Shown here: piece after piece, positions 1 through 64,000 of the stretch | How positions within the stretch are numbered: position 1 is the stretch's first letter | How the letters are laid out: each line of letters starts with the position of its first letter | NCBI GenBank assembly: GCA_047495785.1 | Contig: JBLDXI010000003.1 | Coordinates: 1,364,001-1,428,000 of the forward strand | Direction: 5' to 3' | Source of the DNA: Lepidodermella squamata | Lineage: Eukaryota > Animalia > Gastrotricha | Length of the DNA stretch: 64,000 nucleotides | The notes under the pieces: model-generated | Told to the model about the DNA's origin: nothing | Seen by the model: only the letters and a program-made list of their open reading frames with translations | Databases searched by the model: none | Translations under genes and position numbers: made by a program

Positions 1-849
1 CCTTTTTCACTTGTCAGCAAAGAAAAGGAGCGAAATGATGCGTTTGCCGCTAGTATATACGAAATTACTATGATGATTGTGCTGCTTGTAGTATATTTTA
101 TTTACGCCTGTTGTTTATCTGCACCCGAGGAGGGAGCTCTTTGTAGTATAGTCGCGCTTTTCGCGCCCATTCAGCGGCAATAATCGAGCGGAAAGAGACT
201 ATTTTTACGCTAAATTGCATCCGCCACCAAGTGCTATTCAAAGTTCCCAAGTGGGAAATAATTATTTATATTTTATTAAATCAATTATCAAGCAGTAAAC
301 AATGAAAACTTATACGGAATTGTAAATATGGAATATAAGGAAAATTATCCTTATTTTTATTTCCATACTGTTGAAGGAAGAAAGTTGAAAAAATGAGTAA
401 AATTTTTTCAATTTTGTTTCTGATTTTAAAAATATTTGTTCATATTTTTTTCAAAATTTTTTTATGAATTTCACATTTTTTTTTAATTTTTGGCATTATA
501 TTCACACTGCAAGTCTTCAATGTAACAGATACTCTTAAAAAGACGAATTCTCTTCTTCAAACTTGAATGAAACATTTATCAAACAAATCAATGGGAAAAA
601 ATGGAACAATCCTGCCTTTTTTGAAGTCAAGCGAGCAAAAAACCGAAATGGCGTGACGCGTTGCTAAGCAACAGACGCTTCAACGCAATGAAAGCAATGC
701 CTCCACGCGAGCAATAAATATCTGATGAGAGAGCAATAGATAATAAAATGAAGGAAAAAAAATCGACCAATACACGTGAAACGCAAGCCTTTGCATATAC
801 TAAAGCAATTCACACTTTATTCAAACTGGATTTTAAATCCTTTATTAGA

Positions 850-3800
850 ATGGCGTCAGACTTCAGTTTAAGTACGAACGAAAGGAATCCGATCAATTCA
901 AATCGGGCCGTTTTTATCAGTTACAACTGCGTTCAGCGAAATTTGGTCATTCCGCTGTGCTCCAATCTAGTTCCAGCCCAGATTTTCCGTCATGTTTTCG
1001 CTGATTTTCAGAAAAACCCTGACGAAACGTCGGATAATTATGAACAGGCGATTCTTATCGCCGACTACGTCATCATTTTCTTCAGCAACGAGTATCGAAA
1101 TAGCAAGGCGTGTGAGGCTGAGGCGCGCATGATCATGCAACAACGGCGAGGTCCGACGTGTGTCGTTAAATTGTACCCGGCTTTCGATGATTCATCGCTT
1201 GTTGATGGGTTCAGCTTTGCGACTACGATTAGGCTGATGGCTAATGGCCAGAGTATCGATGACGCGGCTGTGGCGTTGACAATGGCTGTTAAGGAACACT
1301 TGGTCATTTTGCCAAATACGAGCCGCGAACAGCAGAAAAAGTGAGTAAAAAATTCCCTAAAATTCCATGTTCTTGGGATTTTTTTCCTTCGAAGTCGAAG
1401 GCTATATAAGCGTCAATGAGTGGCAGTTTCAAAGCGTTCAATTTTCGAATCGACTAATTTCATGAAATTTTGAAACTTGCTACGATCGCTTTTAGTTTGC
1501 CTCAGCGAAGGGTGATGTTGGAATGGGAAACCTGTGAAATTTTCAGATTTGCAAGCATTTCCGAGTTGAAAATTAAAACAATGGGATTTTACCATCGGGA
1601 TCTTTCAAAAATAAAATTGAAATAAAAAACGGGGTGATTACAACGAAAATAGATTTTTAGAAATAAATGATCAACTACTTATTTCTAATAAAATGTTGCA
1701 TAATTATTTGTCTCTGAAATATAATAATAATAATAATAATAGTAATAATAATAATAATAATCAGGGCACTTGAAATTCAGGTAAAAAGTTCAAATAATAA
1801 GGGAACCTCGTTTTCCAAAATAAATTCCAAAATTTTCCAAAAAATTGAAATCCCGTCTTTGCTTCATAATTTGTCACCAAAGGGTCATCCTAACATGGTT
1901 CAACTTTCAATGGCTTCGATTGCCCGGGATAATCCGATGAAAAAGAGAAAAATTCTCAAAATATACCTGCAAGCTGGGAAAAATATTGCTAATTTTTGTT
2001 TCAAAAATTCTGAAGAATTCCTAAATCATCTCTCTCGTCAGGGAGTCGGGTGTCCAACGTTGTTTTCTGGTTTTTCTCTGTTTCAAGGCTAATTCATTAA
2101 TTTTTGAATTTTTATTTTATCTCCATCGGAAACAGCCCAATCAAGTTTGTTGGACTACCTGAAGTCAGCCAGCATTACGACGTGCATGATGAGAATGAAA
2201 TATTGCTCAAACTACAAACTACATCGGCTCTTAAAGGTCAGCCGCGTAATTTTCGACCTCAACATTTTTTTGGCATCAATCCAAAAAGCAATAATTTTAG
2301 TATGCGTCTTTGGAAATTGATACGAAATGATAAAATTCAAAATTCAAAAGTTTTCTATTGACCTGAAAATGGTGGGAAATTCTCCAAAAATCACTGATCA
2401 CCGCTATTTTCGATGAATTGAAACAGGAATTATTTTTGGGATTTTTCATATTTTTTGAAATTTTCTTTTCAATAGGGGGCTTTCTCCTGGTATCTGGTGC
2501 TGGCGGTCTAGGAAAAACAACCCTAGTCGCTCATTTATTACAAAGCAGCCCAACCTTCCTCCAAGATCTCTGCGAATTCGACATCGTACTGTGGCTAAAT
2601 TGCCTGAAATGGCGAGAAAACGACCCTGAAACATTAATCGATTTCCACAAATCACTCGATCAGCTATTCAACCAGGCCGAAATCGAATCTTCGAAACAGA
2701 AACGGAATCAAGGCTCAAATTGCTTACTGGTCTTAGACGACGTTTACTCGACGAAAATTCTCGACGAAATCAGCTCGAAATATTTGAAGATGACCTGTCT
2801 CGTCATTAGCCGCGATAAAGATTTGACCTACTTGTTCAATGGCGTCGTTAAATTAGAAGAACTGAGCGAAAACTCGGTCATCGAGCTGTTCACTAAAAAC
2901 TATCAATTAACGACGTTGACCCGCGAGCAGCTGGAGAATCTGGCTAAATTAAGCTGTGGCCTGCCGCTAATTTGTTCGCTAATTGCCGCGCGATTTCGGG
3001 CTAGGTTAAAAGACAACGCCGCTCAAATTAGCGCGCTTGAATACCGGGCAATTACTAAGGAATTACTCGAAAATTCAACGCGGTCAATCGGCGATATTTT
3101 AGCCTTCACTCTAGAACGGGAAGATTCAGCTTTCAGGCAGACTTTCTACGCATTTTTGCTGTTCGAACCGAATGAGCCGGTGGATATTGACGATTTGGCC
3201 TTGTTGTGGAAATGCCCGTCTAATCATCAGGCTCTTGTTAGGTGTCAGCTATTTATGGGGAAATCGTTGATAAGGCAGGTTAATCGGGATGCTGAAAGTG
3301 GTGATGTTATGCCGAGGTTCACGCTTCATCAACTCATGCATGAAGCGGCAGTGGAAAATGCGTGTGAAAAGCGAGATTTCGCGATCGACTTGAACGAGCT
3401 AAGGTATATTTTATTCAAATAAATTTTATTTAAATTTTTTAATTATTTTTAAAATGTTTAAAATGAAGAATTATTAAACATTTAATTGAATTTAAAAACT
3501 CAAAAGATTGCATAACATTTTGAAATGTCCTAATTACCTATTTTTTTTCGAATTTTTATTTAAACATTTTTTAAGAAATTTATTCGAGAAAAATTCTGGG
3601 AAATTGATTAAAATGTTTTCATATTTTCCCAAGGTACAAAATAGTGACGGGCCATTGTAACCAATCGCTGAAATTGCAAAATTCGTCTCGCCGTGTCGAA
3701 TTGTTGGCAAAAGCTGCCCAGAACAATCAATGGAACCTTCTGAACAAGATTTTCGACCGTCTAGCACCGCGAGATTTGGCTGAAATCAGCCGCAAGAAGT

Positions 3801-6646
3801 GCTCGATCAGCGAAAATAAATCGCTGCTTCACTTTCTGTACTGCAAAAATCAGTTCCAACTTGTTGGGAAAGCGATTTCATTGATTCTTCCAGAGGTCGG
3901 TCCTCAAGTCACTTCAGAAATTTTGCTGGAACTAGATTCGAAGAAAATGTCCCTACTCTGCCAAATCTACGATGAGGAAGATCTACTTGATAACTTTTCT
4001 CAGAGAAAAGGCCTTCTTCAAACTATTGGAAAAATTCCAGAAATTTACGATAAATATGTGCGATCGAAATGGTTGAAGGAAGCTTTGGAGTTGAAGTCGA
4101 AAAACAAGAATTTATTCGTCGCAGCGGTGAAGGGTGACCTGGAACCCTTCAAATCACCCGCGATCAGTCAAGCGGAACTTGATTTCAAAAACGACCGAGG
4201 CGAAACAGTTTTAATGGCAGCCTGTGCGATGGGCCACCTTGAAATCGCTAGACTAATAGTTGAAAAACGCGAAAATCTACTGGACCTTCAAAATGAAAAC
4301 GGCTGGAACGCTGTGACCTTCTCAGCGAGTTACGGTCGGCTGGATTGCGTTAAATTTTTGTTGGAAAAGAATCGCGAATTACTGAAAAGTGAGGAGAAGA
4401 ACTCTGCCTGGACGCCTTTCATGTTCGCTGTTCAACGAAATCATTCGGTCACGGTTGATTTCCTCCTCACAAGTGACTCGGAACAACTTGAGCGGAAAGA
4501 TTTAGACGGCCTCACCTCGTTGATTATAGCCGCTCAATGTGGGCATTTGGACCTTGTGAGATTTTTGATCGGTAAATCAGACGGATCACTCATGCGGAGC
4601 CAAGATTCAAGCAATGGCTGGACCGCGTTCATTCATGCGTGTCGGTATGGTCATTTAGAAGTCGCGAGGTACCTACTAAGCCTAAATTCCGACCAAATCA
4701 CTGATCTGGACCAAAGAGGTCGCACCTGTTTGATCGTCGCTGCTGAAAATAATCAAATTGAGGTCTGCAAATGGTTGGTCTCGCAACGTCCTGATCTATT
4801 GGGTCAGGTTGATATCGACGGCCGAACAGCTCTTCACGCAGCTTCTCAGGCTGGTTTGGTTGAAATCGTGAGATTTTTCGTGGAAACTGACTCAGTTCTA
4901 GTTAAATTTCTCGACAAAAACCGACTGAACCCTTTTGAAATCGCCGTTAAGAACGGCAGGCTCGAGGTGGTTAGATTTCTCGCCGATCAAAAAGACTTGA
5001 TCGCAAAATCCTTGATACCAGCCCTACATCTAGCCTGCGAGAATGGCCATTTAGAAATCGTGAAATTTCTAACAAATCGGATTCCTTACGAAAAGCTGAA
5101 TTCAACAATTGACGACACTGAACGGACTTGCTCAATGTCTGCAGCGATGAATGGTCATATCGATGTGGTTAAGTTCCTATACTTAAAAGCTGGCAAGTCG
5201 ATCTTGTTGTCTAGAGATCGAGAAGGTGCGACTATGTTACTTATGGCTTGTGAGGCGAATCGCTTTGATGTTGTTCGGTTCATTCTCGAGAAGTTGCCCG
5301 ATGGGCCAGCTTGGAAGAATAACGAAAGTCGAAGTGCCTTGATGGTGGCATCGGCAGAAGGACATCTACCAGTTGTGGAGCTTCTTTACGACATGGACCC
5401 TAAACAGGTACTTATTCAAGTAGTTCACAACCTTAATTATGATGCTTTGAAGCTATGAAGTTACTTTCTTATAAGGCCTCGATATCACTATCCCATCTTT
5501 CTCTAATTTGTAGGCAGCATGGCAGGGCGATCATGGTGAGACAGCTCTGATGCTAGCAGCTCACTGTAACCGAGAATCTGTCGTCAAGTTTTTCTGCGAA
5601 CGACAACCAAATCTCGTCGAAATGGTCGATTATTACGCCATTAGCGCAATCATGGTCGCTGCAGTCAGTGAAAACTACGAAATATGCCGAATTCTAGCTG
5701 CCTACTACAGCGAAGACCCCGTCATCTACCCTGGTTACCTCATCCTCCAAGCTATCGATGCTGTGATATCAGATCCGCTGAAACTTCAATCTCTAACGCT
5801 GAAATCAAGTCTGGCTTGTCTACGAATTTTAGCTTTCGAAAATCCGTCAAGTTGCCAGAAAATTACTGCAATCGGGCTACTACCGATTCTCGGTAAATTC
5901 CTCGCAATTTTCCGGACATTCCACATGGAGAATCAACGGGAACCTGCTGACATATCCGAGATCGAACCTGTGGTCATTGATCTCGAAAGGATGTGCTTAG
6001 GAATCCTTGCAAGCGTTTTTGAAGCTGAGGACGTATGTTTGGACGCTGCGAAGCAGTTAGGCAGAGGGCTTCAGATCGAGCTGAGATATCGCTTGCAAAG
6101 CATTTCGCCGGGTATGACAGTTTCAGAAGGGCATTTTTTTGCAGCGCAAATAGCGGCAGTCCTCCTTGCAAAAAGATTAGATGGCATCGATGGGACATTC
6201 CTTACTGAGCAGGGTGAGTCTTTCTCCATTTCGCAAGGAACTTCACTACCAATCTCTGTTTAGAATCATTGGCTGGTGATTTAGCTCTGTTTCTTGATGA
6301 AAAATGGATGACTGAATGCGAACTGGATGCTGAGGGGATGATTCGAAGGGTTGATGTAGATATTTACCTTAATCTTTCAACTTGGCCTGGTGACGAGAAC
6401 GATTTGGATGTAACAGTTGTTAGGAGATTCGGTCTATGGGCTCTGTGGCAGTTGGGCGTTGTAGATCGGCAGAATAGGGATCATTATGGCCGGTTGATTC
6501 GGTCTGCCAAAAGCGTGGAGTCGGTGAGAAGTGGCAAATCTGTGTCGACAAGCTTTCAAGCAATTCTGGAGTCCTACTCGAAGAAGGCTGATAAAATACT
6601 TGCGGAGGTTTCTGCTAAACTGTTGAATGAATTGTTTTCTAGCTGA
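850..6646 (+). CDS. NLR-like STAND protein: TIR - NB-ARC - ankyrin repeats - ZYG11/ZER1-like ARM domain (~1458 aa, 6 exons)
   Basis: Exons 850-1340, 2136-2236, 2476-3403, 3634-5407, 5514-6213, 6264-6646 join in frame through GT-AG introns (4377 nt). TIR: VFISY...SKACEAEA. NB-ARC: Walker A GAGGLGKT, Walker B LLVLDDV, GLPL, LHQ at the MHD position. Many GxTxLxxAxxxGH ankyrin repeats. The C-terminus matches remembered ZYG11B motifs. Confidence 0.88.
1721..1761. repeat. (AAT)n microsatellite in intron 1
   Basis: Directly visible ataataat run with one interruption. Confidence 0.95.
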
Positions 6647-6765
6647 TAGTTTGTACCGCTTTTTAGTTTTAGAAACCAAATGAAATTTGTTTGAAATGTT
6701 CGAATGTGATTGTATGATGATTAAAAGAGACGCTCGATTCCTTCTTATATTATTCATTGTATTCA

Positions 6766-8105
6766 TCACATGGTGCCACCACAGCTTTCTATATCAGCAA
6801 CTCCATATATGTTAGACTTGCCAGCACCCGGGTACCATGTAACCGCATGAGCGACGGTGTAGCAACAAGCTCCGAATGATGCGAAAGCATACATCACAGG
6901 GGCAAACTAATACATATTCAGAATTAATACAATATATGTTTGTACCGATCGCATGCTCACCAGTCCAGCTGTTGCATGTACGTGGCTAGCAACTGTAGCT
7001 GTATGGGGGAAACGGACGCAAAAGGCTGAAATTCCAGTGTAGAGATACTGCGAGGCACCTGTTATCTTGTAGGGATTAGCGTCAGCAGCTCCGATGCAGG
7101 TCAAAATCCCAGCAGCATTATTGGCCTGTGGGATGACTTCGTATTTGATCCAGGCAACGTTGGCAGGTGACTGCGTCGCTGCACAACAAAGATCAAATGT
7201 GCTAAATGTGTTGGGCCTGTCAGTAGATGCCTAGCCACATAAATTAACGCTAGGCAATTCTTGTATTTAGATGCGCAATGAAACAATTACTGAAGCGGCA
7301 GGGTTCACTGTCAGATAAGCGGTGCACGAAGCTCCGGCAACGTTGTGGCAAAATTTGACAGTTTGAGATACTCCAGAACCACCTTGGGTCGTCATCGAGC
7401 ACAATTGGTAGTTAGGCTGGAGCTGAGGATGAGTTGATGTGACCTACACTGTAATTTCAATATTGATCATAAATGAAGCTTAGCGCTTACCAACGTTGAT
7501 TTACTAATCGTTGCAATGCACTGATCGACAGAATCGAAAATATTCGCTGCAAACTATTTTCGGGCAGACATTGCGCGATTGGGTGATTAAGGAAGACGCA
7601 AGACTTTCGAAGATTTCTTACTTGCTTGACCAAGCGCAGAGATCCCGAACATCCCGGCACCGCAGGTGTGCAAGCGATCTTGTCGTTGCCATAATCGCAA
7701 ATCACGTATCGCTGCAAAATTGGGTCAAAAAGACTATCCATATTGATGACGCATAAAATGTCAAACCTGGGCAAATTTCTGGCAAACAACCGGATCCGAG
7801 AATTGTTCAGATATATCTAGAACAAAATTCACCGTGAGTTGCAAGTCATGCAACAAATATTTACAGCTGTTTCACCGCTTGTGCAAGACCCGGCTCTACA
7901 TGCTCCAGTTCCATTCGAGAAGCATTGAACGTACTTAGGAATGTCAGAAATTGCCAGGCTGTCAATGATTCATTTGAAATTTCACCATTTGATACGTAAT
8001 TGGACTGGAATCTTTGGCTGCATTTGGGTTACAAGCAGCTACGATCGATATCTGCTGAACGATAAATCCCAAGGCATATAGGAAAAAAATTGCTTTTAAA
8101 AACAT
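6766..8105 (-). CDS. Secreted Cys-rich protein, paralogue 1 (8 exons; +2 frameshift in exon 3, possible pseudogene)
   Basis: Signal peptide MFLKAIFFLYALGFIVQQISIVAAC. Phase-0 exons YVQCFSNG.., RYVICDYG..PGCSGSL, FAANIFDSVDQC, PNYQLC.., ..FCVRFPHT.., ..IESCGGTM*. Exon 3 (7816-7767) is 50 nt versus 48 nt in the paralogues. Confidence 0.75.
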
Positions 8106-8422
8106 CAGCTTGTTCAACCCAGAATGAAATAATATGCAAAAGTTTTTGTCCTCGTCAAATAATTGGAAACGTGAGCAGTTCAGTGCTTGCCGCTTCAACG
8201 GCTGCAACACCTCAGTTTTACTATATTATAGGTATATAGCACATTATAATGAAGTAATTAGTGGTATTGCTGCAAACAAGGAACTAACCCCTGGTAGTGA
8301 TGAAACGCCCTGTTGCGCAAAAGCCTAACAAAATGTAGCTCTCATTATAAGTGGAGTAAAAAAACAACCAGTGGCAGCCATTCCCTTTCTTTCATAACGT
8401 CCCGAAGAGAAACTTTCTTGTA

Positions 8423-9339
8423 CCCAGACCTGCCCAATTTAGTATGAAAATGGGTTTTCAAGGTATTTCATGGGCATAGATTTACGTTGGAGTCCAGAGA
8501 TTGAATAGTTGATTTGTGAAGTCGACAAGCACTAAGTATCGATTGGTGATTTGAGTAGGATAATTAGGACGAGGGAAATGCGAAAGTTCAATAAAAAAAT
8601 TTCGGTGATATAAGTGAGGGAGAATCTTAGGGACAGAATCAAAAAATTCGACACCTGAAACAGAAATCCTAAAAGTGATAGATGGAGACAAATGGATTTC
8701 AAAATCGTGATCAGGGCCTTCGAAAACTCCTAGAACTGCCGTAAAATATGTTTTCTCTCACAGATAATTAATTCCGCCATGAAAGGGTCAATTATAAGAA
8801 TCGCCCAATTTTTCCTTACCCCGTCGATAAGGTATCCACGATAAAATCTGTTGATACCTTGATCCGCTGGTGAGTACTTTTGTGTGCAGTAATATTATAT
8901 ACACCTAAGTGCTTGGTGGGTCATAGTGTTTGAGTATTAGCATGTACTCGTAAAAAAGCCAGCCGCTGAACCATCACGAACAATCGAACCCAGGTCTGCA
9001 AAAAATGACCATCTGACTGAGCGACCGATTGACCGAACGGCGAAAAACCGGACTATAATGAGCGAATTCCAGCTTGTCGATGTAGCCACATGCTTATTCT
9101 AGCGTATTTCAGTGCATTGCGTTCAGTGCATGGATAGAAAAAACATGACTTGAACAAAAATCGGCTGAAATTTGCGCTGCCCAGAAATCAGCTCCAGCGT
9201 ATTTCAATGAGCTCCCCATGCTTTATTGTAGCATATTTCAGCTTTCAGCTAATGAAATTAGTTCCTTATAAGCTTAAATGCTGAATGTCTGGAATTTCGT
9301 GCCCTTTTCGTATTCGTTTTCATTTCGTGTCGGTCTGGG
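8423..9339. mobile_element. Non-autonomous DNA element, CCCAGACC-terminus family
   Basis: Termini cccagacc / ggtctggg; subterminal gcgtatttcag repeats; 9060-9339 resembles 15760-16001. No clean TSD. Confidence 0.5.
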
Positions 9340-10231
9340 AATTATACTGCCGCTTTGCTGGTCAAATTTCAACCCTGTGATCAACAGCGTCAACAGCAGT
9401 GCTTCAGTTAACGCGTGCTTTTGTTTTGTTTTCTCCGTCATTTCGCCATTTTGTCATTTCATTATTTCTTCAATGCTTCATTTCTTCACAGTAGTGAAAT
9501 TCTAATTACCGTAATCCGGTAAAACTTTGAACATGTACAAGTTTGAACATTTCACGCAAATCAGCTTTTCTCTGAAACCACGGGGATCTACCGCTTGGGA
9601 ATTTTACTGAATATAGGTCTCGTTGAGATCTAACATTTTGCCAAGTTTCATCAACACAGCCCCCACAGTCTCTTCCTTAAAAATTCCCGAAAAAACAACG
9701 ATTTTGGTCTACTTTAAAGTGTTGTCCTGCGATAACCGTAGCAGATATTCGCGAGGTCCAACTTGGCGAATTGAAGCCTATACTTTTCTGAAGAAGTAGC
9801 CAAAAAGGCACGCCCATCTATAGAGTGGTTTTCGCGTGGCATGCGCTCAAAGGTGCAAACTTTGAACACTCGAAAGTACAACTTTGAACACGATGGAAAT
9901 TCATTATTTTGACTTTGAGGAGAATGTTTCGAGTTTTTCATAGACTTTGTTCGCATCATAGAGATCAGATTAATCAGAGAGGAAACTCAATGCAAAAATT
10001 TTCTGAAAAAAGTCAGCAAGTATTTTAAGAAGGATTTTTTTATTCCAAATTATTATCGATGACCTAGAAACTGCAGATTTTTGTTTTGCATCATGAAAAC
10101 TGACATTGAGCTATTTATTGTAAACTCGAAAGTAGTTTTCTTCGGCGACTCACTCCGAGCTTGACAACGCAAACCTCGTCCGATTAGGTGCTACCAAACA
10201 GGAAATATTGATGCGCGAAAATTTGTCAATT

Positions 10232-12920
10232 TTTCATTCATTCTCATTCATTCATTCTCATTTTTTATTGCAAATTGTTTTTCAACAGTTAGCAAATAGT
10301 TAAGTTTAGTTTAGCAGAAAGTTGTTTCTTGGCGCCTCACCACAGAAGTCACGTAGTTTACCAATGAAGGCGAATTAAATTTTATATGTTTGCAAAAAGC
10401 ACTGTGAGAGTTGTTAACCACGCAAGACGGCAGACGGTTCCACGCAGCACGCACGCGCCTGGAAAAGCTAAATTTATAGTTCAAGTTATTTCTAACCGCT
10501 TTCATCGTCACAGAATGAGGAGGAAGGCGAGAGTTTCGAGAGATTATAAAAAAGTCAGAGAAATTTATATCAATACAACCCTGATACATTTTATGCATTA
10601 GAATGAGGTCATGTTGGAAGCGGCGAACCTCTAGCGTCGTTAAGCCCAATTTCTGTAGACGTTCCTCATAAGATGCACCCTCGACCGTTTCGTGATACGA
10701 GCTTCGATAGAGTAGTCTTTTTGTGAACCGCTTTTGTACCGATTCAAGGTCATCAATATCCTGTAATGAAAAAGGCGAGTACACGGCTGGACAGAAGTCC
10801 AAACGAGATAATGTGTATGTTTTATACGCTCTAAATCGGAGGGCCTTAGACGAAAATGATTTGGCTATCATTCCATTAATACGATTACATTTCGCTGCGA
10901 GAGACTGACAATGATCTGAAAAAGCTTTGAATCGATAGTAACACCGAGATCTTTCACTGAGTTGACAACTTGCAGGTCCACACCATTGATGTTAAATTGA
11001 AACGGGAATTCATTTTTGCCCATTCTCAGTACGACACATTTTTTAGAATTAACAGACAATCCGTTATCGTCAAACCATTTGATTAACCGATCTAAGTCTT
11101 CCTGAAGTTCAAAGCAGTCTGTGAGATTACGAATGACCTTGTATAGCTTCGTGTCATCAGCAAATAACTTCATAATCGATTTCAGAATACACGAGTTCAC
11201 ATCCGATGTGTATATCAGAAACAATATCGGACCAAGAACCGAGCCTTGAGGCACTCCGGAAGTTACGGGGGACCATTCCGAGGCTTCAGAGTTGACAATC
11301 ACACGAAAGAAACGATCGGAAAGAAAAGCTTTTATCCAGCGAAGGAGCGCGCCACAAACGTTAATGTCAAGAAGCTTTGCTAACAACAATGTGATCGGAA
11401 CTGTATCGAAAGCCTTGGAAAGATCGAGGTAAATAACTACAACATCGAGGAGTTGGTCTAGAAAACCAAGCCAGTCGTTAGTACAAGAGAGGAGCTGCGT
11501 CTCGCAACATCTGCGCGATATGAAACCGAATTGGTTATCTGGGATCAAGTTATTCCTGTTCAAGTATATCAACAATTTGTCTTTTACAATAGTTTCCTGA
11601 ACTTTACATAGAATACAGGTTAGACTAACGGGTCTGTAATTCCCCGCCGAAGAAGCATCACCACTCTTCTTATAGATAGGAGCCACATTTGCGTATTTCC
11701 ACACAAGAGGAATTTCACCGGTCACTAATGATATTTGAAATAACAAAGATAAAGGCGTACAAAGCGATCGAGCTAGTTTTTTTATCAAGACGGCTGGTAG
11801 ATTATCAACACCACCTACTGGCTTTTCTTTGATCTGACAGACATAATCATACACCAAATCAGCAGTAAAATCTATGGTCTGAATACAGTCGTTTACAGCC
11901 TTAAAGTTCGGTGAGCTGAGAATGACTTATTGTTGTAGGCTCCAGCGAATTGCTGCCTAAAGGCTTCAGCCTTACCTGAATCATCCACAATGCTAACGTT
12001 GTTCGAAACTAGGGCTGGAATCGCTGGGCGAGCTTTGAAACGCATAGAGAAGTAATTGTACAGATCATCAATTTTGTTAGCAGAGAGCAGATTTTCCTCG
12101 TAATTTCGTCTAGCCTTGCGATATTCACAATCATACATTAAGCAGGCCGCTTTATAGCGAAGAAAGTCAGATGATAATTTCCCACTTGCTCTCCATTGGC
12201 GGTACAGGCGACTTTTCCTATTTGATAACCGCTGAATGGCCGCGCTGACCCAGGGCATTCGCCCTTTCTTTCGCTTACGAGTCTTCCGTCGAGGTACGAA
12301 TAGCAAAATGCCTCGATAGATTGTGTGCAGAAACCGTGTGTAACAGGTGTCCATGCTGCAGTTTGAGAACATTACAAGCCAGTTTACCGAATCTACATAG
12401 TTCCCAAAGTTGACGTAGTCGCATTTCCGAAAGTTGAAGGCGCTCAAAACATGAGTCTTTGAACTTGATGAGCAAAATTCCACATTCATCCTGAATCTTA
12501 CAACATTATGATCACAAGAAGCCGCGAGCGGTTCATCAACTTCGACACACGAGACGATGTTAGGAATATTAGATATGACTAGGTCGAGGATATTATCACC
12601 ACGCGTTGGTTTATCAACATATTGGATTAGATTATTTCTCAGAAAGAACTCGGTAAAACATGAGTAAAGTAATTTGCTAGGATTTTTGAACGTTACCCAG
12701 TTGAACTCTGGCAAGTTGAAGTCACCAACCATTACGCAGGGTTCTGAAGTATCGACTTGCTTTTGCAAGTAACTCACGAGATCACGAATGGATTCCATTG
12801 GCGAATTAGGTGACCGATATACGATAACCAACCGTAGCGATGTTCTATCGAGCTGACAAAGACAAGTGACACATTCTATATAGCCATCGAAAGAGAAGGT
12901 GCTAAGAAGGCGAGGATCAT
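10232..12920 (-). mobile_element. 5'-truncated CR1/L2-group LINE, ORF2 (APE endonuclease + RT) frameshifted
   Basis: ORF pieces 11893-12831 (VYRSPN, GDFNLP, LDLV), 10868-11857 (YRPVSL, QFGF, DLSKAFD, GVPQGSVLGP, FADD) and 10311-10871 lie in three different frames. AATAAA plus (TGAA)n tail at ~10232-10268. Confidence 0.92.
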
Positions 12921-12924
12921 GTTA

Positions 12925-13559
12925 GCAAAACTTTCTTTCGCTATATCTCCAAAGTGGGTCAGGGTTTTGGCTGAGCTTTACAGAAATGAAACTTTGGGAT
13001 GTGCTCTATCAGATGGTATAAGCCTTGCGGATGGCTTTTGGGTATAACTCGAGTTATTACGGCTCAAAGTAGGCATACTCGACCTATAAAACCATCACTT
13101 CTGAAGGCCCCATGACAATTTGGATTGCACCACCGTGTTCAGCATGGTCGAATTACTTAAGGTGCAAAGTTTTACATCGCTGGGTTGAGCAGTTGACGCG
13201 CAGACGTAAGGAGCGTAGAAAAACAAATTAACGCTTAATTTGCATTGCGTCGCTTAAAAGTAATTATTTTAATTTTTTAATTTCTCGCATGTTTTTACGA
13301 ATATTTATTTGAAACATGAATCAATTTGGAATTCGGCCAAGCTGAACACGATGGTGCAATCCAAATTGTCATGGGGCCTTCAGAAGTGATGGTTTTATAG
13401 GTCGAGTATGCCTACTTTGAGCCGTAATAACTCGAGTTATACCCAAAAGCCATCCGCAAGGCTTATACCATCTGATAGAGCACATCCCAAAGTTTCATTT
13501 CTGTAAAGCTCAGCCAAAACCCTGACCCACTTTGGAGATATAGCGAAAGAAAGTTTTGC
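12925..13559. repeat. Long inverted repeat (foldback): 230-bp arms, 175-bp spacer
   Basis: 12925-13154 is the reverse complement of 13330-13559; I see only 3 mismatches, all near the inner ends. Confidence 0.95.
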
Positions 13560-14072
13560 AATTTACACGAAAAAACTAGGATTTGCTAATACAAAATATC
13601 TCCACATGGGAAGCTGATTTGAGCACGCGGTTTTTTGCGGTGTGTTGTTTCTGGGGTGAGGAATTTTATAGAATGCCTTATAATCATGAATTCGAGAAAC
13701 CTGATGGCTAAATTTGATGTTTTCCCATAAGCTCAAAGGGGGCAAATATTATTAAAATTCCTCCTTAATGAAAAAAATGCAAAATGAATTTTTACAGAAT
13801 TTTTTCTGCATCAGTTTCCTCTCTGGTTAATCTGATCTCTATGGTTCGCATTTACAGAACTCTGCGCTATGCTCCATAGAGAACGTAATGATCAGAAAAA
13901 AGACTTCCTATCTCGTAATGGCAACGAATTAATTTCAAATACCGAGTAAAAAGTCCACCATAAAAATGTTAATAACTTATTATTTTTCAATTTTCACGCA
14001 ACACTCTCTCTGAAGCAAAACAGTGAGGTGAAAATCGCAAACTTCACGCGAAATTCTCTACGCGCGAATAAA

Positions 14073-14293
14073 GGGGGAGCACGTGGCTTAGTGGTTAAGC
14101 GTCCGCTGTGCTTTCTCTGAAGGTCAGTGGTTCGTCTCCGAGTCACGGCGCGTGTGTAACTGAGCTGAGCACTTTACCCCTACTGCTCCGGCTGAGTGGC
14201 AGCAATACCCTCGGTCGCCGATCCTTCTCGTCGGATCATGCAGATGATAATTGCACGTCAATAAAGTTTAAGTTTAAGTTTTAAGTTTAAAGT
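14073..14293 (+). mobile_element. tRNA-derived SINE
   Basis: A box TGGCTTAGTGG, B box GGTTCGTCTCC, core ctgagcactttacccctactgctcc, AATAAA and (AAGTTT)n tail. Confidence 0.8.
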
Positions 14294-14522
14294 TGGATTT
14301 TTTATTTCACAAAATCTTCAAAGTTGTACTTTTGGGGTACCCCTTGCCAAATCCTTACGCTTGCGAATTTTCGAGAATAAAAAATATCAGGATGTTACGG
14401 AAGGCGGCCCCAGTCGAAATACGTTGAAGACCCGACCAAAATCGCATCTGTTGAATTTACACAGCACATTGAAGTTTGCATAGATGTAGGTTGTAGGTGT
14501 TCAAAGTTGTACTGGATTACGG

Positions 14523-16001
14523 CCCAGACCGGCACGAAATCAGCTGAAATACGCTGAAATAATTAAGCTGAAATAAGCTGGCAAATGATTTCAGTCGATT
14601 TCAGCTTAGCGTTTTTCCAGCGTATTTCAGCTTAAAGCTATTTCAGCGTATTTCAGCTGTGATGTCATGGAAGTTCAGCGTATTTCAGCACTTTTCAGGT
14701 CATTTTTCATTTTTCATTTAAAATCTCGAAATCTTCAAAGTCGATAATTTCCTGAAAATAGATCACCTGATCCACATGATCAGACAGATAGACAAAAATT
14801 TCTGGAAAATCGAATATTTTAAATGAAATTCAAATTCAACCCCCTGCAATATTCGGGCTAAATAATAAATAAAATAAAATAAAAATCTTTATTATTGTCC
14901 TCCGTCCGAATAAAAATTCACATAATAACTCTCTACTAATACCATAGAACAAGAGGCGCGAGCAAACAAGATGAATCCATGCTCATCGGATCGATGGTGC
15001 AAGGAAGAGACAGAAAGGGAGAGGGCGAGGGTTTTATCAGTTGCAGGGTAGTTATCGAGAACGGAGAGAAACATGAAACAGGGAAAAGGCGGTAAAATGG
15101 AGAAAAGAATGCGGAGGCAACGTTAGCGAACGGATATAGGAATTCTATAAAAAAACACAAGGCATTCTGACGGGTAGATGAAAGACAAGCAACAGGAAAG
15201 ATGAGTTGAAGGTGGAAGAAAGAGAAGAAGAGAGGAGTGGAAGAAGAAAAAAAGAGAGAAGACAGAGGCGAAAAGGTGAGAAGGGAGAAAACAGCCTAGC
15301 CTATGAAGTCGGGCAGAGGACCACGAGGAAGTCTGTTGCTCAACAGCGCGAAGGGCGAGCGCGGAGGGGGGGCTAGCGAAATGATTATCAAGACATCCAA
15401 CCATTAAAATATGAAAATTCACAAAAAGGGTAATATCATGAAACTAACTTACAAATTTGACGATGATTTGTTTTTGGATCGGGTTTTCAATGGCGAACTT
15501 ATGAACGGTTATATTAGCATATGCACACTTTTATTCGGAGGCTAATTCAGCTCGTTTCAGCATGCAATAGTTGCTAACTGAAAGCTGCCAAACTGAAAGC
15601 CCGATTATGAAAACACGTTAGCGTAAAACTCCAGCAATTTCCGGCTAAAAATAAATTTAGCTGAAATAGGCTGAAATTCTGCAGAAAATAAACCGAAACT
15701 CAGGGCCTGCCAAGTCGTGGAAATGGAAAACCAATTTGAATTTCGCGCAATGCGTCTTACAGAATTTCAGCGTATTTCAGCTTGTCGATGTCGCCACGTG
15801 CTTATTTCAGCGTATTTAAGCGCGATGCTTTGATGGGCAGAAAAAAGCATCACTTGACAAAAAATTGGCTGAAAAGTGCGCAGCCCAGAAATCAGCTCCA
15901 GCGTATTTCAGAGGCGACGAGCTCGTCATGCCTTATTTCAGCGTATTTCAGCTGATGAAATCAATTCCAGCGTATTTCAGCTTATTCCGTGCCGGTCTGG
16001 G
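14523..16001. mobile_element. Non-autonomous DNA element, CCCAGACC-terminus family (CACTA/EnSpm-like architecture)
   Basis: TIRs CCCAGACCGGCACG(A/G)AAT; many GCGTATTTCAGC subterminal repeats in both orientations. Superfamily assignment is tentative. Confidence 0.7.
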
Positions 16002-16190
16002 CGATATGCACGGAATAATTATGCACAGCGGGTTTCAGCCGATTGGTCATGTAATGGGAGCTTCAAAGCCGCGGCGTCCTATACGTGGTACTATGGTACG
16101 TCTTATGACGGATTTTACTGATTTTCATCCGCTCTTGTGTGGTTAACTTGAAATTGCATACGATTTTTAGATTAACACCCAATCAATTCA

Positions 16191-19000
16191 TTATAGCCCT
16201 GGTGAAGTAGCACTGCATGTTTCCATTCCTGACACTCCATATATGCTAGCTGTGCCGGCACCCGGTGTTTTGATTGGCAATTGAGCGAGAGCAATGCAGC
16301 AATCTTCGAATGAGCGGAATCCAAATGTCGTAACGTATTCTCCCTGTTGCATATTAAATTATCATACATTTTAGCAACAAAATGTATGCTCACCAATCCA
16401 CTAAATACTTGCACGTGAAAAACTTGGGTAGCTGTGTGTGGGAAACGAACGCAGTAGACAGGCATAGCAACATAAAGAAATGCTGTAGCAGCTGATATTC
16501 TGTAAGGTGTCGCATCAGCTGCTCCGATGCAGGTCGAAATCCCAGCAGCATTATTGGCCTGCGGGATGACTTCGTATTTGATCCAGGCAACGTTGGCAGG
16601 TGTCTGCGTGGCTGCACAACAAAGATCAAATGTGCTAAATGTGTTGGGCTTGTCAATAGATGCCTAGCCACATAAATAAACGCCAGGCAATTCTTGTATT
16701 TAGATGCGCAATAAAACAATTACTGAAGCGGCAGGGGTAACTGTCAGATAAGCGGTGCACGAAGCTCCGGCAACGTTGTGGCAAAATTTGACAGTTCGAG
16801 ATACTACAATACCACCTTGGGTCGTCATTGAGCACAGTCGGTATATAGTCTGGAAAAGACAAATCGACCTTATCTTAAAACATAGAGAACGTAGCTTTTC
16901 TCTGGGATGCTTAGTGATTATTATGGGATATCTGAGATTACCACACGACATGCTTATACCTTCACGTAAGCTGAAATGGCCGATGTGCATTGTTCAGCGG
17001 ACTGGAATAGTTGATTTGCGAACTGGATAAATGGATTAAGTATTGCACGACTGTGTTGTATTTTTAGCCCTTGGGTACCTTCGAGCTAGCTTGCAAACCG
17101 CAGCCACATCCAGGCGTAGATGCCACGCAAGACAAATCCGAAGAGGCGTTTTCGCAGATGACATAACGCTAAAATCAGTAAAACGGTGAGTTACAGTGCG
17201 CGAGGTTTGGAAGCCAATTGGGCGCTTACCGATCTACTCATTGTAGCCATGCACTGATCGACAGAGTCAAAAACATTCGCCTCAAACTATTAATAATACG
17301 GTTAACAACATATTATGTAGTAGATAAAGAAGCCGTGAGATGCCAGTTTTCTCTAACATTAATCGCTCGCATGCTATTGGTCGATTCGAAAATTAACGCA
17401 ATAATGCCCAACTTTGAAACAAAACAACCGTCGACTTGACAGATTTGTGGCTAATAGTCAAGACCGACGCAATTCGCCTCTTGATAAATCTATGCGAAAA
17501 AATCTCGAAAATCTATTGAAAATTGGCTGAGTTATGTTAACACGTTTGGTGAGCTGGTGTGGTATTCCACCCCGAATATCTCAACACCCATACAGTTACA
17601 CTGGTTAAATGAGCTGCTAGTAATTTCATGCCATCGTATAGTATGAGCGACTAATATATCAATATACCGTAGTTACCGAAATACTAACCCGGGCCTTTAC
17701 AAAAATGATACCTTGAAAAATGGGAAAAAGTAGGCTACTATTCAAGACTAGGCTTCTATTTGAGATAGGCTTATGCAACGAAGACCTTACCTAATTTTGC
17801 GTGTTTCAGTCTCAAAGCTCATCAATTTTTTCATTACTAGCTGTTAGCTAGGTCGCCTAATAGCTGAAAATTGATAATAATAAGGAGCGCCACAACAAAA
17901 ATCATCTCAAATCGCAGATTATTAAACATCTTCAGGCATTTTTTGTTTTTACAACCTTTAATCTCGGGAGAGCACACATGCCGTAGTAGACTAGGCTACT
18001 ATTTGAGATAGGACAATGCATCGAAGAATTTCAATTTACCTAGGCTTCTAAACGAGACAGGCTTCTAAACGAGTGGGGGCTTATATTTCGGTAACTACGG
18101 TATTATAAGAATACATGGGATCTTGTAGGAATTTATCCTGAGTAAAGCCCATAATAGTCATAGAGAATTAAAGGATTATTCTATAGCTAGCCATAGAGAA
18201 ATGAAATTTCCCCCTGATCTGAAACCCCGAGCGAGATTGGCGCTCTAGGCTCCCTGAAAGGGTGCAATGGGTACATAGAGGTGATTTCAGGATAATCATT
18301 TCGGTTCCGCCTTACATTTATTTTTTCACCTTTAACCTCTGTCCTCAATTCCGGTTCTGGCTTCTATATAGGCGACGCCTAGTATTTCGGTATTTACGGT
18401 ATTTGGAAGCTTAAGATCAGTCATTTAAAAGACATTCCGAGACCGGGGTAAGGCAGGATGCAGTATGGTAAATCTAAGTTTTCTCACTTGCGTGGTCAAA
18501 TGCAGAGATCCCGAGCATCCCGGAACAGCAGGTGTGCACGTCAAAGTTTCGTTGCCGTAACCACAAATAACGTAGCGCTGGAAATAAATGTTGAAAGAGA
18601 ATAGGCTGTTCCAGATTACCTAAAGCTGTATATATATATATATCACCTGCGCATATTTTTGGCAAACAAGAAGATCCGAGAATTTTCCAGATATCTGTAG
18701 AGCAAACGCAAAAGTTATGATGATCTTCAAGTCCCAAAAGAGATAATCACAGTTGTTTCTCCGCTTGCGCAAGAATCGGCTTTACATGAACCAATTCCAT
18801 TCGAGAAGCATTGAATGTACTTTGGGATATCAGAAAATAGTCAGAAATCATGGGAACACTGGAAATTTCACCGATTGATACGTAACCGGGCTCGAACCTT
18901 GGGCAGCTTGCTGACCATTTGGAGTACATCCAGTCACAATCGACAGCAGCTGAGAGATCAAGCCCGCGACAGACAGGATACGGTTAGCTTTAAAAAACAT
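16191..19000 (-). CDS. Secreted Cys-rich protein, paralogue 2 (10 exons, intact)
   Basis: MFFKANRILSVAGLISQLLSIVTGC..; carries an extra two-exon module RYVICENASSDLSC..PGCGCG / FANQLFQSAEQC; last exon ..FRSFEDCC..SPGL*. All introns GT-AG, phase 0. Confidence 0.82.
17667..18100. mobile_element. Tc1/pogo-like MITE in intron 4 of paralogue 2
   Basis: Perfect TIR CCGTAGTTACCGAAATA with TA on both flanks; internal aggct(a/t)cta repeats. Confidence 0.88.
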
Positions 19001-19899
19001 GGAATGATCTCTTCAAACTGTAGCAAAAATGTATATTAGTATAGAAAAATGAAATACGTGGGCTGCTAAGTGCTTTACACGCCAAAACCCGCCGACGAGA
19101 ATAACATCCATGCAGGGCACTGCGCGCTATCAATAGTACTACCCACATTTTAATAAGATATAGCCCATCGGATCCTGTGTGAATAGTAAATGTACTGTAA
19201 AACCGTCCAACAAGTATCTTAAGTATCTCAGGTGGTCATTCTCAGGTATTCTTACTAGGGAATATGTGATAATCCTGGCAGCAACCCTTCAGGAATGCGA
19301 ACTCATGGACTGAATCGTTCCTAGACAACTCAAGAATAACACATTTCAAAACTTCAAACTCTGGATTCAGTTTCCATGGCGCCATGCCACGATGAAGGTT
19401 TAGCGTCAATAGTACAGCAAGCAGGTTTGTTCCTTCTTCTTTGTAAGCCTTTCTGACCGGGCGATAAGCTTCTGAAACAATCTTCTCGGCCGGTCGCGCG
19501 GGGGTGGAGCTTACACGACCGAGAGGCCTATATAACGGCACCAAAGCCTCAGAAAGCTGCTGGTTTTCACGCGGTCAAACTAGCCAATCGCGTGCGACTG
19601 CTCAAGTATTAAGCATTGCCTGAAATCGCTCCGTTTCAGTTGAAAGGCTTACCATTTTTTTTTAATTTCAGCCCCTCGGCATTTCAGTTGCATTTTTTTC
19701 GGGTGACTGTCGATAAAAGAATCGCATATGATCCGGAATTCCCGTTCGTCTTTCGACTTCCACCAGTCGCACTTAACCTCTTAAATAACTAAATAAATAG
19801 TTTTGCGCCATTTATTTCTATTTCCGGTTCACTGTTATGGCGCACAAAAACATGCGATATGAGCAGAACAATTTATTCGTGACTTATTATTCATAATGG

Positions 19900-21278
19900 T
19901 TATGCCATTTCTCCAATACATATTTCCATATTCGTCACACCATAAATAGAAGCTGTGGAAGCGCCTGCTACGTGTAAGGGGGCAGCACCGAGAGCGTAGC
20001 AGCAAGCTTGGAATGATGCGTGATTATAGGACAAAACTCCCGCCTGAAACATGACATAAATCATCACAAATGTACAAAGCAACCGAGCGCATGCTTACCA
20101 TCACAGTTACTTGCACATGACCGGCATGGGTAGCTGTGTGGGGAAAGCGAACGCAATAAGCGCGAGATGCAGAAGCCATATAAAGAGAGAAAGCTGTTAT
20201 TTTGTATGGAATCGGATCGATAGCTCCGATGCAGGTCATAATTCCAGCAGCATTTCCGGCTTGCGGGATGACTTCGTATTTGATCCAGGCAGCATTTGCA
20301 GGTGACTGAGTGGCAGTGCAGCAAAGAGCAAATGTGCTGAACGTATTGGGAAAGTCGAAAGACGCCTAGCCACATAAATCGACAATACAAGTAACTATTA
20401 GGTTTGGACTTGCAGATAAAATCATTACCGTAGCAGCAGGAGCTGCCGTCAGATAAGCTGTACACGAAGCTCCAGCGACATTGTGGCAAAATTTGACGGT
20501 TTGTGAAACACCAGAGCCACCCTGGGTCGTCATTGAGCACAATTGGTAAGTAGGCTGGATAGAGGTAGATGTGACCTACATCTTTGCGTCAATATTGATC
20601 GTTAATAGAGTTCAGCACTTACAGATGTTGATTTGCTAATCGTTGCAATTCATTGATCGAAAATATTCGCTGCAAACTAGTGATGAATGGGCAATGGGCA
20701 GAATTTGCGTTTTAGTGATCGATGAAGACTTTTAAATTTTTTCTCTGCTCTTTCTTTTCCCTGATGAAAGTCTGAGGTTTTCTTACTTGCTTGACCAAGC
20801 GCAGAGATCCCGAGCATCCCGGAACAGCTGGTGTGCATGCGATCTTGTCATTGCCGTAATCACAAATCACGTATCGCTAGAAATTGCGTTGAAATTGACT
20901 GCTATAATATCTAATATGGCGCGTGGAATATCCAACCTGGGCAAATTTTTGGCACACAACCGGGTCCGAGAATTGTTCAGATATCTAGAACTCAATTCGG
21001 GGTGGGCTTCAAGTCATATGCAAGAAATATTTACAGCAGTTTCACCGCTTGTGCAAGACCCGGCTCTGCATGCCCCAGTTCCATTAGAGAAGCATTGAAC
21101 ATACTTGAGAATGGCAGAAAATTGTCAGGTTATCACTGTCACATATTGAAAATATTACCATTTGATATGTAACTGGACTGGAATCTTTGGCTACACTTTG
21201 GCTACACCCAGCTACAATCGATATCAGCTGAGCAATGAAGCCGAAGACATTCAGGAAAAAACTAGCTTTTAGAAACAT
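19900..21278 (-). CDS. Secreted Cys-rich protein, paralogue 3 (8 exons; in-frame TGA in exon 5)
   Basis: Exons colinear with paralogue 1. Exon 5 reads FAANIFDQ*IATISKSTS (TGA at 20652-20650); all other exons are open; ends ..ICIGEMA*. Confidence 0.75.
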
Positions 21279-21915
21279 TAGATTCTTTAACCAAGGCTGT
21301 AAAAAATCTATAGTCTGTCAACAAATTTTTTGTCTGCGTCAAGAAAGTGGAATATACGTGAGCAGTTCAGAACTCACGCTCCAAAAGCTTCAACACCTCA
21401 GTTTTAATATAGCGTATTGTAATGAAATAATTAGTGGTGTTGCTATAAACTCAACCTTGGTCGTGATGAAGACGGAAATTAGTTGACCGAGAATGATGAT
21501 CCAATAATTTCTTTCCTACAATGATCGTACAAATACAAAATCTCAGCTCACCGAGGCGACCATTCGAATAGCCCTAATCGTACAGTCTGTCCCATACAGT
21601 TTGGTTGAAGTTTTTTGGTTGCCATTTCGCCAATTCGTGGTATTTTTCCTTGAGCCTACAACCGTTGGAAAGAGGAGTCTCGCCTGAATGTTTTAAGCTA
21701 CAGCTAATTGTTGTGTGATAAGCGGATGGGAAATACCAGGTCAGCAACATCATTTTTTAAGATCGCAAATGACAACCATTTTTAAAAATCATATTTTGTT
21801 TCTTATATCGCTAACCATTTGAAATTTCGGATTGTTTGAAAACTATTTTTTGCTTATAACGCATTATATTTTTGCTTATGAGGGGGGTGAAAAACAAATC
21901 ACGTAGTGGCTTATT

Positions 21916-22636
21916 GGGACTGAGGATTGCTGCTAAATACCTTGATCGGAAGACTCTCAAACTTATGGCGAATGACCTGATATTCTGCCGCCTGATGTAC
22001 TGCGACACCTCTCTCTCGCAGTTGGCACCGACCAAGCTCAACAAACTACAACGTCGCCAAGACCAGGCCGTAAGAATCATTTGTCACGCCCCAATGAACT
22101 CAGACCCAGCACCGCTCAGACAAAAACTCGGATGGCTGGATCTCGACGGAAAACGAAAAGTGCACCTGGCAACACTAATCTGGCGCCATAGCCAACTTCT
22201 TCAAACTTCGAACCGCACCAATGGCTTCTACCCGTAAACCAATCGCCCTGAAAGTACTTTCGAACATCCCAGAGGTGCCCAGGACTAAGTCAGTGATCAT
22301 GGATCGGTGGTTGGCTCACCATGGATCGGTATTTTGGAATTCTCTGCCCGACCACATCCGCACATCTAAAACTGCCGACCAATGCAGAAACTTGGTTTAC
22401 CGTCACCTGCTAACACACAAAAAGAACTTACCTCAAATACCGTCGCCTGAAACCATTGTTTTCTTTGTTAAGCTTTCTTCTTTTTTTATACATATAAGTT
22501 ACATGATGTTTTATAACTACCTAATATTGTGTACAGTTTGATCTAGCCCTAATTAATCCATTGTCTTTTTTACAGCTGAGCTTTCCAACTTTTTCTAAAA
22601 ACGAATGAATGGCTCATAAATAAATAAATAAATAAA
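21916..22636 (+). mobile_element. 3' fragment of an L2/CR1-group LINE
   Basis: Frameshifted ORF2 C-terminus (RLMYC..KLQRRQDQAVRII..LGWL; FWNSLPDHIR) followed by a (TAAA)n tail at ~22617-22636. Confidence 0.85.
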
Positions 22637-22641
22637 TTGTC

Positions 22642-25600
22642 TCAAAGGCCATTGCCGCCAACGCATATATCAATTTTCGTCAATCCATATATGTCAGCTG
22701 CGGTTGCGCCTTGTTTTACGGGCGCGTTGCCGAGAGCGAAGCAGCAAGCTTCAAATGAAGCGTAAGAAAATACCGTAACTCCTGTCTGTAAAATACATCC
22801 TTAATTCTTAAAAAAATGTACCCAGAAATAAAGAAAATTCTCACCAATCCGCCAGCTACTTGTACGTGACTAGGCTGGGTAGCTGTGTGCGGGAAACGAA
22901 CGCAATAGGCCAGAGCTCCAGGACCTGGGGTTTGAATAGAAGCTGTTATTTTGTAGGGATTAGCATCAACAGCTCCGATGCATGTCGAAATTGCACCACC
23001 ATAGTTGGAATGCTTGACGACTTCGTATTTGATCAAGGCTGGTGTCTGAGTGGCAGCACAGCAAAGATCAAACGTGTTGAATGAGTTGGGCGAGTCAGTA
23101 GAAGCCTAGCCACATGAATTGATTACAAACAACCGCGTTCAAGGGCGAAATTAAATAAAAAACCATAGCAGAAGATAATACTGACAGATAGGCGTTACAC
23201 ATGTAACTTCCAGGGACATTATGACAAAATTTGACAGTTTGAGATACTCCAGAAGCCCCCTGGGTCGTCACTGAGCACAATTGGTAATAAGACTGAAAGA
23301 GAAATAGAAGTTGAAAAGAAGAGGGCTATCGCGATTTCACGAGCCAACCCAACGAGCCAAAAGGCATTGCCTTGCAGATGGGAATATTTGAAGACCGTAC
23401 TTGATCGATAAAGATGCAGCGTGAATTTATGTATTTTGCCATGTTGACGACACGTACCTTCGAGCTGACTCTTAGATCGCCGGTACAACCTGATTGAGAT
23501 TCCAAGCAAGAATATTCGGATTTGGAGTTCTCGCATATCACATATTGCTAGAAAGAGGAAAAGTCAGTGAGACGAAGAACGAAGAAAACTGAAACGTAAT
23601 TTAGACCCTACAAGTAAAATAACAGGCTGAGGCAAAGTATACTCAGTGGGAAAATTTAAGTTTGTATCACTGGTCGCTGCGTCGACTGAACTGAGGGTTT
23701 AAAAAACTCACAATTTCCAAGTCCCTAAGGTAAAATGCGTGATCTGCATGTTCGAATTGATTAGTAAACCATGATAAAAGTGTGAAAATTTAAGTAAAAA
23801 GATTAGACTATCGATGTCATGCATAGGCAAAAACACTTTTAACATTTTAACTTGTAACAGTCATTCCTTGGGGGTGACGTGTCTGTCCCCGAAGGTTTTA
23901 CCGTGTTTTTCTTACTCAGCATATAGTTGATTCATTAAACAGGTAATCTTAGTAAATGCTCTACAGACCTGAAGATCTTTCAGCAATAGATGGGGTTACA
24001 TCTACAAAGGTATCTACGTTATGTTATCTACGTAACATGAGCATCCAAAATCTTGCAAAGGACGATCATGAGGTGTAAAAACCCTGATCAACTACCTACC
24101 TCTACTAAATCAACAACTGAGTAAGAAAAACAGCAGCAGAAGCTTATAAAAGCCACCAGTCGCCCTCAAGGAGTGACGTCAACTGACCAGAGGTGGAAAC
24201 AGATCGGGTTGGCCGGCCGGTAAGTCTCCCGGTTGCCGGTTGGGTCGGATCGCCGGTTGGGTATGGGTCGACTAAATTCCAGCCGGTTGACCGGTATATT
24301 GGAATTTTTAGCATGAAAGCCATTCATTTAGCGAATTGAACGCGGTAGTGAGACTTCCGCGAAAAGTTCTTCGTGGCAGGCGTAGAAAGAAAGCTTTTAT
24401 CAGCAATGTGTGGCCTGCGCTTATTTATTTTTAGAATTTTGGTTTTTCATAGTGGTTTTAAGACATTTTGAATTACAAAGAAAGCATTTGCATGATTCAC
24501 GCTGTTTTTGTTTGGGAAACATGCTCCTGAAACCGGTTAAAAGCCGGTAAATAGCCGGTGAAAAGCCGGTAAACCGGCGTGGGTGCACCGGCTTTCTACC
24601 GGCTTGGGTTGCCGGTGGGTGACCTGGGTGCCGGTTGGGTCGCCGGTTGGGTTGGGTCGAGTTTTTCCGACCCAACCTTTCCACCCAAGAATAGCAGCGA
24701 CAAGCGACAATGCATGATATTAACATAATTAATGTTTTTGGATTTCTTTGACTTTCTCATGCTCTGATTACCATTTCGACCATGCTGAGCACGAATTTAC
24801 CACGCTGAAAGTCGCACACTGGTTCTATATTCTCTATCGAGTGACACTTAGCTACCGGGTGAGTGGAATCAAATACAAGGAAAATTCAAATTTAACCGTT
24901 GAGGACCTTCGTCGTTAAGTATTATATTAGATTAGGCACTTACCGATGTAGTGATTGCTGTCACGCACCGATCGAGAGAGGTGAAGGTGTTCGCGGATAA
25001 CTAGTAAATAGGTAAACTATTAAGCAAGGTTTCTTGGTCTTCTCAAATCGCAAATGTCAAAGCTGGGATTCGGTAATCTCCGAGCAGTTTGAACTCTAGC
25101 TTCCCCATTTATTCCCTGTACCTAGTTCTCAGTTATTTCAAAATCTCTGGATTATCGCTAGAATTGGTGTTATATAATTGGTTAGCAGTAAGCATTGATG
25201 AAGGGGGTACGTGAGAGTATCTTTTCAGCCCCGAATTTATCTGATAAAAGGATCCCTGTGGTTTTTTCAGGTTTCCTTGCTATCAGACCTCTCGAGGTGG
25301 TGAGTACGGTACCCTTGGAACTTCGCAAACTGGATGAAAACGATTTATGGGGTTTGAAAAATGCAAGCACTTCGTGGTCATCGGGAGCTGAGAAGCCCTG
25401 CAATAGATTTAAAGCATTATCCTCACTACCTTGTCAATGCCTAGAGATCCTGAGCACCCCGGAACAGCCGGTGTGCATGAGAGGCTGCCCTCATAGCCAT
25501 AACCGCAAATCACATAGCGCTATAAAATAATGCTTGAAATTGCTGATTCACATCTGGAATAAAGCAAACTTGCGCATATTTCTGACAGACCGCCAGGTCT

Positions 25601-25922
25601 GAGAATTTATCAGATATCTAAGTATAGCAAAAAGTACGATGTGATGCTGGTCATGCAGGAGTAATTTACCGTTGTTTCTCCGCTTGAGCAGGAATCGACT
25701 TTACATGACCCAGTGCCATTTGAAAAGCACTGAACGTACTAAACGGAATTCAGATAATTACCGAGCTCCTTGGAAAATTGGGAATCTCACCATTTTAAAT
25801 GCAACTGTACCAGAATCCCTGCCCGCAGGCTGGACACTTGGGCTGCTACAGCCAGCTGCAGTCGATATCAGCCTATTGATGCACCACAAGGCTGACAGGA
25901 AACAGTTTGCATTAAAAAACAT
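22642..25922 (-). CDS. Secreted Cys-rich protein, paralogue 4 (10 exons, intact)
   Basis: MFFNANCFLSALWCINRLISTAAGC.. (alternative ATG at 25931). Exons include LSANTFTSLDRC (~25000-24944), QYVICENS..SGCTGDL, YGLQIFPSARQC; ends ..ICVGGNGL*. Confidence 0.8.
23611..24931 (-). mobile_element. Helitron-like non-autonomous insertion in intron 5 of paralogue 4, with internal MITE-like inverted repeats
   Basis: Absent from the equivalent intron of paralogue 5 (gacccta|ttagg at ~28076-28087). On the minus strand it starts TCTAATATAAT, ends CTTG, sits between A and T with no TSD, and has a short CTGAG..CTCAG hairpin near the 3' end. Internal inverted repeat ~23860-24178. Confidence 0.72.
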
Positions 25923-26379
25923 TGGATACATTGAATTCCCAGACTGTAGCGAAAATCGTGTAATCTTTTGACTAAATTATTTGTCTTCGTTGCGATAAGG
26001 AAAAACGTGAGCAGCGGAGTGTTTACAACTCACTCACAGCGCTTCAATTTAACTCTTCAATCGCATTGTAATGAAACATTGAGTTACTACACGTAATAAA
26101 CTCATCTGGGCTTTGTTTTTCTCAACTTTCAAACCGGAAACCGACATTTCCGCTACCCTGGACTATTTATCACATTTCAAACACATTTATCACATTTGTT
26201 GTCAAAAAGTTTGTGATATGGCTATTTAAGAGCTGAGACCTATTGCGAACAGCGATCACTGTTAGATCGCTCATCGGTAGCGCTAACCTATAACGTGTAG
26301 TTTTATTAGCTAGGCCGTGCTATGTATCGCGCATCGGGCTGCTATCCTCATCCGAAGGTCTTATTCGAACAGCTTATAT

Positions 26380-26623
26380 CAGTGCTCCGCAAAATATTTT
26401 CACCATCGGCTTTTTTGACGGCCGGAAAGCCTAAGCTCCAGCCACAATTTTGGCTGAAAATAGTACAAAACAGGCTGATTTTCGGGTTATGATCGTGCGA
26501 AACAAGGCGTCCGGCCGCATTCCAGCAATCCTTGGAGAAAATCCTATCGGCCGCCAATGGGCCGCCATGATCTGCCCAGCCGGCCGCACGTGGCCGGAAA
26601 AATTCCGAGTTTGCTGAGCACTG
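26380..26623. mobile_element. hAT-like MITE
   Basis: TIRs CAGTGCTC(C/A)GCAAA; flanking 8-mers only partly match (gcttatat / atttaaat). Confidence 0.55.
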
Positions 26624-27125
26624 ATTTAAATACAAAATTAGCTGCCCGAGTTGGATAAATGAAATTGGGCGGTGGTTTAACCAGTCAAGGCGACTTTGTT
26701 TACTTTAGGGCGCATCTCTTCAAAACGAGGGCGCACTATTATTAAATGAGGGCTGAGATTAAACGAGGGCGGACTTTTACCTTTTGGGGCGGCAAATTTT
26801 ATTTTACCGATTTTCTATTCCAAATAAAATTAGATTTGCTAGGAGTTGTCAGTTGTCACGCGGGTTTCCAGTCAGAACGAGCAGCCTCGGCGTCCTACAG
26901 TAGGTCTCATGAGTATATATACGGCTAAATCCTCTGGAGATAATCCTCTGAAAGTTGTTTAGAAAAATAGCAACCGTTAGTTGCCATTAGTTTATTCAAA
27001 GATTCTTAGCATTTTAAACGGACTTGATCGGATTTCATCCGGTGAAATCGATAAGCCAAAAATAGCTCGCACAGTTCAAGTACACTGTTGTGTGAAAAAC
27101 AGATAACAAATTCTTATTCGTTGTT

Positions 27126-29122
27126 TCACGTGTCATTGCCGCCAACGCATATATCAATTCTAGTCATGCCATAACCAATGTCAGCTGCGGTTGCGCCTTG
27201 TTTCACGGGCGCGTTGCCGAGAGCGAAGCAACAAGCTTCAAACGAAGCGTGAGAAAATGCCGTAACTCCTGTCTGTAAAATACATCCTTAATTCTTAGAC
27301 AAAAATGTACCCAGATATCAAGAAATTCTCACCAATCCGCCAGCTACTTGTACGTGACTAGGCTGGGTAGCTGTGTGCGGGAAACGAACGCAATAGGCCA
27401 GAGCTCCAGGACCTGGGGTTTGAATAGAAGCTGTTATTTTGTAGGGATTAGCATCAACAGCTCCGATGCATGTCGAAATTGCACCACCATAGTTGGAATG
27501 CTTGACGACTTCGTATTTGATCAAGGCTGGTGTCTGAGTGGCAGCACAGCAAAGATCAAACGTGTTGAATGAGTTGGGCGAGTCAGTAGAAGCCTAGCCA
27601 CATGAATTGATTATAAACAACCGCGTTCAAGGGCGTTAAATAAAAAACTTGAGCAGATGTCAGATAAGCGTTACATATGTTCCCATCTCCAGGGACATTA
27701 TGACAAAATTTGACAGTTTGAGATACTCCAGAGGCACCCTGTGTTGTAATTGAGCACAATTGGTAATAAGACTGAAAGAGAAATAAAAGTTTAAAAGAAG
27801 AGGGCTATCGCAATTTCACGAGCCAACCGAACTAGCCAAAATGCATTGTCGAGCAGGATAGAACATTTGATTACCGTACTTGATCGATTAAGATGCAGTA
27901 TTAATATATGTATTCCGCCGTGTTGACCTTCTTACCTTCGAGCTGACTCTTAGATCACCGGTACATCCTGATTTAGACTCCACGCAAGAAAGATCGTGGT
28001 TGGAGTTCTCGCAAATGACATATTGCTGGAAAGAGGAAAAGGTCAGTGAGACGAAGAAAACTGTACCGTGAATTAGACCCTATTAGGCACTCACCGATGT
28101 AATCGCTGTCACGCATCGATCAACAGAGTTGAAGGTGTTCGCTGATAACTAGTAAAATATGTCTCTATCAAGCGGGGTTTCGTGGCCTTCTCAATTGGGT
28201 CAAAGCTGGGGTTCCGGGATCTCCGAGCAGTTTGAACTCTAGCTTCCCGATTTATTCTCTGTAGTTCTCAGTTCTTAAGAAATATCAGGATTTTGGTTAG
28301 TATTTAAACGCCGATAGAATTGATTAAAATATTAGATGAAATAGGATCCTCAAGATGAAGGGGAGAAGGGTAGGGGATGCATGAGAGTATTTAAAGTCGG
28401 AATTATCTGACCACGGGCATATGGCGTAGATATCTACGTCACGTGACTGAAGGGCCCATTGTGGTTTTTTTGGGTTTCCTTGATATCAGGACCTCTCGAG
28501 GTGGGGAGTACAGTACCCTTAGTTCTTCGCACACTGGATGAAAACTGTTCACGGGGTTTGAAAAATGGAAGCACTTCGGGGCCGTCGGGGGCTGAGAAGC
28601 CCTGCAATGAATTGGCAGTTTCCTTACTACATTGACGCGTAGAGATCCTGAGCAACCCGGAACAGCCGGTGTGCATGAGAGGCCGTCATAGCCGTAACCG
28701 CAAATCACATATCGCTGTAAAATGACGCGTGAAACTTGAAGTTGCTTTTTCACATCTGGAATATATCAAACTTGCGCATATTTCTGGCAGACAGCCAGGT
28801 CTGAGAATTTATCAGATATCTAGAGCAACAAGTACAATGTGATGCTGGTCATGCATTAATAATTTACCGTTGTTTCTCCGCTTGAGCAAGAATCGGCTTT
28901 ACATGATCCAATGCCATTTAAAAAGCACTGTACGTACTGAACGAAATTCAGATAATTGACCAGCCATCATTGGAACATTTGGTATCTCACCATTTTGTTA
29001 GCAACTGTGCCAGAATCCTTGCCCGCGGGCTGGACACTTGGGCTGCTGCAACCAGCTACAGTCGATATGAGCTTAATGATACAGCACAAGGCTGACAGGA
29101 AACAGTTTGCATTAAAAAACAT
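27126..29122 (-). CDS. Secreted Cys-rich protein, paralogue 5 (10 exons, intact)
   Basis: Colinear with paralogue 4: LSANTFNSVDRC, QYVICENSNHDLSC..GCTGDL, YGNQMFYPARQC; ends ..ICVGGNDT*. Alternative ATG at 29131. Confidence 0.8.
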
Positions 29123-30848
29123 TGGATACATTGAATTCGCAGACTATAGCGAAAATCGTGTAGTCTTTTGACTAAATTAAATGTCTTCGTTGCGATGAGG
29201 AGGAACGTGAGCAGCCGAGTGTTTACAACTCATTCAAAGCGCTTCAATTTAACTCTTCAATCGCATTGTAATGAAACATTGAGTTACTACACGTAATAAA
29301 CTCATCTGGGCTTTGTTTTTGCTAAACTTTCTAACCGGAAGCCGACATTTCCGCTATCCTGAGTATGTATCACTTTCGAAAAGCTCCAAAAATGGTAGAC
29401 AAAAAGTAAAGCCGATAAAAAGCTCACATTGATGGATGTGGCGGGACTTCTTTTCGACCCCAGAACTCTTGACCGAGCCGAAACACTGAGTGACGTTTAA
29501 CCTTCCATTCGATCCATGCAACACTACAGAGACCCGAGATTTATTTCAGATATGGCTGGTAAAAGCTACGAAATTCGAAATGATAGCGTGTTCCGAAGTA
29601 CATCAACACTTCAGGATCCTATCTGCCGTTTATGATGCCGACGAGGACGAGCTGATCTTCTATCTTCGATCTTCCTGTACCTTTTTTGGAGAAACCAGAA
29701 AACCACCTCGGGGATATACAACAACATGATAAACAAGCTTACTCGCAGCTCGCAGCTTGGAAAACCGAGCTTGTCGATTGGTCTTATTTCCCAGATTGAG
29801 CTTTGCATGGTCTAACTAAACATCAAATGGCAAGAAAAAGTTAATGAAAACCGAAGATCGAAGGGCACTCAAATTACCTCAATCTATTGATTTCATTATG
29901 GGATTTCATTCATTCATTGATTTCATTATGGGAATTATGGCTATTTTTACATAAAAATATCATAATTAAATCCCTGAATAAGCGAGCCAACCTCATAATT
30001 CGATTACAAAATTTACCAAATGCGGCAATGGGGAATGAGCAAGTGGGGTACACCCTAGAGACCACCTTAGACCCCAGACACCCTAGTAGTCTTGAGAGTA
30101 GGACTACACAACTCACAGCTGGTAAGGATAAGAGATAAGATCGTCATATCGACCGGTTCAGAACTTTCCAACGATGAATGATGATTGATAATTTACTGAT
30201 AATTTTGACGGTAATCCCAACTGTTTATTATTTTCCTGTATCAGTCAGTTAAATTCAAAGTCATCGTCATGGACTTCAACAACAGGTCAGCCTACCATGA
30301 GGAATTTTCGCATCAAAAGTTCTATTAGCAGAAACACTTTCCCTATGTTTCATCAATTTATATGGAGTCTATGCAGATGGGCTGAATATTTTTTTACAGT
30401 ACAGCTTGTGGCTTGTGATTTACAGCTTGTGATCGATAAAAAAGTGGGATCATATGTATTCATTACATACATTATTTATGATACAAAATTATTCATCTTC
30501 CATTTTCACTCTTTATGCGAAACACTGAATCCATGATGATTCATCTTAAATTATAAATATCACACTCCCAGTAGCACAATGCAGCATTTTGTAAGCAAGT
30601 AGCAAGTAATTGTGTAATGCTATCGGCTATACATAATTTAATGTAACATCGAAATCGCGGTGTAATTTGGAAAGCGGCACTAATCCATTCGCGATGCAGC
30701 CCCGAAATATGATTCGTAAAATGATTCAACTTAAATTCAAGATGAATAAAGAAAATTGTATATAAGCCATATACAGCCGCTACAGCAGCCGCTCATTACA
30801 CCACCTCTACGTGAGTATTAATGTTCTAGTCAAATAAAAAAACTTCGA

Positions 30849-32454
30849 ATGGATAATGAAATAGCTCCGCGTTGTGCTAGGCGGGCACAGCAAATTCTCG
30901 GAATCATTGTAGCCTGCTATATGAGCATTGTCGTGGACGGCCACTTTTACGCTTTCGGCTTGCTGAAACTGGAAATGGAAAAAGAATACCCCGAAATTCC
31001 AACCGAATCGATCTCGCTGATAGGCGGTCTCTATGCGACGTGTTACCTACTTTTCGGTAAGATTACGTAACTTTTATCGAATTAATCCGAAAATTTTACT
31101 TCCAGCTCCGTTTGGCATGGCTATCCTCGCTGCGTTCGGCCTAAAAACTGTCTCAATCCTGGGTACCTCACTTCATGTCTTCGGATTTTTTCTTGCCTTT
31201 CTCGGGCAATGGATCAAATGGGGATTCGTCCTAGATGTAATATTTGTCGGAATCCTACCAGGTCAGTGATTATCAAAAAGCCTACGTTTTTCATTAATCC
31301 CTCAATCTAGGCATTGGCGGTGCGCTTATGTTCGGCCCTTCTATTGTTGGAGCGCCTGATCAATACGGGAAAGATGCGGGAATTCACAAGGCTATCACCA
31401 CTTCCATCGCAACGGCTGGTTCGCCTGCTGGGGCTCTGCTGTACGGCTTCCTGTTCAAATACTTCCTGATGGCAACGCCATTCGGTTGGCGGGGGGTTAT
31501 GTTGTTCTACGCCATCATGGCCGCAATAATCATCCCTCTAGGCTTCACATTCTACAAACTACCAGAGGACCCTCTACCAGCCGGGCAACGCCCTCCGACC
31601 GCATTGCAACGGTTTAAAGACAAAGTAGCTGGCCAGTTCACGACGAGGATTTGGAGCTGCAACAACAAGGCGTTCATAGCTTTTCTCATCTCAACGTCAT
31701 TCGCTGTTCTGGGATATCCAGTTGCAACTCTTCTCGTCAACACGATGGCTAAAGACCCCACAATGGGCATCAGCGATACCACAGAGCGAAATCTCATATT
31801 CTACTGGGGAATTTCAAACATCATCGGCCGTTTGACGCTTGGCTCGTTGCCAAAATGGGCTAACAGAAGCAAAGTTTTGTTTTCATCCTATTCTATCTAC
31901 GTCATGTCGCAAATCCTATCGGCTGCTGATGTTTCATTCTTCCCACTCTACATGTCCAGCGGGGATGTTGCTTTCATCCTTTTCATCGTTTCCTACGGCT
32001 TCATCTCTGCGCCAATCATGGCGATTCGCAGCACGTATCTAGGCGATTTATTCTACCCGCGTGACAACAAAACGACCGAGCAGGAAGCTAACGAAATCAA
32101 GAATGCCTCTTTCGGCTGGCAATTGGTTAGTGATGGCATATTTGCCTGGATCGGCTTCTACGTTTCAAGTAACCTATTTTCGCTGTAAATTGTATCTTTC
32201 TAAACCACTTTGTTTTAGCTATGTTGAACAACATTTCACCTTGGTACAGTTGCCTCTTTGCCGGGGGTACTTTGTTAGCCGGTGCCATCACGCTAGCCCT
32301 CACGTTCAGTCCCTACTTCAGAGGCCTCGATAGTAGACTCCAGCACGAAGCAAGGAATGCTTCGGGAGCAGAAGCAGCTGCTGCTGAGATAATTCCTCTA
32401 GCAGGAGCAGCTGCTGCTGAGATAATTCCTCTAGCAGAAGTTGGTTCCGAGTAA
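30849..32454 (+). CDS. MFS transporter, divergent SLC16/monocarboxylate-like
   Basis: Exons 30849-31056, 31105-31261, 31311-32168, 32219-32454 join in frame. About 12 hydrophobic segments; FGWRG and NIIGRL motifs; duplicated AAAAEIIPLA at the C-terminus. Confidence 0.8.
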
Positions 32455-32590
32455 TTCGGATGAACATTTCCTGTGATTCGCCCTAGCATCAAAGAATTTA
32501 GAATAAAATAAAAAATTCAGCTAATTGTTTGAAATTTCTTTCCTTAGACTTTATAAATCTGTTCTTAAAATTGCGAAGCATCTGCGAAGA

Positions 32591-34414
32591 ATGGCGCAAC
32601 AATTGTCGCTAGGCGAAGCTAGAATCTCGCAACTCCGAGCCCGATGGAACACGGCTTCTTATCCCGAGCAACGGGCCTCTTCAATGCCTGATAAGCAAAA
32701 GGTTGTTCTGCCAATATCTGGCCAGCGCAATAAACTGATAACAAGCGCCCTGCCTTATGTCAACAACGTGCCGCATCTTGGCAACATCATCGGCTGCGTG
32801 CTGAGTGCTGATATTTACGCGCGATTCTGCCGCCTGCGCCGCTACAACACGCTGTTCATCTGCGGAAGTGATGAGTACGGCACAGCAACGGAAACCAAAG
32901 CTATCGAAGAGGGCACAACGCCGCGGCAGCTTTGCGACAAGTACCACGAGATTCACCGCGCTGTCTACGATTGGTTTCAGATCAGCTTCGATCATTTCGG
33001 CCGAACTTCGACCCCGCAGCAAACTGAGATAACCCAGGACATTTTCTGGCGTCTTCACAAGGCTGGACTGATTACAAGCTCGTCGGTCGAACAGTTGTTC
33101 TGCGATAAGTGTGAACGATTTCTGGCCGATCGTTTCGTCGAAGGCACGTGCCCGAAGTGTCGCTATACGAATGCGAGAGGCGATCAGTGTGACAAATGCG
33201 GTTCACTCATCAACGCTGTTGAACTTGAGAAACCGGTCTGTAAAATCTGCGGGGATGAGCCGAAAATCGCGAGCTCAGATCATCTCTTCCTTGATCTAGC
33301 CTGCCTCGAGCCGAAGGTTCGTGATTTCACTGAGAGGTCGATGTCGAACGGCGACTGGACCGACAACGCTAGGGCAGTAACTCGGGCCTGGCTGAAAGAT
33401 GGGATAAAGCCGCGCTGCATCACTCGTGACTTGAAGTGGGGGACGCCGTGCCCGTTGCAAGGCTTCGAAAGCAAGGTTTTCTACGTTTGGTTCGACGCTC
33501 CGATTGGGTATATTTCGATAACGGCGCAATACACCAGCGAATGGCCGCAGTGGTGGAAGAACCCGGCCGAGGTTCAGCTGTATAATTTCATGGCGAAGGA
33601 CAACATCCCGTTTCATAGCATCATTTTCCCGGCCAGTTTGATTGGCGCTGAAGACAACTACACGCTAGTTAACCATCTGGTCGCGACTGAGTACCTGAAC
33701 TACGAGGGCGGAAAATTTTCGAAAAGCCGTGGCCTCGGCGTGTTTGGTAGCGATGCTGAAACGTCCGGGATCTCAAGTGACTACTGGCGATTCTACCTTG
33801 TTATGATCAGACCTGAAACAGCCGATTCCGCCTTCAAATGGGCCGATTTCGCCGCACGAGTCAATAACGAGCTGTTAGCCAATTTCGGAAACTTTGTCAA
33901 CCGATCGCTGAGTCTTTGCTTTAAAAACTTCTCTGGAAAGTTGCCGGCAGTTGGGAATCTTACCGAGGACGATTGTCTCTTTCTGAACAACGTCGAACTT
34001 GAAATGACAGGCTATCAGGCAAATTTAGACAAAGTCTTACTGCGAGACGGTCTGGTTTCGGTTCTGGCCATCTCGAGGCTAGGCAACCAGTATTTGCAAG
34101 CGAATGAGCCGTGGAAATTGTTGAAAACTGACAATGATCGCGCGGGAAGTGTCGTGGCTATCGCGTGTCATGTCGTCGCAATTTTGTCAACATTTATCGA
34201 ACCCTACATGCCGGAGACTGCTGGTAAAATGCGGCAACAATTGGGCATAGCCGATTCGCCGACTGGGCTATCTTTGGAGGCGGAGTCGCCTAATTTCAAA
34301 CCGATACTCCCGCAAGGTCACAAGATCAATGAACCCGTTCCACTTTTCACAAAAATCGAAGAGGAACAGTGGAAAACACTGGCCGAGAGATTTGGCGGCT
34401 CACTCCAGCAGTGA
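32591..34414 (+). CDS. MARS1: Cytoplasmic-type methionyl-tRNA synthetase (intronless, core domains only)
   Basis: [16 protein letters not shown] (HIGH), Zn knuckle CxxC motifs, [15 protein letters not shown] (KMSKS). No N-terminal GST or C-terminal WHEP appendix. Confidence 0.97.
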
Positions 34415-34510
34415 ATCGAATTTCATGTTTCTTCAGCAGAAAGAACAAGTAAAATGTGTGGATAATAGTTTTCTTTTTCTTTTTCATTAGACCAACTAAC
34501 TTTTATTGAA

Positions 34511-35614
34511 ATGGATCGTGTTATGCGTGAAACAGCTGGGCAAGCGTCGTTTTTATTCACCTCCGAATCAGTCGGCGAAGGTCATCCGGACAAATTATGC
34601 GATCAGATAAGCGACGCTGTAGTCGATGCCTTCCTCGCCGTGGATGCCGATGCCAAAGTTGCCTGTGAAAGCGCTGTCAAGTCCGATGAGGTCTATGTCT
34701 TCGGCGAATTCACTTCAACCGCCGCTGATCGGGTCAACATCGACGCAGTGGTGCGTGACGTCATTCGTAGCGTTGGCTACAGCGATGCTGAAACCGGCAT
34801 TGACCCGGAAACATGCCAAGTCCGCGTGAAACTCGAGGGCCAGAGCCCAGAAATCGCGTCAGCTGTTCACATTGATAAATCAGTTGAAACTACAGGTGCT
34901 GGTGATCAGGGTATGATGTTTGGCTATGCGACCGATGAAACGCCCGAATTTATGCCACTTTCACTTGTTTTGGCTCATAAGCTCAACAAACGTATTGCGG
35001 AGCTGCGGCGAAGCGGGGTCTTACCCTGGGCAATGCCTGATTCGAAAAGCCAGGTTACGGTCGAATACAACTGGCAAGGAGGAACCGTGGTCCCGGTTGC
35101 AGTCACGGCTGTTGTCATATCGATACAACACAAAGCAACGGTCACGCTCGACCAGTTGCGCCGGGCTTTGTTGCAGCATGTTGTGAAACATGTTATACCG
35201 GAGAAACTTCTCAGCGACCGAACTGAGATGATCCTCAACCCAAGCGGTTCGTTCATCGTTGGCGGGCCCAAGGGCGATGCGGGTTTGACAGGCCGGAAAA
35301 TCATAGTCGATACGTATGGGGGTTGGGGCGCTCATGGCGGCGGTGCGTTCTCGGGCAAGGATCCGACCAAAGTCGACCGATCAGGCGCCTACGCGGCGCG
35401 CTGGGCTGCGAAATCGCTCGTGGCTGCTGGGCTATGTCGCCGGTGTCTTGTGCAGCTGTCCTACGCTATAGGTCGTTGTGAGCCGGTGAGTATCACTGTC
35501 TTTGATTATGGCTCCGCGAAAGGCGACCTGACGGCGGATGATGTATGTATTTTTAATCCGGTAAAGCAAAGACAGAAAACTTACATTATGAAAGCTCAAC
35601 TTAAAAATGCCTAA
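34511..35614 (+). CDS. MAT: S-adenosylmethionine synthetase (MAT/MetK); last ~50 aa of the family not found
   Basis: [52 protein letters not shown]. Similarity stops at a GTATGT donor-like site at 35543. Confidence 0.9.
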
Positions 35615-38060
35615 GCTTCTAAACTTTGCGATGGCGCTCCTCGTCATCATCGGAACGCAATGCTCCTTAGCTCAGAGACCGCCTAGGAAAATCCGAATTC
35701 TCGCTTTTGTTATGTATTCTGGATTCCCGCCATTTGACGGCAAAACCTGCTCCGCCGCTATGAATGTCGCAGTTTCTGAAGCTAACAAGCGAGTTGACCT
35801 ACTGCCTGGCTACTTAATCGAAATGACATTTGCAGACGAAGGCGCTGGAGCTTCAAAAACAGCTAGTAACATAATGTCTTACATCAACTCATTCGATGGT
35901 GGAAGTTCCGACGTAAGGTCGCCGGTAATGATCGGAGCCTATCAAACCCCTGGTTGCTTACCAATAACTCCAATGCTGCCAGCAATATGTTCGGTCATGC
36001 TAGGGATCGGCTGTAGATCTCCTGCTGCAACGGATAATCGGCAGAAGTACAAAAATCTCTACTGGGCAAGAGGGCCCTCTGAAATGATAGCATTCAACCG
36101 CGTCCAATTCATCAGGAAATTCGCCCCATCTTGGAATAAACTCGCAATCATGACAAATACCCTCAACGAGTTCGACTATTTGACTGCAAGGTATTTTCAT
36201 AATGTTGCGACCAAGGTTGGATTTCGAATTATCTGGTACAACGCGATTTTCGGGATGAGTGAAGAAACTGCTGGTTCTCTTAAGGACAGCCAGGCTAGAG
36301 TCATCATCATTGACCTTCAAGGAGCTTTATTCATCGAAGTTATGTGTAAACTTTACTGGAAGAGTGTTACTGGGCCAAGATATGTATTCATAACCCCTAC
36401 TTACAACTTCATAGATCCGAGGACTCAGCCTCCAGAGCCATTTCCAGGTTGCTCGAGGGCAATGTTCTCTAGTCAGTTGGAAATCGTCATCTTCATCGGT
36501 CAAATGTTGGGGGCGATTGAAAATAACGGCATAACCTCGTTAGGCTACGACTTGCCTGCATTTGAAGCAAAATTTGATAATGCAACCAACAGCTTGCGAT
36601 CTGCTGAGTATGGTCTAAGACATGTGTGTCATGACTCCGTAATGCAAGCTATGTTGATACTGAATGAAACTAACAACAAACTACAGCTTCAACACAATCT
36701 GTCTCTCGATGCGATTTCGCAGTTTCCTAACCTCGTCTCGAAAATCGCCAATGATTCTGCAGGGCTGGTGACATTCACCGGACTTAGAATAGGATTTGCT
36801 GCTTATTCCAGCCGGCTTCATTTCGATGACGAGCCTTACGTTGTAGCACAGTGGTCGAATGAAACTGGCTATCGATCTATCCTTAAGATAATGCATGAAG
36901 TTCGGACGGATTTGTTCAACGACTCGACGTATACTTTCAAAAGATTTGGCGAGCTCAAATGGAGAACGCCTAGTGGTCTGCCTCCTATTGATTACCCTAG
37001 TCAAGTTGAAGTGATCGATAGGGTGTCTAAAACATCTTTCGGGGTCATTACATGTCTATCGTTGGTCCTATCCCTCTCGCAAATTGCTTTGCTTTTTGTT
37101 ATGAAGTCAAGGATGAGTTCGAATGATCTGTGGTTCAAAAGCTCGAAGGTATTCACTACTTGCTCATGCTTGGTCGAAAATCTAGCGGCTATCATGTTTG
37201 TCCTAACTGCATTCGAGAAGGCTTCTATTAACGCTACCTGTCGATTTCAAGCCGGTCTATTCCTCCTCGGAATATCGATAGCTAACGGCCATCATTTTGC
37301 TAGAGCTCTGGCTATTCGTCTCAGTATCAGGGAAGGAATAAGAAGCCGAAAGATTCAGATAAATCCAGGCAATACGGCTTCAATACGCACGAGAAGCTAC
37401 TCAACCTCAAAACGAGAAAGGCGTGCAAGTGCATGGGAAGTTACAACTCGAGTTCCAATCAACAACCTTCGACCCGAAATATTCCTCTTTTCGCTTTTCA
37501 TCATTCTAAACTTGATTATCTTCATAGCCTGGTTCACAACCGATCCGCTACTGCATAGGATAAAACAAGTTGGACCTGTGAAGTACCTTGAGGTTGAAGA
37601 TGTCGAGCTAACTCAAAAAGCTCAGTCTTGCGAACCTATTCATGATTCAACTCCATGGATATTTGTGCTTTTCTCCATTCACGGCATCGCTTTGTTTTCA
37701 ACCATCAGCATGTGCTTTGAGATAAACAGTTTCAAGATTTTGATGCCTGAAAATACGCAGCTTGCTTGCATGAGGATAGCTAGTTTGGGCTCGACCAGCT
37801 TACTCGCCGCCATGTTAACAGTGTATTATCTACTTCACAATTCCTTTGCTAAACAATCGATGGTGGTCGCTGTAGCTTTATTAATTCTATCTTCCGGATC
37901 GTATGGCATAACGTTTTACCCATTTTTCAAACGAAGGCAAGAGGAAACTGAGCCGAATGGGTTAAATGGCTTGAATTCAGTGTACGGCAGCTCTCTAAAT
38001 CAAAATCGTAGTGTGAAAAGTTCTCATCATAGAAAAGGATCATTTTTGGCTATTAATTAG
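35607..38060 (+). CDS. Class C GPCR, GABA-B-receptor-like (intronless)
   Basis: Signal peptide; Venus-flytrap motifs ([32 protein letters not shown]); 7 TM segments with WFTTDPL; no Cys-rich linker. Confidence 0.88.
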
Positions 38061-38244
38061 ATTTTCATCTTCAAACTTCAAACGTGAAGTGAGTAGCTTT
38101 TCATAAATGTAAATGTACTACGTCCTTTCGTGAGCTTCACTACGTTTTACTACGCCTCTTTTCATTATTGTAATGGTGAATAACATACGTGTGTGACTAC
38201 ATAACAATATTAGAACGTTTGCGTTAAAATAAAATATTTGATAA

Positions 38245-38686
38245 ATGGCCACGAGAATTTTTATTATCTTCGCGATTTTCTCTTCAGCAAGTTGGCTTTT
38301 CTAATCATTAAACCTAATTGCATGCTTCCTAATGTTAAGGTGCTCTGACATGCTACTCTGGGAGTGATGCGAACAATTACGGACAATGCACAGCAAATTC
38401 GACCGGTTACTGTTTTGTAAGCCGCAGTTAAAATTCAATTCCTTTCGTGAATTTTTGAAAAATTCAGAAAAATGTGGCTCGAACAGCCGGTTACTCCACC
38501 TCAAAGGGTTGCACGTACTCTTGCACAGAGACAACCAATAGCTGTGTTTCAAATCTATGTTTCGACTCCTACTGCTGCAAATCCGGAGACTTATGCAACT
38601 CGACTAATAGAATTCTCTACTCAATAACAACTATCTTTTTGATCTGTATCCCAATTTATTTCAATTTCAGCAAATCAAGAAGCTGA
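38245..38686 (+). CDS. Ly6/uPAR three-finger protein, probably GPI-anchored
   Basis: Exons 38245-38290, 38340-38416, 38468-38686. Signal peptide, ALTCY start, CCKSGDLCN end motif, hydrophobic tail. Confidence 0.85.
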
Positions 38687-40242
38687 AAGCTGCGAATAAA
38701 GGCATGATAGCCATATTAGGAAGCAAATTCGTAGCCCCTGATTTGTTGCCAGACACAACATTCAAGTTGAAAAGGTTGTTATCAGCCGTGCCAGACATGA
38801 AACCGACGAACAGTGTCCCATTAGTATCCCCATCTCGCAGGGAGTAAGTCGAAAAGCTCGGCTTATATGGGAAGTACTTCGACTGGCCTGGTAGGACAAT
38901 CTCATCGTAAACAGCTGAGTTAGGGGTGCTTTCCGTGTAGGATACATAGGCGTTAACTTGGCCAACAACTACGTCAACAGTGATCGTAACGCCGATTTTC
39001 GTGATCGAAACTTTGATGAAGGTAGATTGAAGGGCTCCGAGTTCGAATTCGACCTTTTCATCGTCAATAATGACCTCAGCTGGGGTGTTGCAGGTCGAGT
39101 CTTCCAGCAGCTTCAGAATCGCTTCAAGGTACTCGAATGATGAGAGGAAAACATTCTGCGGCTGATTGTTCGCGATAGTCAGTAGTTCGCTGTAAACTAT
39201 GCCTTTTCCGATGCCAACTGAAATTGCTGTAATCTCAGCCTTTGCGACATTTTGCGAAGCCCTGATCAATACGGGTTCATCTTGGGTTTGGCCGTCAGTT
39301 AGAACCATGAAAACTGGTAGAATGCCAGAGACATTTTTTCGGAAATACGGTGTATAAACATTGTCCAAGGCAAATTGAATCGCCCGTCCAGTTTGGGTAT
39401 TCTGACCGATGTAAGGGACCTTCTTGATGGCCTTGTATGCCGTATCGTTGTTATACAAGTCGACAAATGACAATACAGGGCTGGTAGAATACGTGACTTG
39501 TGATACATGGGTATCCTTCTCACTCAGAGTCATAGTATCCACGATTTCCCAGATGAAATCCAGGGCCTTTTGATGATTGTCCTGTCCAACGCTGCCGGAT
39601 GAGTCCAAAATGAAGCACAAGTCACGCTTAGCTACACATTTGTAGGTCTGAAATAGAGAAATTAAGAGTGTTGCTATGTACAAAGAGTCCCTAACAACCA
39701 ACCTTTTCATGCTCTTTGTTGTTAGCAATGAACTGTTCAGCCGATCCCTTTTCGCCCTTCGATTGATATTTGGTGAACCAGTAATTAGCCTGGCCTTCGA
39801 GGGTCGGCGGGATATCGCCTAGAATCAGCAGGTAAAGTCTAGCAGCCAGTCCAGAGTAGAAAGGAATTCGGCAATCCTGCCATTTAGCCTTGGGCCAGTC
39901 AATTCCAAACGTTTCGTTGATTTTCTTGTGAGCCGCGGCGAATTTCGAGTTCTTCGCCGGGTTTTGAGTGTCGAGAAAATTTGCTTCGTCAACCTGCCAG
40001 ATGCCGCCGAAATAGTTTGCGCGGTACGTTGTCGAAATTTGGCCATCCATCGTCATTTGCCAGGCGATTCTATGCATTATTCCACTGTCTTGGGCGAAAA
40101 TTCCCGAAGACTCAATCCTGCTCACTACCTTGGTCACAACATCATGACCCTTCTCATACATGGTCATTGTTTTGTCGACCCCTTGCTGCATGGATAGCCC
40201 AGCGCATAAGAGGAATAACAAAAAAGAAAAAGTCCTAGCCAT
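38667..40242 (-). CDS. Surface protein: lysozyme-like domain + vWA + beta-rich region + GPI-like tail
   Basis: Exons 40242-39703 and 39647-38667 (55-nt phase-0 intron). Signal peptide; GGIWQVD, FGIDW, YSGLAARL, QANYW; vWA MIDAS DSSGS...T...TDG; hydrophobic C-terminus. Confidence 0.85.
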
Positions 40243-40509
40243 TTCTTTAGCTCTGAAAAATATATCGCGAAATGTGGCAGAAGTTGGGAAATTGGGCTTT
40301 TCAAGACTGCCTTATCTCTAAACAAGGTGTTGTAAAATACGGTGGGCTGTCCTGATAATGCTGCAAAAAACAAAATTCCTATCAGGCTAATCAAGAACAA
40401 TTCCTGATAATTTTCTGTGCTTCAGTTTCTAAATTAGACTTTGTTCCCACCCTTCGCTCAAAAGTCCAGTCGTTGGTCTGTGCTTTGTGATAACATGTTT
40501 ATTGGTGAG

Positions 40510-42631
40510 TTAACAAGCCTCCGCACATTCTAGTTCTAGAATTTTGATTCGGTCCTTATCGTCCAAAAACTTGAGAATTGCAGGACCATCCGGATCACTT
40601 GCCAAATAACTTTCCAGATCAGACCGATTCATTCGTAGTATTGCTTTTTCGATAACGCTCATCGCATGATGAGCATCTTGGCCTTGAAATTCACCGCGTT
40701 TCACCGATGCGAAGAAAGAGCTGAGCAGAGTCCTTCTCCCAATACTTTGCCTGCAAAGATCGAGTAGATTTGAGGGATCGAGTTTCGAAACTATTTCGTC
40801 TAATAGATGCCATCGTTTGTTCGTGAATGCCTGAGAAAGGACTTCGCTACACTTCAGGATTCCTTTCGGCCTAACAGGCCCGTAACAACAGTCCCCAATA
40901 GCAATCCTTAACCGCAGTTGAGCCAAGGAATTTGCGAAATTCCGTGATTCCAACGCGTTTTTCAACAAAGACTCATAAATGAGAGGATGAAGTTTGAAGT
41001 ACGTCTCTTCGCCGATTGAAATGCATTGCAGGAAAGATTTGAACACAAATTGCTGACATTTAGCTGTTGCCTGGTGCAGGGAATTGAGTCGCCATACAAC
41101 TGAAAGATCTTCACACGGAACTAGCTCACCAGGCTCGAAGAGTAAAAATGCATAGAAAATCCGTCTGAGATTCGATTCAGTGATATTCAGGCCACATTCA
41201 ACAAGACCTCCGACTGGGTTGATGTTGGATATAATGTATTTACCCTGGTGCTCAGGAGAGGCCGTCATCAAAGCCTCGTAAACTCCTCTAGGAATCGGCA
41301 GTGAGTAGTCTTTGAGCCTGCAAACGAAACGAGACCCAACGAGGTTGATTGCAATGGGTAGGCCTCTTGTAACTTTGGCTAGGTTCTTCATTTCTTCATC
41401 ATCCAACTTGCCACGTAGTTTGTAGACACTCTCTAGAATGTTGATGACCCTCTTCTCATCCAAACTCGCAAGGTATTGAGCGCTGCATATCTTCTGTAGG
41501 TTGAATTGAAGATGGATTTTCGATAGGATGTCCAAGTCGTTGGTAAGGGCGATACACGGTATATCAGGCCAGTTTTCATGGAAACACTCGAGTTCATTCA
41601 CGTTTTTGACACTATCAAGGACGAATAAGATTCTCTTCGGTACCGAGCCGTCTTCCTCTGTTGGCATGAGCTCGCTGATAGTTTTTGCGAATTCATCTTC
41701 GTCAAAACAAGTTCTGTTGTTCCGGTACCATTTCGCGCAGTCGCACCACACTACGTAATCGAAGCCACATGTTTCGCGAAGGAAGTCTTGTTTCGAGTTT
41801 ACAATTCGGCTTAACAAGACAGTTTTTCCGACTCCACTTACACCGGTGACTAGCAGCATCTTCACTACGTTGGAGGCCTCGAATAAGGGACGAATGTGAA
41901 GACTCTCCAAGGCTTCCAAAAGCTCGCGTTCTCGATGTTCGATCAAGTAATAAGGCTCTCCAATAAACTTTGGTACATTGATAAGCTGTAACCTGTGGAA
42001 TAGAGATAGGAAATGTAAGGCCAGTAAATTTGAGCTAAGTTAAGTTCAATTTAACATGAAAACCAAAAACTAATGAGATACCAAGCTCGATTTTTACGAA
42101 AATGTGAAGGGAAATGGACTCACTTTTCGGGCCGTGGACTGCGTCTCTTCAAATGCTGCGTAGCCATGAATTTCTTGAGTGCAGTGGCAACTTTTTCACA
42201 GGCAACATCAAACGGCTCATCTGGCGTGACTGAGAAGTCGATTTGACCCGCGGGTGGGTTGCCCCCTGGCAGTTGGTAGTGACTGAACGGCGATAAGCGG
42301 ATTAGGAAAATGGGTTTATCGATCGACGCCATGATAGCCGCCTCCTTCTCACACATGGCACTTTTCTGGTAGTCGTCGCATGTTATCAGTATGACAAATT
42401 CCGTAGACTCAAGATCCTGCAAGCAATGAAAATTCAACAATTTCGGAATTGAGATAAGAAATTCCTTACCTCACAGACTTTTTCCAGATCTTTTGGGCCT
42501 GTGTCTGGAGATTGGTTGTAGTCGATATTCATATTGCTCGAAAAAATGTGTTTCGACATCAAATAGTTGCAAATTTGCCGGACAGTGTCCTTCTGGGCGC
42601 AGCAATAGGTCACGCAGGCTAACACGCTCAT
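40510..42631 (-). CDS. TIR - NB-ARC protein without a repeat sensor (paralogue of 850-6646)
   Basis: Exons 42631-42470, 42416-42124, 41992-40510. TIR SAMCEKEA; Walker A GVSGVGKT, Walker B LFVLDSV, GLPI. Shares FYAFLLFEP and a phase-2 post-TIR intron with the long paralogue. Confidence 0.85.
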
Positions 42632-43474
42632 TTTTTCTGCGATTTTTTTTTATGTTGCGAAAAAAACTAACGCTGGGCGAGTGTTTGATATCACATGGCA
42701 ATCGATTGTTGCTGAGAGTGCGACTACTCAATTTTTGTTTGATGTCGATGGATTATAACCGATAATCTGTGATTTCATTAGAGTGAAATATTAATGCAGC
42801 CATCATCATCAAGCATCGGCGCAAGTGGCTTTTTATATCATGATGCGTATTATGAAAAAATTTAGCTAATAACATAAAAGCCGGCATTGATTTTCAGAAG
42901 CATTAGTCGATAAAATGGCAAAAAATTAATTACGCTCTAGAAATATGTCTACAGTCGATATCCATCGGGTAAAGCGTCTCTTGAGACAAATGAGGCTAAA
43001 GTGCAGGAATACCGGGACACAATTTCTTTATTCTTATATACTAGTGCAAACCCTGGCGTTTTTTCGCTTGTACATTTGTCATTAATTAAATTTCACCAAT
43101 CATCAAACGATCTGCCTGTTTCTGTTCGAAAGTGAATACAAGCTATCTTATCGCGAGAAGACCAACGGGAAAATGCTTAAAATAGTTGAGAAACGGAAGC
43201 AGTCGAAATTTGTCGATTCAAAAGTCGTGGGTAGAAATTAGACTCTGCCTATATGACTCCCAGTGAAGAAAACTACTACACTTAATGTAGTTCGAGTGAA
43301 ACCGATTACTGCATCAACTGTCAATCAGATTTAACCCCTGAAGGAAGCTCAGATATTTCAAATCCAATCTCGGTATGGCATCGTTCAACGCGAAGGCCAA
43401 TTTGAATTCGAAGGATGGACGGTCACAGATCGTATTACGTTAGGACATTCACGAAACGCTAAACGCCAATCACG

Positions 43475-43619
43475 GGCAGACCGTCATAACAGCAAATACC
43501 CAAAACAGCAAACGCGACAAAACAGCAAATTTCTCAACTTGCGACATAACAGCAGAAGTAAGTTTTCGCTGTTTTGTCGCATTCGCTGTTCTGCGAAGTT
43601 GCTGCTTTGTCTCCGTACC
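43475..43619. mobile_element. MULE-like MITE
   Basis: Imperfect palindrome of acaaaacagc units; 8-9 bp TSD (c)caatcacg; related copy at 60134-60322. Confidence 0.75.
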
Positions 43620-44047
43620 CAATCACGCAGATGGATCAACCTTCACGGTCATCATCCCTTTTTCAGATATGCCGTCACCGTGCACAGATTCCTAAGTTAG
43701 CTCTTTAGTTTTATTAATAGCAGGAAGTTGCCTGGATGTGTGAAATTACAGTAATTACACTACGCTGAAAGAACAAATATCAGGACAGATTTAGCATCAA
43801 AGTATATGCTCACAGGATATTGTGGTGTTTTATGTCTTCATCCAACGCAAACATACGGTGCTATACAGGAGATCAATCAGAAATTCACGGCTCGCCTTGA
43901 CCGATGAACCTAGAAAACAGGACATTTGTTAAACCCTGTTACGCGCCTTATCAGTGATCTCATCAATTATCAATAATGAAACGCAATGTTGAAATAAATG
44001 CAAATCAGTTTGCTCTAGCGTCAGTATAGGTCAAACAAAAAACCGTG

Positions 44048-45335
44048 TCATATCGGTGTAACAATGTGTGAAGTCTCTCCACTAAGAATTCGGCGGCTCG
44101 ACTGAAGTGGCTGTTTAATAACCTTTGCTGTAGAAATTCCGCCAGTTCCCCCAGTTTTGCTGTTCGTAGTTCGCACGGTGCCAATGGCAGTAGTGTTATT
44201 AACCCGTGATCCTACCTGCTTTTTGCCGCCAGGCCACCAAGGCAGTTTCTTTGAAAAACCTGGCTTCAACGTTTTTATGCAGGCGGATAGACTCATTTCC
44301 AATAAAATGCACACTTCGCCGTACTTGAGCAGTTGTCCACTTGCGTGCTTAGGGCCGATTTCACGATAGAACAGCTGAAGAATGAAATGAATAGTCAACG
44401 GCATGTGGCAGCTCATGTAGACGAGGAATGCAGCTAGCGATTGTTTTGCGATGAACATCTCCTTTTTGTACCACTCTTCCTCGATCTGATTACTTTTCGC
44501 GCTTCGAAATCGGACTCGTGCAGCTCGGATGGTGTGGAAAATCTTCCAGTAGTTGTAGGCCAGTCCAGAGCAAACTGTTTGCGATACGAAAACGAAGTAA
44601 ACAACGCCGAGGATGAGACTATCGACTGGGCCAGCAGCGAGGCGATCAACGAAAGATCCGCAAATTCGAACCGGTGGTGATGAAGTGGTTATGTTAGGGC
44701 TAATATCATTCATCAAGATCAGCCGTATCAATGGCAACGGGGTGAAAGACATAAGCATGCAAGCGACGCAGCAGAAAACCAGCAAACCGAAAGCCATACC
44801 GATCAGCTGTAATGTAAATGTTAAGAAATACTGAGGAATAATTGTTAGAGCTAACCTTGCGAGTATTGGACCGGTAAATGCTATTGGAGGCAACGCAAAC
44901 ACGACGTTCGTAGCTGATCAGAAGATTGACGAAAATGCCGTAACTGCCCGCGAACGTGTTGATCCAAAATGTGACATGGCACGCGATTTCGCTTGCTTCC
45001 CAGTAGCCAGTCGATAGTGTCACGAACAAAGCGGACGTCCAGTTGCCGGCCCATAGTACGTTTCGCGCAGCTGCTAGACTACACAGTATCAAAAAGTCGC
45101 GATTCACGTTACGCCTGTAGTAAATGAAGATATTCGCGACGCTTGCGAGAATGCCGACGATTGCTGCAACTGCAGTGACCGCGGTGTAAGACAATCGATC
45201 GTTGATCGACTGAGTGCTCAAATCGTGGTACCATCCAACGAAATACGGTCTCGGTCCTTCGAAGCCACGCTCCGGCAGATCGGCGAGTATCCACGAGCCG
45301 CCGGGCAGTATACTTGCATTGAACACTATCGACAT
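44048..45335 (-). CDS. Divergent orphan rhodopsin-like GPCR
   Basis: Exons 45335-44856 and 44806-44048 (49-nt intron). TM3 Cys and ISYER at the DRY position; TM5 YNYWKIF; TM6 KQSLAAFLVYMSCHMPL. Confidence 0.72.
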
Positions 45336-45887
45336 TCGTTGTATGCTTTCAAAAATGATTTTGGATAAATGAAACCACCCACAGTTTACATTCGCTTCTT
45401 CTCCTTTTTTTTCAAACACAGGAAATGGTATCATGTGTCAACATGAGCATCGATCAAGCATGAAAAACCTCCGCATGAACCTGCACAGACAAATTGCGTC
45501 GATTTACTGCGAATAGTAGCCATCAAGGCTGAATTCGAAGAAATTGCTTTTGCTTAGCGATTTTGCTGTGCTTAAAGCAGCGGTAATTCAAATGTTTCCC
45601 CAATGAACTGCAGTTGTGACATCACAGCTGCAGATACGTGTCCTTCCTATCGTCCGGCGAAGCGAAACCTGGCGAAGCCTGGCGTCCTGCTTCTTTCTTC
45701 TTCTTCTAGATTCTCGAAAGCGTTCTTGTTTCCCCGTATCTCTCCCACCTTTCAATGCCATATCTGGAGCGGACATGTGTAGTAGACAAGCGAGAGATAT
45801 GGCATGATAGAGTCCTGATAACTCACCCTCGAAACAACTTTCGGCTTGGCTATATGCTGCATTTTCGTCCTAAATACTCAGTCAGAA

Positions 45888-46838
45888 ATGGCACCCGTGA
45901 AGTTTCTCATTCTTGCTGTCACATTTTGCTACGTCCAGTGCAACGAGCCTGAAATTCCGCCGTGTAACGATGGCTTTTGTCCTCTCGATTCACGATTGAT
46001 ACCACTCAACTCGACTGAAGGCTACGAGATGCTAATGGACGGCAGGCCACACCACTTTTTCCAGTATATTCAGAACCTGGAGACGCAGCAATCTGCAATT
46101 CAATGTTGGCTGGGGACAGTTGTAACCGTCCTAAATTCAATTCATATCGACCCGCCGCATACCTACTGCGACAATGATGGAAATTCGTGTTACCGCCATT
46201 TTACGCAAGACTACATCGTCAATGACAATAACTGCACTATGGCTGTAATTGGAAATCCTTATGTCGGAATCTCGCTAACTCAAATGTCAAATCTCTTCCA
46301 GTGTTTCAATCTAACCACACAAATTCATTTTCATAACGAGACAACTCGCGACGGATTTATTGAGCTCTTCAGGAAAACTGTTGAAAGAGACGTTTTCGTC
46401 ATTGCGAACTACAAACGAGGCCCGGCATTACAGCAGCCACTTGACGGTGCTCATTACAGCCCAGTTGGCGCCTACAGTGAGGACAGAGACCGTGTGCTGA
46501 TGCTGGATGTTGCTCGGTATAAATATCCGCCGGAATGGGTGCCTACCCAGGATATGATCAATGCGATCAGCACTTGGTCCAGTGCTGATGAGCCGAGAGG
46601 CATTTTACTGGTGTACGGACGATCATATCCCGAGCAGATTTCCATAGGTGAGCTCTGAGTACTGAAGTTAGCACATTTGAAACTCGTCTCTTGTGTTGCA
46701 GATTATCAGGGCGAGAAGTTTCGTGGAATGGTACTGCTTGTCACGACCTGTGTTTTCGCAGCGCTTACCGTTCTTTTAATGGTCGCTCTGGTCCTTCAGC
46801 GGAAAAAGACTCGCCGTGCAACTTATATAGCAATTTAA
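45888..46838 (+). CDS. Phytochelatin-synthase-family (papain-like) enzyme with signal peptide, TM helix and YxxPhi tail
   Basis: Exons 45888-46647 and 46702-46838. ETQ-x5-C, AHYSPVGAY, LDVARYKYPPEWV give the Cys/His/Asp triad. Exon 2 encodes TM + RKKTRRATYIAI*. Confidence 0.9.
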
Positions 46839-47202
46839 ACATTAAATCAATTTTTACTTTGAAATGATGCCTGATATCCGGTTAATTCCGAGCAGAGTCA
46901 TTGAGTTTTTACTTTATGCCCGCATCTTGATCAAATCGAATAAACATCTCTTATTTCTCTGAGCGTAAAGCTGGTGGTGAATTTCCTTTTGTTTTCAGAG
47001 TCACATTTCATCATTGGTGCTGTTAGTGCCAAGATCCAAGATGCATAGTAAACTTAGGCAAGTAGTGAGCAAAACAATGCCGGAACACATGAATGGAGCT
47101 GTAAACAAACGTGTGCTCTTTCGCTATTACTACAACAGCCACATAAGCGTGGAGCTCAGCTCACCATAGTAAAATAAGAGCAGCTAACATTTCCTACCAA
47201 GC

Positions 47203-48404
47203 ATGCCCGAATTTCTGACGCAATCTCAATTTCAAGCGCTGAAAAATCATACTTACAAATGCGAGGGGCGGAGCTTCTTAGAGGAGCACATCCTACGCCA
47301 CTTTTGGGACTTTATCATGCGATTCGTCCCACTGAGATGGGTAAGACCTCATTTTCGTGAATTAGTCAAAGTTAATCTCGGAATTTCAAGGCGCCAAACT
47401 CGATGACTCTAACCGGGCTTGTTTGCATGGTTATCCCATTCTGCATCCTGGTCAGCTACAACTCAGGCGCTAAGCAGCATGACATCCCAGGCTGGCCTTA
47501 TCTCGCCATGGCTTTGGGAATGTTCATCTTTCAGACATTGGACAACCTGGACGGTCGGCAGGCCCGGAGGACAAAAAGCTCAAGTGCCTTGGGCGAATTC
47601 TTTGACCACGGGTGCGACACTATCTCCGACGCATGCATGACATTGTCCATTGCTATGGCGATTCGAATCGGAACGAATCTCGACCTAATGTTCATCTACG
47701 GCCTTTGCATTATTCAGGACTATGGCTTCTTCTGGCGGGCACATTGGACCGGGACTCACGTGTTTGGCGATGTTGATATCAGTGAAATTCAATGGATTAT
47801 CATTACAGTCCTCACTGCCACAGGGCTGAACCCGAAAATTTGGCACGAAACAGTGATTTACGGCTCAATTGATCTGAAATTAGTCATCACTTGCATTGCA
47901 TTCTTCTTCGCGATTTTCTATGTTGGTGACGTATTGCAAGACGTTTTTCGCATTGGAATTCTCAACAAAACTGGCGATAAGGAGACGAGGAAAAATGTTA
48001 CAGAGCCTTTGAAAGCTTTGCTGGTCAACATGGGACTAGCAACTTTGGCAAGATATCTGTCTAATGGCGTCTACGAAAGCTACCCTATTGCTTTCTTCAT
48101 TGTTTACGTAATTGTCATGGCGAAAATATCCTGCCGCCTTCTGATAGCGAATATGACGAAAACGCGTATGATAACGCTGGATAGCTCGTATTTCGCCTAT
48201 GCATTTCTGGTTCTTGCTAATCCTAACTACGTGCCAAATTCGCTGCATGTCTCGCAATCGGCAGCTGTTTTTGTAGCAGCTGCTTTTGCGGCTTTCGATT
48301 TTGTAAAATACTCCGTTTGCATCTGTACGCAAATTGCTGACTTTTTAGGGATTTATTGCCTCAGTTTGGACAAGCCAAAAGCCGAAGAACAGAAAAACAA
48401 ATGA
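47203..48404 (+). CDS. Choline/ethanolamine phosphotransferase (CEPT/CHPT/EPT family)
   Basis: Exons 47203-47340 and 47391-48404. WAPNSMT; CDP-alcohol phosphotransferase motif DNLDGRQARRT..LGEFFDHGCD. Confidence 0.92.
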
Positions 48405-49085
48405 ATCACTCTGAACCACATGTTACACAAATAAAAACAACATTTTTTTACTTTTCGGTTTTTGATTTTTCGTATTTTATCAAAGGAAATTTTAACCCTT
48501 AAAGCAGCAATAGCAGAACATTTCGCGTAAATTTTCCGGCCTTTTTCTTACCTATACTTAAATTGGAAAAATTAGCTTATCTTTTTTATCAGTACCCGCC
48601 AGAATTTGGAATTTATTATTATTTTTTTTAAATGTTTTTTTAACCATTCAAATCGCTAAATTCATCAGTTACACTTATGTTTGAGACCAGTTCATTCCTT
48701 TTTTCTTGCTAATCAGCAATCAGCATTCAGCTGATGTTTCATAAAGCTGGCACACCTCGTTGTAAACAACCGCGGACCGCCGATTCCAGCAAACAAAAAA
48801 ATGGCGTGAGCTTGCCCGCCTTTCCTATGAATCGACCCTTAACCCTAATTAAGAATCCCTTATCTCAACTCTTATCTTATCAATCCGCCCTGAATATAAC
48901 CGACTAATCATCGCTTGTTGTGAGATAACGTGGAAAGGAGGCCGCCTCTATCTGTGAATAAGATAAAGAGTGGGATGTTTTGTTTTCTTAAACCGGTTGT
49001 GTCTCTCGAATTCAGCGAGATAACGCCAGAAGCGTGGTTTTAAATTGTCCTGTGATAGTAGATTTTTTCTCCCGACAACTGAAAA

Positions 49086-49787
49086 ATGGCTTCAACTTTG
49101 TCACGACTCGACAACTGGCTGTCACACAAACTATCGATTTGCGCCAACGACCAGTCGAAATACGGCAATTTAAGATGGGCGATGAAAGCCTTGGAATGGA
49201 CTGGCAATGAAGCCCTGGTTTTCCCGATCGTTCTAATCCTAATCGCCGCTGCGGTCCCGCACCATGTCGATAGGATAACGCCTCATGAAGAAGTCAACGG
49301 ACTCCATGCGCAACTCCCGGCCTTCCTCGCTGTATTTTTCGGCCTTTTGATCGAAGTTTTCGCTGTGATTTTGGTCAAGCTTGCTGTCAAGCGGCCACGG
49401 CCTCAAATTAACAGAATGGATATGCACATGGTTCTGCCCGATGTCGACCAGTACAGCTTCCCATCCGGTCATACATCACGAATGACTATGCTGTGCTTCC
49501 TCATGAGTGAATTGTACTCCGACTTCCTCTACGCTCATCCTTACGCCTGGCCGATAGCTGCAATGACGATATTCGTTGGAATCATCGCAGTTTCCAGGGT
49601 CCTGCTCGGTCGCCACTTCCCGTCTGATGTCATTGCTGGAGTTTTCCTCGGAGTCGCTGTGGCTCAGTTGGTCATGTATGGCCTGGTGCCGTTTTTCGAG
49701 AACCATCGGATTCCAATCGAAAACGCCCTGTTCCACGTCAAAACCGTTGTTCCCTTCACATTCAGCAGCATTGTTCCTTCGAGCTAA
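49086..49787 (+). CDS. PAP2 lipid phosphatase, PLPP6/7-like (intronless)
   Basis: KLAVKRPRP, SFPSGH, SRVLLGRHFPSDV. Confidence 0.92.
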   Translation: MASTLSRLDNWLSHKLSICANDQSKYGNLRWAMKALEWTGNEALVFPIVLILIAAAVPHHVDRITPHEEVNGLHAQLPAFLAVFFGLLIEVFAVILVKLAVKRPRPQINRMDMHMVLPDVDQYSFPSGHTSRMTMLCFLMSELYSDFLYAHPYAWPIAAMTIFVGIIAVSRVLLGRHFPSDVIAGVFLGVAVAQLVMYGLVPFFENHRIPIENALFHVKTVVPFTFSSIVPSS

Positions 49788-50006
49788 ATTGAACCATGCA
49801 AATAAATTCTTCCCAGAATTGCTTGGAAGCATCCTGTGGAGAATTTATTGATATTTTCGCTTTTCTTTGACTTGAAGGCTGTCAATGCAAGAATTTTTCG
49901 CCTTGCTTTGTTTATTTTTGTTTCGAAGACTACAGAAAAAATGAGTAAAATTGCAATAATACTTGTAACATCGATGTGTCTTTTGGCATTAGGAATTTCG
50001 CGAAGA

Positions 50007-51136
50007 TCAGTCATCTTTCTTATCCTCTCCTTCATCCAGATCTCGCGGGTCTTCAACCGCCTCAGCAGCACCTTTCTTACCAGTAATCAACGCCCAAACC
50101 AAGCTGACAATGAACCAGAACCAGTAAACGTAGAACAGATACAAAATACCGAGTAGAATGTTGAAATAGATATGAAACGGGACGGGAAGGAACGGCAGAC
50201 CAGCTACAGATCCGAGCGAGCCGCCTCGCCACACTTTTGTCAGATGAAAGATGATTCTATTAACGAACCAACTGACCGCGAATAGAACAGCGCAAACGTG
50301 GGCGAAGATTTCCGCAAACGCAGAATGGCCGTATTTTGTTTTCCTGAGGTACGTCCCTAACTTGCCGACCTCCAAAAACGCGTCACTTATGTCGTCGAGA
50401 ACCAGGATTAAAATTCCAATCTGCAGATAGCCGATCATGTAGGAAACAGTCATAAGGCCAAGTGTGACGAAATGGTGCAGAACCATGACGAACGTGTCCT
50501 TTTTCCTTGCTTCCATGAACAAAGTCGCGTATACTGCATGGATGTAGTAGCTCATGTAGGCGAAATAGCCGATTTTAAGATCCAGAGGATGGTTGCGATA
50601 GTGCCAGTGTGAGAAAAGCTTCATCGACTCGCTGAAGAGATTGTGGCCCCGGAAGAAGGCGATGTAACACACCATGACCCACATAACGGTTGTAGTAATG
50701 CCCTTCCAACATGACTCGGCAAATTTGTTAATATTCTGCGGCAAAACTCCTAAACGATGCGCAAGAGGCTAGAAGACAAAAAAATGAAAAAGTTGACCCA
50801 GATCAAGAGACATACCAAGTAAATCCTGTTAACGCATAACGCCCGTAGAATCGTCCATAGAATCGCTAGGCCGAGCAGGATTCCTAATTCGGTAAGATTT
50901 CCGTTGTAGAAGAACTGGATGTCGTCCTGCCATTTTTGGAGGCTCTGGAAATTTTTGCCTGTTCCGTTTTTTGACAGCTCTCCATAACATTGGAACATAA
51001 CTTGGAAGCCTCGGGCTATGTCGAACAGGGCTTGTATCGGGTTATCCGTCTCGCCTATGCCGTCAGTTGGCCGTAAATGGTCGCAGTAGCCGTAAGGCTC
51101 CGGCAGGGTGACTCCATCGACAATTTTTGGTGTCAT
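50007..51136 (-). CDS. Ceramide synthase (Lag1/TLC, CerS1-like, no homeodomain)
   Basis: Exons 51136-50816 and 50768-50007. KFAESCWK, RKKD..MVLHHFVT..L...SY, DISD, EDPRD; C-terminal KKDD ER-retrieval-like signal. Confidence 0.9.
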
Positions 51137-52568
51137 ACAAAATGTTTTATTTTTTTTTGGTGCAAAAAGGAATTTGACTAAAGTGCAGTTCTTCCGTGAA
51201 TATTGTAGTAAAAACAGGAGTCACGTTTATAACCCCACGTTTGACGATAATAAGACTAAATAATAGGATACTTGAGACTCACGGGTAAACAAAGGTCGCC
51301 AAATAAAATAATCGGTGGCGTTCGTTGTAGTAGGCTAAACAAAAGGCAGCGATGCTATTCGCCGCTGTTTGTTGTGTTGCTTCAGCTGTTGCTGCTGGTG
51401 CTGCTTTTCATGAATGACATTTTTCAGTGAGTGAATGGCGCCACGATGGCGGCTTGGTGTGTGCATGCGCGTTGTTACCAGCCGCTATGCTTGGCCTAAT
51501 ACCGGTGCAGTAATGACCCTGGTAATAAACACACTTGCGCACTGCCACACCGGAGGCTGAATATAGCCGGTGTGCCCAGAGCCGATGTCAAGTACCACTA
51601 AATGACAGTCTTAATTATCCTCAATCATGATTCTCAATCCGTTCGTGCAACAGGTCCTTTCCTTTGCTGAACATGCCTAAAATCCATGAATCCATGTAAA
51701 TTTGCATACATATGCCAACGGTAATTATGGTGATTTGCATATTGTGAATAACGTAAAAAAATGCACAATATGCGTGAATATGCAAATGAGTTAGAATGTG
51801 TTAATGACTTCATCTAGTTTTAAGGGTAATTATTTCGCAAAATTATGAATATGGAAATTTCGCATGATTTACTCTTTATGAATATGCATATTAATTATCC
51901 ATTTTATACCGCTTATTAATGAATAGCAATTTATTTATAAAAATTTTACCTCCTATTTATGAATATGCAAATTTTGCATTATTTATTCTATATGAATATG
52001 CAAATGAATTTATCCTATTTTTACCGCTTATTTATGAATATGCTAATTATTTATAAAATTCTTACCTCCTATTTATGAATATGCCAATCATTTATGAGCT
52101 TTAGACCTCAAATTATTGGAAAAGGCCCGGATATCATCATTTTTATGGCTTAAGCAACATTTCAATATTGAGAGGTGTGATGACTTGAATTATTGATGAT
52201 TTCCATTCTCCCAGGCGGACTGAGACCGATTCCCCTAACAATGACAAACCCTTGTTGTAATGAAGCTCCTTGCAAATAACATTAACATGCCGCGCACATA
52301 GGAAACGATAAATATTTGTTACGCGCATTAAGAGAGGCCAATTAAGTGCGTTACTACTACTACTACGTCATTGTGCTGTTGTTTGTTCTCTTTTGTGCAT
52401 AGCGTGTCTAATTCTAGCACAAGCCACAATACGCTATTACCAAAAGATCATAGCTGTACAAGTTATACAAATGACCTAGGGATGCTTTATTGGAATTGCT
52501 CGAAAAAAGTGATAGTCCCGATAGATCTTATCAGGATCATTTTTTCCATTTTTAGGTTGATTTAAATT

Positions 52569-53497
52569 ATGTTGGGACTTTTCGTTCGTCTTGATCACTG
52601 GTTGTCTCGCGTCCTATCAGTCTGTGCAACAGAAAAATCCAGGTATGAAATGAACAATTCGGCTGAAATTCTGTTATTATCACTTTTTCGTCATTGATTA
52701 GATTTGGAAAATATCGATGGCTCATGTTGACACTTGAATGGGCAGGCCATGAGGCGGTTTGGTTCCCGGTCTTCCTTCTGCTAATTGCCATCGGAATCCC
52801 CGAAATTGAGGTTGAAACGAAACACCACGGCCGCAGCGATAGTCGATACGTCAAAGAAATCGCCGTGAAATACCTTCCATCGTCGATAGCCATTTTAATC
52901 GGGCTTTTAATCGAAGTATTCTCGGTGGTTCTCGTCAAAATTATTTTCAAACGACCTCGGCCTAAGGTAAGCATAATTTTCCAATTTTTTCGAAAATGTT
53001 CAGGATTTTCCTAAATTCTTAAAAAATCGAATAAATGCGGAAGAAATAATGTTAATGAATATCTCTTCTTTTATCTCTAGATGAATCATATGGACATGCA
53101 TTCGCCTATTCCATCAGTCGATATTTACAGCTTCCCATCGGGTCACACTTCACGGCTTTCGATGCTAGCCTTCCTAGCCTGCACCATTTTCTACGACCAT
53201 TTTATGGCGAAACCTTTTGCCTGGCCAATCGCACTCATCGCAATTTTCGTATCAATCGTCGCTTTGTCGAGAATATTTTTAGGTAATTTTTTCGATTTTT
53301 TCCTGAATTTTTCACAATTTAATTTTCGAATTTTTTCAGGTCGCCATTTCCCATCTGATATTTTAGGCGGGCTGCTTCTGGGTTATGCGACCTCGAAATT
53401 TGTGCTCACAATTCTCATTCCATTTTTCGAATCGTATCGCCAGCCAATATCAACATTCCTCATGGAAATCAAAGAAGCAATGATGGATCCTTTCTGA
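52569..53497 (+). CDS. PAP2 lipid phosphatase, PLPP6/7-like (4 exons)
   Basis: Exons 52569-52642, 52702-52966, 53081-53282, 53340-53497. KRPRP, SFPSGH, SRIFLGRHFPSD; clear paralogue of 49086-49787. Confidence 0.9.
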
Positions 53498-53739
53498 TCA
53501 TTTCGGAGATTTTACATTGGCATGAATTCTCGTTGAATAATTTTCAGAATTTTATTCGAAAATTTTGCCTATTTTTATCAATGAAGCGTGAAATATTACT
53601 TGAGCGTGGGTTGTTGCTCATCATAACACGACGTCTATAAACTATTAAGAAAAACTTTGCACGTTTTTCGATGAATATGCATCTGAGCACGAAAGCATTT
53701 CAAATACAGAAATAAAATTCATTTCTTGGAAAATTAAAC

Positions 53740-55432
53740 ATGGCTTTGATATCATTTCGGCAATTTTTGGTACTAGCTCTATTTTTCGCCGTTGAATTAA
53801 CAAGTGCTCAATGGGATAGAAATGGTGAGTCCTAATTATTTTTAATTTAATTTATTTTCTCATAATTATATTTTTTTATTCTGAATTATAGCTAGAAATG
53901 ACCGTTGCGTTTTCGAGCGGTCGAAAGCTTCGAGTGACCTGATAAACTCAATTCAACAATCCATCACGCCCTGCCTCGACAGTCCCGTTATTCAAAACGG
54001 GGTCATCCTAGCCCAGGACGAGCTCAATCGCAATGTGAAACGGTTCCAGTGCGCCGAAATCGACTTCAGCCTCACCGGGTTCAATTTCACAATCTGCCGA
54101 GATGGAACCTGGGTACCACTCGGGTACTGCGTTCAAAACCTCGAACGACGCACTTGTTTCGCTGAATGGAACCAGCCGATGATTAGCAACGCCGTTTTAA
54201 AACCTGTCGGTACCAGCAATGGTACCAGCTCGATTTTTCGAGTAGTTTGCAACCGAGGGTTCAAATTGGTGAATAACCCCAGGTTCGGCCTCACAGTTTG
54301 CGATTCGAACACGGAATGGACCGACCCGGGTACATGTGAAGAGCTGGTACCAACCTGGAACCGGACTAGTACCACCAGACGGGCGTTATCTGGGCTAGAT
54401 TCGACCTCGACCCAAAGTCGAAGGACAACTACTCCAAAAACGAATCCAACAACAACTGCGACAACAATTCTAGGCCGGACCACTAGGACCAGGGGGCCAG
54501 GTACGAATGCGGCTACTACAACGACCCAAACTACCACTACGACCCGGCTATCGTCAACCACCCGTCGGCCTAATGCTATAAGCTGCTCGATCGAATTCAC
54601 GAAGTACTGCGATGATTCATTTGTGGATTTGAATTCGCCTCAAAATGGCGCGTTATTATCAGCCTGTCAACGCGGTGACCTCACCGGGGTCAGGCAGGCC
54701 CTGAACCAGGGCGCCAATCCTAACGCGAGGGACCAATCGGGTTCCAGCGCTGGTCACCTAGTTATGGCTTCTCGATCGAATCAAACACTCGAAATTTTAG
54801 TCGAATTAGCCAGACGATGCTACGACTTTAATTCGACAAATTCGAATGGTGAGTCGCTAGTCACCCTAACGGCTAGGCTAGACACCCAGGGTGACGCGCT
54901 TGACTGCATTCTGTCAATGGGCGCCAATGCTAGACTCGCCGATTCGATTATTTCAGCCTCAAAATCAGATCGGACGAGAAATTTGGAGATTTTACTCAAC
55001 TTCAACGCAAGTGTGAATTCAGCGGACCGTGACGGTAATTCGGTTTTAATGTGGGCGGTCAGGCGGAACAACTCCGAGGCTGTTAGGACAATACTTCGAA
55101 ATTGCCCATTTTCGGTCGATTTTCGAAATTCATTAGGATGGACGCCTCTAATGCATGCAGTCAGGTCCGGTTTTCTCGATATTACCCGGCAACTGGCTGA
55201 TCAAGGTGCTGATCCTATGGCGAGAAATTCGGATCTAGCTACACCTATTTCGCTTGCGATGGAAAACAGCCGGCCTGAAATTCTGGAAATATTGGCGAAT
55301 TATGTAGATTTAAAGACGCTTGCTGTTGAGCTTAGGGATGATTCGATGCCTGACAATTTTCAAACTTTTACGCCTGTTTGGATGACTACAACAACGAGGC
55401 AAAGTACGACATCCTTCGCAAATTACAGTTGA
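53740..55432 (+). CDS. Secreted protein: 2 Sushi/CCP domains + Thr-rich stalk + ankyrin repeats
   Basis: Exons 53740-53824 and 53892-55432 join in frame. Signal peptide; two C-xx-P..NG/NA..C..GF..C..W..C modules; ankyrins (GANPN, GNSVLMWA, GWTPLMHA); no TM segment. Confidence 0.82.
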
Positions 55433-56275
55433 ATGTCTTGAAATATCGAAAAATGTAATTATATCAAAATAAAATATTTGGACGTGCGCCAATTCTTTTC
55501 TAGCTTGAAATTTGAACCAATTAAATTAGCAGTGAGTGAAATTTGAAAAAATTACGGACGAGCAGGTTGCGTAACAGGCTAAATGATAATCACGTCATAA
55601 AGTGGAAAAAACGAGGGCGAATCTCTGATTGTCTATTTTCACTTTTTTCTTTGATCACGGAAAACACCCTGTTCAATTTTCAATTAAATTGAATTTTTCT
55701 TATCAATTCACTGCTAGAAACAAGGCTATTACCTATGCTACCAATTTCACAGCTTAATCATTATTGACTAGAATTATCGCGATTCTTTTTTTGTAAAATT
55801 ATAAGCAAATTAACATCGAGCTTTCACGTCACCCCGATCTTCAAAATTTTTGAAATTTTGTTTTTCAGACTAATTTCAATTTTTTCAGAAATTTTGAAAT
55901 TTTGGAAATTTTACTATTCGTTGCGATCTATTGTCTTGTCGCCAAGAAAATTAGTGAAATTTTTTCCGATTTGTCGCTTCTGATTTGTCGTTTCGGGTGC
56001 CAGCTGTTCCGATTTGTTGTAGCGCTTTCATAAATTAATTTAATTAATTTTCTTGATTTAAAATGTTTCAAATTCCCCCGAATTAATTTTTTTGAATTTT
56101 TCCGATAGGTCAAGGAATCCTATTTCGAGGCAAAGGAATCCAATAGGGGTATTGTGCATTCACTACCAACTTATTGAAATCGGTACCAAACATTACTGAA
56201 TTCTGTACCAAATTATTCCAATCAGTCCCAGCCTCTAACCCTAATAACCCAGCCCAAAATAACCGAATAAAATGG

Positions 56276-56582
56276 GGGGAAAACTTTATTCATCCGACCA
56301 ATGTCTTTTTTTATCCGACAACCAAAAATGTGACTAAAACCTGCCGACTTGCTTTTTCACATTTTCAAAAAATTACAGTAAAATAGTGACAATTCGGATC
56401 GCCATAAATGTTTCATCATAAAATTCTGGGGCCAAAATAGGGTGCATAATATGGGCGTGCCCCTAAGGAAAAATCGAACTCGGAAAATCGAGAAAATCGA
56501 TATCTTCCTGTCGGATGATTTTAGTCACATTTTTGGTTGTCGAATGAAATAAGACATTGGTCGGATGAAAAAAGTCACACCC
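56276..56582. mobile_element. MITE with ~65-bp imperfect TIRs
   Basis: ttcatccgaccaatgtc..acaaccaaaaatgtgactaaaa mirrored at the right end; exact 8-bp TSD TAAAATGG. Confidence 0.8.
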
Positions 56583-56720
56583 TAAAATGGTTAGGAATCG
56601 AATTTAATGAAGTTTGGTACCGCAGTAAGATTTTCCCAATCGCAAAATGTTTCTTACTAGGTTGCCAAAATAAAAATTTATTAATTGTTACAAGCCTGCA
56701 ATAATTCGCACTTCTCATTA

Positions 56721-57686
56721 CCGTCATTTGGGGCTATTTGGTATGCGTCAAAAAATGACCCCCTGGTTTTTTTTGCTTTTTTACACGTTTCCAAGGGTCC
56801 TGATTCGAATGGCACCCGTATTCCGAATAGCCCCACGGATGGGGCTATTCGGAAAGGTGTGGGGCTATTATTTACTCATATATAGACATCTTAATATTAG
56901 TAAATAAGCAAGGACGTGTGGCCGAGTGGTTTTTTATCACAGTTGTCTATGGCGAGATCATTAAAAGGTCAGCGGTTCGATTCCACAAGGGTTCATTTTT
57001 TAGCTTTTTTGCCTAAATTATTTTTATCTACAGCAAAATAACAGCCCATTTTATGCAAACAAACTTATGCCATGCAAATAGTTGGCTTTTAATTAGACAG
57101 TTTTTCCTTAATTCGCAGTAAATCAATTAATTTTTAATTTTCATTGCCAAATGCATTATCAGCCTTTCCCCGATAAAGCTTAATTACAAGTTTATCAAGC
57201 ATCTTAAATTCAAAGTCTGCGTAATTTACCGAGAAACATACCAACAACCTAGCTCATTAGAATATTCAATCATGTTAAAAGAATTACCCTTCAACTTCGC
57301 TTTTCGATGGGGCTATTCGGTATCAATTAATTTGACAAAAGTATGCATCGGATCGGGGAGTTTCAAATTTTCCAAAGGTCCTAAGCGTCCGTAGATTCAG
57401 AAGAAATTGGTCCAGAGCCTCGCAATGATCTACTCCGGTCCAGGTAATTCAATGCAACACAGGGGTTTTCTTGAGTTAAACTTACACCTGAAAGGTGAGT
57501 CTGCAGCTTCAGAACCGTTTACTCTTTGAACTCATACTTTTGATAGAATAAGTGTCATCTATCGAGGTAGCTCCCTGCAAAAATTTATCGACTTTTACTT
57601 TATAGTTTTTGAGTAAGCTTTATTCTACTAATTGAATAAACTTTTTACCGAATAGCCCCGTATCCCGCGATAGCCCCGAATGACGG
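56721..57686. mobile_element. Tc1/pogo-like MITE carrying a tRNA-like A/B-box fragment
   Basis: TIRs CCGTCATT(T/C)GGGGCTAT with TA on both flanks; internal ggggctatt repeats; TGGCCGAGTGG..GGTTCGATTCC at ~56918-56983. Confidence 0.8.
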
Positions 57687-57851
57687 TACTCATTACAGCA
57701 TATACTTCAAATCGTAGAGCTGATTTCGATTTTTCAAAAATCAGTGATTTTGCAAATAATCTATTGCAAATTGATTTAGAGCTAGAATTTTTCAATTTTC
57801 TCTTTCATTGACTTCAATCTTCAATTTTCTCTAATTACTATAGCCTTAAAA

Positions 57852-59763
57852 ATGTCAAAAATGAGAGCGATAATTGCAGTAATTTTATTCTGCCTCGTCA
57901 ACCTGCTCAACTACATGAACCGCTACACAACCCCGCCAATTGTCGGCCGGCTTAAAACCGCCTTCCACGTCGCAGACACCCCTCTGGGCGCTATCCAGTC
58001 CTGCTTCGAAATCTGCTACGTCATCGCCTCGCCATTCCTCGGCTTCTTAGGCGACCGATTCAGCCGCCTTAAAATTATTTCCGCATCACTGATTTTCACG
58101 TCAATCATCGGTTTCGGCTCATCTTTCATTCCAGAGAGTTCATTCACCCTACTGCTGATCACCCGGGCCCTGTTAGGGTTCGGCGAGGCATGTTGCGCCA
58201 ATATTTGCCCGTCTTTAATCGGCGACATGTTCATAGGGTCAAAACGAACTCTGGCTCTAAGTTTCTTCCAATTGACAATCCCGATCGGTTGCGGAATCGG
58301 GTACATGGCCTCGGGTGCAGTCGCTGATTTCACGGATGACTGGCGATGGGCGTTTCGGCTGACCCCTTTGCCGATGATACTGGGCGCCCTCCTTCTAGCC
58401 ACCCTAGTCCGTGAGCCGAGACGAGGCGAGGCTGAAAATGTAGCGAATTCAAACGAAAAAACGTCGTATTGCCAGGATTTGCGGTACCTAATTAAAATTA
58501 GGTCATTCACCCTGTCTAGCCTCGCCAATGTCGGAGCAGCCTTCGCAACGGGTTCGCTCACCTTCTGGGCGCCTGATTTGATAATGAGGATGAAGTCACT
58601 CGAAGGCGTCATTGATTTGCACTCCGAGTCGAGGGTTGGCTTCATTTTTGGGGTTATCACTATTATGAGCGGTATCACTGGTGTTGCGTCTGGGGCGCTG
58701 TTTTCGAATGTTTTGTTAAAGAAAAGATGCGGACTGGCGGCCGATGGGATTGTTTGCGGGTTCAGTATGCTATTAGCGGCGCCTATTATGTACTCGGGCC
58801 TAATTTGCGTACCTGTGAGCATTTTTTAAAAATGTTTGTTAGAAATAAGCCGTGTCCTGATTATTCAGCCAATATATTGCCAATTAATGTCTTATCTTTG
58901 TGATTCCTGTGAGATTTTTTTGAAAATAAGTTAATTATAAAATTATAAAAAATCACCTACCCTAAAATATGAAAATTTGAAAAAAATCAAGTTTTAAAAA
59001 GTTCTTAAAAAGTAATTACAAAAAACGTGGCTTCAATTCCAAAACATTCCATGAATTTAAAAAATGTCTATGAATTTCAAAAATTTCAAAATTTCAAGAA
59101 AAATTTCAAAATTTCAAAAATGTTGGAAATTCCCTTGTGCTATCAAGCCTGAATAACGAGAAATTTTATCAATAAATTCTGGAAAAATTAGGAGCATTTC
59201 TTGCGCCTATTTACTAAGCTCTTCTGCTATTTTTCCAGGTAAATGTTATGACAACGTGGATTTTGATGTTCTTCGGAACAGCCTGCCTATCCTGCTGCTA
59301 CGTCCTGTTATCGGAAATCACTCTGAATGTTGTCATCGCTAATCGGCGAGCTACAGCCCGCTCGTTCCAATCAACCGTATCGCATTTGTTCGGCGATGCG
59401 TGCAGCCCTTACATCTCAGGAATGGTAAGTTTTCTGATTCAACTAAAAAATTGTCTCATATAGGTATTTTTTAATTTTGATTCTAAGATTTCGGATCAAG
59501 TTCGCCAGCGGTTCGAAAGCAGGGGCTTCCACTCTACTGATTTTCGATCAATGCAAACCAGCTTGTTTCTAAGCACCCTTGTCATCGCTGTTAGCGGTGG
59601 ATTTTTCCTAATGGGCAGTTTATTCATCAATGAAGACGCCGCTTCAGCTAAAGGTGTTCAGCAGCTCGAAAAATTGCCCGGTGATGTTGATGACAAGTCT
59701 GCGATAAACGATCAATCGCTGGCTAAACTGGTCGGCTCGGCTGAATTTCCGGGTCAAGCTTGA
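57852..59763 (+). CDS. Spinster-family MFS transporter (SPNS-like)
   Basis: Exons 57852-58814, 59239-59424, 59488-59763. NLLNYMNRY, LGDRFSR, RALLGFGEA, WRWAFRLTP, EPRRG, SHLFGDACSPYISG. Confidence 0.93.
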
Positions 59764-60133
59764 TTTCTTTAGGCGATGAATTTTGATATTTTTCGAAAAT
59801 AAAAATGTAAAAAATTGAAAGTAATTTTCTCTCATTTTTCGAACTCATCTGGTTGTTCTAGAAAGATCTAACTATACCTATACCCATTTAACGAATATTG
59901 AACTAAACGGTGAAAAAAAATTTGAAATTGTTGAGAGGCCTCAGGTTCAAGTTGAAGTTCAAGTCGAGTTTGATAAGGTCATTTATTTTTTCATTAATTT
60001 ATTTTTTGTTGAAGCTTTTTCGCCCAAGAGAGGGAAGCTCTATTCTCTACTGTACGTCAAACTAAATTTTGAATATTTTCTATTTATGGAAAATAAAAAT
60101 GAGGAATAACCTTCGATTTAAGGACGCGATGAA

Positions 60134-60322
60134 GGCAGACGGTCATAACAGCAAAGGCCCAAACGCGACATAATAGAACATAATATTTCTACTTGCGACA
60201 TAACAGCAGAAACACAATGCATCTTCTACATTTGTGAGTTTTCGCTGTTTTGTCGCGAAATAAAACATTTGCTGGTTTGTCGCATTCGCTGTTTTGCGCA
60301 GTTGCTGTTTTGTCGCCGTACC
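60134..60322. mobile_element. MULE-like MITE (same family as 43475-43619)
   Basis: Same ggcagac.gtcataacagc ... gctgttttgtcgccgtacc termini; degenerate TSD gcgatgaa / gttatgaa. Confidence 0.7.
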
Positions 60323-60378
60323 GTTATGAAATCATGAAGAGGCGTATATTTATTGTTACGATTTTTTATAAGGAAGTG

Positions 60379-60612
60379 GCTATTCGTACATATTATGTAC
60401 AACTTTTTTGCTATTCGTACATAAATATGTACAACTATTTTGCTATTCGTACATAAATATGTACAACTTTTTTGCTATTCGTACATATTATGTACAACTT
60501 TTTTGCTATTCGTACATATTATGTACAACTATTTTGCTATTCGTACATAAATATGTACAACTTTTTTGCTATTCGTACATATTATGTACAACTTTTTTGC
60601 TATTCGTACATA
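60379..60612. repeat. 31-32 bp tandem minisatellite (~7.5 units), probably the subterminal region of the MULE
   Basis: Unit gctattcgtacata(t/aa)tatgtacaact(t/a)tttt; eight gctattcgtaca starts; each unit has an internal gtacata..tatgtac palindrome. Confidence 0.9.
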
Positions 60613-60730
60613 CGAAAAATAATTAAGGTAAAAGGCTGGAATAAGGCAAAATGCCCTCAGAGGTACTTTATTATTCATTCTTCATCGTTCTCATCATCAT
60701 AAACGAGGTATGTTTACCACTCAATCACTA

Positions 60731-60992
60731 TCATTCGCGAATTCTTGTTATTATCCACCCGCCGCCTGGAACGATGCGACCAGCGGCTATCAGTCGACAT
60801 CCTAGACACAAATGTACATTACGTTACATGAGATGGTGGAGCGCTAAACGGATAACCTTTATTCGTACAAATAAGCTCGACGGAGCTTTCAGTACTATAT
60901 CGCACTGACATTCCAGGGTGGAGGTTTTTTACCGCTTTGACTAAACCGTCGCGGCTGTCGAATAGCGCCCCAATAAGTTGAGGAAATGGCAT
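60731..60992 (-). CDS. Small MuDR-type DNA-binding-domain-only ORF (68 aa, possibly pseudogenised)
   Basis: Exons 60992-60857 and 60801-60731 (55-nt GT-AG intron): IGALFDSRDGLVKAV...VRYS...LICTNKGCRL.A......WII. Confidence 0.5.
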
Positions 60993-61817
60993 TATTAGTA
61001 GCTGGATGAGAGCCGTAAAAAATTCCAAATGAATGGAGTTTGAATAGAGATGAAAAACAGCACGTGGCAATTTACGAATGAATTGTTGTCTAGAACTTGA
61101 CACGTGCATTAAAACGTTTGAGAAAAATCGTCATTATTTTTGAAAACAGCATCAGTCATTGCGCTCCTTTCGAACGGTCCACTCGCCACAAATGGCTTCA
61201 CGATAAAACAATACAGCGATAAATCAACTTTAGATGTTCATATGTTCAGGTTCTTCAAGCTTTTTTCGAACGAATGTGAATTCATGTGGACTTTGAACGG
61301 CAGACGCCGACCAGGCACGAGCGCTGAACATTTTTAGATGGAAAATAATAATTTACGAATTTTATGTGATATTAGAGGGCTACTACTGAATTGAACGGCT
61401 GAAAATGTTTCTCATTTTTTTGTTAAAAGATGCCTGCTGTCGATACCTGCTATACTACCATTTATATTGAATCACACTGTTCCTTGCGAAAACGCCTACA
61501 ACCCATGTTACCGGTTGAGGCGCGCTATCTTGGGGAATATCTTGCCTATCTTGTTGTTTAACTTAGCGGAGTGAAGATTGGCACTTGAGCATGTTCGTTC
61601 GTCATTTTAGATAACTTTCCGAGTTTTCCCAATATGACTATTAGAAAAATTTCGAGCCCTTCCGGCTTGAAGTACAAGTGCGATGCAAATAAGGAATCCT
61701 TAACTGGGTTGAGTGCAGAAATATTAACAGTAATATTTGGTCTTAGATCATTAGTCAAATTTTTGGTATATCGAAGTTTATGAAATGGTAATTCGAAAAA
61801 TTTCAAGCCCTCCAAGA

Positions 61818-64000
61818 ATGCAGTTGAAGTGCGACGCAGGGCCGTTTGTGGCCGGGGCGAAATTCAAATCTGCTGCTGAGATTTTCAAGTTGGCAAAGGA
61901 ACTTTGTGATCGCACATACCAACCATTTATCAAGCGTTCAACGTCCCGAATTCAGATTATTTTCAAGTGTCGTCACGGGATCCGGAGGACTACCAAAAGT
62001 ACAGGTGATCGAGAAAATCAAGGCTACAACTACATGGAGTGTCCCGCTTCGATTTCCCTTAGTAAACCAAAGCTCGAAAAGCATTGGAGGGTCGTGTCAG
62101 CATGTTTTACTCATCATAATCACGAGGTTAGTGCTGAGAAATACGCTACTTACCCGGAACAGTGCAAGTTGAGCTCCGAGGAGAAAGAAAGTATTACAAA
62201 GAGATTTGAAGGTATCCATGTTCGGCCGAAAACTGTGGAAAAACACGTCCGGCGGTTGACAAATAAAATGGTAACGGCGAAGCAACTAGCTAATTTGCGA
62301 TTGTTGAAACCATCGGACCAGCTTCTTGCTGAAAAGCTTGTCAAGTTCTTAGACGAAGTCGAGGCTGATGGTGGTGTAGTTGAGGAAAGGGTGTCCGAAG
62401 AAAATCACACTCAAGTCCTGTTTGTCTCTACAAAGAAGATGCGGCAGCGCCTTGAACGCCAGAAGCCGAAAACCATGATTTTGGATACAACCTTCGGGAC
62501 CAATAAGTCGGGTTACAAGCTAATGGTCTTTTGCTATCCAAATGCTGATAATGGCAAAACTGCTATTGCAGCTATTGCCATGTTGGAGGATGAAAGCGAC
62601 TCCAACGTCAAGGCGGCATTTCTTATTTTCAAAGAACTGCACTCGCCAAAAATATTCTTGGTTGACAAAGACCTGAAGCAGATCGAGCTGCTGCGGTCAA
62701 CCTTTCTGTGTATCGTACTTCTATGTCATTGGCACGTCGCCAAGTATCTGAAAAACTTGATCGCCACAGCTCCCACAGAAGTTGAGGTGAAGGTGGAATT
62801 GTATAAATTGATTCTTGCCATGATGCGCTCGCGTGATGATGATGTGTATGGAGAATACCTGGGTCAATTCAACGTCGCTGCGGAAGGAATACGAGTTCGA
62901 ATTCAAAAGAAATATGTTTCATTGTGCGAATACTTTGAACGCAACTGGAACAGTTGCACCGAAATGTGGGTGAAGCATTTTCGCAGTCGTCTGGAAACAA
63001 TGGGTGAAAATACGACCAGCAGAGCAGAAGGATCATTCGGCAGTTTCAAGGTTATATTGCATGCAACACTCGGCAAGAAACCGAAGATCGAAGCTGTCGT
63101 GCCGGCTGTGTGCGAAATGGCAGATGATCAGGCTGAAACCATCCACGCCAAGAGAATTCAGCCTGTCTCCGACGAATTTCAAGCCGTCCTCTACAAGGCA
63201 TCTTTTGCAGTGTCATCTTTGGCGGTTAAAAAGTACTTTCAGCAACTGAAAGCTCTTAAAACCGTCGAATACAAGAAGCTGTCGCTTGGACAGGTGAAAG
63301 TTCTTGCAGCTGAAGGGGACAGAACGTACTCGACTTATCATGACCAATGCGATTGTTCCATTTTCAATCAAAGCAAAATTCCGTGTCATCACATTCTTGC
63401 ACTCCGTCAGAAAGATGACTTGCCTATGTTCGAACTGAAATTATTCGGGCTTCAGTATCATCGAATCAGCTCCAACGAGGCGCCAGCGAGTGATCAAGAC
63501 GAAGATTCAAGCTCGGAAGCTGGGCAGGCATCTGCACAGGAGGAGGAAGAGGAGGAGGAAACTTTTGACTTCGAGGAAGCCAATTTTCACAGCCCGCAAT
63601 CGAGCAAAGCGCAGCAAGCTAAGTCAGCCAAAGCGAAGTCGACCCAGAAGAAGTATCGCGGTGCCATGGATCTAATGACTGACATTGCGAATATCATGTC
63701 TCAGCATGGTATGGAGCAGTATGATCGCTACGTCGCCAATCTCCGTCAATTCAAAATGTTGATCAATGATGGTAAAAACGTTGTTGTCGGTGAAGAAATC
63801 AGCGAACGTCTTGACGAAGATGGCGAAGATGACGAACTTCCTGAATTGGCCATTCCTATTGAAGAAGCTGATGTCATTGAGCACGAAAAAACTCCCTCTA
63901 GGCCTGGATCGAAGTTCGCTTTGGCTTTCAAAACCGGCGTCAAGTGTCGAGGAAGACCGAAAGATTCAGACAAGCAGGCAAAATTCAATGCTAAGAAGAT
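61818..64000 (+). mobile_element. MULE (Mutator) transposase, ORF open to the window end
   Basis: Absent from the ORF track because it has no stop in the window. Manual translation from ATG 61818 is uninterrupted: C..C..HNH Zn DBD, LDTTFGTN (D), VDKD (D), CHWH, TTSRAEG (E), SWIM CDC..PCHH, AT-hook RGRPK. Confidence 0.93.

Follow-up and report, generated by a model that had tools for sequence, protein, structure and literature searches.

The gene at positions 850-6646 (+) of the window, that is, the whole stretch of 64,000 nucleotides from Lepidodermella squamata that was analysed, encodes a TIR-NB-ARC-ankyrin receptor of the STAND type whose C-terminal tail is, as judged by sequence comparison, homologous to the degron-binding armadillo (ARM) module of ZYG11 and appears to have been copied from the ZYG11 of its own lineage. 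In this tail the glycine pocket of ZYG11 has been lost. The gene is one lineage-specific member of an expanded TIR-NB-ARC-ankyrin (STAND, NLR-like) family, and we think it somewhat probable that it is a lineage-specific STAND receptor which captured the ZYG11 ARM module as a re-specified sensor or bait.

Gene structure and domain organization

Translation and splice-site reading gave a single predicted gene of six exons with a product of 1458 amino acids. All of the introns have GT-AG borders, and the frame is uninterrupted across the six exons up to a single terminal stop. Either the ATG at 850 or an in-frame ATG at 748 is possible as the start codon. The features are as follows:

850..1340 (+): exon 1, TIR domain, model residues 1-164 (Pfam TIR_2, 2.9e-9; donor AAA/GTGAGT)
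1120..1122 (+): codon GAG of Glu91, at the catalytic-Glu position of the TIR domain, motif S-K-A-C-E-A-E (profile alignment)
2136..2236 (+): exon 2, TIR/NB-ARC linker (GT-AG borders, matching phases; collinear with the closest paralogue, whose ORF is unbroken)
2476..3403 (+): exon 3, NB-ARC NTPase (Pfam NB-ARC, 2e-14)
3634..5407 (+): exon 4, helical linker, then ankyrin array (Pfam Ank_2, 6.8e-78; collinear with the paralogue)
5514..6213 (+): exon 5, final two ankyrin repeats (5514 to about 5720), then first part of the ARM (about 5727-6213)
5823..6023 (+): former Gly pocket, R1202 (5823-5825), I1203 (5826-5828), F1206 (5835-5837), S1265 (6012-6014) and E1268 (6021-6023)
5910..5980 (+): loop insertion (about FHMENQREPADISEIEPVVID), common only to the ZYG11 genes of this lineage
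6264..6646 (+): exon 6, second part of the ARM (motifs LWALW and NxxHYxxLI), C-terminal helical tail and stop TGA (6644-6646)

The TIR_2 match (PF13676) scored 37.9 bits against a cut-off of 28, and a profile built from three TIRs of the same genome matches the TIRs of Cat1, RPS4, AtTIR, ROQ1 and RUN1. In the profile alignment, the C-x-A-E around Glu91 pairs with C-V-R-E in RPS4, C-L-D-E in AtTIR and C-W-D-E in Cat1, in which the Glu of WCxxE is the catalytic residue. A preliminary description of this DNA had put the TIR Glu of CxxEA at the NADase position, and the Glu of CEAEA does align with the catalytic Glu of the solved TIR NADases; the domain may be able to cleave NAD+. The NB-ARC match (PF00931) scored 53.9 bits against a cut-off of 23.5, and its motifs are intact, namely the P-loop GAGGLGKT (2496-2519), the Walker B LLVLDD, GLPL and an MHD-like MHE (LMHE). 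The ankyrin array comprises about 14 repeats. A TIR effector, a central NB-ARC NTPase and a C-terminal region of ankyrins plus ARM lie in one frame, which is the tripartite layout of STAND proteins. Every part of the TIR/STAND/ankyrin plus ARM architecture proposed in the preliminary description was found where it had been placed, and the junctions 5407/5514 and 6213/6264 given there are exactly those of the gene model.

Of the paralogous places in the genome, which number at least 88, the closest is 40% identical to the NB-ARC of exon 3. The closest paralogue (G000:C3:3139k, a 967-aa ORF) is a TIR-NB-ARC-ankyrin protein which ends after the ankyrins; it is 31% identical to the window protein and collinear with it from the TIR tail through the NB-ARC, the linker and the ankyrins (2e-106), and it shares the TIR motif S..C.AE. 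The exon junctions 1/2, 2/3 and 3/4 each lie inside this collinear alignment with an intronless paralogue. Junction 4/5 lies inside a separate ankyrin-to-ankyrin HSP (2e-9), which is off-register and so shows that a regular ankyrin repeat is made by the junction, not collinearity. About 17 paralogue frames were listed, 10 of them being cut at the locus edge or stopping before the ankyrin array, with ends unseen; the ARM tail is absent from the seven with visible ends, six of which end in ankyrins and one in a short domainless tail. Among these genes with visible ends, only the window gene has an ARM tail, and only there is this region flanked and interrupted by two additional introns.

In exon 5, ankyrins and ARM share one open frame, with Ank_2 covering the first 52 residues (Pfam) and the ZYG11 similarity beginning at 5787 (BLASTP). 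It is hardly credible that this arrangement results from a chimeric assembly or an incorrect gene model and that 5514-6646 is a separate ankyrin-ARM gene. There is an ATG at 5550 within exon 5, but it lies well inside an ankyrin helix, the reading frame of the exon opens exactly at the acceptor AG, the repeat rebuilt by the 5407/5514 junction aligns with the ankyrins of the paralogue, and the transition from ankyrin to ARM is internal to a single exon. In addition, the DNA of 5600-5900 was matched in two sequencing runs (word shares 0.83 and 0.74), which come from different studies and bear different organism labels, and one of which may be the source of the assembly; none of the runs listed is catalogued as RNA. 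Exon 6 follows after a GT-AG intron of 50 nt and is included in the full-length BLASTP alignment with the own-genome ZYG11; when compared alone with the family profile, it found its matching place weakly (hhalign, P 0.01). Splice-site logic and homology together indicate that exons 5-6 are probably in the same transcript as exons 1-4.

Descent of the tail from ZYG11

The tail is similar to the ZYG11 of a related organism (P0052; BLASTP, 5e-15), to the ZYG11 orthologue of its own genome (BLASTP, 1e-10) and to a human ZYG11B fragment (BLASTP, E 0.002). The last alignment has the same register as in the preliminary description, 'TLKSSLACLRILAFENPSSCQ' pairing with 'TLKFTLSALWNLTDESPTTCR' and 'CLGILASVFEA' with 'VLGLLNNIAEV', and HFFAAQIAAVL, SLAGDL, KWMTECE, LWALW and HYGRLI sit in corresponding columns of a 42-row alignment, so that the C-terminal strings reported earlier are indeed present and in order with ZYG11B. 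The Smith-Waterman score of the tail was 14.8 SD above that of 500 shuffles. A six-frame search of the 121-Mb genome returned the ZYG11 orthologue as the sole match other than the gene itself, and the window gene is the only one in the genome search that carries such a tail.

The loop insertion also supports descent of the tail from ZYG11. In the multiple alignment it adds 15-24 residues to the window protein, and the two ZYG11 genes of the same genome have it as well, as does P0052; it is missing from the three other printed ZYG11 rows (human, a fish and P0054); since the family consensus has no residue at the insertion, it can occur in no more than a few of the 41 rows. The tree, whose columns leave out this insertion, places the tail on the ZYG11 side and not on the ZER1 side (100/100) and groups it with the lineage's own ZYG11 genes (76/83). 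The window protein sits on a very long branch, of about 9.5 changes per column, which makes its exact position unsure.

An AlphaFold model of the tail, made with the family alignment, had a pLDDT of 88, and its best structural matches were ZYG11B (Z 16.8-15.9, rmsd 2.0 A, residues 492-630). The margin in Z of ZYG11B over beta-catenin was about 1-1.7 (VIA), a comparison which is circular because the model was built from the ZYG11 alignment. The E-values of Foldseek did not separate ZYG11B from designed ARM proteins, and hhalign against a ZER1-dominated profile gave weak matches (P 0.045 and 0.01). Moreover, PF22964 (ZER1-like_2nd) had no match in the window protein at E <= 1 (hmmscan), and in a whole-genome scan with PF22964 the tail was absent at E <= 0.1, though three canonical genes were detected. 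The earlier label "ZYG11B/ZER1-type" holds for its ZYG11 half and fails for ZER1: the tree, the BLASTP matches and the shared insertion support a tail of ZYG11 type, which is neither ZER1-type nor a generic ARM.

Loss of the glycine pocket and of the ligase parts

In ZYG11B, W522, N523, D526, N567 and E570 are each needed for degron binding (PMC9741652; bioRxiv 10.1101/2024.06.24.600508). Single Ala mutants at these pocket positions abolish binding in ZYG11B and ZER1 alike (PMC9741652), and D526 and N567 hold the alpha-amino group of the ligand (bioRxiv 10.1101/2024.06.24.600508). The five residues, numbered by adding 478 to the index of the human ZYG11B fragment to obtain the published numbers, do not vary among 41 family members, three of which are the canonical genes of this genome, and correspond to R1202, I1203, F1206, S1265 and E1268 of the window protein. 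Only the Glu is kept, and the preliminary description was exact on this point (Glu retained; Trp, Asp and Asn replaced). The conserved family motif AYRSFxPFxPL is also degenerate in the window protein. Among the residues of the extended surface, K515 and E644 are kept and V646I is conservative (residue list from bioRxiv 10.1101/2024.06.24.600508). As four of the five glycine-gripping residues are replaced, the tail most likely has a different binding partner.

The window protein contains no E3 ligase parts. LRR_Zer-1 (PF25013), which has a match in the own ZYG11 orthologue, has none in the N-terminal 1160 aa, these being TIR, NB-ARC and ankyrins. The VHL/BC box, the LRR and the first ARM subdomain are all absent, and with them the link to Cullin-2. 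The joint loss of pocket residues and ligase parts means that neither canonical reading of Gly N-termini nor ubiquitination is to be expected.

Possible roles and comparison with known systems

We propose that the C-terminal ARM module of one of the lineage's ZYG11 genes, equivalent to the crystallised Gly/N-degron reader (ZYG11B about 492-728), was captured at the extreme end of the sensor arm, where it has kept its armadillo scaffold but has lost four of the five polar pocket residues and all E3-ligase parts. The module would most likely provide an additional integrated binding surface, as a sensor with a new specificity or as a bait. A partner engaging it would release the NB-ARC switch and the receptor would oligomerise; the TIR domains, thereby brought close to one another and with the catalytic Glu kept, would cleave NAD+ or signal. 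For this protein we infer an immune role, activation driven by oligomerisation, enzyme activity of the TIR and any ligand.

From the functional reading given in the preliminary description, the single-chain TIR-NB-ARC-ankyrin STAND receptor with an integrated ZYG11-derived ARM stands, and the recognition of protease-made neo-N-termini is not supported. That the ARM tail still recognises protease-exposed neo-N-termini (Gly or small residues) and couples them to STAND oligomerisation and TIR signalling is very unlikely. It does descend from exactly the degron-reading module, it keeps Glu570, K515 and E644 with the conservative V646I, and human ZYG11B recognises the Gly end that a protease creates in NLRP1 (bioRxiv 10.1101/2024.06.24.600508); however, the pocket reads R/I/F/S/E against the invariant W/N/D/N/E, each of the four replaced positions abolishes binding when mutated to Ala (PMC9741652), and both holders of the alpha-amino group are gone.

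A narrower version of the capture reading is the strict integrated decoy, in which the tail mimics host ZYG11 as a pure bait for hijacking or blocking pathogen proteins and the receptor fires on binding. The host-protein origin of the tail, its place at the C-terminal end of the sensor arm and the loss of the original ligand pocket are consistent with this, viral proteins do target ZYG11B (SARS-CoV-2 ORF10 in the Gly pocket and on the extended surfaces; bioRxiv 10.1101/2024.06.24.600508), and plant NLRs with integrated domains act so (review, PMC9528084). We regard it as unlikely, since the only viral binder on record relies on the pocket which the tail has lost (bioRxiv 10.1101/2024.06.24.600508), no pathogen is known for the animal, and a foreign domain occurs in no other family member examined, hence integration is not a general habit of the family. 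A functionless accident, i.e. a fusion or exon capture of recent date, tolerated or in decay, while the TIR-NB-ARC-ankyrin part is the working protein, is likewise unlikely. The very long branch, the loss of most polar family signatures and the presence of only one such gene in the genome would fit it, and a search of 1.84 billion representative proteins found neither an orthologue nor any relative of the tail. Retention of intron 4 would also fit, as it would bring the frame to an in-frame stop at 5456-5458 after 17 codons and leave the architecture that is usual in the family. On the other hand, 360 tail codons stay open across two exons at a GC content of about 40%, the splice sites are good, the hydrophobic repeat core is preferentially kept (26 of the 65 family-conserved columns are retained, mostly hydrophobic core), and AlphaFold threads the tail confidently onto the ARM fold.

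Compared with the C-terminal ARM of ZYG11B/ZER1 (PDB 7EP0-7EP5, 7XYS-7XYX), the tail is homologous over the whole module, has the same motif order and Glu570, and takes an ARM fold with ZYG11B as its best structural match. It differs by the four replaced pocket residues, by the loss of AYRSFxPFxPL, the VHL/BC box, the LRR and the first ARM subdomain, by its escape from PF22964, and by its fusion behind the ankyrins of a STAND NTPase. A ZYG11-type module is also linked to an NLR-type receptor in the human pair of NLRP1 and CRL2-ZYG11B/ZER1. There, NLRP1 and ZYG11B are separate proteins and ZYG11B triggers the degradation of the cleaved NLRP1 N-terminus, whereas the window module is inside the receptor, without ligase partner sites and with the Gly pocket lost.

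In plants, NLRs with integrated domains (NLR-IDs), such as RRS1-WRKY, RGA5-HMA and Pik-1-HMA, carry decoys that are often without the original activity site. The window protein resembles them as a TIR-headed NB-ARC receptor with a host-derived domain beyond the repeat sensor and outside the tripartite core, the original activity site being lost. Unlike them, it is an animal protein, with an ankyrin sensor instead of an LRR and an N-degron reader module as the integrated domain, and no paired helper receptor and no effector are known. An N-degron reader module as an integrated NLR domain was found in none of the papers searched, nor did any of them contain both ZYG11 and NB-ARC. It would be a bold and rather improbable proposal that this TIR-NB-ARC receptor guards the N-degron machinery, using a disarmed copy of the ZYG11 reader as bait and firing on binding of a pathogen protein that hijacks or blocks ZYG11, and that it is the first animal counterpart of the plant NLR-IDs; if true, the integrated-decoy strategy evolved convergently in animals, and ZYG11 is an ancient pathogen target.

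SARM1, an ARM-SAM-TIR NADase, has an ARM that binds NMN/NAD+ and regulates the TIR as a ligand sensor. The window protein likewise joins an armadillo domain to a TIR with the catalytic Glu, but the ARM of SARM1 is N-terminal and has no known relation to ZYG11, and SARM1 oligomerises by its SAM, in place of which the window protein has an NB-ARC switch. The SARM1 precedent shows that ARM-controlled activation of a TIR is feasible.

The receptor gene

The genome examined comprises 121 Mb in 151 contigs, and the window lies on contig 3. Its DNA is eukaryotic with short GT-AG introns, and the receptor gene was assigned by ORF and sequence reading to the following exons.

Exons of the receptor gene
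850-1340 (+), exon 1
2136-2236 (+), exon 2
2476-3403 (+), exon 3
3634-5407 (+), exon 4
5514-6213 (+), exon 5
6264-6646 (+), exon 6

When spliced by script, the six exons give an unbroken frame of 1458 codons with one stop, at its end, and the five introns (795, 239, 230, 106 and 50 nt) have canonical borders. The features listed in the preliminary description were observed again, and its junctions 5407/5514 and 6213/6264 are exactly the exon 4/5 and 5/6 borders of this model. Pfam places TIR_2 in exon 1 (2.9e-9; 37.9 bits, cut-off 28), NB-ARC in exon 3 (2e-14; 53.9 bits, cut-off 23.5) and a long ankyrin array from exon 4 into the beginning of exon 5 (Ank_2, 6.8e-78). The NB-ARC motifs GAGGLGKT, LLVLDD, GLPL and an MHD-like LMHE are retained. 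A profile of the window TIR and two other TIRs of the same genome matches the TIR structures of Cat1, RPS4, AtTIR, ROQ1 and RUN1; because the C-x-A-E of the window gene aligns with the WCxxE of these structures, Glu91 (1120-1122) falls at the catalytic position, as had been proposed, and the domain is a putative NADase. Intron 3 has an AT-rich stretch at 3424-3462, which plays no role in the finding.

Sequence logic and homology argue that the six exons form one gene. The closest paralogue, a TIR-NB-ARC-ankyrin gene on the same contig (G000:C3:3139k), has an uninterrupted frame of 1008 codons (967 aa), and the principal HSP between it and the model (2e-106) is collinear from the TIR end into exon 2 and on through the NB-ARC, the linker and the ankyrins, spanning junctions 1/2, 2/3 and 3/4. 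The sequence at the 5407/5514 junction (LYDMDPKQ before it, AAWQGDHGETALMLAAH after it) is covered only by a separate, off-register ankyrin-to-ankyrin HSP with this paralogue (2e-9), which indicates a regular ankyrin repeat at the junction and not collinearity of the two genes there. The frame of exon 5 begins precisely at the acceptor AG, and its earliest ATG (5550) lies within an ankyrin helix. Moreover, the fusion of ankyrins to the ARM region is independent of splice prediction, because the switch falls inside exon 5, in a single open frame. The stretch 5600-5900, which spans the switch, has word shares of 0.83 and 0.74 in sequencing runs from two studies with two organism labels, although one of these studies may be the assembly's own source. 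That the architecture is an artefact of the assembly or of the gene model is thus hardly credible. In case of retention of intron 4, the frame would stop 17 codons past exon 4 (5408-5458) and yield a tail-less TIR-NB-ARC-ankyrin isoform, which is the usual architecture of the family.

Relationship of the tail to ZYG11

The tail, which is the C-terminal ARM region (part of exon 5 and exon 6), is missed by direct searches against curated or distant references. With exon 5 or exon 6 as query, phmmer against PDB sequences (E <= 10) found neither ZYG11B nor ZER1, and returned only ankyrin proteins and PACRG (about 0.4). Pfam gave no match on the tail, ZER1-like_2nd (PF22964) not being reached, and PF22964, run over the entire genome, missed the window gene and found the three canonical genes, two of ZYG11 type and one of ZER1 type.

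Canonical ZYG11/ZER1 loci of the genome, all of which keep W/N/D/N/E
L002/L020 (G000:C9:706-709k)
L022 (G000:C9:1607k)
L025 (G000:C21:1407k)

The ZER1-type gene carries its entire ARM domain in one frame of 396 codons. The ESM Atlas features of the tail belong to generic ARM-like clusters (Ric8, CFAP69, V-ATPase H) and are not specific to ZYG11. An exhaustive phmmer search of 1.84 billion representative proteins with the ARM part of exon 5 gave a single match, repeat-rich and in 11 stretches, which was rejected as spurious.

Sequence comparison with the lineage's own genes settles that the tail is ZYG11-like. When the 121-Mb genome was searched in six frames with the ARM part of exon 5, one other place came up (E 0.003), and this is the genome's own ZYG11 orthologue, which matches ZYG11B structures at 1e-18 and has Pfam matches to LRR_Zer-1 and ZER1-like_2nd. 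By pairwise BLASTP the tail is 31% identical to it over 129 aa (E 1e-10); the spliced tail aligns with it over 222 columns, from LACLRIL to HYGRLIR, with a Smith-Waterman score 14.8 SD over 500 shuffles. The match is stronger still to P0052 (E 5e-15), a ZYG11 fragment from an environmental assembly that is 65% identical to the own ZYG11; the best outside matches of the own ZER1 (56% identical) and the own ZYG11 (65%) are both in environmental assemblies. Against a 250-aa fragment of human ZYG11B the E-value is 0.002, and the register of this alignment is exactly the one that the preliminary description had given for ZYG11B. In hhalign against a 43-row family profile dominated by ZER1, exon 5 (P 0.045) and exon 6 alone (P 0.01, at LWAxWAL...NxxxY) reach the matching places weakly.

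Structure prediction agrees with this assignment. The AlphaFold model of exon 5 from the single sequence was unusable (pLDDT 55), and a model that drew on a family alignment of 52 rows shows the exon-5 part as ARM repeats (pLDDT 88). VIA-align puts three ZYG11B entries on top (Z 16.8-15.9, rmsd 2.0 A over 134 residues, chain 492-630), with beta-catenin behind them (Z 15.1). In Foldseek with the alignment-based model, ZYG11B has the highest TM-scores (0.59-0.66 vs about 0.5), whereas by E-value it ties with designed ARM proteins. Since a ZYG11 alignment went into the model, the structural match is consistent with homology and not an independent proof of it; the discriminating evidence for kinship with ZYG11 is sequence, not structure.

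Furthermore, a 42-row alignment reveals that 15–24 extra residues separate the FRxF and xxLGLLNN helices in the window protein, both own ZYG11 genes and P0052. This insertion, 18–24 aa long in the genome's ZYG11-type genes, is absent in the three other ZYG11 rows shown (human, a fish and P0054, a further ZYG11 row) and has no residue in the family consensus. The maximum-likelihood tree used only columns occupied in half or more of the rows, which leaves this insertion out; it splits ZER1-type from ZYG11-type sequences with 100/100 and has the window protein on the side of ZYG11. The best topology joins the window protein to the own ZYG11 genes of the lineage (76/83), a finer placement that is insecure because of a very long branch of about 9.5 changes per column. 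The one intron of the tail lies between LTEQ and ESLAG, a position different from those of the introns on either side of this module in the own ZYG11 gene. We conclude that the tail arose as a copy of a ZYG11 gene of this lineage and has since diverged fast.

The glycine pocket and the possible role of the tail

In ZYG11B, the N-terminal residue of the substrate is bound by W522, N523, D526, N567 and E570, and an alanine mutant of any of the five loses binding (PMC9741652; bioRxiv 10.1101/2024.06.24.600508). These residues are invariant in a 41-row ZYG11 alignment and present in 3/3 canonical genes of the genome, and their mapping is secure because the index in the human fragment plus 478 equals the published numbering. 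The window protein has R1202, I1203, F1206, S1265 and E1268 there. Only the Glu is kept, with the Trp, Asp and Asn positions replaced as the preliminary description had it, and the two residues that hold the alpha-amino group in ZYG11B, D526 and N567, have no equivalent left. In addition, the AYRSFxPFxPL motif is degenerate, and 26 of the 65 columns that are at least 90% conserved in the family are kept, mostly in the hydrophobic core. There is no VHL box, no LRR and no first ARM subdomain in the window protein. The loss of the pocket together with these missing parts indicates that the tail is a ZYG11-derived scaffold, not a working ZYG11/ZER1 substrate receptor. Thus the architecture and the ZYG11 descent of the tail proposed earlier stand, while the proposed recognition of neo-N-termini does not, and it is very unlikely that the tail reads such ends in the canonical way. 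This is a caution against deducing the specificity of a degron reader from homology to one.

In STAND receptors the C-terminal repeats hold the NB-ARC inactive as long as no ligand is bound; on binding, the receptor oligomerises and the clustered TIR domains turn active. By analogy, a ligand of the window receptor would release its NB-ARC, leading to an oligomer with active clustered TIRs, and the captured ZYG11 module would lengthen the sensor arm. With its polar pocket changed to Arg/Ile/Phe/Ser, the tail most likely serves as a novel surface or as bait, and not as a reader of glycine ends. We lean slightly towards a functional integrated sensor or bait, of which a strict decoy of ZYG11 would make up the lesser part. 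An inert or decaying appendage appears unlikely.

Integrated domains of NLRs are a central idea in plant immunity, where they are used to find the targets of pathogens, and to our knowledge they are hardly documented in animals. In humans, ZYG11 triggers the activation of NLRP1 and is also targeted by viral proteins. The window gene is an animal NLR with an integrated domain of a type apparently not described before; the literature search found no paper with both 'ZYG11' and 'NB-ARC'. It gives an animal NB-ARC receptor whose extra domain has a traceable source, the lineage's own ZYG11. If the tail is a sensor or bait, the same trick of receptor engineering would have been reached independently in animals, and it would be a handle for finding attackers or partners of ZYG11 in invertebrates. 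An inert tail would still leave the gene as a clean and datable case of domain capture, in a receptor family that is expanding rapidly.

The receptor family and neighbouring genes

The receptor family is large: paralogous NB-ARC sequences occur at 88 or more places of the genome. The closest paralogue stops directly past its ankyrins, and the six longest other paralogue frames, which are complete, end in ankyrin arrays or, for one of them, in a short tail without recognised domain; the frames at the first eleven paralogue loci are clipped by the locus edge or end ahead of the ankyrin array, their ends being unseen. Because the paralogues seen to their ends have no ARM region, the ARM tail looks like a one-off acquisition among them. 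With the closest paralogue (967 aa) as query, a word-based search returned one weak ankyrin match and so no outside relatives of the family.

The TIRs most like that of the window gene, with an S..C.AE motif, are in two loci excerpted from the same genome, L017 (883-1980 (+), TIR_2 4.9e-21) and L018 (2283-1477 (-)). Both have an ARM-like helical region ahead of the TIR in the same frame, with a weak V-ATPase_H_N match in L017. This layout is reminiscent of SARM1, although no SAM domain was seen in their frames. Other genes in or near the window are as follows.

Neighbouring genes
Window 40510-41946 (-), second NB-ARC paralogue, 478-aa ORF, 36% identical to the window gene; Pfam NB-ARC 5.4e-8 and a weak APAF-1-like WHD match
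L031 5703-6266 (-) (G000:C3:1361703-1362266), opposite-strand upstream neighbour about 1.7–2.3 kb ahead of the window start; 187-aa ORF with two TM and a weak SLATT_1 match (E 3.5e-4, 21 bits, under the cut-off of 26.3), so that its family is insecure
Window 35607-38060 (+), L019 22-2280 (+) and L019 3579-5939 (+), intronless ORFs of 750–817 aa

The last three ORFs have a large extracellular region of ligand-binding type and several TM helices, and look like family C GPCRs; such ORFs adjoin NB-ARC paralogues in two places on contig 3.

Follow-up and report, generated by a model that had tools for sequence, protein, structure and literature searches.

Five tandem genes of Lepidodermella squamata built from phase-0 mini-modules carry the C-terminal core of a putative large secreted protein family

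Introduction

A tandem gene set of Lepidodermella squamata raises two questions: are small cysteine-rich modules whose ends recall a Kunitz/BPTI domain really remodelled Kunitz domains, and how far does the family that carries them extend? The set lies in GCA_047495785.1 JBLDXI010000003.1:1364001-1428000, a stretch of 64,000 nt referred to below as the window; coordinates are window positions. The first-pass annotation had described it as a lineage-specific five-gene family of secreted proteins made of phase-0 exon cassettes, with a four-cysteine Kunitz-like fold lacking the canonical P1-loop cysteines.

Kunitz domains (PF00014) have six cysteines, C-x8-C-x15-C-x7-C-x12-C-x3-C, bonded C1-C6, C2-C4 and C3-C5. 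In two-disulfide variants the domain retains its full length, N-terminal segment and binding loop included, and Kunitz profiles detect it. Conkunitzin-S1 and atypical tick Kunitz peptides reportedly retain the fold with fewer than three disulfides and can assume non-inhibitor roles.

Results

Organization of the locus

Self-blastn of the window, together with tblastn with the exon peptides of the first gene, delimits five co-linear exon sets, g1 to g5, on the minus strand at 6766-29122, with the outer limits that the first-pass annotation had given. Each paralogue encodes a predicted signal peptide, two or three two-exon, four-cysteine mini-modules and a conserved three-exon C-terminal region (e6-e8), as follows.

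g1, 6766..8105 (-): signal-peptide exon, two mini-modules, C-terminal core; spliced product 302 aa, 19 Cys
g1 exons (-), AG/GT, phase 0: e1 7986-8105, e2 7865-7933, e3 7767-7814, e4 7622-7711
g1 exons (-): e5 7491-7553, e6 7309-7416, e7 6961-7230, e8 6769-6906, stop 6766-6768
g2, 16191..19000 (-): signal peptide, three complete mini-modules, C-terminal core; spliced product 358 aa, 24 Cys
g2 exons (-): e1 18872-19000, e2 18751-18819, e3 18647-18694, e4 18488-18577, e5 17230-17286
g2 exons (-): e4b 17079-17168, e5b 16960-17022, e6 16742-16849, e7 16394-16663, e8 16194-16343, stop 16191-16193
g3, 19900..21278 (-): build as g1, helix exon of module 2 disabled
g3 exons (-): e1 21159-21278, e2 21035-21103, e3 20937-20984, e4 20787-20876
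g3 exons (-): e5 about 20623-20676, e6 20429-20554, e7 20099-20365, e8 19903-20043, stop 19900-19902
g4, 22642..25922 (-): signal peptide, two complete mini-modules, a third with a weak helix exon, C-terminal core
g4 exons (-): e1 25791-25922, e2 25670-25738, e3 25570-25617, e4 25430-25519, e5 24944-25000
g4 exons (-): e4b 23458-23547, e5b candidate 23349-23399, e6 23182-23292, e7 22845-23105, e8 22645-22785, stop 22642-22644
g5, 27126..29122 (-): build as g4
g5 exons (-): e1 28991-29122, e2 28868-28936, e3 28772-28819, e4 28631-28714, e5 28095-28148
g5 exons (-): e4b 27936-28025, e5b candidate 27828-27878, e6 27649-27771, e7 27333-27593, e8 27129-27272, stop 27126-27128

As had been claimed, the introns are phase 0 throughout: all exon lengths in the five genes are multiples of 3 nt, with AG/GT flanks and phase-0 joins. 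Introns are mostly of 47-110 nt, with four long ones (429-1544 nt); the e5-e4b intron of g4 includes about 1.3 kb extra which is absent from g5. The e6/e7 and e7/e8 junctions are corroborated by natural intron-less paralogues (L031, L036, L037, L043, L047, L071; L007, L076). The N-terminal exons begin with a hydrophobic stretch, MFLKAIFFLYALGFIV..., followed by small residues, and are predicted to be signal peptides. In all five genes the stop codon lies 3-7 codons past the last cysteine and there is no hydrophobic tail. The cysteine count of the predicted mature proteins, 1 + 4n + 10, is odd in every case.

Lesions, module gain and module decay

The genes depart from the first-pass account at two places. 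In g1, two extra bases (AT, 7815..7816 (-)) lie between the e3 acceptor and the reading frame and break the frame: the window sequence reads ctag followed by ATATATCTGAA, compared with ctag followed by ATATCTGAA in g3. One contig of DNA run X1 is without the AT (two letters omitted at 7811), so that this break, in an AT repeat, is either polymorphic or an error of assembly. In g3, an in-frame TGA occupies a cysteine codon of e5 (20650..20652 (-)) beside a 9-nt deletion, giving the translation FAANIFDQ*IATISKST where g1 has FAANIFDSVDQCIATISKSTL; g3 is either truncated at e5 or must skip this exon.

The extra module attributed to paralogues 2, 4 and 5 is complete in g2. In g4 and g5 its hairpin exon is intact, but the helix exon e5b is bounded by weak splice sites and has diverged further than the introns beside it. 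Modules have been gained (the third of g2), are decaying (the g4 and g5 helix exon) and have died (the g3 helix exon), in agreement with the gain and loss expected of symmetric exons: since all exons are symmetric and phase 0, the frame survives the duplication or loss of a module.

Could all five copies be decaying pseudogenes of a once-active family, from which no protein is now made? The g1 and g3 lesions, the degeneration of e5b and a LINE insertion between g1 and g2 are consistent with this, as is the public record, in which the only run found to contain the window is of DNA (even cover, no joints) and no RNA run was found. However, no exon carries a stop apart from these lesions and all splice sites are kept, the g1 lesion is absent from the DNA-run contig mentioned above, and 147 of the 150 family matches described below have no internal stop. 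The dN/dS check that had been proposed gives 0.23-0.41 among the exons of the five paralogues, well below 1. Exons are also more conserved than introns: between g1 and g3, exon identity is 72-94% (55% for the last exon) and intron identity 57-81%, and this conservation pattern is far beyond chance. Decay of the whole set is thereby extremely improbable. Gene conversion or a recent patch is suggested by the comparison of g4 with g5, whose e7 exons are 100% identical and whose introns on either side of e7 are 95-98% identical.

The mini-module and its resemblance to Kunitz domains

The repeated two-exon module that had been reported is readily recognized, and all the motifs quoted for it were located. 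It includes 39-51 aa and four cysteines, three in a "hairpin" exon (C-x6-9-C-x4-6-C) and the fourth in the following "helix" exon. It begins at an exon boundary with the strand R/Q-Y-V-I-C, immediately after the helix exon of the preceding module, and is interrupted by a phase-0 intron 6-10 residues past the third cysteine, which in RYVIC-type exons is the GC cysteine. RYVIC-x8/9-C-x5-GC is found in e4 of all five genes and in e4b of g2, and e4b of g4 and g5 starts with QYVIC. FQSAEQC lies in the g2 exon 16960-17022, NTFTSLDRC in the g4 exon 24944-25000 and FRSFEDCC in the last exon of g2. In the databases checked for the module, Pfam and PDB sequences, no relative was found. Exon e4 has about 29 genome matches, mostly on contig C3 and including genes just past the window with different ends. 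Two genes on contig C17 carry an e4-type module, whose exon heads the gene, together with a mucin stretch and a C-type lectin domain; the mini-module is thus re-used in other gene architectures.

At least 149 genuine PF00014 matches occur in the genome, none of them in the window, and introns interrupt some of these domains near model positions 33-39 and 7-16. Using hhalign, we compared a profile of 22 spliced mini-modules with one of 18 genuine Kunitz domains from this genome. The local alignment scores 22.9 (probability 58.8%, P 9.4e-5, 25 columns), above all 350 shuffles: 200 column shuffles reach at most 16.4 and 150 cysteine-fixed shuffles at most 18.1. It covers C30...GGC38xG...NxFxSxxxC51, with the module cysteines Cb, Cc and Cd co-linear with C30, C38 and C51, GC-x-G paired with GGC-x-G and N-x-F-x-S/T-x3-C with the start of the Kunitz helix, a likeness of borderline significance. 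This score is higher than the 9.3 and 8.2 that the modules obtain with the C-terminal parts of the family itself; at those values, e6-e8 could not be demonstrated to be modules of the RYVIC type. Like a Kunitz domain, the mini-module is small, secreted and disulfide-containing, with a predicted β-hairpin followed by a C-terminal helix; an AlphaFold2 model of e3+e4+e5 of g2 has this order (hairpin RYVICGYG / TLTCTP) but is unreliable (mean pLDDT 48.7, pTM 0.30). The Foldseek comparison that had been called for returned no Kunitz structure from the PDB, with a model too poor to count.

These results could mean that the mini-modules are true Kunitz domains without their N-terminal third ("headless" Kunitz), acting as protease inhibitors or toxins, but we consider this unlikely. 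In three spliced modules PF00014 gave no match at E values up to 10 (gathering threshold 21 bits), a local HMM of 12 genuine Kunitz domains from the same genome gave 5.4 bits or less, in the helix motif only, and PDB sequence searches with the modules found no Kunitz domain. The global hhalign probability is below 2%. The modules have four cysteines rather than six, and only three of these align; C14 (the partner of C38) and the C5-C55 pair are absent, and no module sequence corresponds to the P1 reactive-site loop (residues about 11-19). Two-disulfide Kunitz variants, in contrast, keep the N-terminal segment and do not escape Kunitz profiles. The additional cysteine on strand 1 of the module, directly opposite Cb in the same low-confidence model, suggests a disulfide pattern unlike that of Kunitz domains. 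Finally, intron position and phase are not shared: in the one genuine split Kunitz domain that was read (L064) a phase-1 intron follows YGGCDG, whereas the module intron is phase 0 and seven residues downstream, where the module has a seven-residue insertion.

Of the remodelled Kunitz-like fold that had been proposed, the local profile match therefore stands, while the HMM searches, the missing N-terminal third and the intron phase do not bear it out; the reported lack of P1-loop cysteines is confirmed. At the sequence level, Kunitz likeness appears confined to one short motif region of the mini-module. As the modules have no C5, C14 or C55 and nothing of the reactive-site loop, canonical Kunitz inhibition by them would not be possible, and the absence of that loop makes these proteins presumably something other than canonical Kunitz inhibitors.

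The C-terminal core defines a larger family

The C-terminal core (e6-e8) spans about 170 aa, includes 10 cysteines and is marked by the motifs YQLC...VKFCHN, F-x-T-F-x-x-CC, IKYEV, TCIG, PYK and CVRFPHT. Its hallmark is the 90-aa exon e7 (6961..7230 (-) in g1). Searched with a profile built from the e7 exons of g1 to g5, the 121-Mb genome yields at least 150 matches (265 candidates), spread over many contigs, and "five-gene family" was thus too small a description. Family members were recognized by an exon F-x-[ST]-F-x-x-CC ... [IV]-x-Y-E ... C-[IV]-G ... P-Y-K ... C-x-R-F-P that lies between an upstream YQLC...KFC...C exon and a downstream F-x-x-CC...Y-G...C exon with the stop. The three exons occur in this order in all five genes; 45 further distinct copies were read at other loci. 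In other members, e6-e8 directly follow a different N-terminal exon that is Cys/Thr-rich.

Across 44 paralogues, pN/pS is 0.18 over FCVRFPHT, the most constrained segment, and 0.8-0.9 in the two most variable loops, one between PYK and CVRFPHT and one after CVRFPHT. Because synonymous sites are saturated (pS 0.6-0.77), the variability of the loops would indicate relaxed constraint and not proven diversifying selection.

We also considered that the family might be a bulk structural or adhesive secretion, such as glue, egg or cuticle matrix, instead of a set of diversified binding proteins. Near-identical tandem runs, as expected for high output, exist elsewhere (for example, eight equal-score matches at C11:1149045-1191784), Ala, Thr, Ser, Gly and Pro abound in the loops, the odd cysteine of each protein could cross-link chains, and the C17 genes provide a mucin-linked relative of the mini-module. 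Nevertheless, most copies are strongly diverged (30-65% identity) with saturation at synonymous sites, whereas structural arrays are usually more homogenised; the five genes contain no long low-complexity repeats; and Pfam matches of the core to glue or fibroin families (E 0.2-0.6) do not exceed chance. We regard such a bulk role as quite unlikely.

Searches with the core exon among 1.84 billion protein representatives returned only four matches, all spurious repeat proteins, and no relative of the core was found in Pfam, PDB sequences, JGI metagenome contigs or ESM Atlas features. The idea of a lineage-specific family is in keeping with these searches and with those for the mini-module in Pfam and the PDB. 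"Orphan" status may nonetheless partly reflect sampling, since close relatives of the host are missing from the protein database, where the best matches to its SAM synthetase reach no more than 65-67% identity.

The AlphaFold2 model of fused e7+e8 (pLDDT 74.9, pTM 0.60) matches no fold in the PDB by Foldseek (best E 0.88) or VIA-align (best Z 3.1), nor in the ESM Atlas (TM 0.33 or less), and the Kunitz-like nature suggested for the C-terminal region is thus not borne out. As five AlphaFold2 models of the core differ widely (pLDDT 42-75), the lack of a fold match may reflect poor models.

Ly6/uPAR domains have 8-10 cysteines in 70-90 aa, a CC-x4-CN ending and a three-finger fold. The core resembles them in its approximately 10 cysteines and a CC doublet, and e7 includes LTC...D.N.Y...YC and gives a tblastn match (E 0.078) to a Ly6-like gene at 38.3-38.7 kb of the window. 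We reject this assignment: the core is twice as long, it lacks both the CN ending and an N-terminal C-x2-C, and its model matches no three-finger structure by Foldseek or VIA-align, although many are present in the PDB.

Discussion

Our analysis identifies the C-terminal region as the core of a family far larger than five genes, with no relative detectable outside this genome. This family is probably large, old and restricted to its lineage, with secreted, disulfide-rich products, and the five genes form a small subfamily of it. The subfamily has placed two or three copies of the mini-module between signal peptide and core, its phase-0 symmetry allows modules to be duplicated or lost, and some copies show apparent patches of gene conversion. 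The products are predicted to be non-enzymatic extracellular binding proteins in which a conserved disulfide-locked scaffold would carry two fast-changing loops, with the mini-modules serving as added binding or spacer units.

A combined reading, in which the core is an unseen fold underlying a repertoire of a hundred or more recognition or defence molecules and the mini-modules are also "headless" Kunitz domains, seems to us very doubtful. If true, it would mean that an unsampled animal lineage uses the core as a secreted repertoire, with variable loops on a fixed scaffold, and that a Kunitz domain without its head arose when the exon of the reactive loop was lost, and subsequently dispersed in the form of phase-0 cassettes.

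In many ways the subfamily proposed here resembles the exon-shuffled families of secreted cysteine-rich proteins encoded in tandem: both have a signal peptide and small disulfide modules of a single intron phase, both duplicate in tandem, and in both the modules are gained, lost and re-used in other architectures. It differs from them in its core, for which neither a relative nor a matching fold is known. Phase-1 introns bound most classical metazoan extracellular modules (Patthy's rule), whereas the introns of g1 to g5 are all phase 0, and such an intron also interrupts every mini-module.

A tandem array of five genes built from phase-0 exons

Self-comparison of the 6-30.5 kb stretch of the window revealed five related blocks, and a tblastn search with the exon peptides of the first block recovered the same ordered short open stretches five times, all on the minus strand. 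Exon boundaries of the five predicted genes were set by eye on three-frame displays and then checked by script.

Predicted genes of the array (window positions)
6766-8105, minus strand, predicted gene g1
16191-19000, minus strand, predicted gene g2
19900-21278, minus strand, predicted gene g3
22642-25922, minus strand, predicted gene g4
27126-29122, minus strand, predicted gene g5

As the first-pass annotation had proposed, the introns are in phase 0: all exons are multiples of three bases, are flanked by AG/GT and join in phase 0. The motifs it quoted were also all found at the implied places. Introns are mostly 47-110 nt; the four long ones are found in g2 (1201 nt), g4 (429 and 1396 nt) and g5 (482 nt). 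The long g4 intron between e5 and e4b includes about 1.3 kb which is absent from g5. Candidate e5b exons sit inside gaps of 165 nt (g4) and 164 nt (g5).

The first exon, e1, codes for a typical signal peptide (MFLKAIFFLYALGFIV..IVAA) followed by a Cys. The exon pairs e2+e3, e4+e5 and e4b+e5b (the extra module) each encode a mini-module, with a "hairpin" part carrying three Cys and a "helix" part carrying N/Q-x-F-x-S-x3-C. Exons e6, e7 (90 aa) and e8 code for a conserved 10-Cys C-terminal region, referred to here as the core, and the stop codon lies 3-7 codons past the last Cys. The number of Cys per mature protein is 1 + 4n + 10, and is therefore odd. As judged from these gene models, the products are secreted, disulfide-rich proteins. 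Tandem, lineage-specific families of secreted cysteine-rich modular proteins are a familiar kind of thing. Classical metazoan extracellular modules, however, usually have phase-1 introns, whereas the cassette exons of g1-g5 are all in phase 0.

Conservation, decay and support for the exon junctions

Exons e2-e5 share 91-94% identity between g1 and g3, and introns 57-81%. Over all exons, dN/dS is 0.23 (g1/g3), 0.27 (g4/g5), 0.41 (g1/g2) and 0.35 (g2/g5). Exon e7 is identical in g4 and g5 and its flanking introns are nearly so, while identity over the remainder of the gene is about 89%, a pattern best read as a conversion patch.

Two lesions are present. In g1, the window sequence has an additional AT between the acceptor of e3 and the frame; two letters are missing at this site in one contig of X1, the only public run that includes this DNA. 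Exon e5 of g3 has lost 9 nt by deletion and carries TGA instead of the cysteine codon. The third helix exon of g4 (23349-23399) and g5 (27828-27878) retains its frame and AG/GT, although the sites are weak, and is 77% identical between the two genes, compared to 93% for the downstream and 76% for the upstream intron. The locus provides a clean natural case of module gain, decay and loss by means of symmetric phase-0 exons.

X1 is a DNA run: its coverage is uniform across introns and intergenic DNA, and it shows no joints. Its summed contig depth rises about five- to ten-fold, with several alternative letters, over e6-e7 of g1 (window 7100-7380), where contigs of close paralogues or alleles are placed at ≥95% likeness, and this rise should not be taken as an estimate of copy number. 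Paralogues at other loci bear on the junctions: e6 and e7 are fused without an intron in six loci (L031, L036, L037, L043, L047 and L071) and e7 and e8 in two (L007 and L076), the reading frame continuing in each exactly as in the predicted splice. These intron-less paralogues give independent support to the predicted e6/e7 and e7/e8 junctions.

In several other paralogues (L025, L028, L041, L042, L048, L049, L084 and L085) the length of the e7-e8 intron is divisible by three and the intron contains no stop, and the same applies to the e4-e5 intron of L052; retention of such introns would preserve the frame and add 16-25 residues. A non-LTR retrotransposon (10311-12831, minus strand) lies between g1 and g2, with ORFs for an endonuclease (Exo_endo_phos_2, E 5e-10) and a reverse transcriptase (RVT_1, E 5e-32). 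An inverted repeat of 230 bp (12925-13154 and 13330-13559, 98.7% identical) lies next to the element.

A large family with a constant core and mobile cassettes

The array had first been described as a five-gene family, a size which falls far short. A six-frame search of the assembly from which the window comes (121 Mb in 151 contigs) with a profile of the five e7 exons gave 265 candidates and at least 150 scored matches, 147 of which have no internal stop. These are spread over many contigs, often in tandem runs; some equal-score pairs on different contigs may be haplotigs. A sample of 50 loci includes 45 distinct e7 peptides. In other family members the first exon differs and encodes a signal peptide and a Cys/Thr-rich stretch (e.g. 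CP-x-STTTTPCPT), with e6-e8 directly after. Since the first exon differs among members while e6-e8 are kept, e6-e8 form a constant core behind a variable N-terminal part. N-terminal parts have been swapped between subfamilies.

In contrast to e7, the RYVIC-type hairpin exon has only 29 profile matches genome-wide. Most are on contig C3, which carries the window: one gene 55 kb before the window, g1-g5, a plus-strand group that starts about 7 kb past the window end and a group near 1.81-1.83 Mb. This plus-strand cluster past the window end (L053-L055, G000:C3:1433500-1476000) has the same signal exon and mini-modules, and in addition a third variant (WIRC...C...C-x-AGE with N-x-N-F-E-S-E-x-S-C), and no e7-type exon occurs in the stretches of it that were read. 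On another contig, two tandem genes (L057, G000:C17:683500-693000, minus strand) start with the same 4-Cys mini-module (YYIIC...C.PAVPGC, then F-G-N-x-A-F-N-T-S-E-x-C), after which come a long Thr/Pro mucin stretch and then a C-type lectin domain. The lectin domain scores 18.2 bits with Pfam Lectin_C in the copy scanned (a partial ORF), which is under the cut-off, and the WIGxxD...WLDG...ICE half is seen in the other. A LINE ORF immediately adjoins the scanned copy on the opposite strand. The presence of this type of mini-module in several gene architectures makes it a mobile cassette.

Relationship of the mini-module to Kunitz domains

The mini-modules had been proposed to be divergent Kunitz-like modules, a reading supported only in part. 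Spliced mini-modules have no match to PF00014 at E up to 10, no PDB match was obtained for a mini-module or a hairpin-exon profile, and the 149 PF00014 matches in the genome all lie outside the family. Scored with an HMM made from the genome's own genuine Kunitz domains, mini-modules reach at most 5.4 bits, from the helix motif alone. A local profile match is nevertheless found: when 22 mini-modules, script-spliced from the window and seven other loci, are compared to 18 genuine Kunitz domains, hhalign gives a score of 22.9 (probability 58.8%, P 9.4e-5, 25 columns). The alignment pairs mini-module Cys 2, 3 and 4 with C30, C38 and C51; it also matches GC-x-G to GGC-x-G and takes in the N-x-F-x-S start of the helix, with a 7-residue insertion in the mini-module placed exactly at its intron. 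The score is above the maxima of both shuffle sets (16.4 for 200 column shuffles and 18.1 for 150 with cysteine columns fixed), so the signal is more than cysteine spacing. It also exceeds that of the mini-modules against the family's own C-terminal parts. The idea that these parts (e6/e7a and e7b/e8) are copies of the RYVIC module found no support, their hhalign scores of 9.3 and 8.2 being at shuffle level; compared with each other, they reach only P 5e-4, with an offset register.

Other observations argue against homology or, at the least, against membership. The mini-module lacks any counterpart to the first third of the Kunitz domain, where C5, C14 and the reactive loop lie, C55 is also missing and, unlike Kunitz domains, the mini-module has a new Cys in strand 1. 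In a poor model of e3+e4+e5 (pLDDT 48.7, with alignment depth for the hairpin exon only), which is not adequate for a meaningful fold search, this Cys lies directly opposite the second Cys across the hairpin and would give a non-Kunitz disulfide pattern. Intron phase differs too: in the one genuine split Kunitz domain read (L064 1760-2000, G000:C15 ~1336820-1337060), a phase-1 intron follows YGGCDG, right after GGC-x-G, whereas the mini-module cut is in phase 0. Some Kunitz matches in the genome have an end or a start close to model positions 7-16 and 33-39, and three-exon Kunitz genes may therefore exist.

That the mini-module descends from a Kunitz domain, of which it would retain the C-terminal two-thirds, we consider possible but less likely than not; canonical protease inhibition is improbable, and we found no evidence relating the C-terminal core to Kunitz domains. 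Searching the literature for Kunitz variants with fewer disulfides yielded general reviews only. The borderline signal poses a testable question: can a Kunitz domain survive, its inhibitory head lost, as a four-cysteine module?

Relatives, fold and possible role of the core

Searches outside the genome returned little. Among 1.84 billion cluster representatives, four matched the e7 profile, all of them bacterial repeat proteins aligned on low-complexity stretches. No Pfam match was obtained for any exon or for the fused e6+e7 and e7+e8 proteins, nothing meaningful was found among PDB sequences (with a profile of 41 e7(+e8) sequences), JGI metagenome contigs, searched with the e7 profile, contained no relative, and an ESM Atlas feature search was blank, with a low recognition value. 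The family is undescribed in every library searched, and was missed by every domain and structure library tried. A caveat on the absent relatives is that the organism's lineage has no close relatives in the protein database: among 5.8 billion clustered proteins, none exceeds 65-67% identity to the SAM synthetase of the window (34511-35614, plus strand), its best matches being scattered among nematodes, arthropods, a calcareous sponge and a sea anemone.

For folding we used the natural e7+e8 fusion of L007 (134 aa; over e7, 64% identical to g2 and g3 and 59% to g1), with an alignment of 41 rows, ten of which span both exons. The best model (pLDDT 74.9, pTM 0.60; the other four were poorer) is mixed alpha/beta, with each of the two CC doublets within a helix. 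IKYEI / ITTCI form a hairpin and YCAR a strand, and a second hairpin is terminal. Against the PDB, Foldseek gave at best E 0.88 (TM 0.19-0.24); an exhaustive VIA-align comparison with 48,161 chains peaked at Z 3.1, where, according to the note supplied with the tool, models lacking a clear match typically reach 7-8, and an ESM Atlas shape search peaked at TM 0.33. Two readings fit these results: a new fold for the core, or a model of insufficient quality.

The family is old, with saturation at synonymous sites (pS 0.6-0.77). The motif FCVRFPHT is strongly constrained (pN/pS 0.18), and two core loops vary freely in sequence and length (pN/pS 0.8-0.9). We propose that the core would act as a non-enzymatic binding scaffold with variable loops, which the small cassette modules would extend in the g1-g5 subfamily. 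Candidate targets would be microbes, proteases, self-markers or matrix partners. The main functional rival is a bulk structural or adhesive role, which would fit both the near-identical tandem runs elsewhere in the genome and the odd Cys count. If real and expressed, the family would be among the largest of this compact animal genome and would mark a lineage-specific extracellular system, whether of recognition, defence, inhibition or matrix.

A Ly6/three-finger identity for the core was considered and rejected on the Foldseek and VIA-align results. Elsewhere in the window, a small two-exon gene (38300-38690, plus strand) appears to encode a three-finger protein of the Ly6/uPAR type that carries a GPI signal. 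Its second exon alone has no Pfam match; the first reads ...LTCYSGSDANNYGQCTANSTGYC and the second ...KGC..SC...C...C...YCCKSGDLCNS, followed by a hydrophobic tail.

Follow-up and report, generated by a model that had tools for sequence, protein, structure and literature searches.

Introduction

Several described systems bring two coding sequences into close association, and they differ in the step at which the association is made. In nematodes (the SL2 type of C. elegans) and in tunicates (Ciona, Oikopleura), operons resolved by a spliced leader gather genes with little or no relationship to one another on a single strand, about 100 nt or less apart; in the spacer the poly(A) signal of the preceding gene leads into a U-rich stretch, and an unpaired 3' splice site lies immediately ahead of the next ATG. 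In GluProRS (EPRS) two amino-acid-using enzymes are carried on one chain, encoded by one continuous open reading frame with conserved WHEP linkers. Read-through extensions such as those of peroxisomal MDH1x and LDHBx, or of Drosophila genes, lie beyond one in-frame UGA in a favourable UGA-CUAG or UGA-C context and are themselves open and conserved; animal read-through favours UGA-C and UGA-CUAG. Last, conserved metazoan microsynteny pairs are genes that stay immediate neighbours in distant lineages.

We describe here a locus in the gastrotrich Lepidodermella squamata that invites comparison with each of these systems. It lies in a stretch of 64,000 nucleotides of contig JBLDXI010000003.1 (hereafter the window) and places a methionyl-tRNA synthetase (MetRS) gene immediately upstream of a SAM synthetase (MAT) gene. 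A sequence-only reading had observed that the two are in one frame and, once a candidate 42-nt intron is removed from the spacer, separated by a single UGA; it offered as explanations a read-through fusion protein, a recently split fusion gene or a bicistronic methionine-partitioning unit. The locus shares with the nematode and tunicate operons the single strand, the short spacers, the succession of signals and the loose relationship of the members, while differing in a signal-to-acceptor distance of only about 43–46 nt and in being known from sequence motifs. From the known read-through extensions it differs in its UGA-A context, its unconserved extension, the additional splice that would be needed and the loss of frame in one allele, and from GluProRS in having two open reading frames, the first closed by its own stop and the second opened by its own start, and a MetRS devoid of even the usual WHEP and GST appendages. 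As with the microsynteny pairs, MetRS and MAT are immediate neighbours in coral, crinoid, acorn worm, amphioxus and gastrotrich; unlike those pairs, their orientation varies by lineage (tandem, head-to-head, tail-to-tail). We judge it probable that these are two separate genes of an operon-like same-strand cluster, that the apparent intron is an intercistronic module probably used for trans-splicing, and that the shared frame is coincidental.

Results and Discussion

The features of the locus are collected in Table 1. The cluster runs on one strand in the order MFS transporter, MetRS, MAT, its members separated by spacers of 136 nt and 96 nt; a spacer of 91 nt occurs in the paralogue on another contig, C11. 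Once a 50-nt intron (32169–32218) is spliced out, the transporter frame continues as far as a TAA at 32452–32454, and the corresponding joint (32168/32219, GT..AG) is present in a spliced contig of the RNA-like data set X1, this contig being derived from the C11 paralogue. At the other end of the cluster, the ATG of the ANF_receptor gene overlaps the tail of the MAT frame; downstream of MAT in C11, no homology to the window's ANF_receptor gene region was found. Reassignment of UGA was ruled out, as long open reading frames end normally under the standard code.

Table 1. Features of the MFS transporter, MetRS and MAT cluster (window positions).
Feature	Position	Strand	Evidence or remark
MFS (SLC16-like) transporter, 3' exons	31298..32454	+	PF07690 MFS_1; first gene of the cluster
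Transporter-MetRS spacer, 136 nt	32455..32590	+	sequence
MetRS(B), intronless, 607 aa	32591..34414	+	PF09334 and PF19303
MetRS-MAT spacer, 96 nt	34415..34510	+	sequence
AGTAAA, probable MetRS poly(A) signal	34448..34453	+	kept in C11; contains the GT of the candidate-intron donor
Candidate 42-nt intron, GT..AG	34449..34490	+	sequence
U-rich tract and unpaired acceptor cattAG/AC, probable trans-splice site	34469..34490	+	sequence; 20 nt 5' of MAT ATG
MAT(B), intronless SAM synthetase, residues 1–344	34511..35542	+	homology to 408-aa C11 copy
23-codon unrelated tail and stop, past breakpoint	35543..35614	+	no MAT homology
Next gene: 817-aa membrane protein, signal peptide and ANF_receptor domain	35607..38060	+	PF01094

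The MetRS frame occupies 32591–34411 and is closed by TGA at 34412–34414. Its product is a cytosolic-type, core-only methionyl-tRNA synthetase without GST-N or WHEP domains, in which the class I catalytic domain, with HLGN and KFSKS as its HIGH- and KMSKS-type motifs, and the anticodon-binding domain are present; Pfam matches PF09334 over positions 2–390 of 391 (5e-149) as well as PF19303, and the closest relatives are animal cytoplasmic MetRS proteins at 57–61% identity. Relative to the C11 copy, the first and second codon positions differ by 4.8% and 2.6% and four-fold sites by 34%, which shows purifying selection. Look-ups of the exact MetRS and MAT proteins returned no records.

The MAT gene is less straightforward. 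PF00438 and PF02772 are complete, and PF02773 is matched only over positions 1–98 of 138, so that the window copy falls short of three complete domains. It shares 95% identity with the C11 copy, which is complete at 408 aa and aligns with human MAT1A end to end, but collinearity stops at 35542 (residue 344) and the last 64 residues are missing. As such, the open frame at 34511–35614 that had been read as a MAT gene stands as a homologue as far as 35542, while its last 23 codons are unrelated and the reading frame is incomplete. With the C11 protein as query, tblastn gave no further match to the C-terminus in the window, and continuation through an intron at 35543 (GTATGT) was rejected, as the remaining 28 kb holds no C-terminal exon; a word search with the first 100 MAT residues gave only relatives of at most 63% identity. 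It may be, and we give this somewhat more than one chance in three, that the window holds a decaying allele, in which case the pair here would make no working MAT and any coupling would run through C11 and an intact allele. The partial PF02773 match points in this direction, as do the lost residues themselves, which include a conserved FDLRPG...PIY..TA.YGH block alignable to the end of human MAT1A, and a contig of the X2 data set that continues beyond 35542 with MAT-like sequence (LRSVVAANFD) differing from C11 and absent from the assembly. Against it, the 344 retained codons bear the mark of strong purifying selection relative to C11 (first position 3.2%, second 2.0%, four-fold sites 35.5%), so that any loss would be recent. 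Furthermore, the L. squamata assembly derives from amplified DNA (PMC11660948), and the junction at 35542 may for that reason be an assembly artefact.

The adjacency, the common frame and the 96-nt spacer were all borne out in the sequence, as was the effect of dropping the GT..AG segment: the two additional in-frame stops (TAA 34463–65, TAG 34466–68) are removed and the frame is open into MAT, with a spliced linker peptide of the type IEFHVSSAERTNQLTFIE. The caution that the frame match could be chance proved well placed. When any GT..AG of 30–70 nt could be removed, 34% of dinucleotide-shuffled spacers had at least one open path, and for a single preset donor and acceptor the probability is approximately 8%; the real spacer itself offers two further GT..AG pairs whose removal also gives an open in-frame path. 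In C11, removal of the equivalent 43-nt GT..AG segment likewise leaves an open, in-frame linker (48 nt), which is mildly unexpected of non-coding sequence (roughly 1 in 6). The in-frame pattern is thus not beyond chance, and the shared frame is most likely a coincidence.

The linker does not evolve as coding sequence does. Between window and C11 it diverges at the neutral rate, by 30–38% at all positions, a level comparable to that of four-fold sites in the flanking genes (34–35%, against 2–5% at codon positions 1 and 2); the spacer as a whole carries several small indels and is also about neutrally diverged. Orthologues had been proposed as a place to look for a conserved linker, and the C11 copy keeps the frame but shares only 3 of 16 residues. 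A close allele, represented by a contig of the public DNA run X2 (depth 54.7 of 93.7), has lost single nucleotides at three places in the U tract and has gained a G after 34494; its linker would measure 55 nt if spliced and its spacer measures 94 nt if unspliced, the frame being shifted by +1 and both forms out of frame.

These observations bear directly upon programmed read-through, by which a dicistronic mRNA would lose the 42 nt and some ribosomes would pass the UGA at 34412–34414 to make a MetRS-linker-MAT protein. The open frame after splicing in the window and in C11 is what such a process would require, and both enzymes do use methionine and ATP; yet a path of this kind is expected by chance at 8–34%, the linker is neutral and one allele is out of frame. 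In the window the stop reads on as UGA-AUC and in the C11 copy as UGA-AAU, neither of them among the favoured UGA-C and UGA-CUAG contexts; about the first of these the sequence-only reading had itself cautioned. In addition, in searches made with the parts of the model separately, MAT domains occur on none of the best 120 MetRS relatives, the X1 contigs contain no 34448/34491 joint (these are assembled contigs, with apparently none over 34444–34531), and the MAT portion in the window is itself truncated. We consider read-through very improbable, and the fusion protein proposed on that basis was not upheld.

The candidate intron admits another interpretation in which the genes are again separate. 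Here MAT would be transcribed from a start of its own, placed within the last part of MetRS or close to it, 34449–34490 would be a cis-spliced 5'-UTR intron or unused, and neither trans-splicing nor a shared transcript would be involved. The GT..AG signals fit the loose consensus of real introns in this genome equally well, and the GTAAAAT donor and the acceptor are both kept in C11. However, the segment measures 42–43 nt against 50–58 nt in six introns placed by homology or RNA, a shortness already remarked upon in the sequence-only reading; a promoter and first exon would need to be accommodated in 34 nt or else lie within the coding part of MetRS; and the layout is repeated in the upstream spacer, there with a plain AATAAA hexamer. 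For a MAT gene with its own start of this kind we would allow something near one chance in four.

That repetition supports the operon-like reading that we prefer. In the transporter-MetRS spacer an AATAAA hexamer (32502–32512) is followed by a U-rich tract and the acceptor ttccttAG/AC at 32546–32547, 43 nt before the ATG. From hexamer to acceptor the distance is 46 nt in this spacer, 43 nt between MetRS and MAT, and 44 nt between MetRS and MAT in C11, and from acceptor to ATG it is 20–43 nt across the two spacers of the window. The TAG/AC acceptor is found in 4 of 4 spacers of window and C11, and the full module of poly(A) signal, U-rich tract and unpaired acceptor, defined by sequence motifs alone, in 3 of 4 at 43–46 nt, the C11 transporter-MetRS spacer having no canonical hexamer. 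The MetRS poly(A)-type hexamer AGTAAA is conserved in C11 (CAGTAAAAT) and is mutated to AGGAAA in a dead copy, C73. Compared with C11, the best-kept part of the spacer is the block from hexamer to acceptor (73% identity, against 62% right after the stop). A window-wide scan for a hexamer and acceptor ahead of long open reading frames encountered too few gene starts for statistics.

Most likely, the 42-nt segment is the intercistronic module usual in this genome: AGUAAA would direct cleavage and polyadenylation of the MetRS mRNA, and the U-rich tract and the lone UAG/AC acceptor which follow it would mark the 5' end of the MAT mRNA, probably made by spliced-leader trans-splicing. We infer the poly(A) site, the trans-splicing and the co-transcription at this locus from such signals. 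X1 does hold spliced RNA, as the 50-nt intron joint attests, and its binned depth implies that no X1 contig lies over 34444–34531. The 34448/34491 joint is absent from the assembled contigs of X1 and X2. No spliced leader was found at 34491 in the contigs aligned to the locus (assembled contigs only), and the genome lacks nematode SL1. In an rDNA unit of 8,460 bp, Rfam places 28S, 18S, 5.8S and an antisense 5S gene, and no spliced-leader gene was recognised there by eye. Among the three explanations first offered, the bicistronic methionine unit comes closest: the operon-like cluster, the modules in both spacers and the linkage across phyla agree with it; co-transcription is inferred, and any functional coupling of the two enzymes would be putative.

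The linkage itself extends well beyond this locus. All MetRS genes of this genome adjoin a MAT gene, and a tree in which pair A is represented by a single exon joins MetRS A with MetRS B as sisters (SH-aLRT 99). A second tree, for which columns anchored on the query were merged over tblastn matches to the several exons, places MAT A, B and C in one group. Elsewhere, tblastn confirmed a MAT gene 1.3–4.5 kb from MetRS in Pocillopora, Antedon, Glandiceps and two Branchiostoma species, so that a full MAT gene is near MetRS at 5 of the 9 loci examined, in four phyla besides Gastrotricha; the MetRS genes of Lingula, Bugula and a sponge that were examined, and the long paralogue of amphioxus, had no such neighbour. 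That the two genes adjoin one another in coral, crinoid, acorn worm and amphioxus as well indicates, from gene positions, that the pairing is old and not due to chance. A search of the literature found no report of MetRS-MAT linkage.

Such breadth leaves little room for a recently split fusion, in which an ancestral MetRS-MAT gene would have been broken by a stop codon. Beyond the shared frame nothing speaks for this; the TGA stands at one and the same place in the window, in C11 and in dead C73, the genes of pair A, which is older, come in reverse order with a 760-nt gap, and the four other phyla possess separate genes in tandem, head-to-head or tail-to-tail arrangement. We regard the proposal as scarcely credible and have set it aside.

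Under the operon-like reading, the adjacency would be inherited from the MAT-MetRS pair seen in cnidarians and deuterostomes, and a duplication in gastrotrichs would have given pair A (MAT then MetRS, with the 760-nt gap and with introns, placed by joining its exon sequences) and pair B, intronless and fast-evolving, to which the window copy belongs. More tentatively, the pair may predate the cnidarian-bilaterian split, its adjacency having been kept for co-regulation of methionine use and its gastrotrich version having become a co-transcribed operon with the transporter; we hold this broader proposal to be possible rather than probable. The adjacency would then have survived repeated inversions and duplications, and co-regulation would help to split methionine between translation and methylation. 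As the orientation of the genes varies, the linkage is not explained by one promoter or transcript common to both.

Conclusions

The case for fusion or read-through does not hold at this locus, and it illustrates how commonly frames agree by coincidence over a short spacer. The locus does show clear operon-like packing, in a phylum for which a search of the literature found no paper on trans-splicing or operons. The less expected result is that the genes for two enzymes with competing demands on methionine and ATP lie side by side on the chromosome in at least five phyla of animals. If this linkage is kept by selection, it would represent a rare instance of two metabolic genes conserved as a pair across animals, and may provide a handle on the cellular balance between translation and methylation.

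Frame match between MetRS and MAT

The sequence-only reading held that the adjacent genes for methionyl-tRNA synthetase (MetRS) and SAM synthetase (MAT) represent a read-through fusion, a recently split fusion gene or a bicistronic methionine-partitioning unit, their frames being joined, apart from one UGA, once a 42-nt GT..AG segment of their spacer (34449-34490, the candidate intron) is removed. The underlying observations are correct, as the two genes share a frame, the MetRS stop is TGA at 34412-34414, in-frame TAA and TAG codons lie within 34463-34468, and excision of the candidate intron leaves an open linker of 18 codons. The accompanying caution that the match could be fortuitous proved well founded. 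If any GT..AG of 30-70 nt is removable, 34% of dinucleotide-shuffled spacers contain at least one open in-frame path, and with donor and acceptor fixed the chance is ~8%; three paths of this kind exist in the actual spacer. The frame match is not beyond chance.

A second transporter-MetRS-MAT cluster, on contig C11 of the same assembly, is collinear with 30608-35542 (84% nucleotide and 93-95% protein identity). Between the two copies, four-fold sites of MetRS and MAT differ by 34-35% and codon positions 1 and 2 by only 2-5%, so strong purifying selection acts on both genes. The spacer diverges by 38% from the stop to a hexamer holding the candidate donor (with several small indels), by 27% from hexamer to acceptor, its best conserved part, and by 30% from acceptor to ATG; only 3 of 16 linker residues are common to both copies. 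The spacer evolves like neutral DNA.

The sole point in favor of a fusion is that the spliced linker of C11 (48 nt, from a 91-nt spacer with an equivalent GT..AG of 43 nt) likewise keeps the frame and is free of stops, an outcome expected by chance roughly 1 time in 6. Against it, a contig from the public DNA run X2 that matches the locus (depth 54.7 of 93.7; upstream reach not visible) carries three 1-nt U-tract deletions and a G inserted after 34494, leaving a spliced linker of 55 nt and an unspliced spacer of 94 nt, both out of frame. Both genomic copies have a UGA-A stop context, bearing out an earlier caveat regarding a non-canonical motif, as read-through in animals favors UGA-C and UGA-CUAG. 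Furthermore, the 120 top-ranking MetRS relatives all lack MAT domains; the fusion model was searched in separate pieces. Given the neutral linker and these three observations, the fusion proposal is not supported; read-through appears very improbable, and a split fusion gene marginally more so.

The spacer as a probable operon-type intercistronic region

Features of the window locus and MetRS-MAT neighbors in other animals
Source	Feature	Position	Strand or arrangement	Gap
Window	MFS (SLC16-like) transporter gene, 3' part	exons to 32168 and 32219-32454	+	
Window	MetRS, 607 aa, intronless	32591-34414	+	
Window	MetRS-MAT spacer, 96 nt	between 34414 and 34511	+	
Window	MAT ORF, intronless	start 34511	+	
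Window	ANF_receptor-domain membrane protein	ATG 35607, overlapping MAT ORF end	+	
Branchiostoma lanceolatum	short 608-aa MetRS paralogue and MAT		head-to-head	1.3 kb
B. belcheri	short MetRS paralogue and MAT		head-to-head	1.4 kb
Pocillopora verrucosa	MAT then MetRS		same strand	1.3 kb
Glandiceps talaboti	MetRS and MAT		tail-to-tail	3.2 kb
Antedon mediterranea	MetRS and MAT		tail-to-tail	4.5 kb

The candidate donor GT sits within AGTAAA (34448-34453), followed by a U-rich tract and then cattAG/AC (the slash marking the acceptor) 20 nt ahead of the MAT ATG. The transporter-MetRS spacer is built in the same manner, with AATAAA, 46 nt, ttccttAG/AC, 43 nt and ATG, as is the C11 MetRS-MAT spacer, where hexamer and acceptor are 44 nt apart. 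As far as sequence motifs alone extend, this is the anatomy of the intercistronic regions of spliced-leader operons, and the candidate intron is probably an operon-like intercistronic module. A less likely arrangement would be that of separate genes, whether with a normal intron in the 5'-UTR or with an independent promoter; the splice signals of the candidate are no worse than those of six introns located through homology or RNA (50-58 nt, loose GT(A/G/T) donors), but at 42-43 nt in the window and C11 it is shorter than any of them, as had been cautioned. For the MetRS-MAT pair, an operon-like tandem is the best explanation.

Only two public runs cover the stretch, X2 and the RNA-like X1, both as assembled contigs. 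X1 does hold spliced RNA, since one contig, derived from the C11 paralogue, omits the transporter's 50-nt GT..AG intron (32169-32218). Its contigs cover MetRS, and MAT as far as 34811. None contains the 34448/34491 joint, which is weak evidence, since a coverage hole proves nothing; the depth in bin 34444-34627 is fully accounted for by a contig starting at 34532, and as such no X1 contig seems to lie on the spacer. Neither a leader nor a poly(A) site was visible in the contigs. Separately, the C-terminal coding region of the transporter contains a direct duplication of 33 nt (32372-32406; AAAAEIIPLAG repeated), one unit of which is skipped in one X1 contig; its copy number may vary among copies or alleles.

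The L. squamata genome paper (157 contigs, 122 Mb, 43% G+C, from amplified DNA; PMC11660948) makes no mention of operons or trans-splicing, and a literature search found no paper on gastrotrich spliced leaders. The assembly used here has 151 contigs and 121.2 Mb, and the window 42% G+C. No spliced-leader gene was recognized by eye in the rDNA spacer of one unit (C2:2905400-2914100). This unit is 8,460 bp in length, and its 2.15-kb spacer contains an oppositely oriented 5S rRNA gene and two copies of a 26-nt element, ACCACATGCAC.TGGTCATTGGCGAC. rDNA arrays are numerous and occur on several contigs, some of the arrays being inverted.

A shortened MAT copy

Collinearity with C11 ends exactly at 35542, MAT residue 344 (...LTADD), after which the window ORF continues for 23 unrelated codons to 35614, into the start of the next gene. 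Of the 138 positions of the Pfam C domain, only 98 are matched, and no MAT C-terminal exon is present elsewhere in the 64-kb window. The C11 MAT (408 aa) aligns with human MAT1A up to its C-terminus and has the FDLRPG...PIY..TA.YGH block, which is missing from the window copy. One X2 contig runs beyond 35542 with MAT-like sequence that differs from C11 and is absent from the assembly, and a second has different sequence upstream of the downstream gene, so an intact MAT allele probably exists. For the window haplotype, a deletion is a likelier explanation than an assembly error. As the retained part shows little non-synonymous divergence, any loss of MAT would be recent.

Paralogues in the gastrotrich genome

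Family searches over the whole assembly also recovered an older pair (pair A), borne by two alleles of 97.7% identity (C21:2356000-2365000, and C25), in the opposite order: MAT(A), 760 nt, then MetRS(A). Both genes contain introns (52-58 nt) and share 61-70% protein identity with the intronless pair of the window and C11 (pair B). A lysine-rich C-terminal tail sets MetRS(A) apart from pair B, which lacks it. Contig C73 holds a dead MetRS-MAT copy (hexamer GT to GG, ATG to ATT, large deletions); several dead MetRS(B) and MAT(B) fragments are scattered over its 525 kb, including a MetRS-MAT remnant that keeps the spacer. A further MAT(C) stands alone on C54, and the sole additional match worth mentioning is a leucyl-tRNA synthetase on C1. 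Each MetRS gene in the genome is thus next to a MAT gene.

In midpoint-rooted trees built with a short search and a small set of taxa, MetRS A and B of the gastrotrich form a sister pair (SH-aLRT 99; a long branch leads to B, and a single exon represents pair A), and gastrotrich MAT A, B and C cluster apart from the five foreign linked MATs (tblastn matches in the various exons being merged into query-anchored columns). The pair A exons were joined solely for intron placement. Together the trees fit duplication of an already linked pair inside the gastrotrich lineage.

Linkage in other animals

Among nine animal MetRS drawn from the list of relatives, five, in four other phyla, have a complete MAT gene directly beside them. 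MAT is absent within 10 kb of the long B. lanceolatum paralogue and of the MetRS of Lingula, Bugula and Corticium, and tblastn upheld all nine results. Both gastrotrich MetRS paralogues are devoid of the GST-like N domain and WHEP domain present in most animal cytoplasmic MetRS, as is the short amphioxus paralogue adjoining MAT.

As these genomes span hundreds of megabases and have only a few MAT genes, the chance of one such adjacency is on the order of 1 in several thousand, and five in four phyla, in addition to the gastrotrich, are not due to chance. Given the varying orientation, a single shared promoter or transcript cannot be the conserved cause. Our literature searches found no mention of MetRS-MAT linkage; what this analysis newly adds is a test of the claimed frame match, the cut-short MAT allele, the inverted older pair and the cross-phylum linkage. 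As the short amphioxus MetRS groups with the long one, that linkage may be ancestral or partly convergent. The adjacency of MetRS and MAT is old and recurrent across animals.

Follow-up and report, generated by a model that had tools for sequence, protein, structure and literature searches.

The gastrotrich Lepidodermella squamata probably carries a functional two-exon gene for an extracytoplasmic, membrane-tethered cysteine peptidase of the phytochelatin synthase (PCS) family PF05023, on the short branch that includes Alr0975 of Nostoc. The gene lies in the window, the whole 64,000-nucleotide stretch of contig JBLDXI010000003.1 that was analyzed here, and has the following features.

45888..46647, forward strand: exon 1, 760 nt, with the start codon, the signal peptide, and all of the PCS-like catalytic domain (open reading frame and translation).
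45888..45941, forward strand: predicted signal peptide, residues 1-18, reading MAPVK, a hydrophobic core, and VQC, then NEP (hydropathy and the -3/-1 rule).
45981..46601, forward strand: phytochelatin synthase domain (PF05023, papain fold), residues 32-238 (Pfam, PDB match, and AF2/Foldseek).
46104..46109, forward strand: catalytic Cys73 (TGT, 46104-46106), aligned to the catalytic Cys of Alr0975, then Trp74 (TGG).
46452..46454, forward strand: catalytic His189, in a nearly invariant column and aligned with the GGHISP motif of Alr0975.
46506..46508, forward strand: catalytic Asp207, in a nearly invariant column within the LDVARYKYPP motif.
46648..46701, forward strand: predicted spliceosomal intron, phase 1, 54 nt, GTGAGC...TGTTGCAG (read from the sequence).
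46702..46838, forward strand: exon 2, 137 nt, with a short linker, the membrane helix, the cytoplasmic tail, and the stop codon, in a frame that continues from exon 1.
46728..46796, forward strand: predicted transmembrane helix, 23 residues, 263-285 (mean Kyte-Doolittle hydropathy reaching 2.66 over 19 residues, with a basic cluster next to it).
46797..46835, forward strand: predicted cytoplasmic tail QRKKTRRATYIAI, 13 residues, with the YxxPhi motif YIAI (46824-46835) at the extreme C-terminus (translation).

The initial annotation had placed the protein in the short, Alr0975-like PCS family, and both profile and structure searches agree. The match to Pfam PF05023 scored 142.2 bits (E 1.7e-41; profile positions 5-209 of 210), far beyond chance against a cut-off of 24.9 bits. 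We take the family to be MEROPS C83. A PDB sequence search returned the Nostoc Alr0975 entries as the sole solved relatives (E 7e-29). An AF2 model built on a 51-row alignment had a mean pLDDT of 92.5, and Foldseek matched it to Alr0975 (6th5/2btw) with a TM score of 0.90-0.91, normalized by target, and an rmsd of 1.9 Å; the next-best folds were distant papain-like peptidases. A search of the protein against NCBIfam gave no match, and the protein atlas and the atlas fold search returned the family name only.

The Cys/His/Asp triad is intact, as had been claimed: the three residues align with the catalytic residues of Alr0975 and occupy nearly invariant columns. Gln67 (oxyanion), Cys73, Arg177, His189, Asp207, and Arg237 are all present, at positions nearly invariant among 250 family members, and the enzyme therefore looks active as judged from its sequence. 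The residue that follows the catalytic Cys is a Trp in the predicted protein (Trp74), a Gly in 211 of the 250 family members, and a Trp in none; this substitution could alter the acceptor or leaving-group pocket. The loops CYRHFTQDY and FVIANY are of the short PCS-like type, whereas canonical animal PCSs have WKGPWRW and LSY or TSY. The alignment rows support the earlier assignment of YRHFTQDY and FVIANY to the short type, with CYRHFTQDY lying opposite YHAFTQ and YSTFTQ in bacterial rows and opposite WKGPWRW in canonical animal rows. The C-terminal Cys-rich regulatory domain is absent; only 48 residues beyond the domain make up the linker, helix, and tail.

A signature near the catalytic Cys has been proposed to separate group 1 (Asn) from group 2 (Asp or Glu) PCSs (PMC11314372). 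At position -4, which we took as the signature site from our own alignment rather than from that paper, the predicted protein has a Ser and so lacks the group 1 Asn. Members of its close clade have Ser, Thr, Glu, or His there; P0007 and P0046 have Asn, and the canonical animal rows have Glu.

Alr0975 of Nostoc sp. PCC 7120 (NsPCS, a "primitive" or half-size PCS; 2btw, 2bu3, 6th5, 6tho, and 6tjl) has the same fold as the predicted protein at 32-33% identity. Both possess the Gln/Cys/His/Asp and Arg residues, the YxxFTQ loop, and the xVIxNY strand, both lack a C-terminal regulatory domain, and both carry an N-terminal leader and hence would work outside the cytoplasm. What sets the predicted protein apart from Alr0975 are its eukaryotic signal peptide, its sequons, its nine mature Cys residues with a CxxxxC cap, Trp74, a separate exon that encodes the C-terminal helix and tail, and its location in an animal genome.

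The gene model begins at an ATG at 45888, upstream of which the frame stays open but holds no further in-frame ATG. Exon 1 comprises codons 1-253 and the first base of codon 254; the frame of exon 2 is open for 45 codons and ends with a TAA at 46836-46838. Joined at the predicted junction 46647/46702, the two exons give a coding sequence of 897 nt and a protein of 298 amino acids. The intron has a GTGAGC donor, a pyrimidine-rich 3' end, and a CAG acceptor (46701). Introns of about 54 nt appear normal at this locus, since the downstream neighbor gene has a comparable GT..AG intron of 50 nt (47341-47390).

Were the intron retained, translation would stop after three codons (GEL*). Exon 2 might then be unused or used only sometimes, and the product would be a soluble, secreted enzyme of 256 residues with neither anchor nor tail. 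That the in-frame stop lies only three codons inside the intron fits such a product, as does the fact that many short PCS-like proteins terminate directly after the domain. The assembled contigs of a single run, X1, which is presumed to be RNA as a guess, bear on both outcomes. They are identical to the window (100%) over 46586-46635 and 46707-46871, and their depth is zero over 46636-46670. Among the pieces listed, one ends at 46635 and the next starts at 46707, and none was seen to span the junction 46647/46702; these contigs are short and partly strand-switching chimeras, and 17 further pieces beyond those listed add depth somewhere in 46671-46721. The missing junction contig favors the soluble product, whereas the perfect match over exon 2 sequence and the zero depth over 46636-46670 speak against it. 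The consensus GT..AG sites, an intron length close to that of the neighbor, and a downstream frame that encodes a textbook helix and basic cluster also disfavor it. The close relatives with complete C-termini all end in a hydrophobic segment, which is GPI-like in P0001, P0002, P0231, and P0232 and a helix with a short tail in P0003; without exon 2, the predicted protein would be the sole one lacking an anchor beside them. We consider the soluble product improbable. The anchored form, with exon 2 spliced on, is likely, given the consensus splice sites, the helix with its basic cluster, and the anchored relatives. Hence, the splice proposed in the initial annotation agrees with the sites, the open frame, and the relatives, but is not matched by an X1 contig that crosses the junction.

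We assigned topology from hydropathy and the -3/-1 rule. The leader has a hydropathy of 2.56 over 10 residues, with a Val at -3 and a Cys at -1, and the AF2 model has a helix at residues 3-18. At the other end, QRKKTRR directly follows the helix at residues 263-285. A GPI reading of the C-terminus was considered and rejected: because 13 residues, five of them basic, lie downstream of the helix, the segment reads as a type I span and not as a GPI signal. Provided that exon 2 is spliced on, the leader, the single C-terminal helix, and the basic tail predict a type I membrane protein whose catalytic domain lies outside the cytosol, as had been suggested. The signal peptide, the NxS/T sequons, and the helix and tail on a second exon, on which that suggestion was built, are all present in the sequence. 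There are four sequons (N41, N115, N141, and N150); the N150 sequon is common to five of the seven close-clade members and absent in two bacterial rows. The mature luminal part contains nine Cys residues, including a clade-specific CxxxxC, which forms a cap ahead of the domain in five clade members, and a Cys116/Cys139 pair.

This layout is less of a novelty than the initial annotation implied when it described a PCS "turned into" a membrane protein. In a crude hydropathy screen, N-terminal hydrophobic leaders occurred in ~70-75% of short forms versus 0 of 40 canonical forms. C-terminal hydrophobic anchors recur in eukaryotic short forms, namely in Dunaliella, red-algal sequences, P0247, and P0078/P0082, the last two with the full type I layout. 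Since leaders are common and C-terminal anchors recurrent, export is the inherited state of the short branch, and the topology is inherited within that branch rather than invented by this gene. What is particular to the gene is the separate exon that supplies helix and tail, and its animal host.

When 1.84 billion representatives were searched exhaustively with HMMER, 2399 family members emerged, only eight of them at E 1e-30 or better. Six of these eight, together with the fragment P0003, group with the predicted protein (support 100/98) at 33-50% identity to it, and all of these close relatives come from Logan assemblies or metagenomes. One of them, P0233, no longer has its catalytic Cys and His; not every relative is thus an enzyme. 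The metagenomic contig of one relative (L003) looks chimeric. A scan of JGI metagenomes with the close-clade alignment reached only 29-36% identity to the query and added no new close relative, and tblastn found no paralogue within the window. Outside the close clade, the best named matches are cyanobacterial, at 34-35% identity, and identity to any bacterium does not exceed ~36%. For canonical PCSs, a word search with the conserved ARFKYPP region yielded 27 candidates; the named canonical animal sequences were obtained from the exhaustive search and from cluster look-ups.

The gene is a resident, constrained animal gene. Its neighbors on the contig are a rhodopsin-type 7TM gene, a CDP-alcohol phosphotransferase (the gene with the 50-nt intron), a PAP2 phosphatase, and a NACHT/NB-ARC gene. 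A SAM synthetase also encoded in the window shares no more than 67% identity with any database protein, as for an animal that lacks close sequenced relatives; those of its top 120 hits that carry a name all come from animals, of several phyla. The DNA run X2 covers the gene and its flanks at even depth and resolves two haplotypes, which differ at 20 positions in exon 1, 12 synonymous and eight nonsynonymous (pN/pS ~0.18). One might suspect that the gene is a contaminant of the assembly, or that bacterial DNA was wrongly joined to an animal scaffold, as the family is best known from bacteria and the contig of one relative has a chimeric look. We rejected this explanation as wholly improbable: the two-haplotype depth is unchanged through gene and flanks, the genes on either side are animal, the intron is of spliceosomal type, leader and anchor are eukaryotic in style, and there is no excess of sigma-70-like or terminator signals.

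To place the gene, we inferred a tree of 83 domain sequences with IQ-TREE under LG+C20+F+G4. Sixteen WKGPWRW-type, canonical rows, among them Solemya, Helobdella, Acanthocheilonema, Polysphondylium, and Pleodorina, split from all others with 100/100 support. The clade of the predicted protein lies among the short forms, on a long branch (0.89), within an assemblage of 36 rows (support 83/80) that takes in all 12 of the named eukaryotic short forms and none of the nine named bacteria. These named eukaryotes are Hemiselmis, Dunaliella, Amoebidium, Nitzschia, a red alga, MMETSP and EukProt protists, and a picoeukaryote-like pair. The Cys116/Cys139 pair supports the eukaryotic placement through its distribution: all clade members (7/7), all canonical sequences (40/40), and 22-25 of 29 assemblage rows have it, as against only 22-29 of 174 other short forms, which are mostly bacterial.

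Constrained topologies were compared by AU tests. First, grouping the clade with three canonical animal PCSs (Solemya, Helobdella, and Acanthocheilonema) was rejected (lnL difference 57.6, p 0.0038). Second, a position as sister to the cyanobacterial/alphaproteobacterial clade was not rejected (lnL difference 11.7, p 0.28). Third, neither was a sister relationship to the canonical PCSs as a group (lnL difference 3.5, p 0.44). The deep placement is weak. A canonical animal identity, the grouping that would have overturned the earlier annotation, was thus discarded on the 100/100 split and the first AU test, with the WKGPWRW loop and the C-terminal domain absent and a leader present. The canonical animal PCSs of Solemya velum (P0323), Helobdella robusta (P0335), and Acanthocheilonema viteae (P0264) do share the Pfam family, the catalytic residues, and Cys116/Cys139 with the predicted protein; they differ from it in the WKGPWRW loop, the C-terminal domain, the lack of a leader (0/40), and their place on the 100/100 branch. 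Further canonical animal PCSs are known from C. elegans, Schistosoma, and earthworm.

The short "group 1" PCS-like proteins of eukaryotic algae and protists (PMC11314372) in our set include those of Dunaliella (P0300), Hemiselmis (P0362), Nitzschia (P0234), a red alga (P0259), and Amoebidium (P0268), and the picoeukaryote-like P0078/P0082. They resemble the predicted protein in their maximum-likelihood (ML) branch (83/80), the Cys116/Cys139 pair, and their leaders, and several have C-terminal anchors; they differ from it in their 27-31% identity and in having neither the CxxxxC cap nor a terminal YxxPhi tail. The named ones include no animal; the closest to animals is Amoebidium (Ichthyosporea).

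These placements weaken two parts of the initial annotation, its label "bacterial-type" and its suggestion of possible horizontal acquisition. The label is outdated, indeed a misnomer, because both PCS groups contain prokaryotes and eukaryotes (PMC11314372) and the short branch is rich in eukaryotes; the ML tree sets the gene among eukaryotic short forms, though a bacterial sister is still allowed at p 0.28. As for acquisition, a recent transfer from a cyanobacterium or proteobacterium, with leader, intron, and anchor exon fitted later, would account for the cyanobacterial best matches beyond the close clade, for Nostoc as the best solved structure, for the catalytic domain being contained in a single exon, and for the AU result just given. 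The ML tree, however, joins the clade to eukaryotic short forms and not to cyanobacteria or proteobacteria, the Cys116/Cys139 pair is shared with canonical rather than with most bacterial sequences, identity to any bacterium is low, and long exons are ordinary in the window. On this evidence, we regard a recent bacterial transfer as rather unlikely. The deep origin of the gene may lie in old eukaryotic inheritance with loss, or in transfer from a bacterium or another eukaryote.

A further claim was that the tail is of the LAMP type. In Lamp1, the tail has 11 residues, with the Tyr at position 8 and a Gly before it; YXXI and an RKR anchor are sufficient for targeting, and spacing is critical, as lysosomal delivery was abolished when one residue was deleted or five were inserted (PMC2199866). 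Lamp1 (RKR...YQTI) and the predicted protein are alike in being type I, in a short tail that is basic next to the membrane, and in a YxxI at the extreme C-terminus. They are unlike in that there is no homology, and in tail length (11 versus 13), Tyr position (8 versus 10), and the preceding residue (Gly versus Thr). The tyrosine in question, Tyr295, stands at tail position 10, or 9 if the Gln is buried. Chance would, on a rough estimate, put a YxxPhi at the C-terminus of ~1% of tails, and the tails of the relatives P0003 and P0078 have no such motif. A terminal YxxPhi in a short basic tail is present as described; the Tyr sits about two residues farther out than in Lamp1 and the motif is not found in relatives. 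From the sequence, YIAI is likely an endocytic signal of some kind; that the protein is a lysosomal resident is a possibility we put well short of even.

Taken in order, the proposed path would run as follows. The signal peptide would direct entry into the ER, where the catalytic domain would be glycosylated and disulfide bonded. The exon 2 helix would hold the product as a type I membrane protein with its 13-residue tail in the cytosol. The terminal YIAI would probably bind adaptor complexes and bring the protein into endocytic traffic, with the lysosome as a guessed end point. By analogy to the Nostoc enzyme, Cys73 would attack the Cys-Gly bond in glutathione or one of its S-conjugates, with help from His189, Asp207, and Gln67 (oxyanion); glycine would depart, a gamma-Glu-Cys acyl-enzyme would form, and water would resolve it. 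Formation of a gamma-Glu-Cys acyl-enzyme with glutathione is recorded for the solved family member in PDB titles. Glycine would then be removed first, ahead of gamma-glutamyl transpeptidase, at endosomal, lysosomal, or plasma membranes, on their luminal or outer side. The gene falls in a small clade of membrane-anchored relatives, with GPI-like or helix anchors.

The chemistry can be read more than one way. The initial annotation had held that prokaryotic PCSs mainly remove glycine from glutathione and its conjugates. This is true of Nostoc PCS, mainly a peptidase that cleaves Gly from these substrates, but another short PCS, also cyanobacterial, makes phytochelatins with cadmium (PMC7411734); "hydrolase only" is for that reason unsafe as a rule. 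The protein could also be a peptidase or pseudo-peptidase with a substrate other than glutathione, such as a small peptide or a different gamma-glutamyl one at the cell surface, or else a binding protein. Consistent with this are the Trp in place of the near-universal Gly after the catalytic Cys, the loss of catalytic residues in P0233, and the long branch of the close clade; free reduced glutathione is, moreover, scarce outside cells. Q67, C73, R177, H189, D207, and R237 are nevertheless all kept, and the model superposes on glutathione-bound and acyl-enzyme Alr0975 (2bu3 and 6tho) with an rmsd of 1.7-1.9 Å. We therefore find a non-glutathione role unlikely and favor an enzyme that acts on glutathione or its conjugates.

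The family, its fold, and its chemistry are already known, as is the fact that eukaryotes have short forms. To our knowledge, the animal PCSs in the literature are cytosolic, canonical, and tied to metal detoxification, and our literature search found no report of a short PCS-like protein that an animal exports or anchors in a membrane. Extracellular glutathione breakdown in animals is gamma-glutamyl transpeptidase chemistry. If active, the gastrotrich enzyme would provide a second entry point to glutathione-conjugate catabolism on outer or luminal animal membranes, with glycine removed first, as in plants. Its practical value is modest for now. For the family, the short PCS form is not "bacterial" but spread over eukaryotes and usually exported, and several lineages have fitted it with membrane anchors by differing means, here by a dedicated exon. 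We further suggest, as a speculation whose chances we rate as low, a eukaryotic clade of PCS-like ecto-peptidases that are tethered by GPI or helix, glycosylated, and disulfide bonded, and that in at least one animal lineage provide a glycine-first route for glutathione and its conjugates independent of gamma-glutamyl transpeptidase. Since a sister relationship to the canonical PCSs as a group was not rejected (p 0.44), this clade might also mark a secreted ancestor of the cytosolic PCSs.

The codon at 46107-46109 places a tryptophan (Trp74) immediately after the catalytic cysteine of the short phytochelatin-synthase-like (PCS-like) enzyme, in the motif QCWLG. Across the 250 family domains that we compared, this +1 position is occupied by glycine in 211, serine in 19, and alanine in 17, and the window protein alone has a tryptophan there. 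Papain carries a Cys-Trp pair at its own catalytic cysteine.

Several relatives are unusual in other ways. P0233, a close-clade member from a groundwater metagenome (L004:476-1102), has lost the catalytic cysteine and histidine together with the oxyanion glutamine while keeping the fold motifs, which makes it either a pseudo-enzyme or a gene copy in decay. The similarity of another metagenomic relative, P0237, ends right at the catalytic histidine. Opposite P0237, an ORF resembling penicillin-binding proteins (D-Ala-D-Ala carboxypeptidase-like; L003:865-1239, minus strand) overlaps this site, and the source contig, L003, looks chimeric. The short form of the diatom Nitzschia sp. (P0234, EukProt; 766 residues) consists of two nearly identical halves in tandem, and both have their own short PCS-like domain, hydrophobic anchor, and charged linker rich in Lys and Glu.

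Four genes neighbor the PCS-like gene, among them a pair of lipid enzymes (the CDP-alcohol phosphotransferase and the PAP2 phosphatase):

40510-41946, minus strand, NACHT/NB-ARC protein
44051-45434, minus strand, rhodopsin-type 7TM protein (weak match)
47203-48404, plus strand, CDP-alcohol phosphotransferase, interrupted by a 50-nt intron (47341-47390)
49086-49787, plus strand, PAP2 phosphatase

At the locus itself, the DNA run X2 resolves two haplotypes over 45888-46460, with 20 differing sites in exon 1 (locally 3-5%); over 46431-47012 the two haplotypes merge without differences into a single contig. Within 46586-46871, two low-depth contigs from X1, a run only guessed to be RNA, switch strand, one linking 46586 to 46760 and the other 46775 to 46871; both are probably hairpin artefacts of library or assembly. 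One X1 contig, of 132 nt, contains 30 nt that have no placement on the window. Upstream of the gene, an acceptor-like TACTCAG lies within 45876-45887, six bases 5' of the ATG, and could serve as a trans-splice site if this genome uses spliced leaders.

In the maximum-likelihood tree of 83 PCS-family domains, moving the close clade beside the whole clade of canonical (WKGPWRW-loop) PCS costs only 3.5 lnL units. The Cys116/Cys139 pair occurs both in canonical PCS and in the short forms of the eukaryote-rich assemblage, and few bacterial short forms have it. Because of this low cost and this cysteine distribution, we suggest that the root of canonical PCS may sit near the exported eukaryotic short forms.
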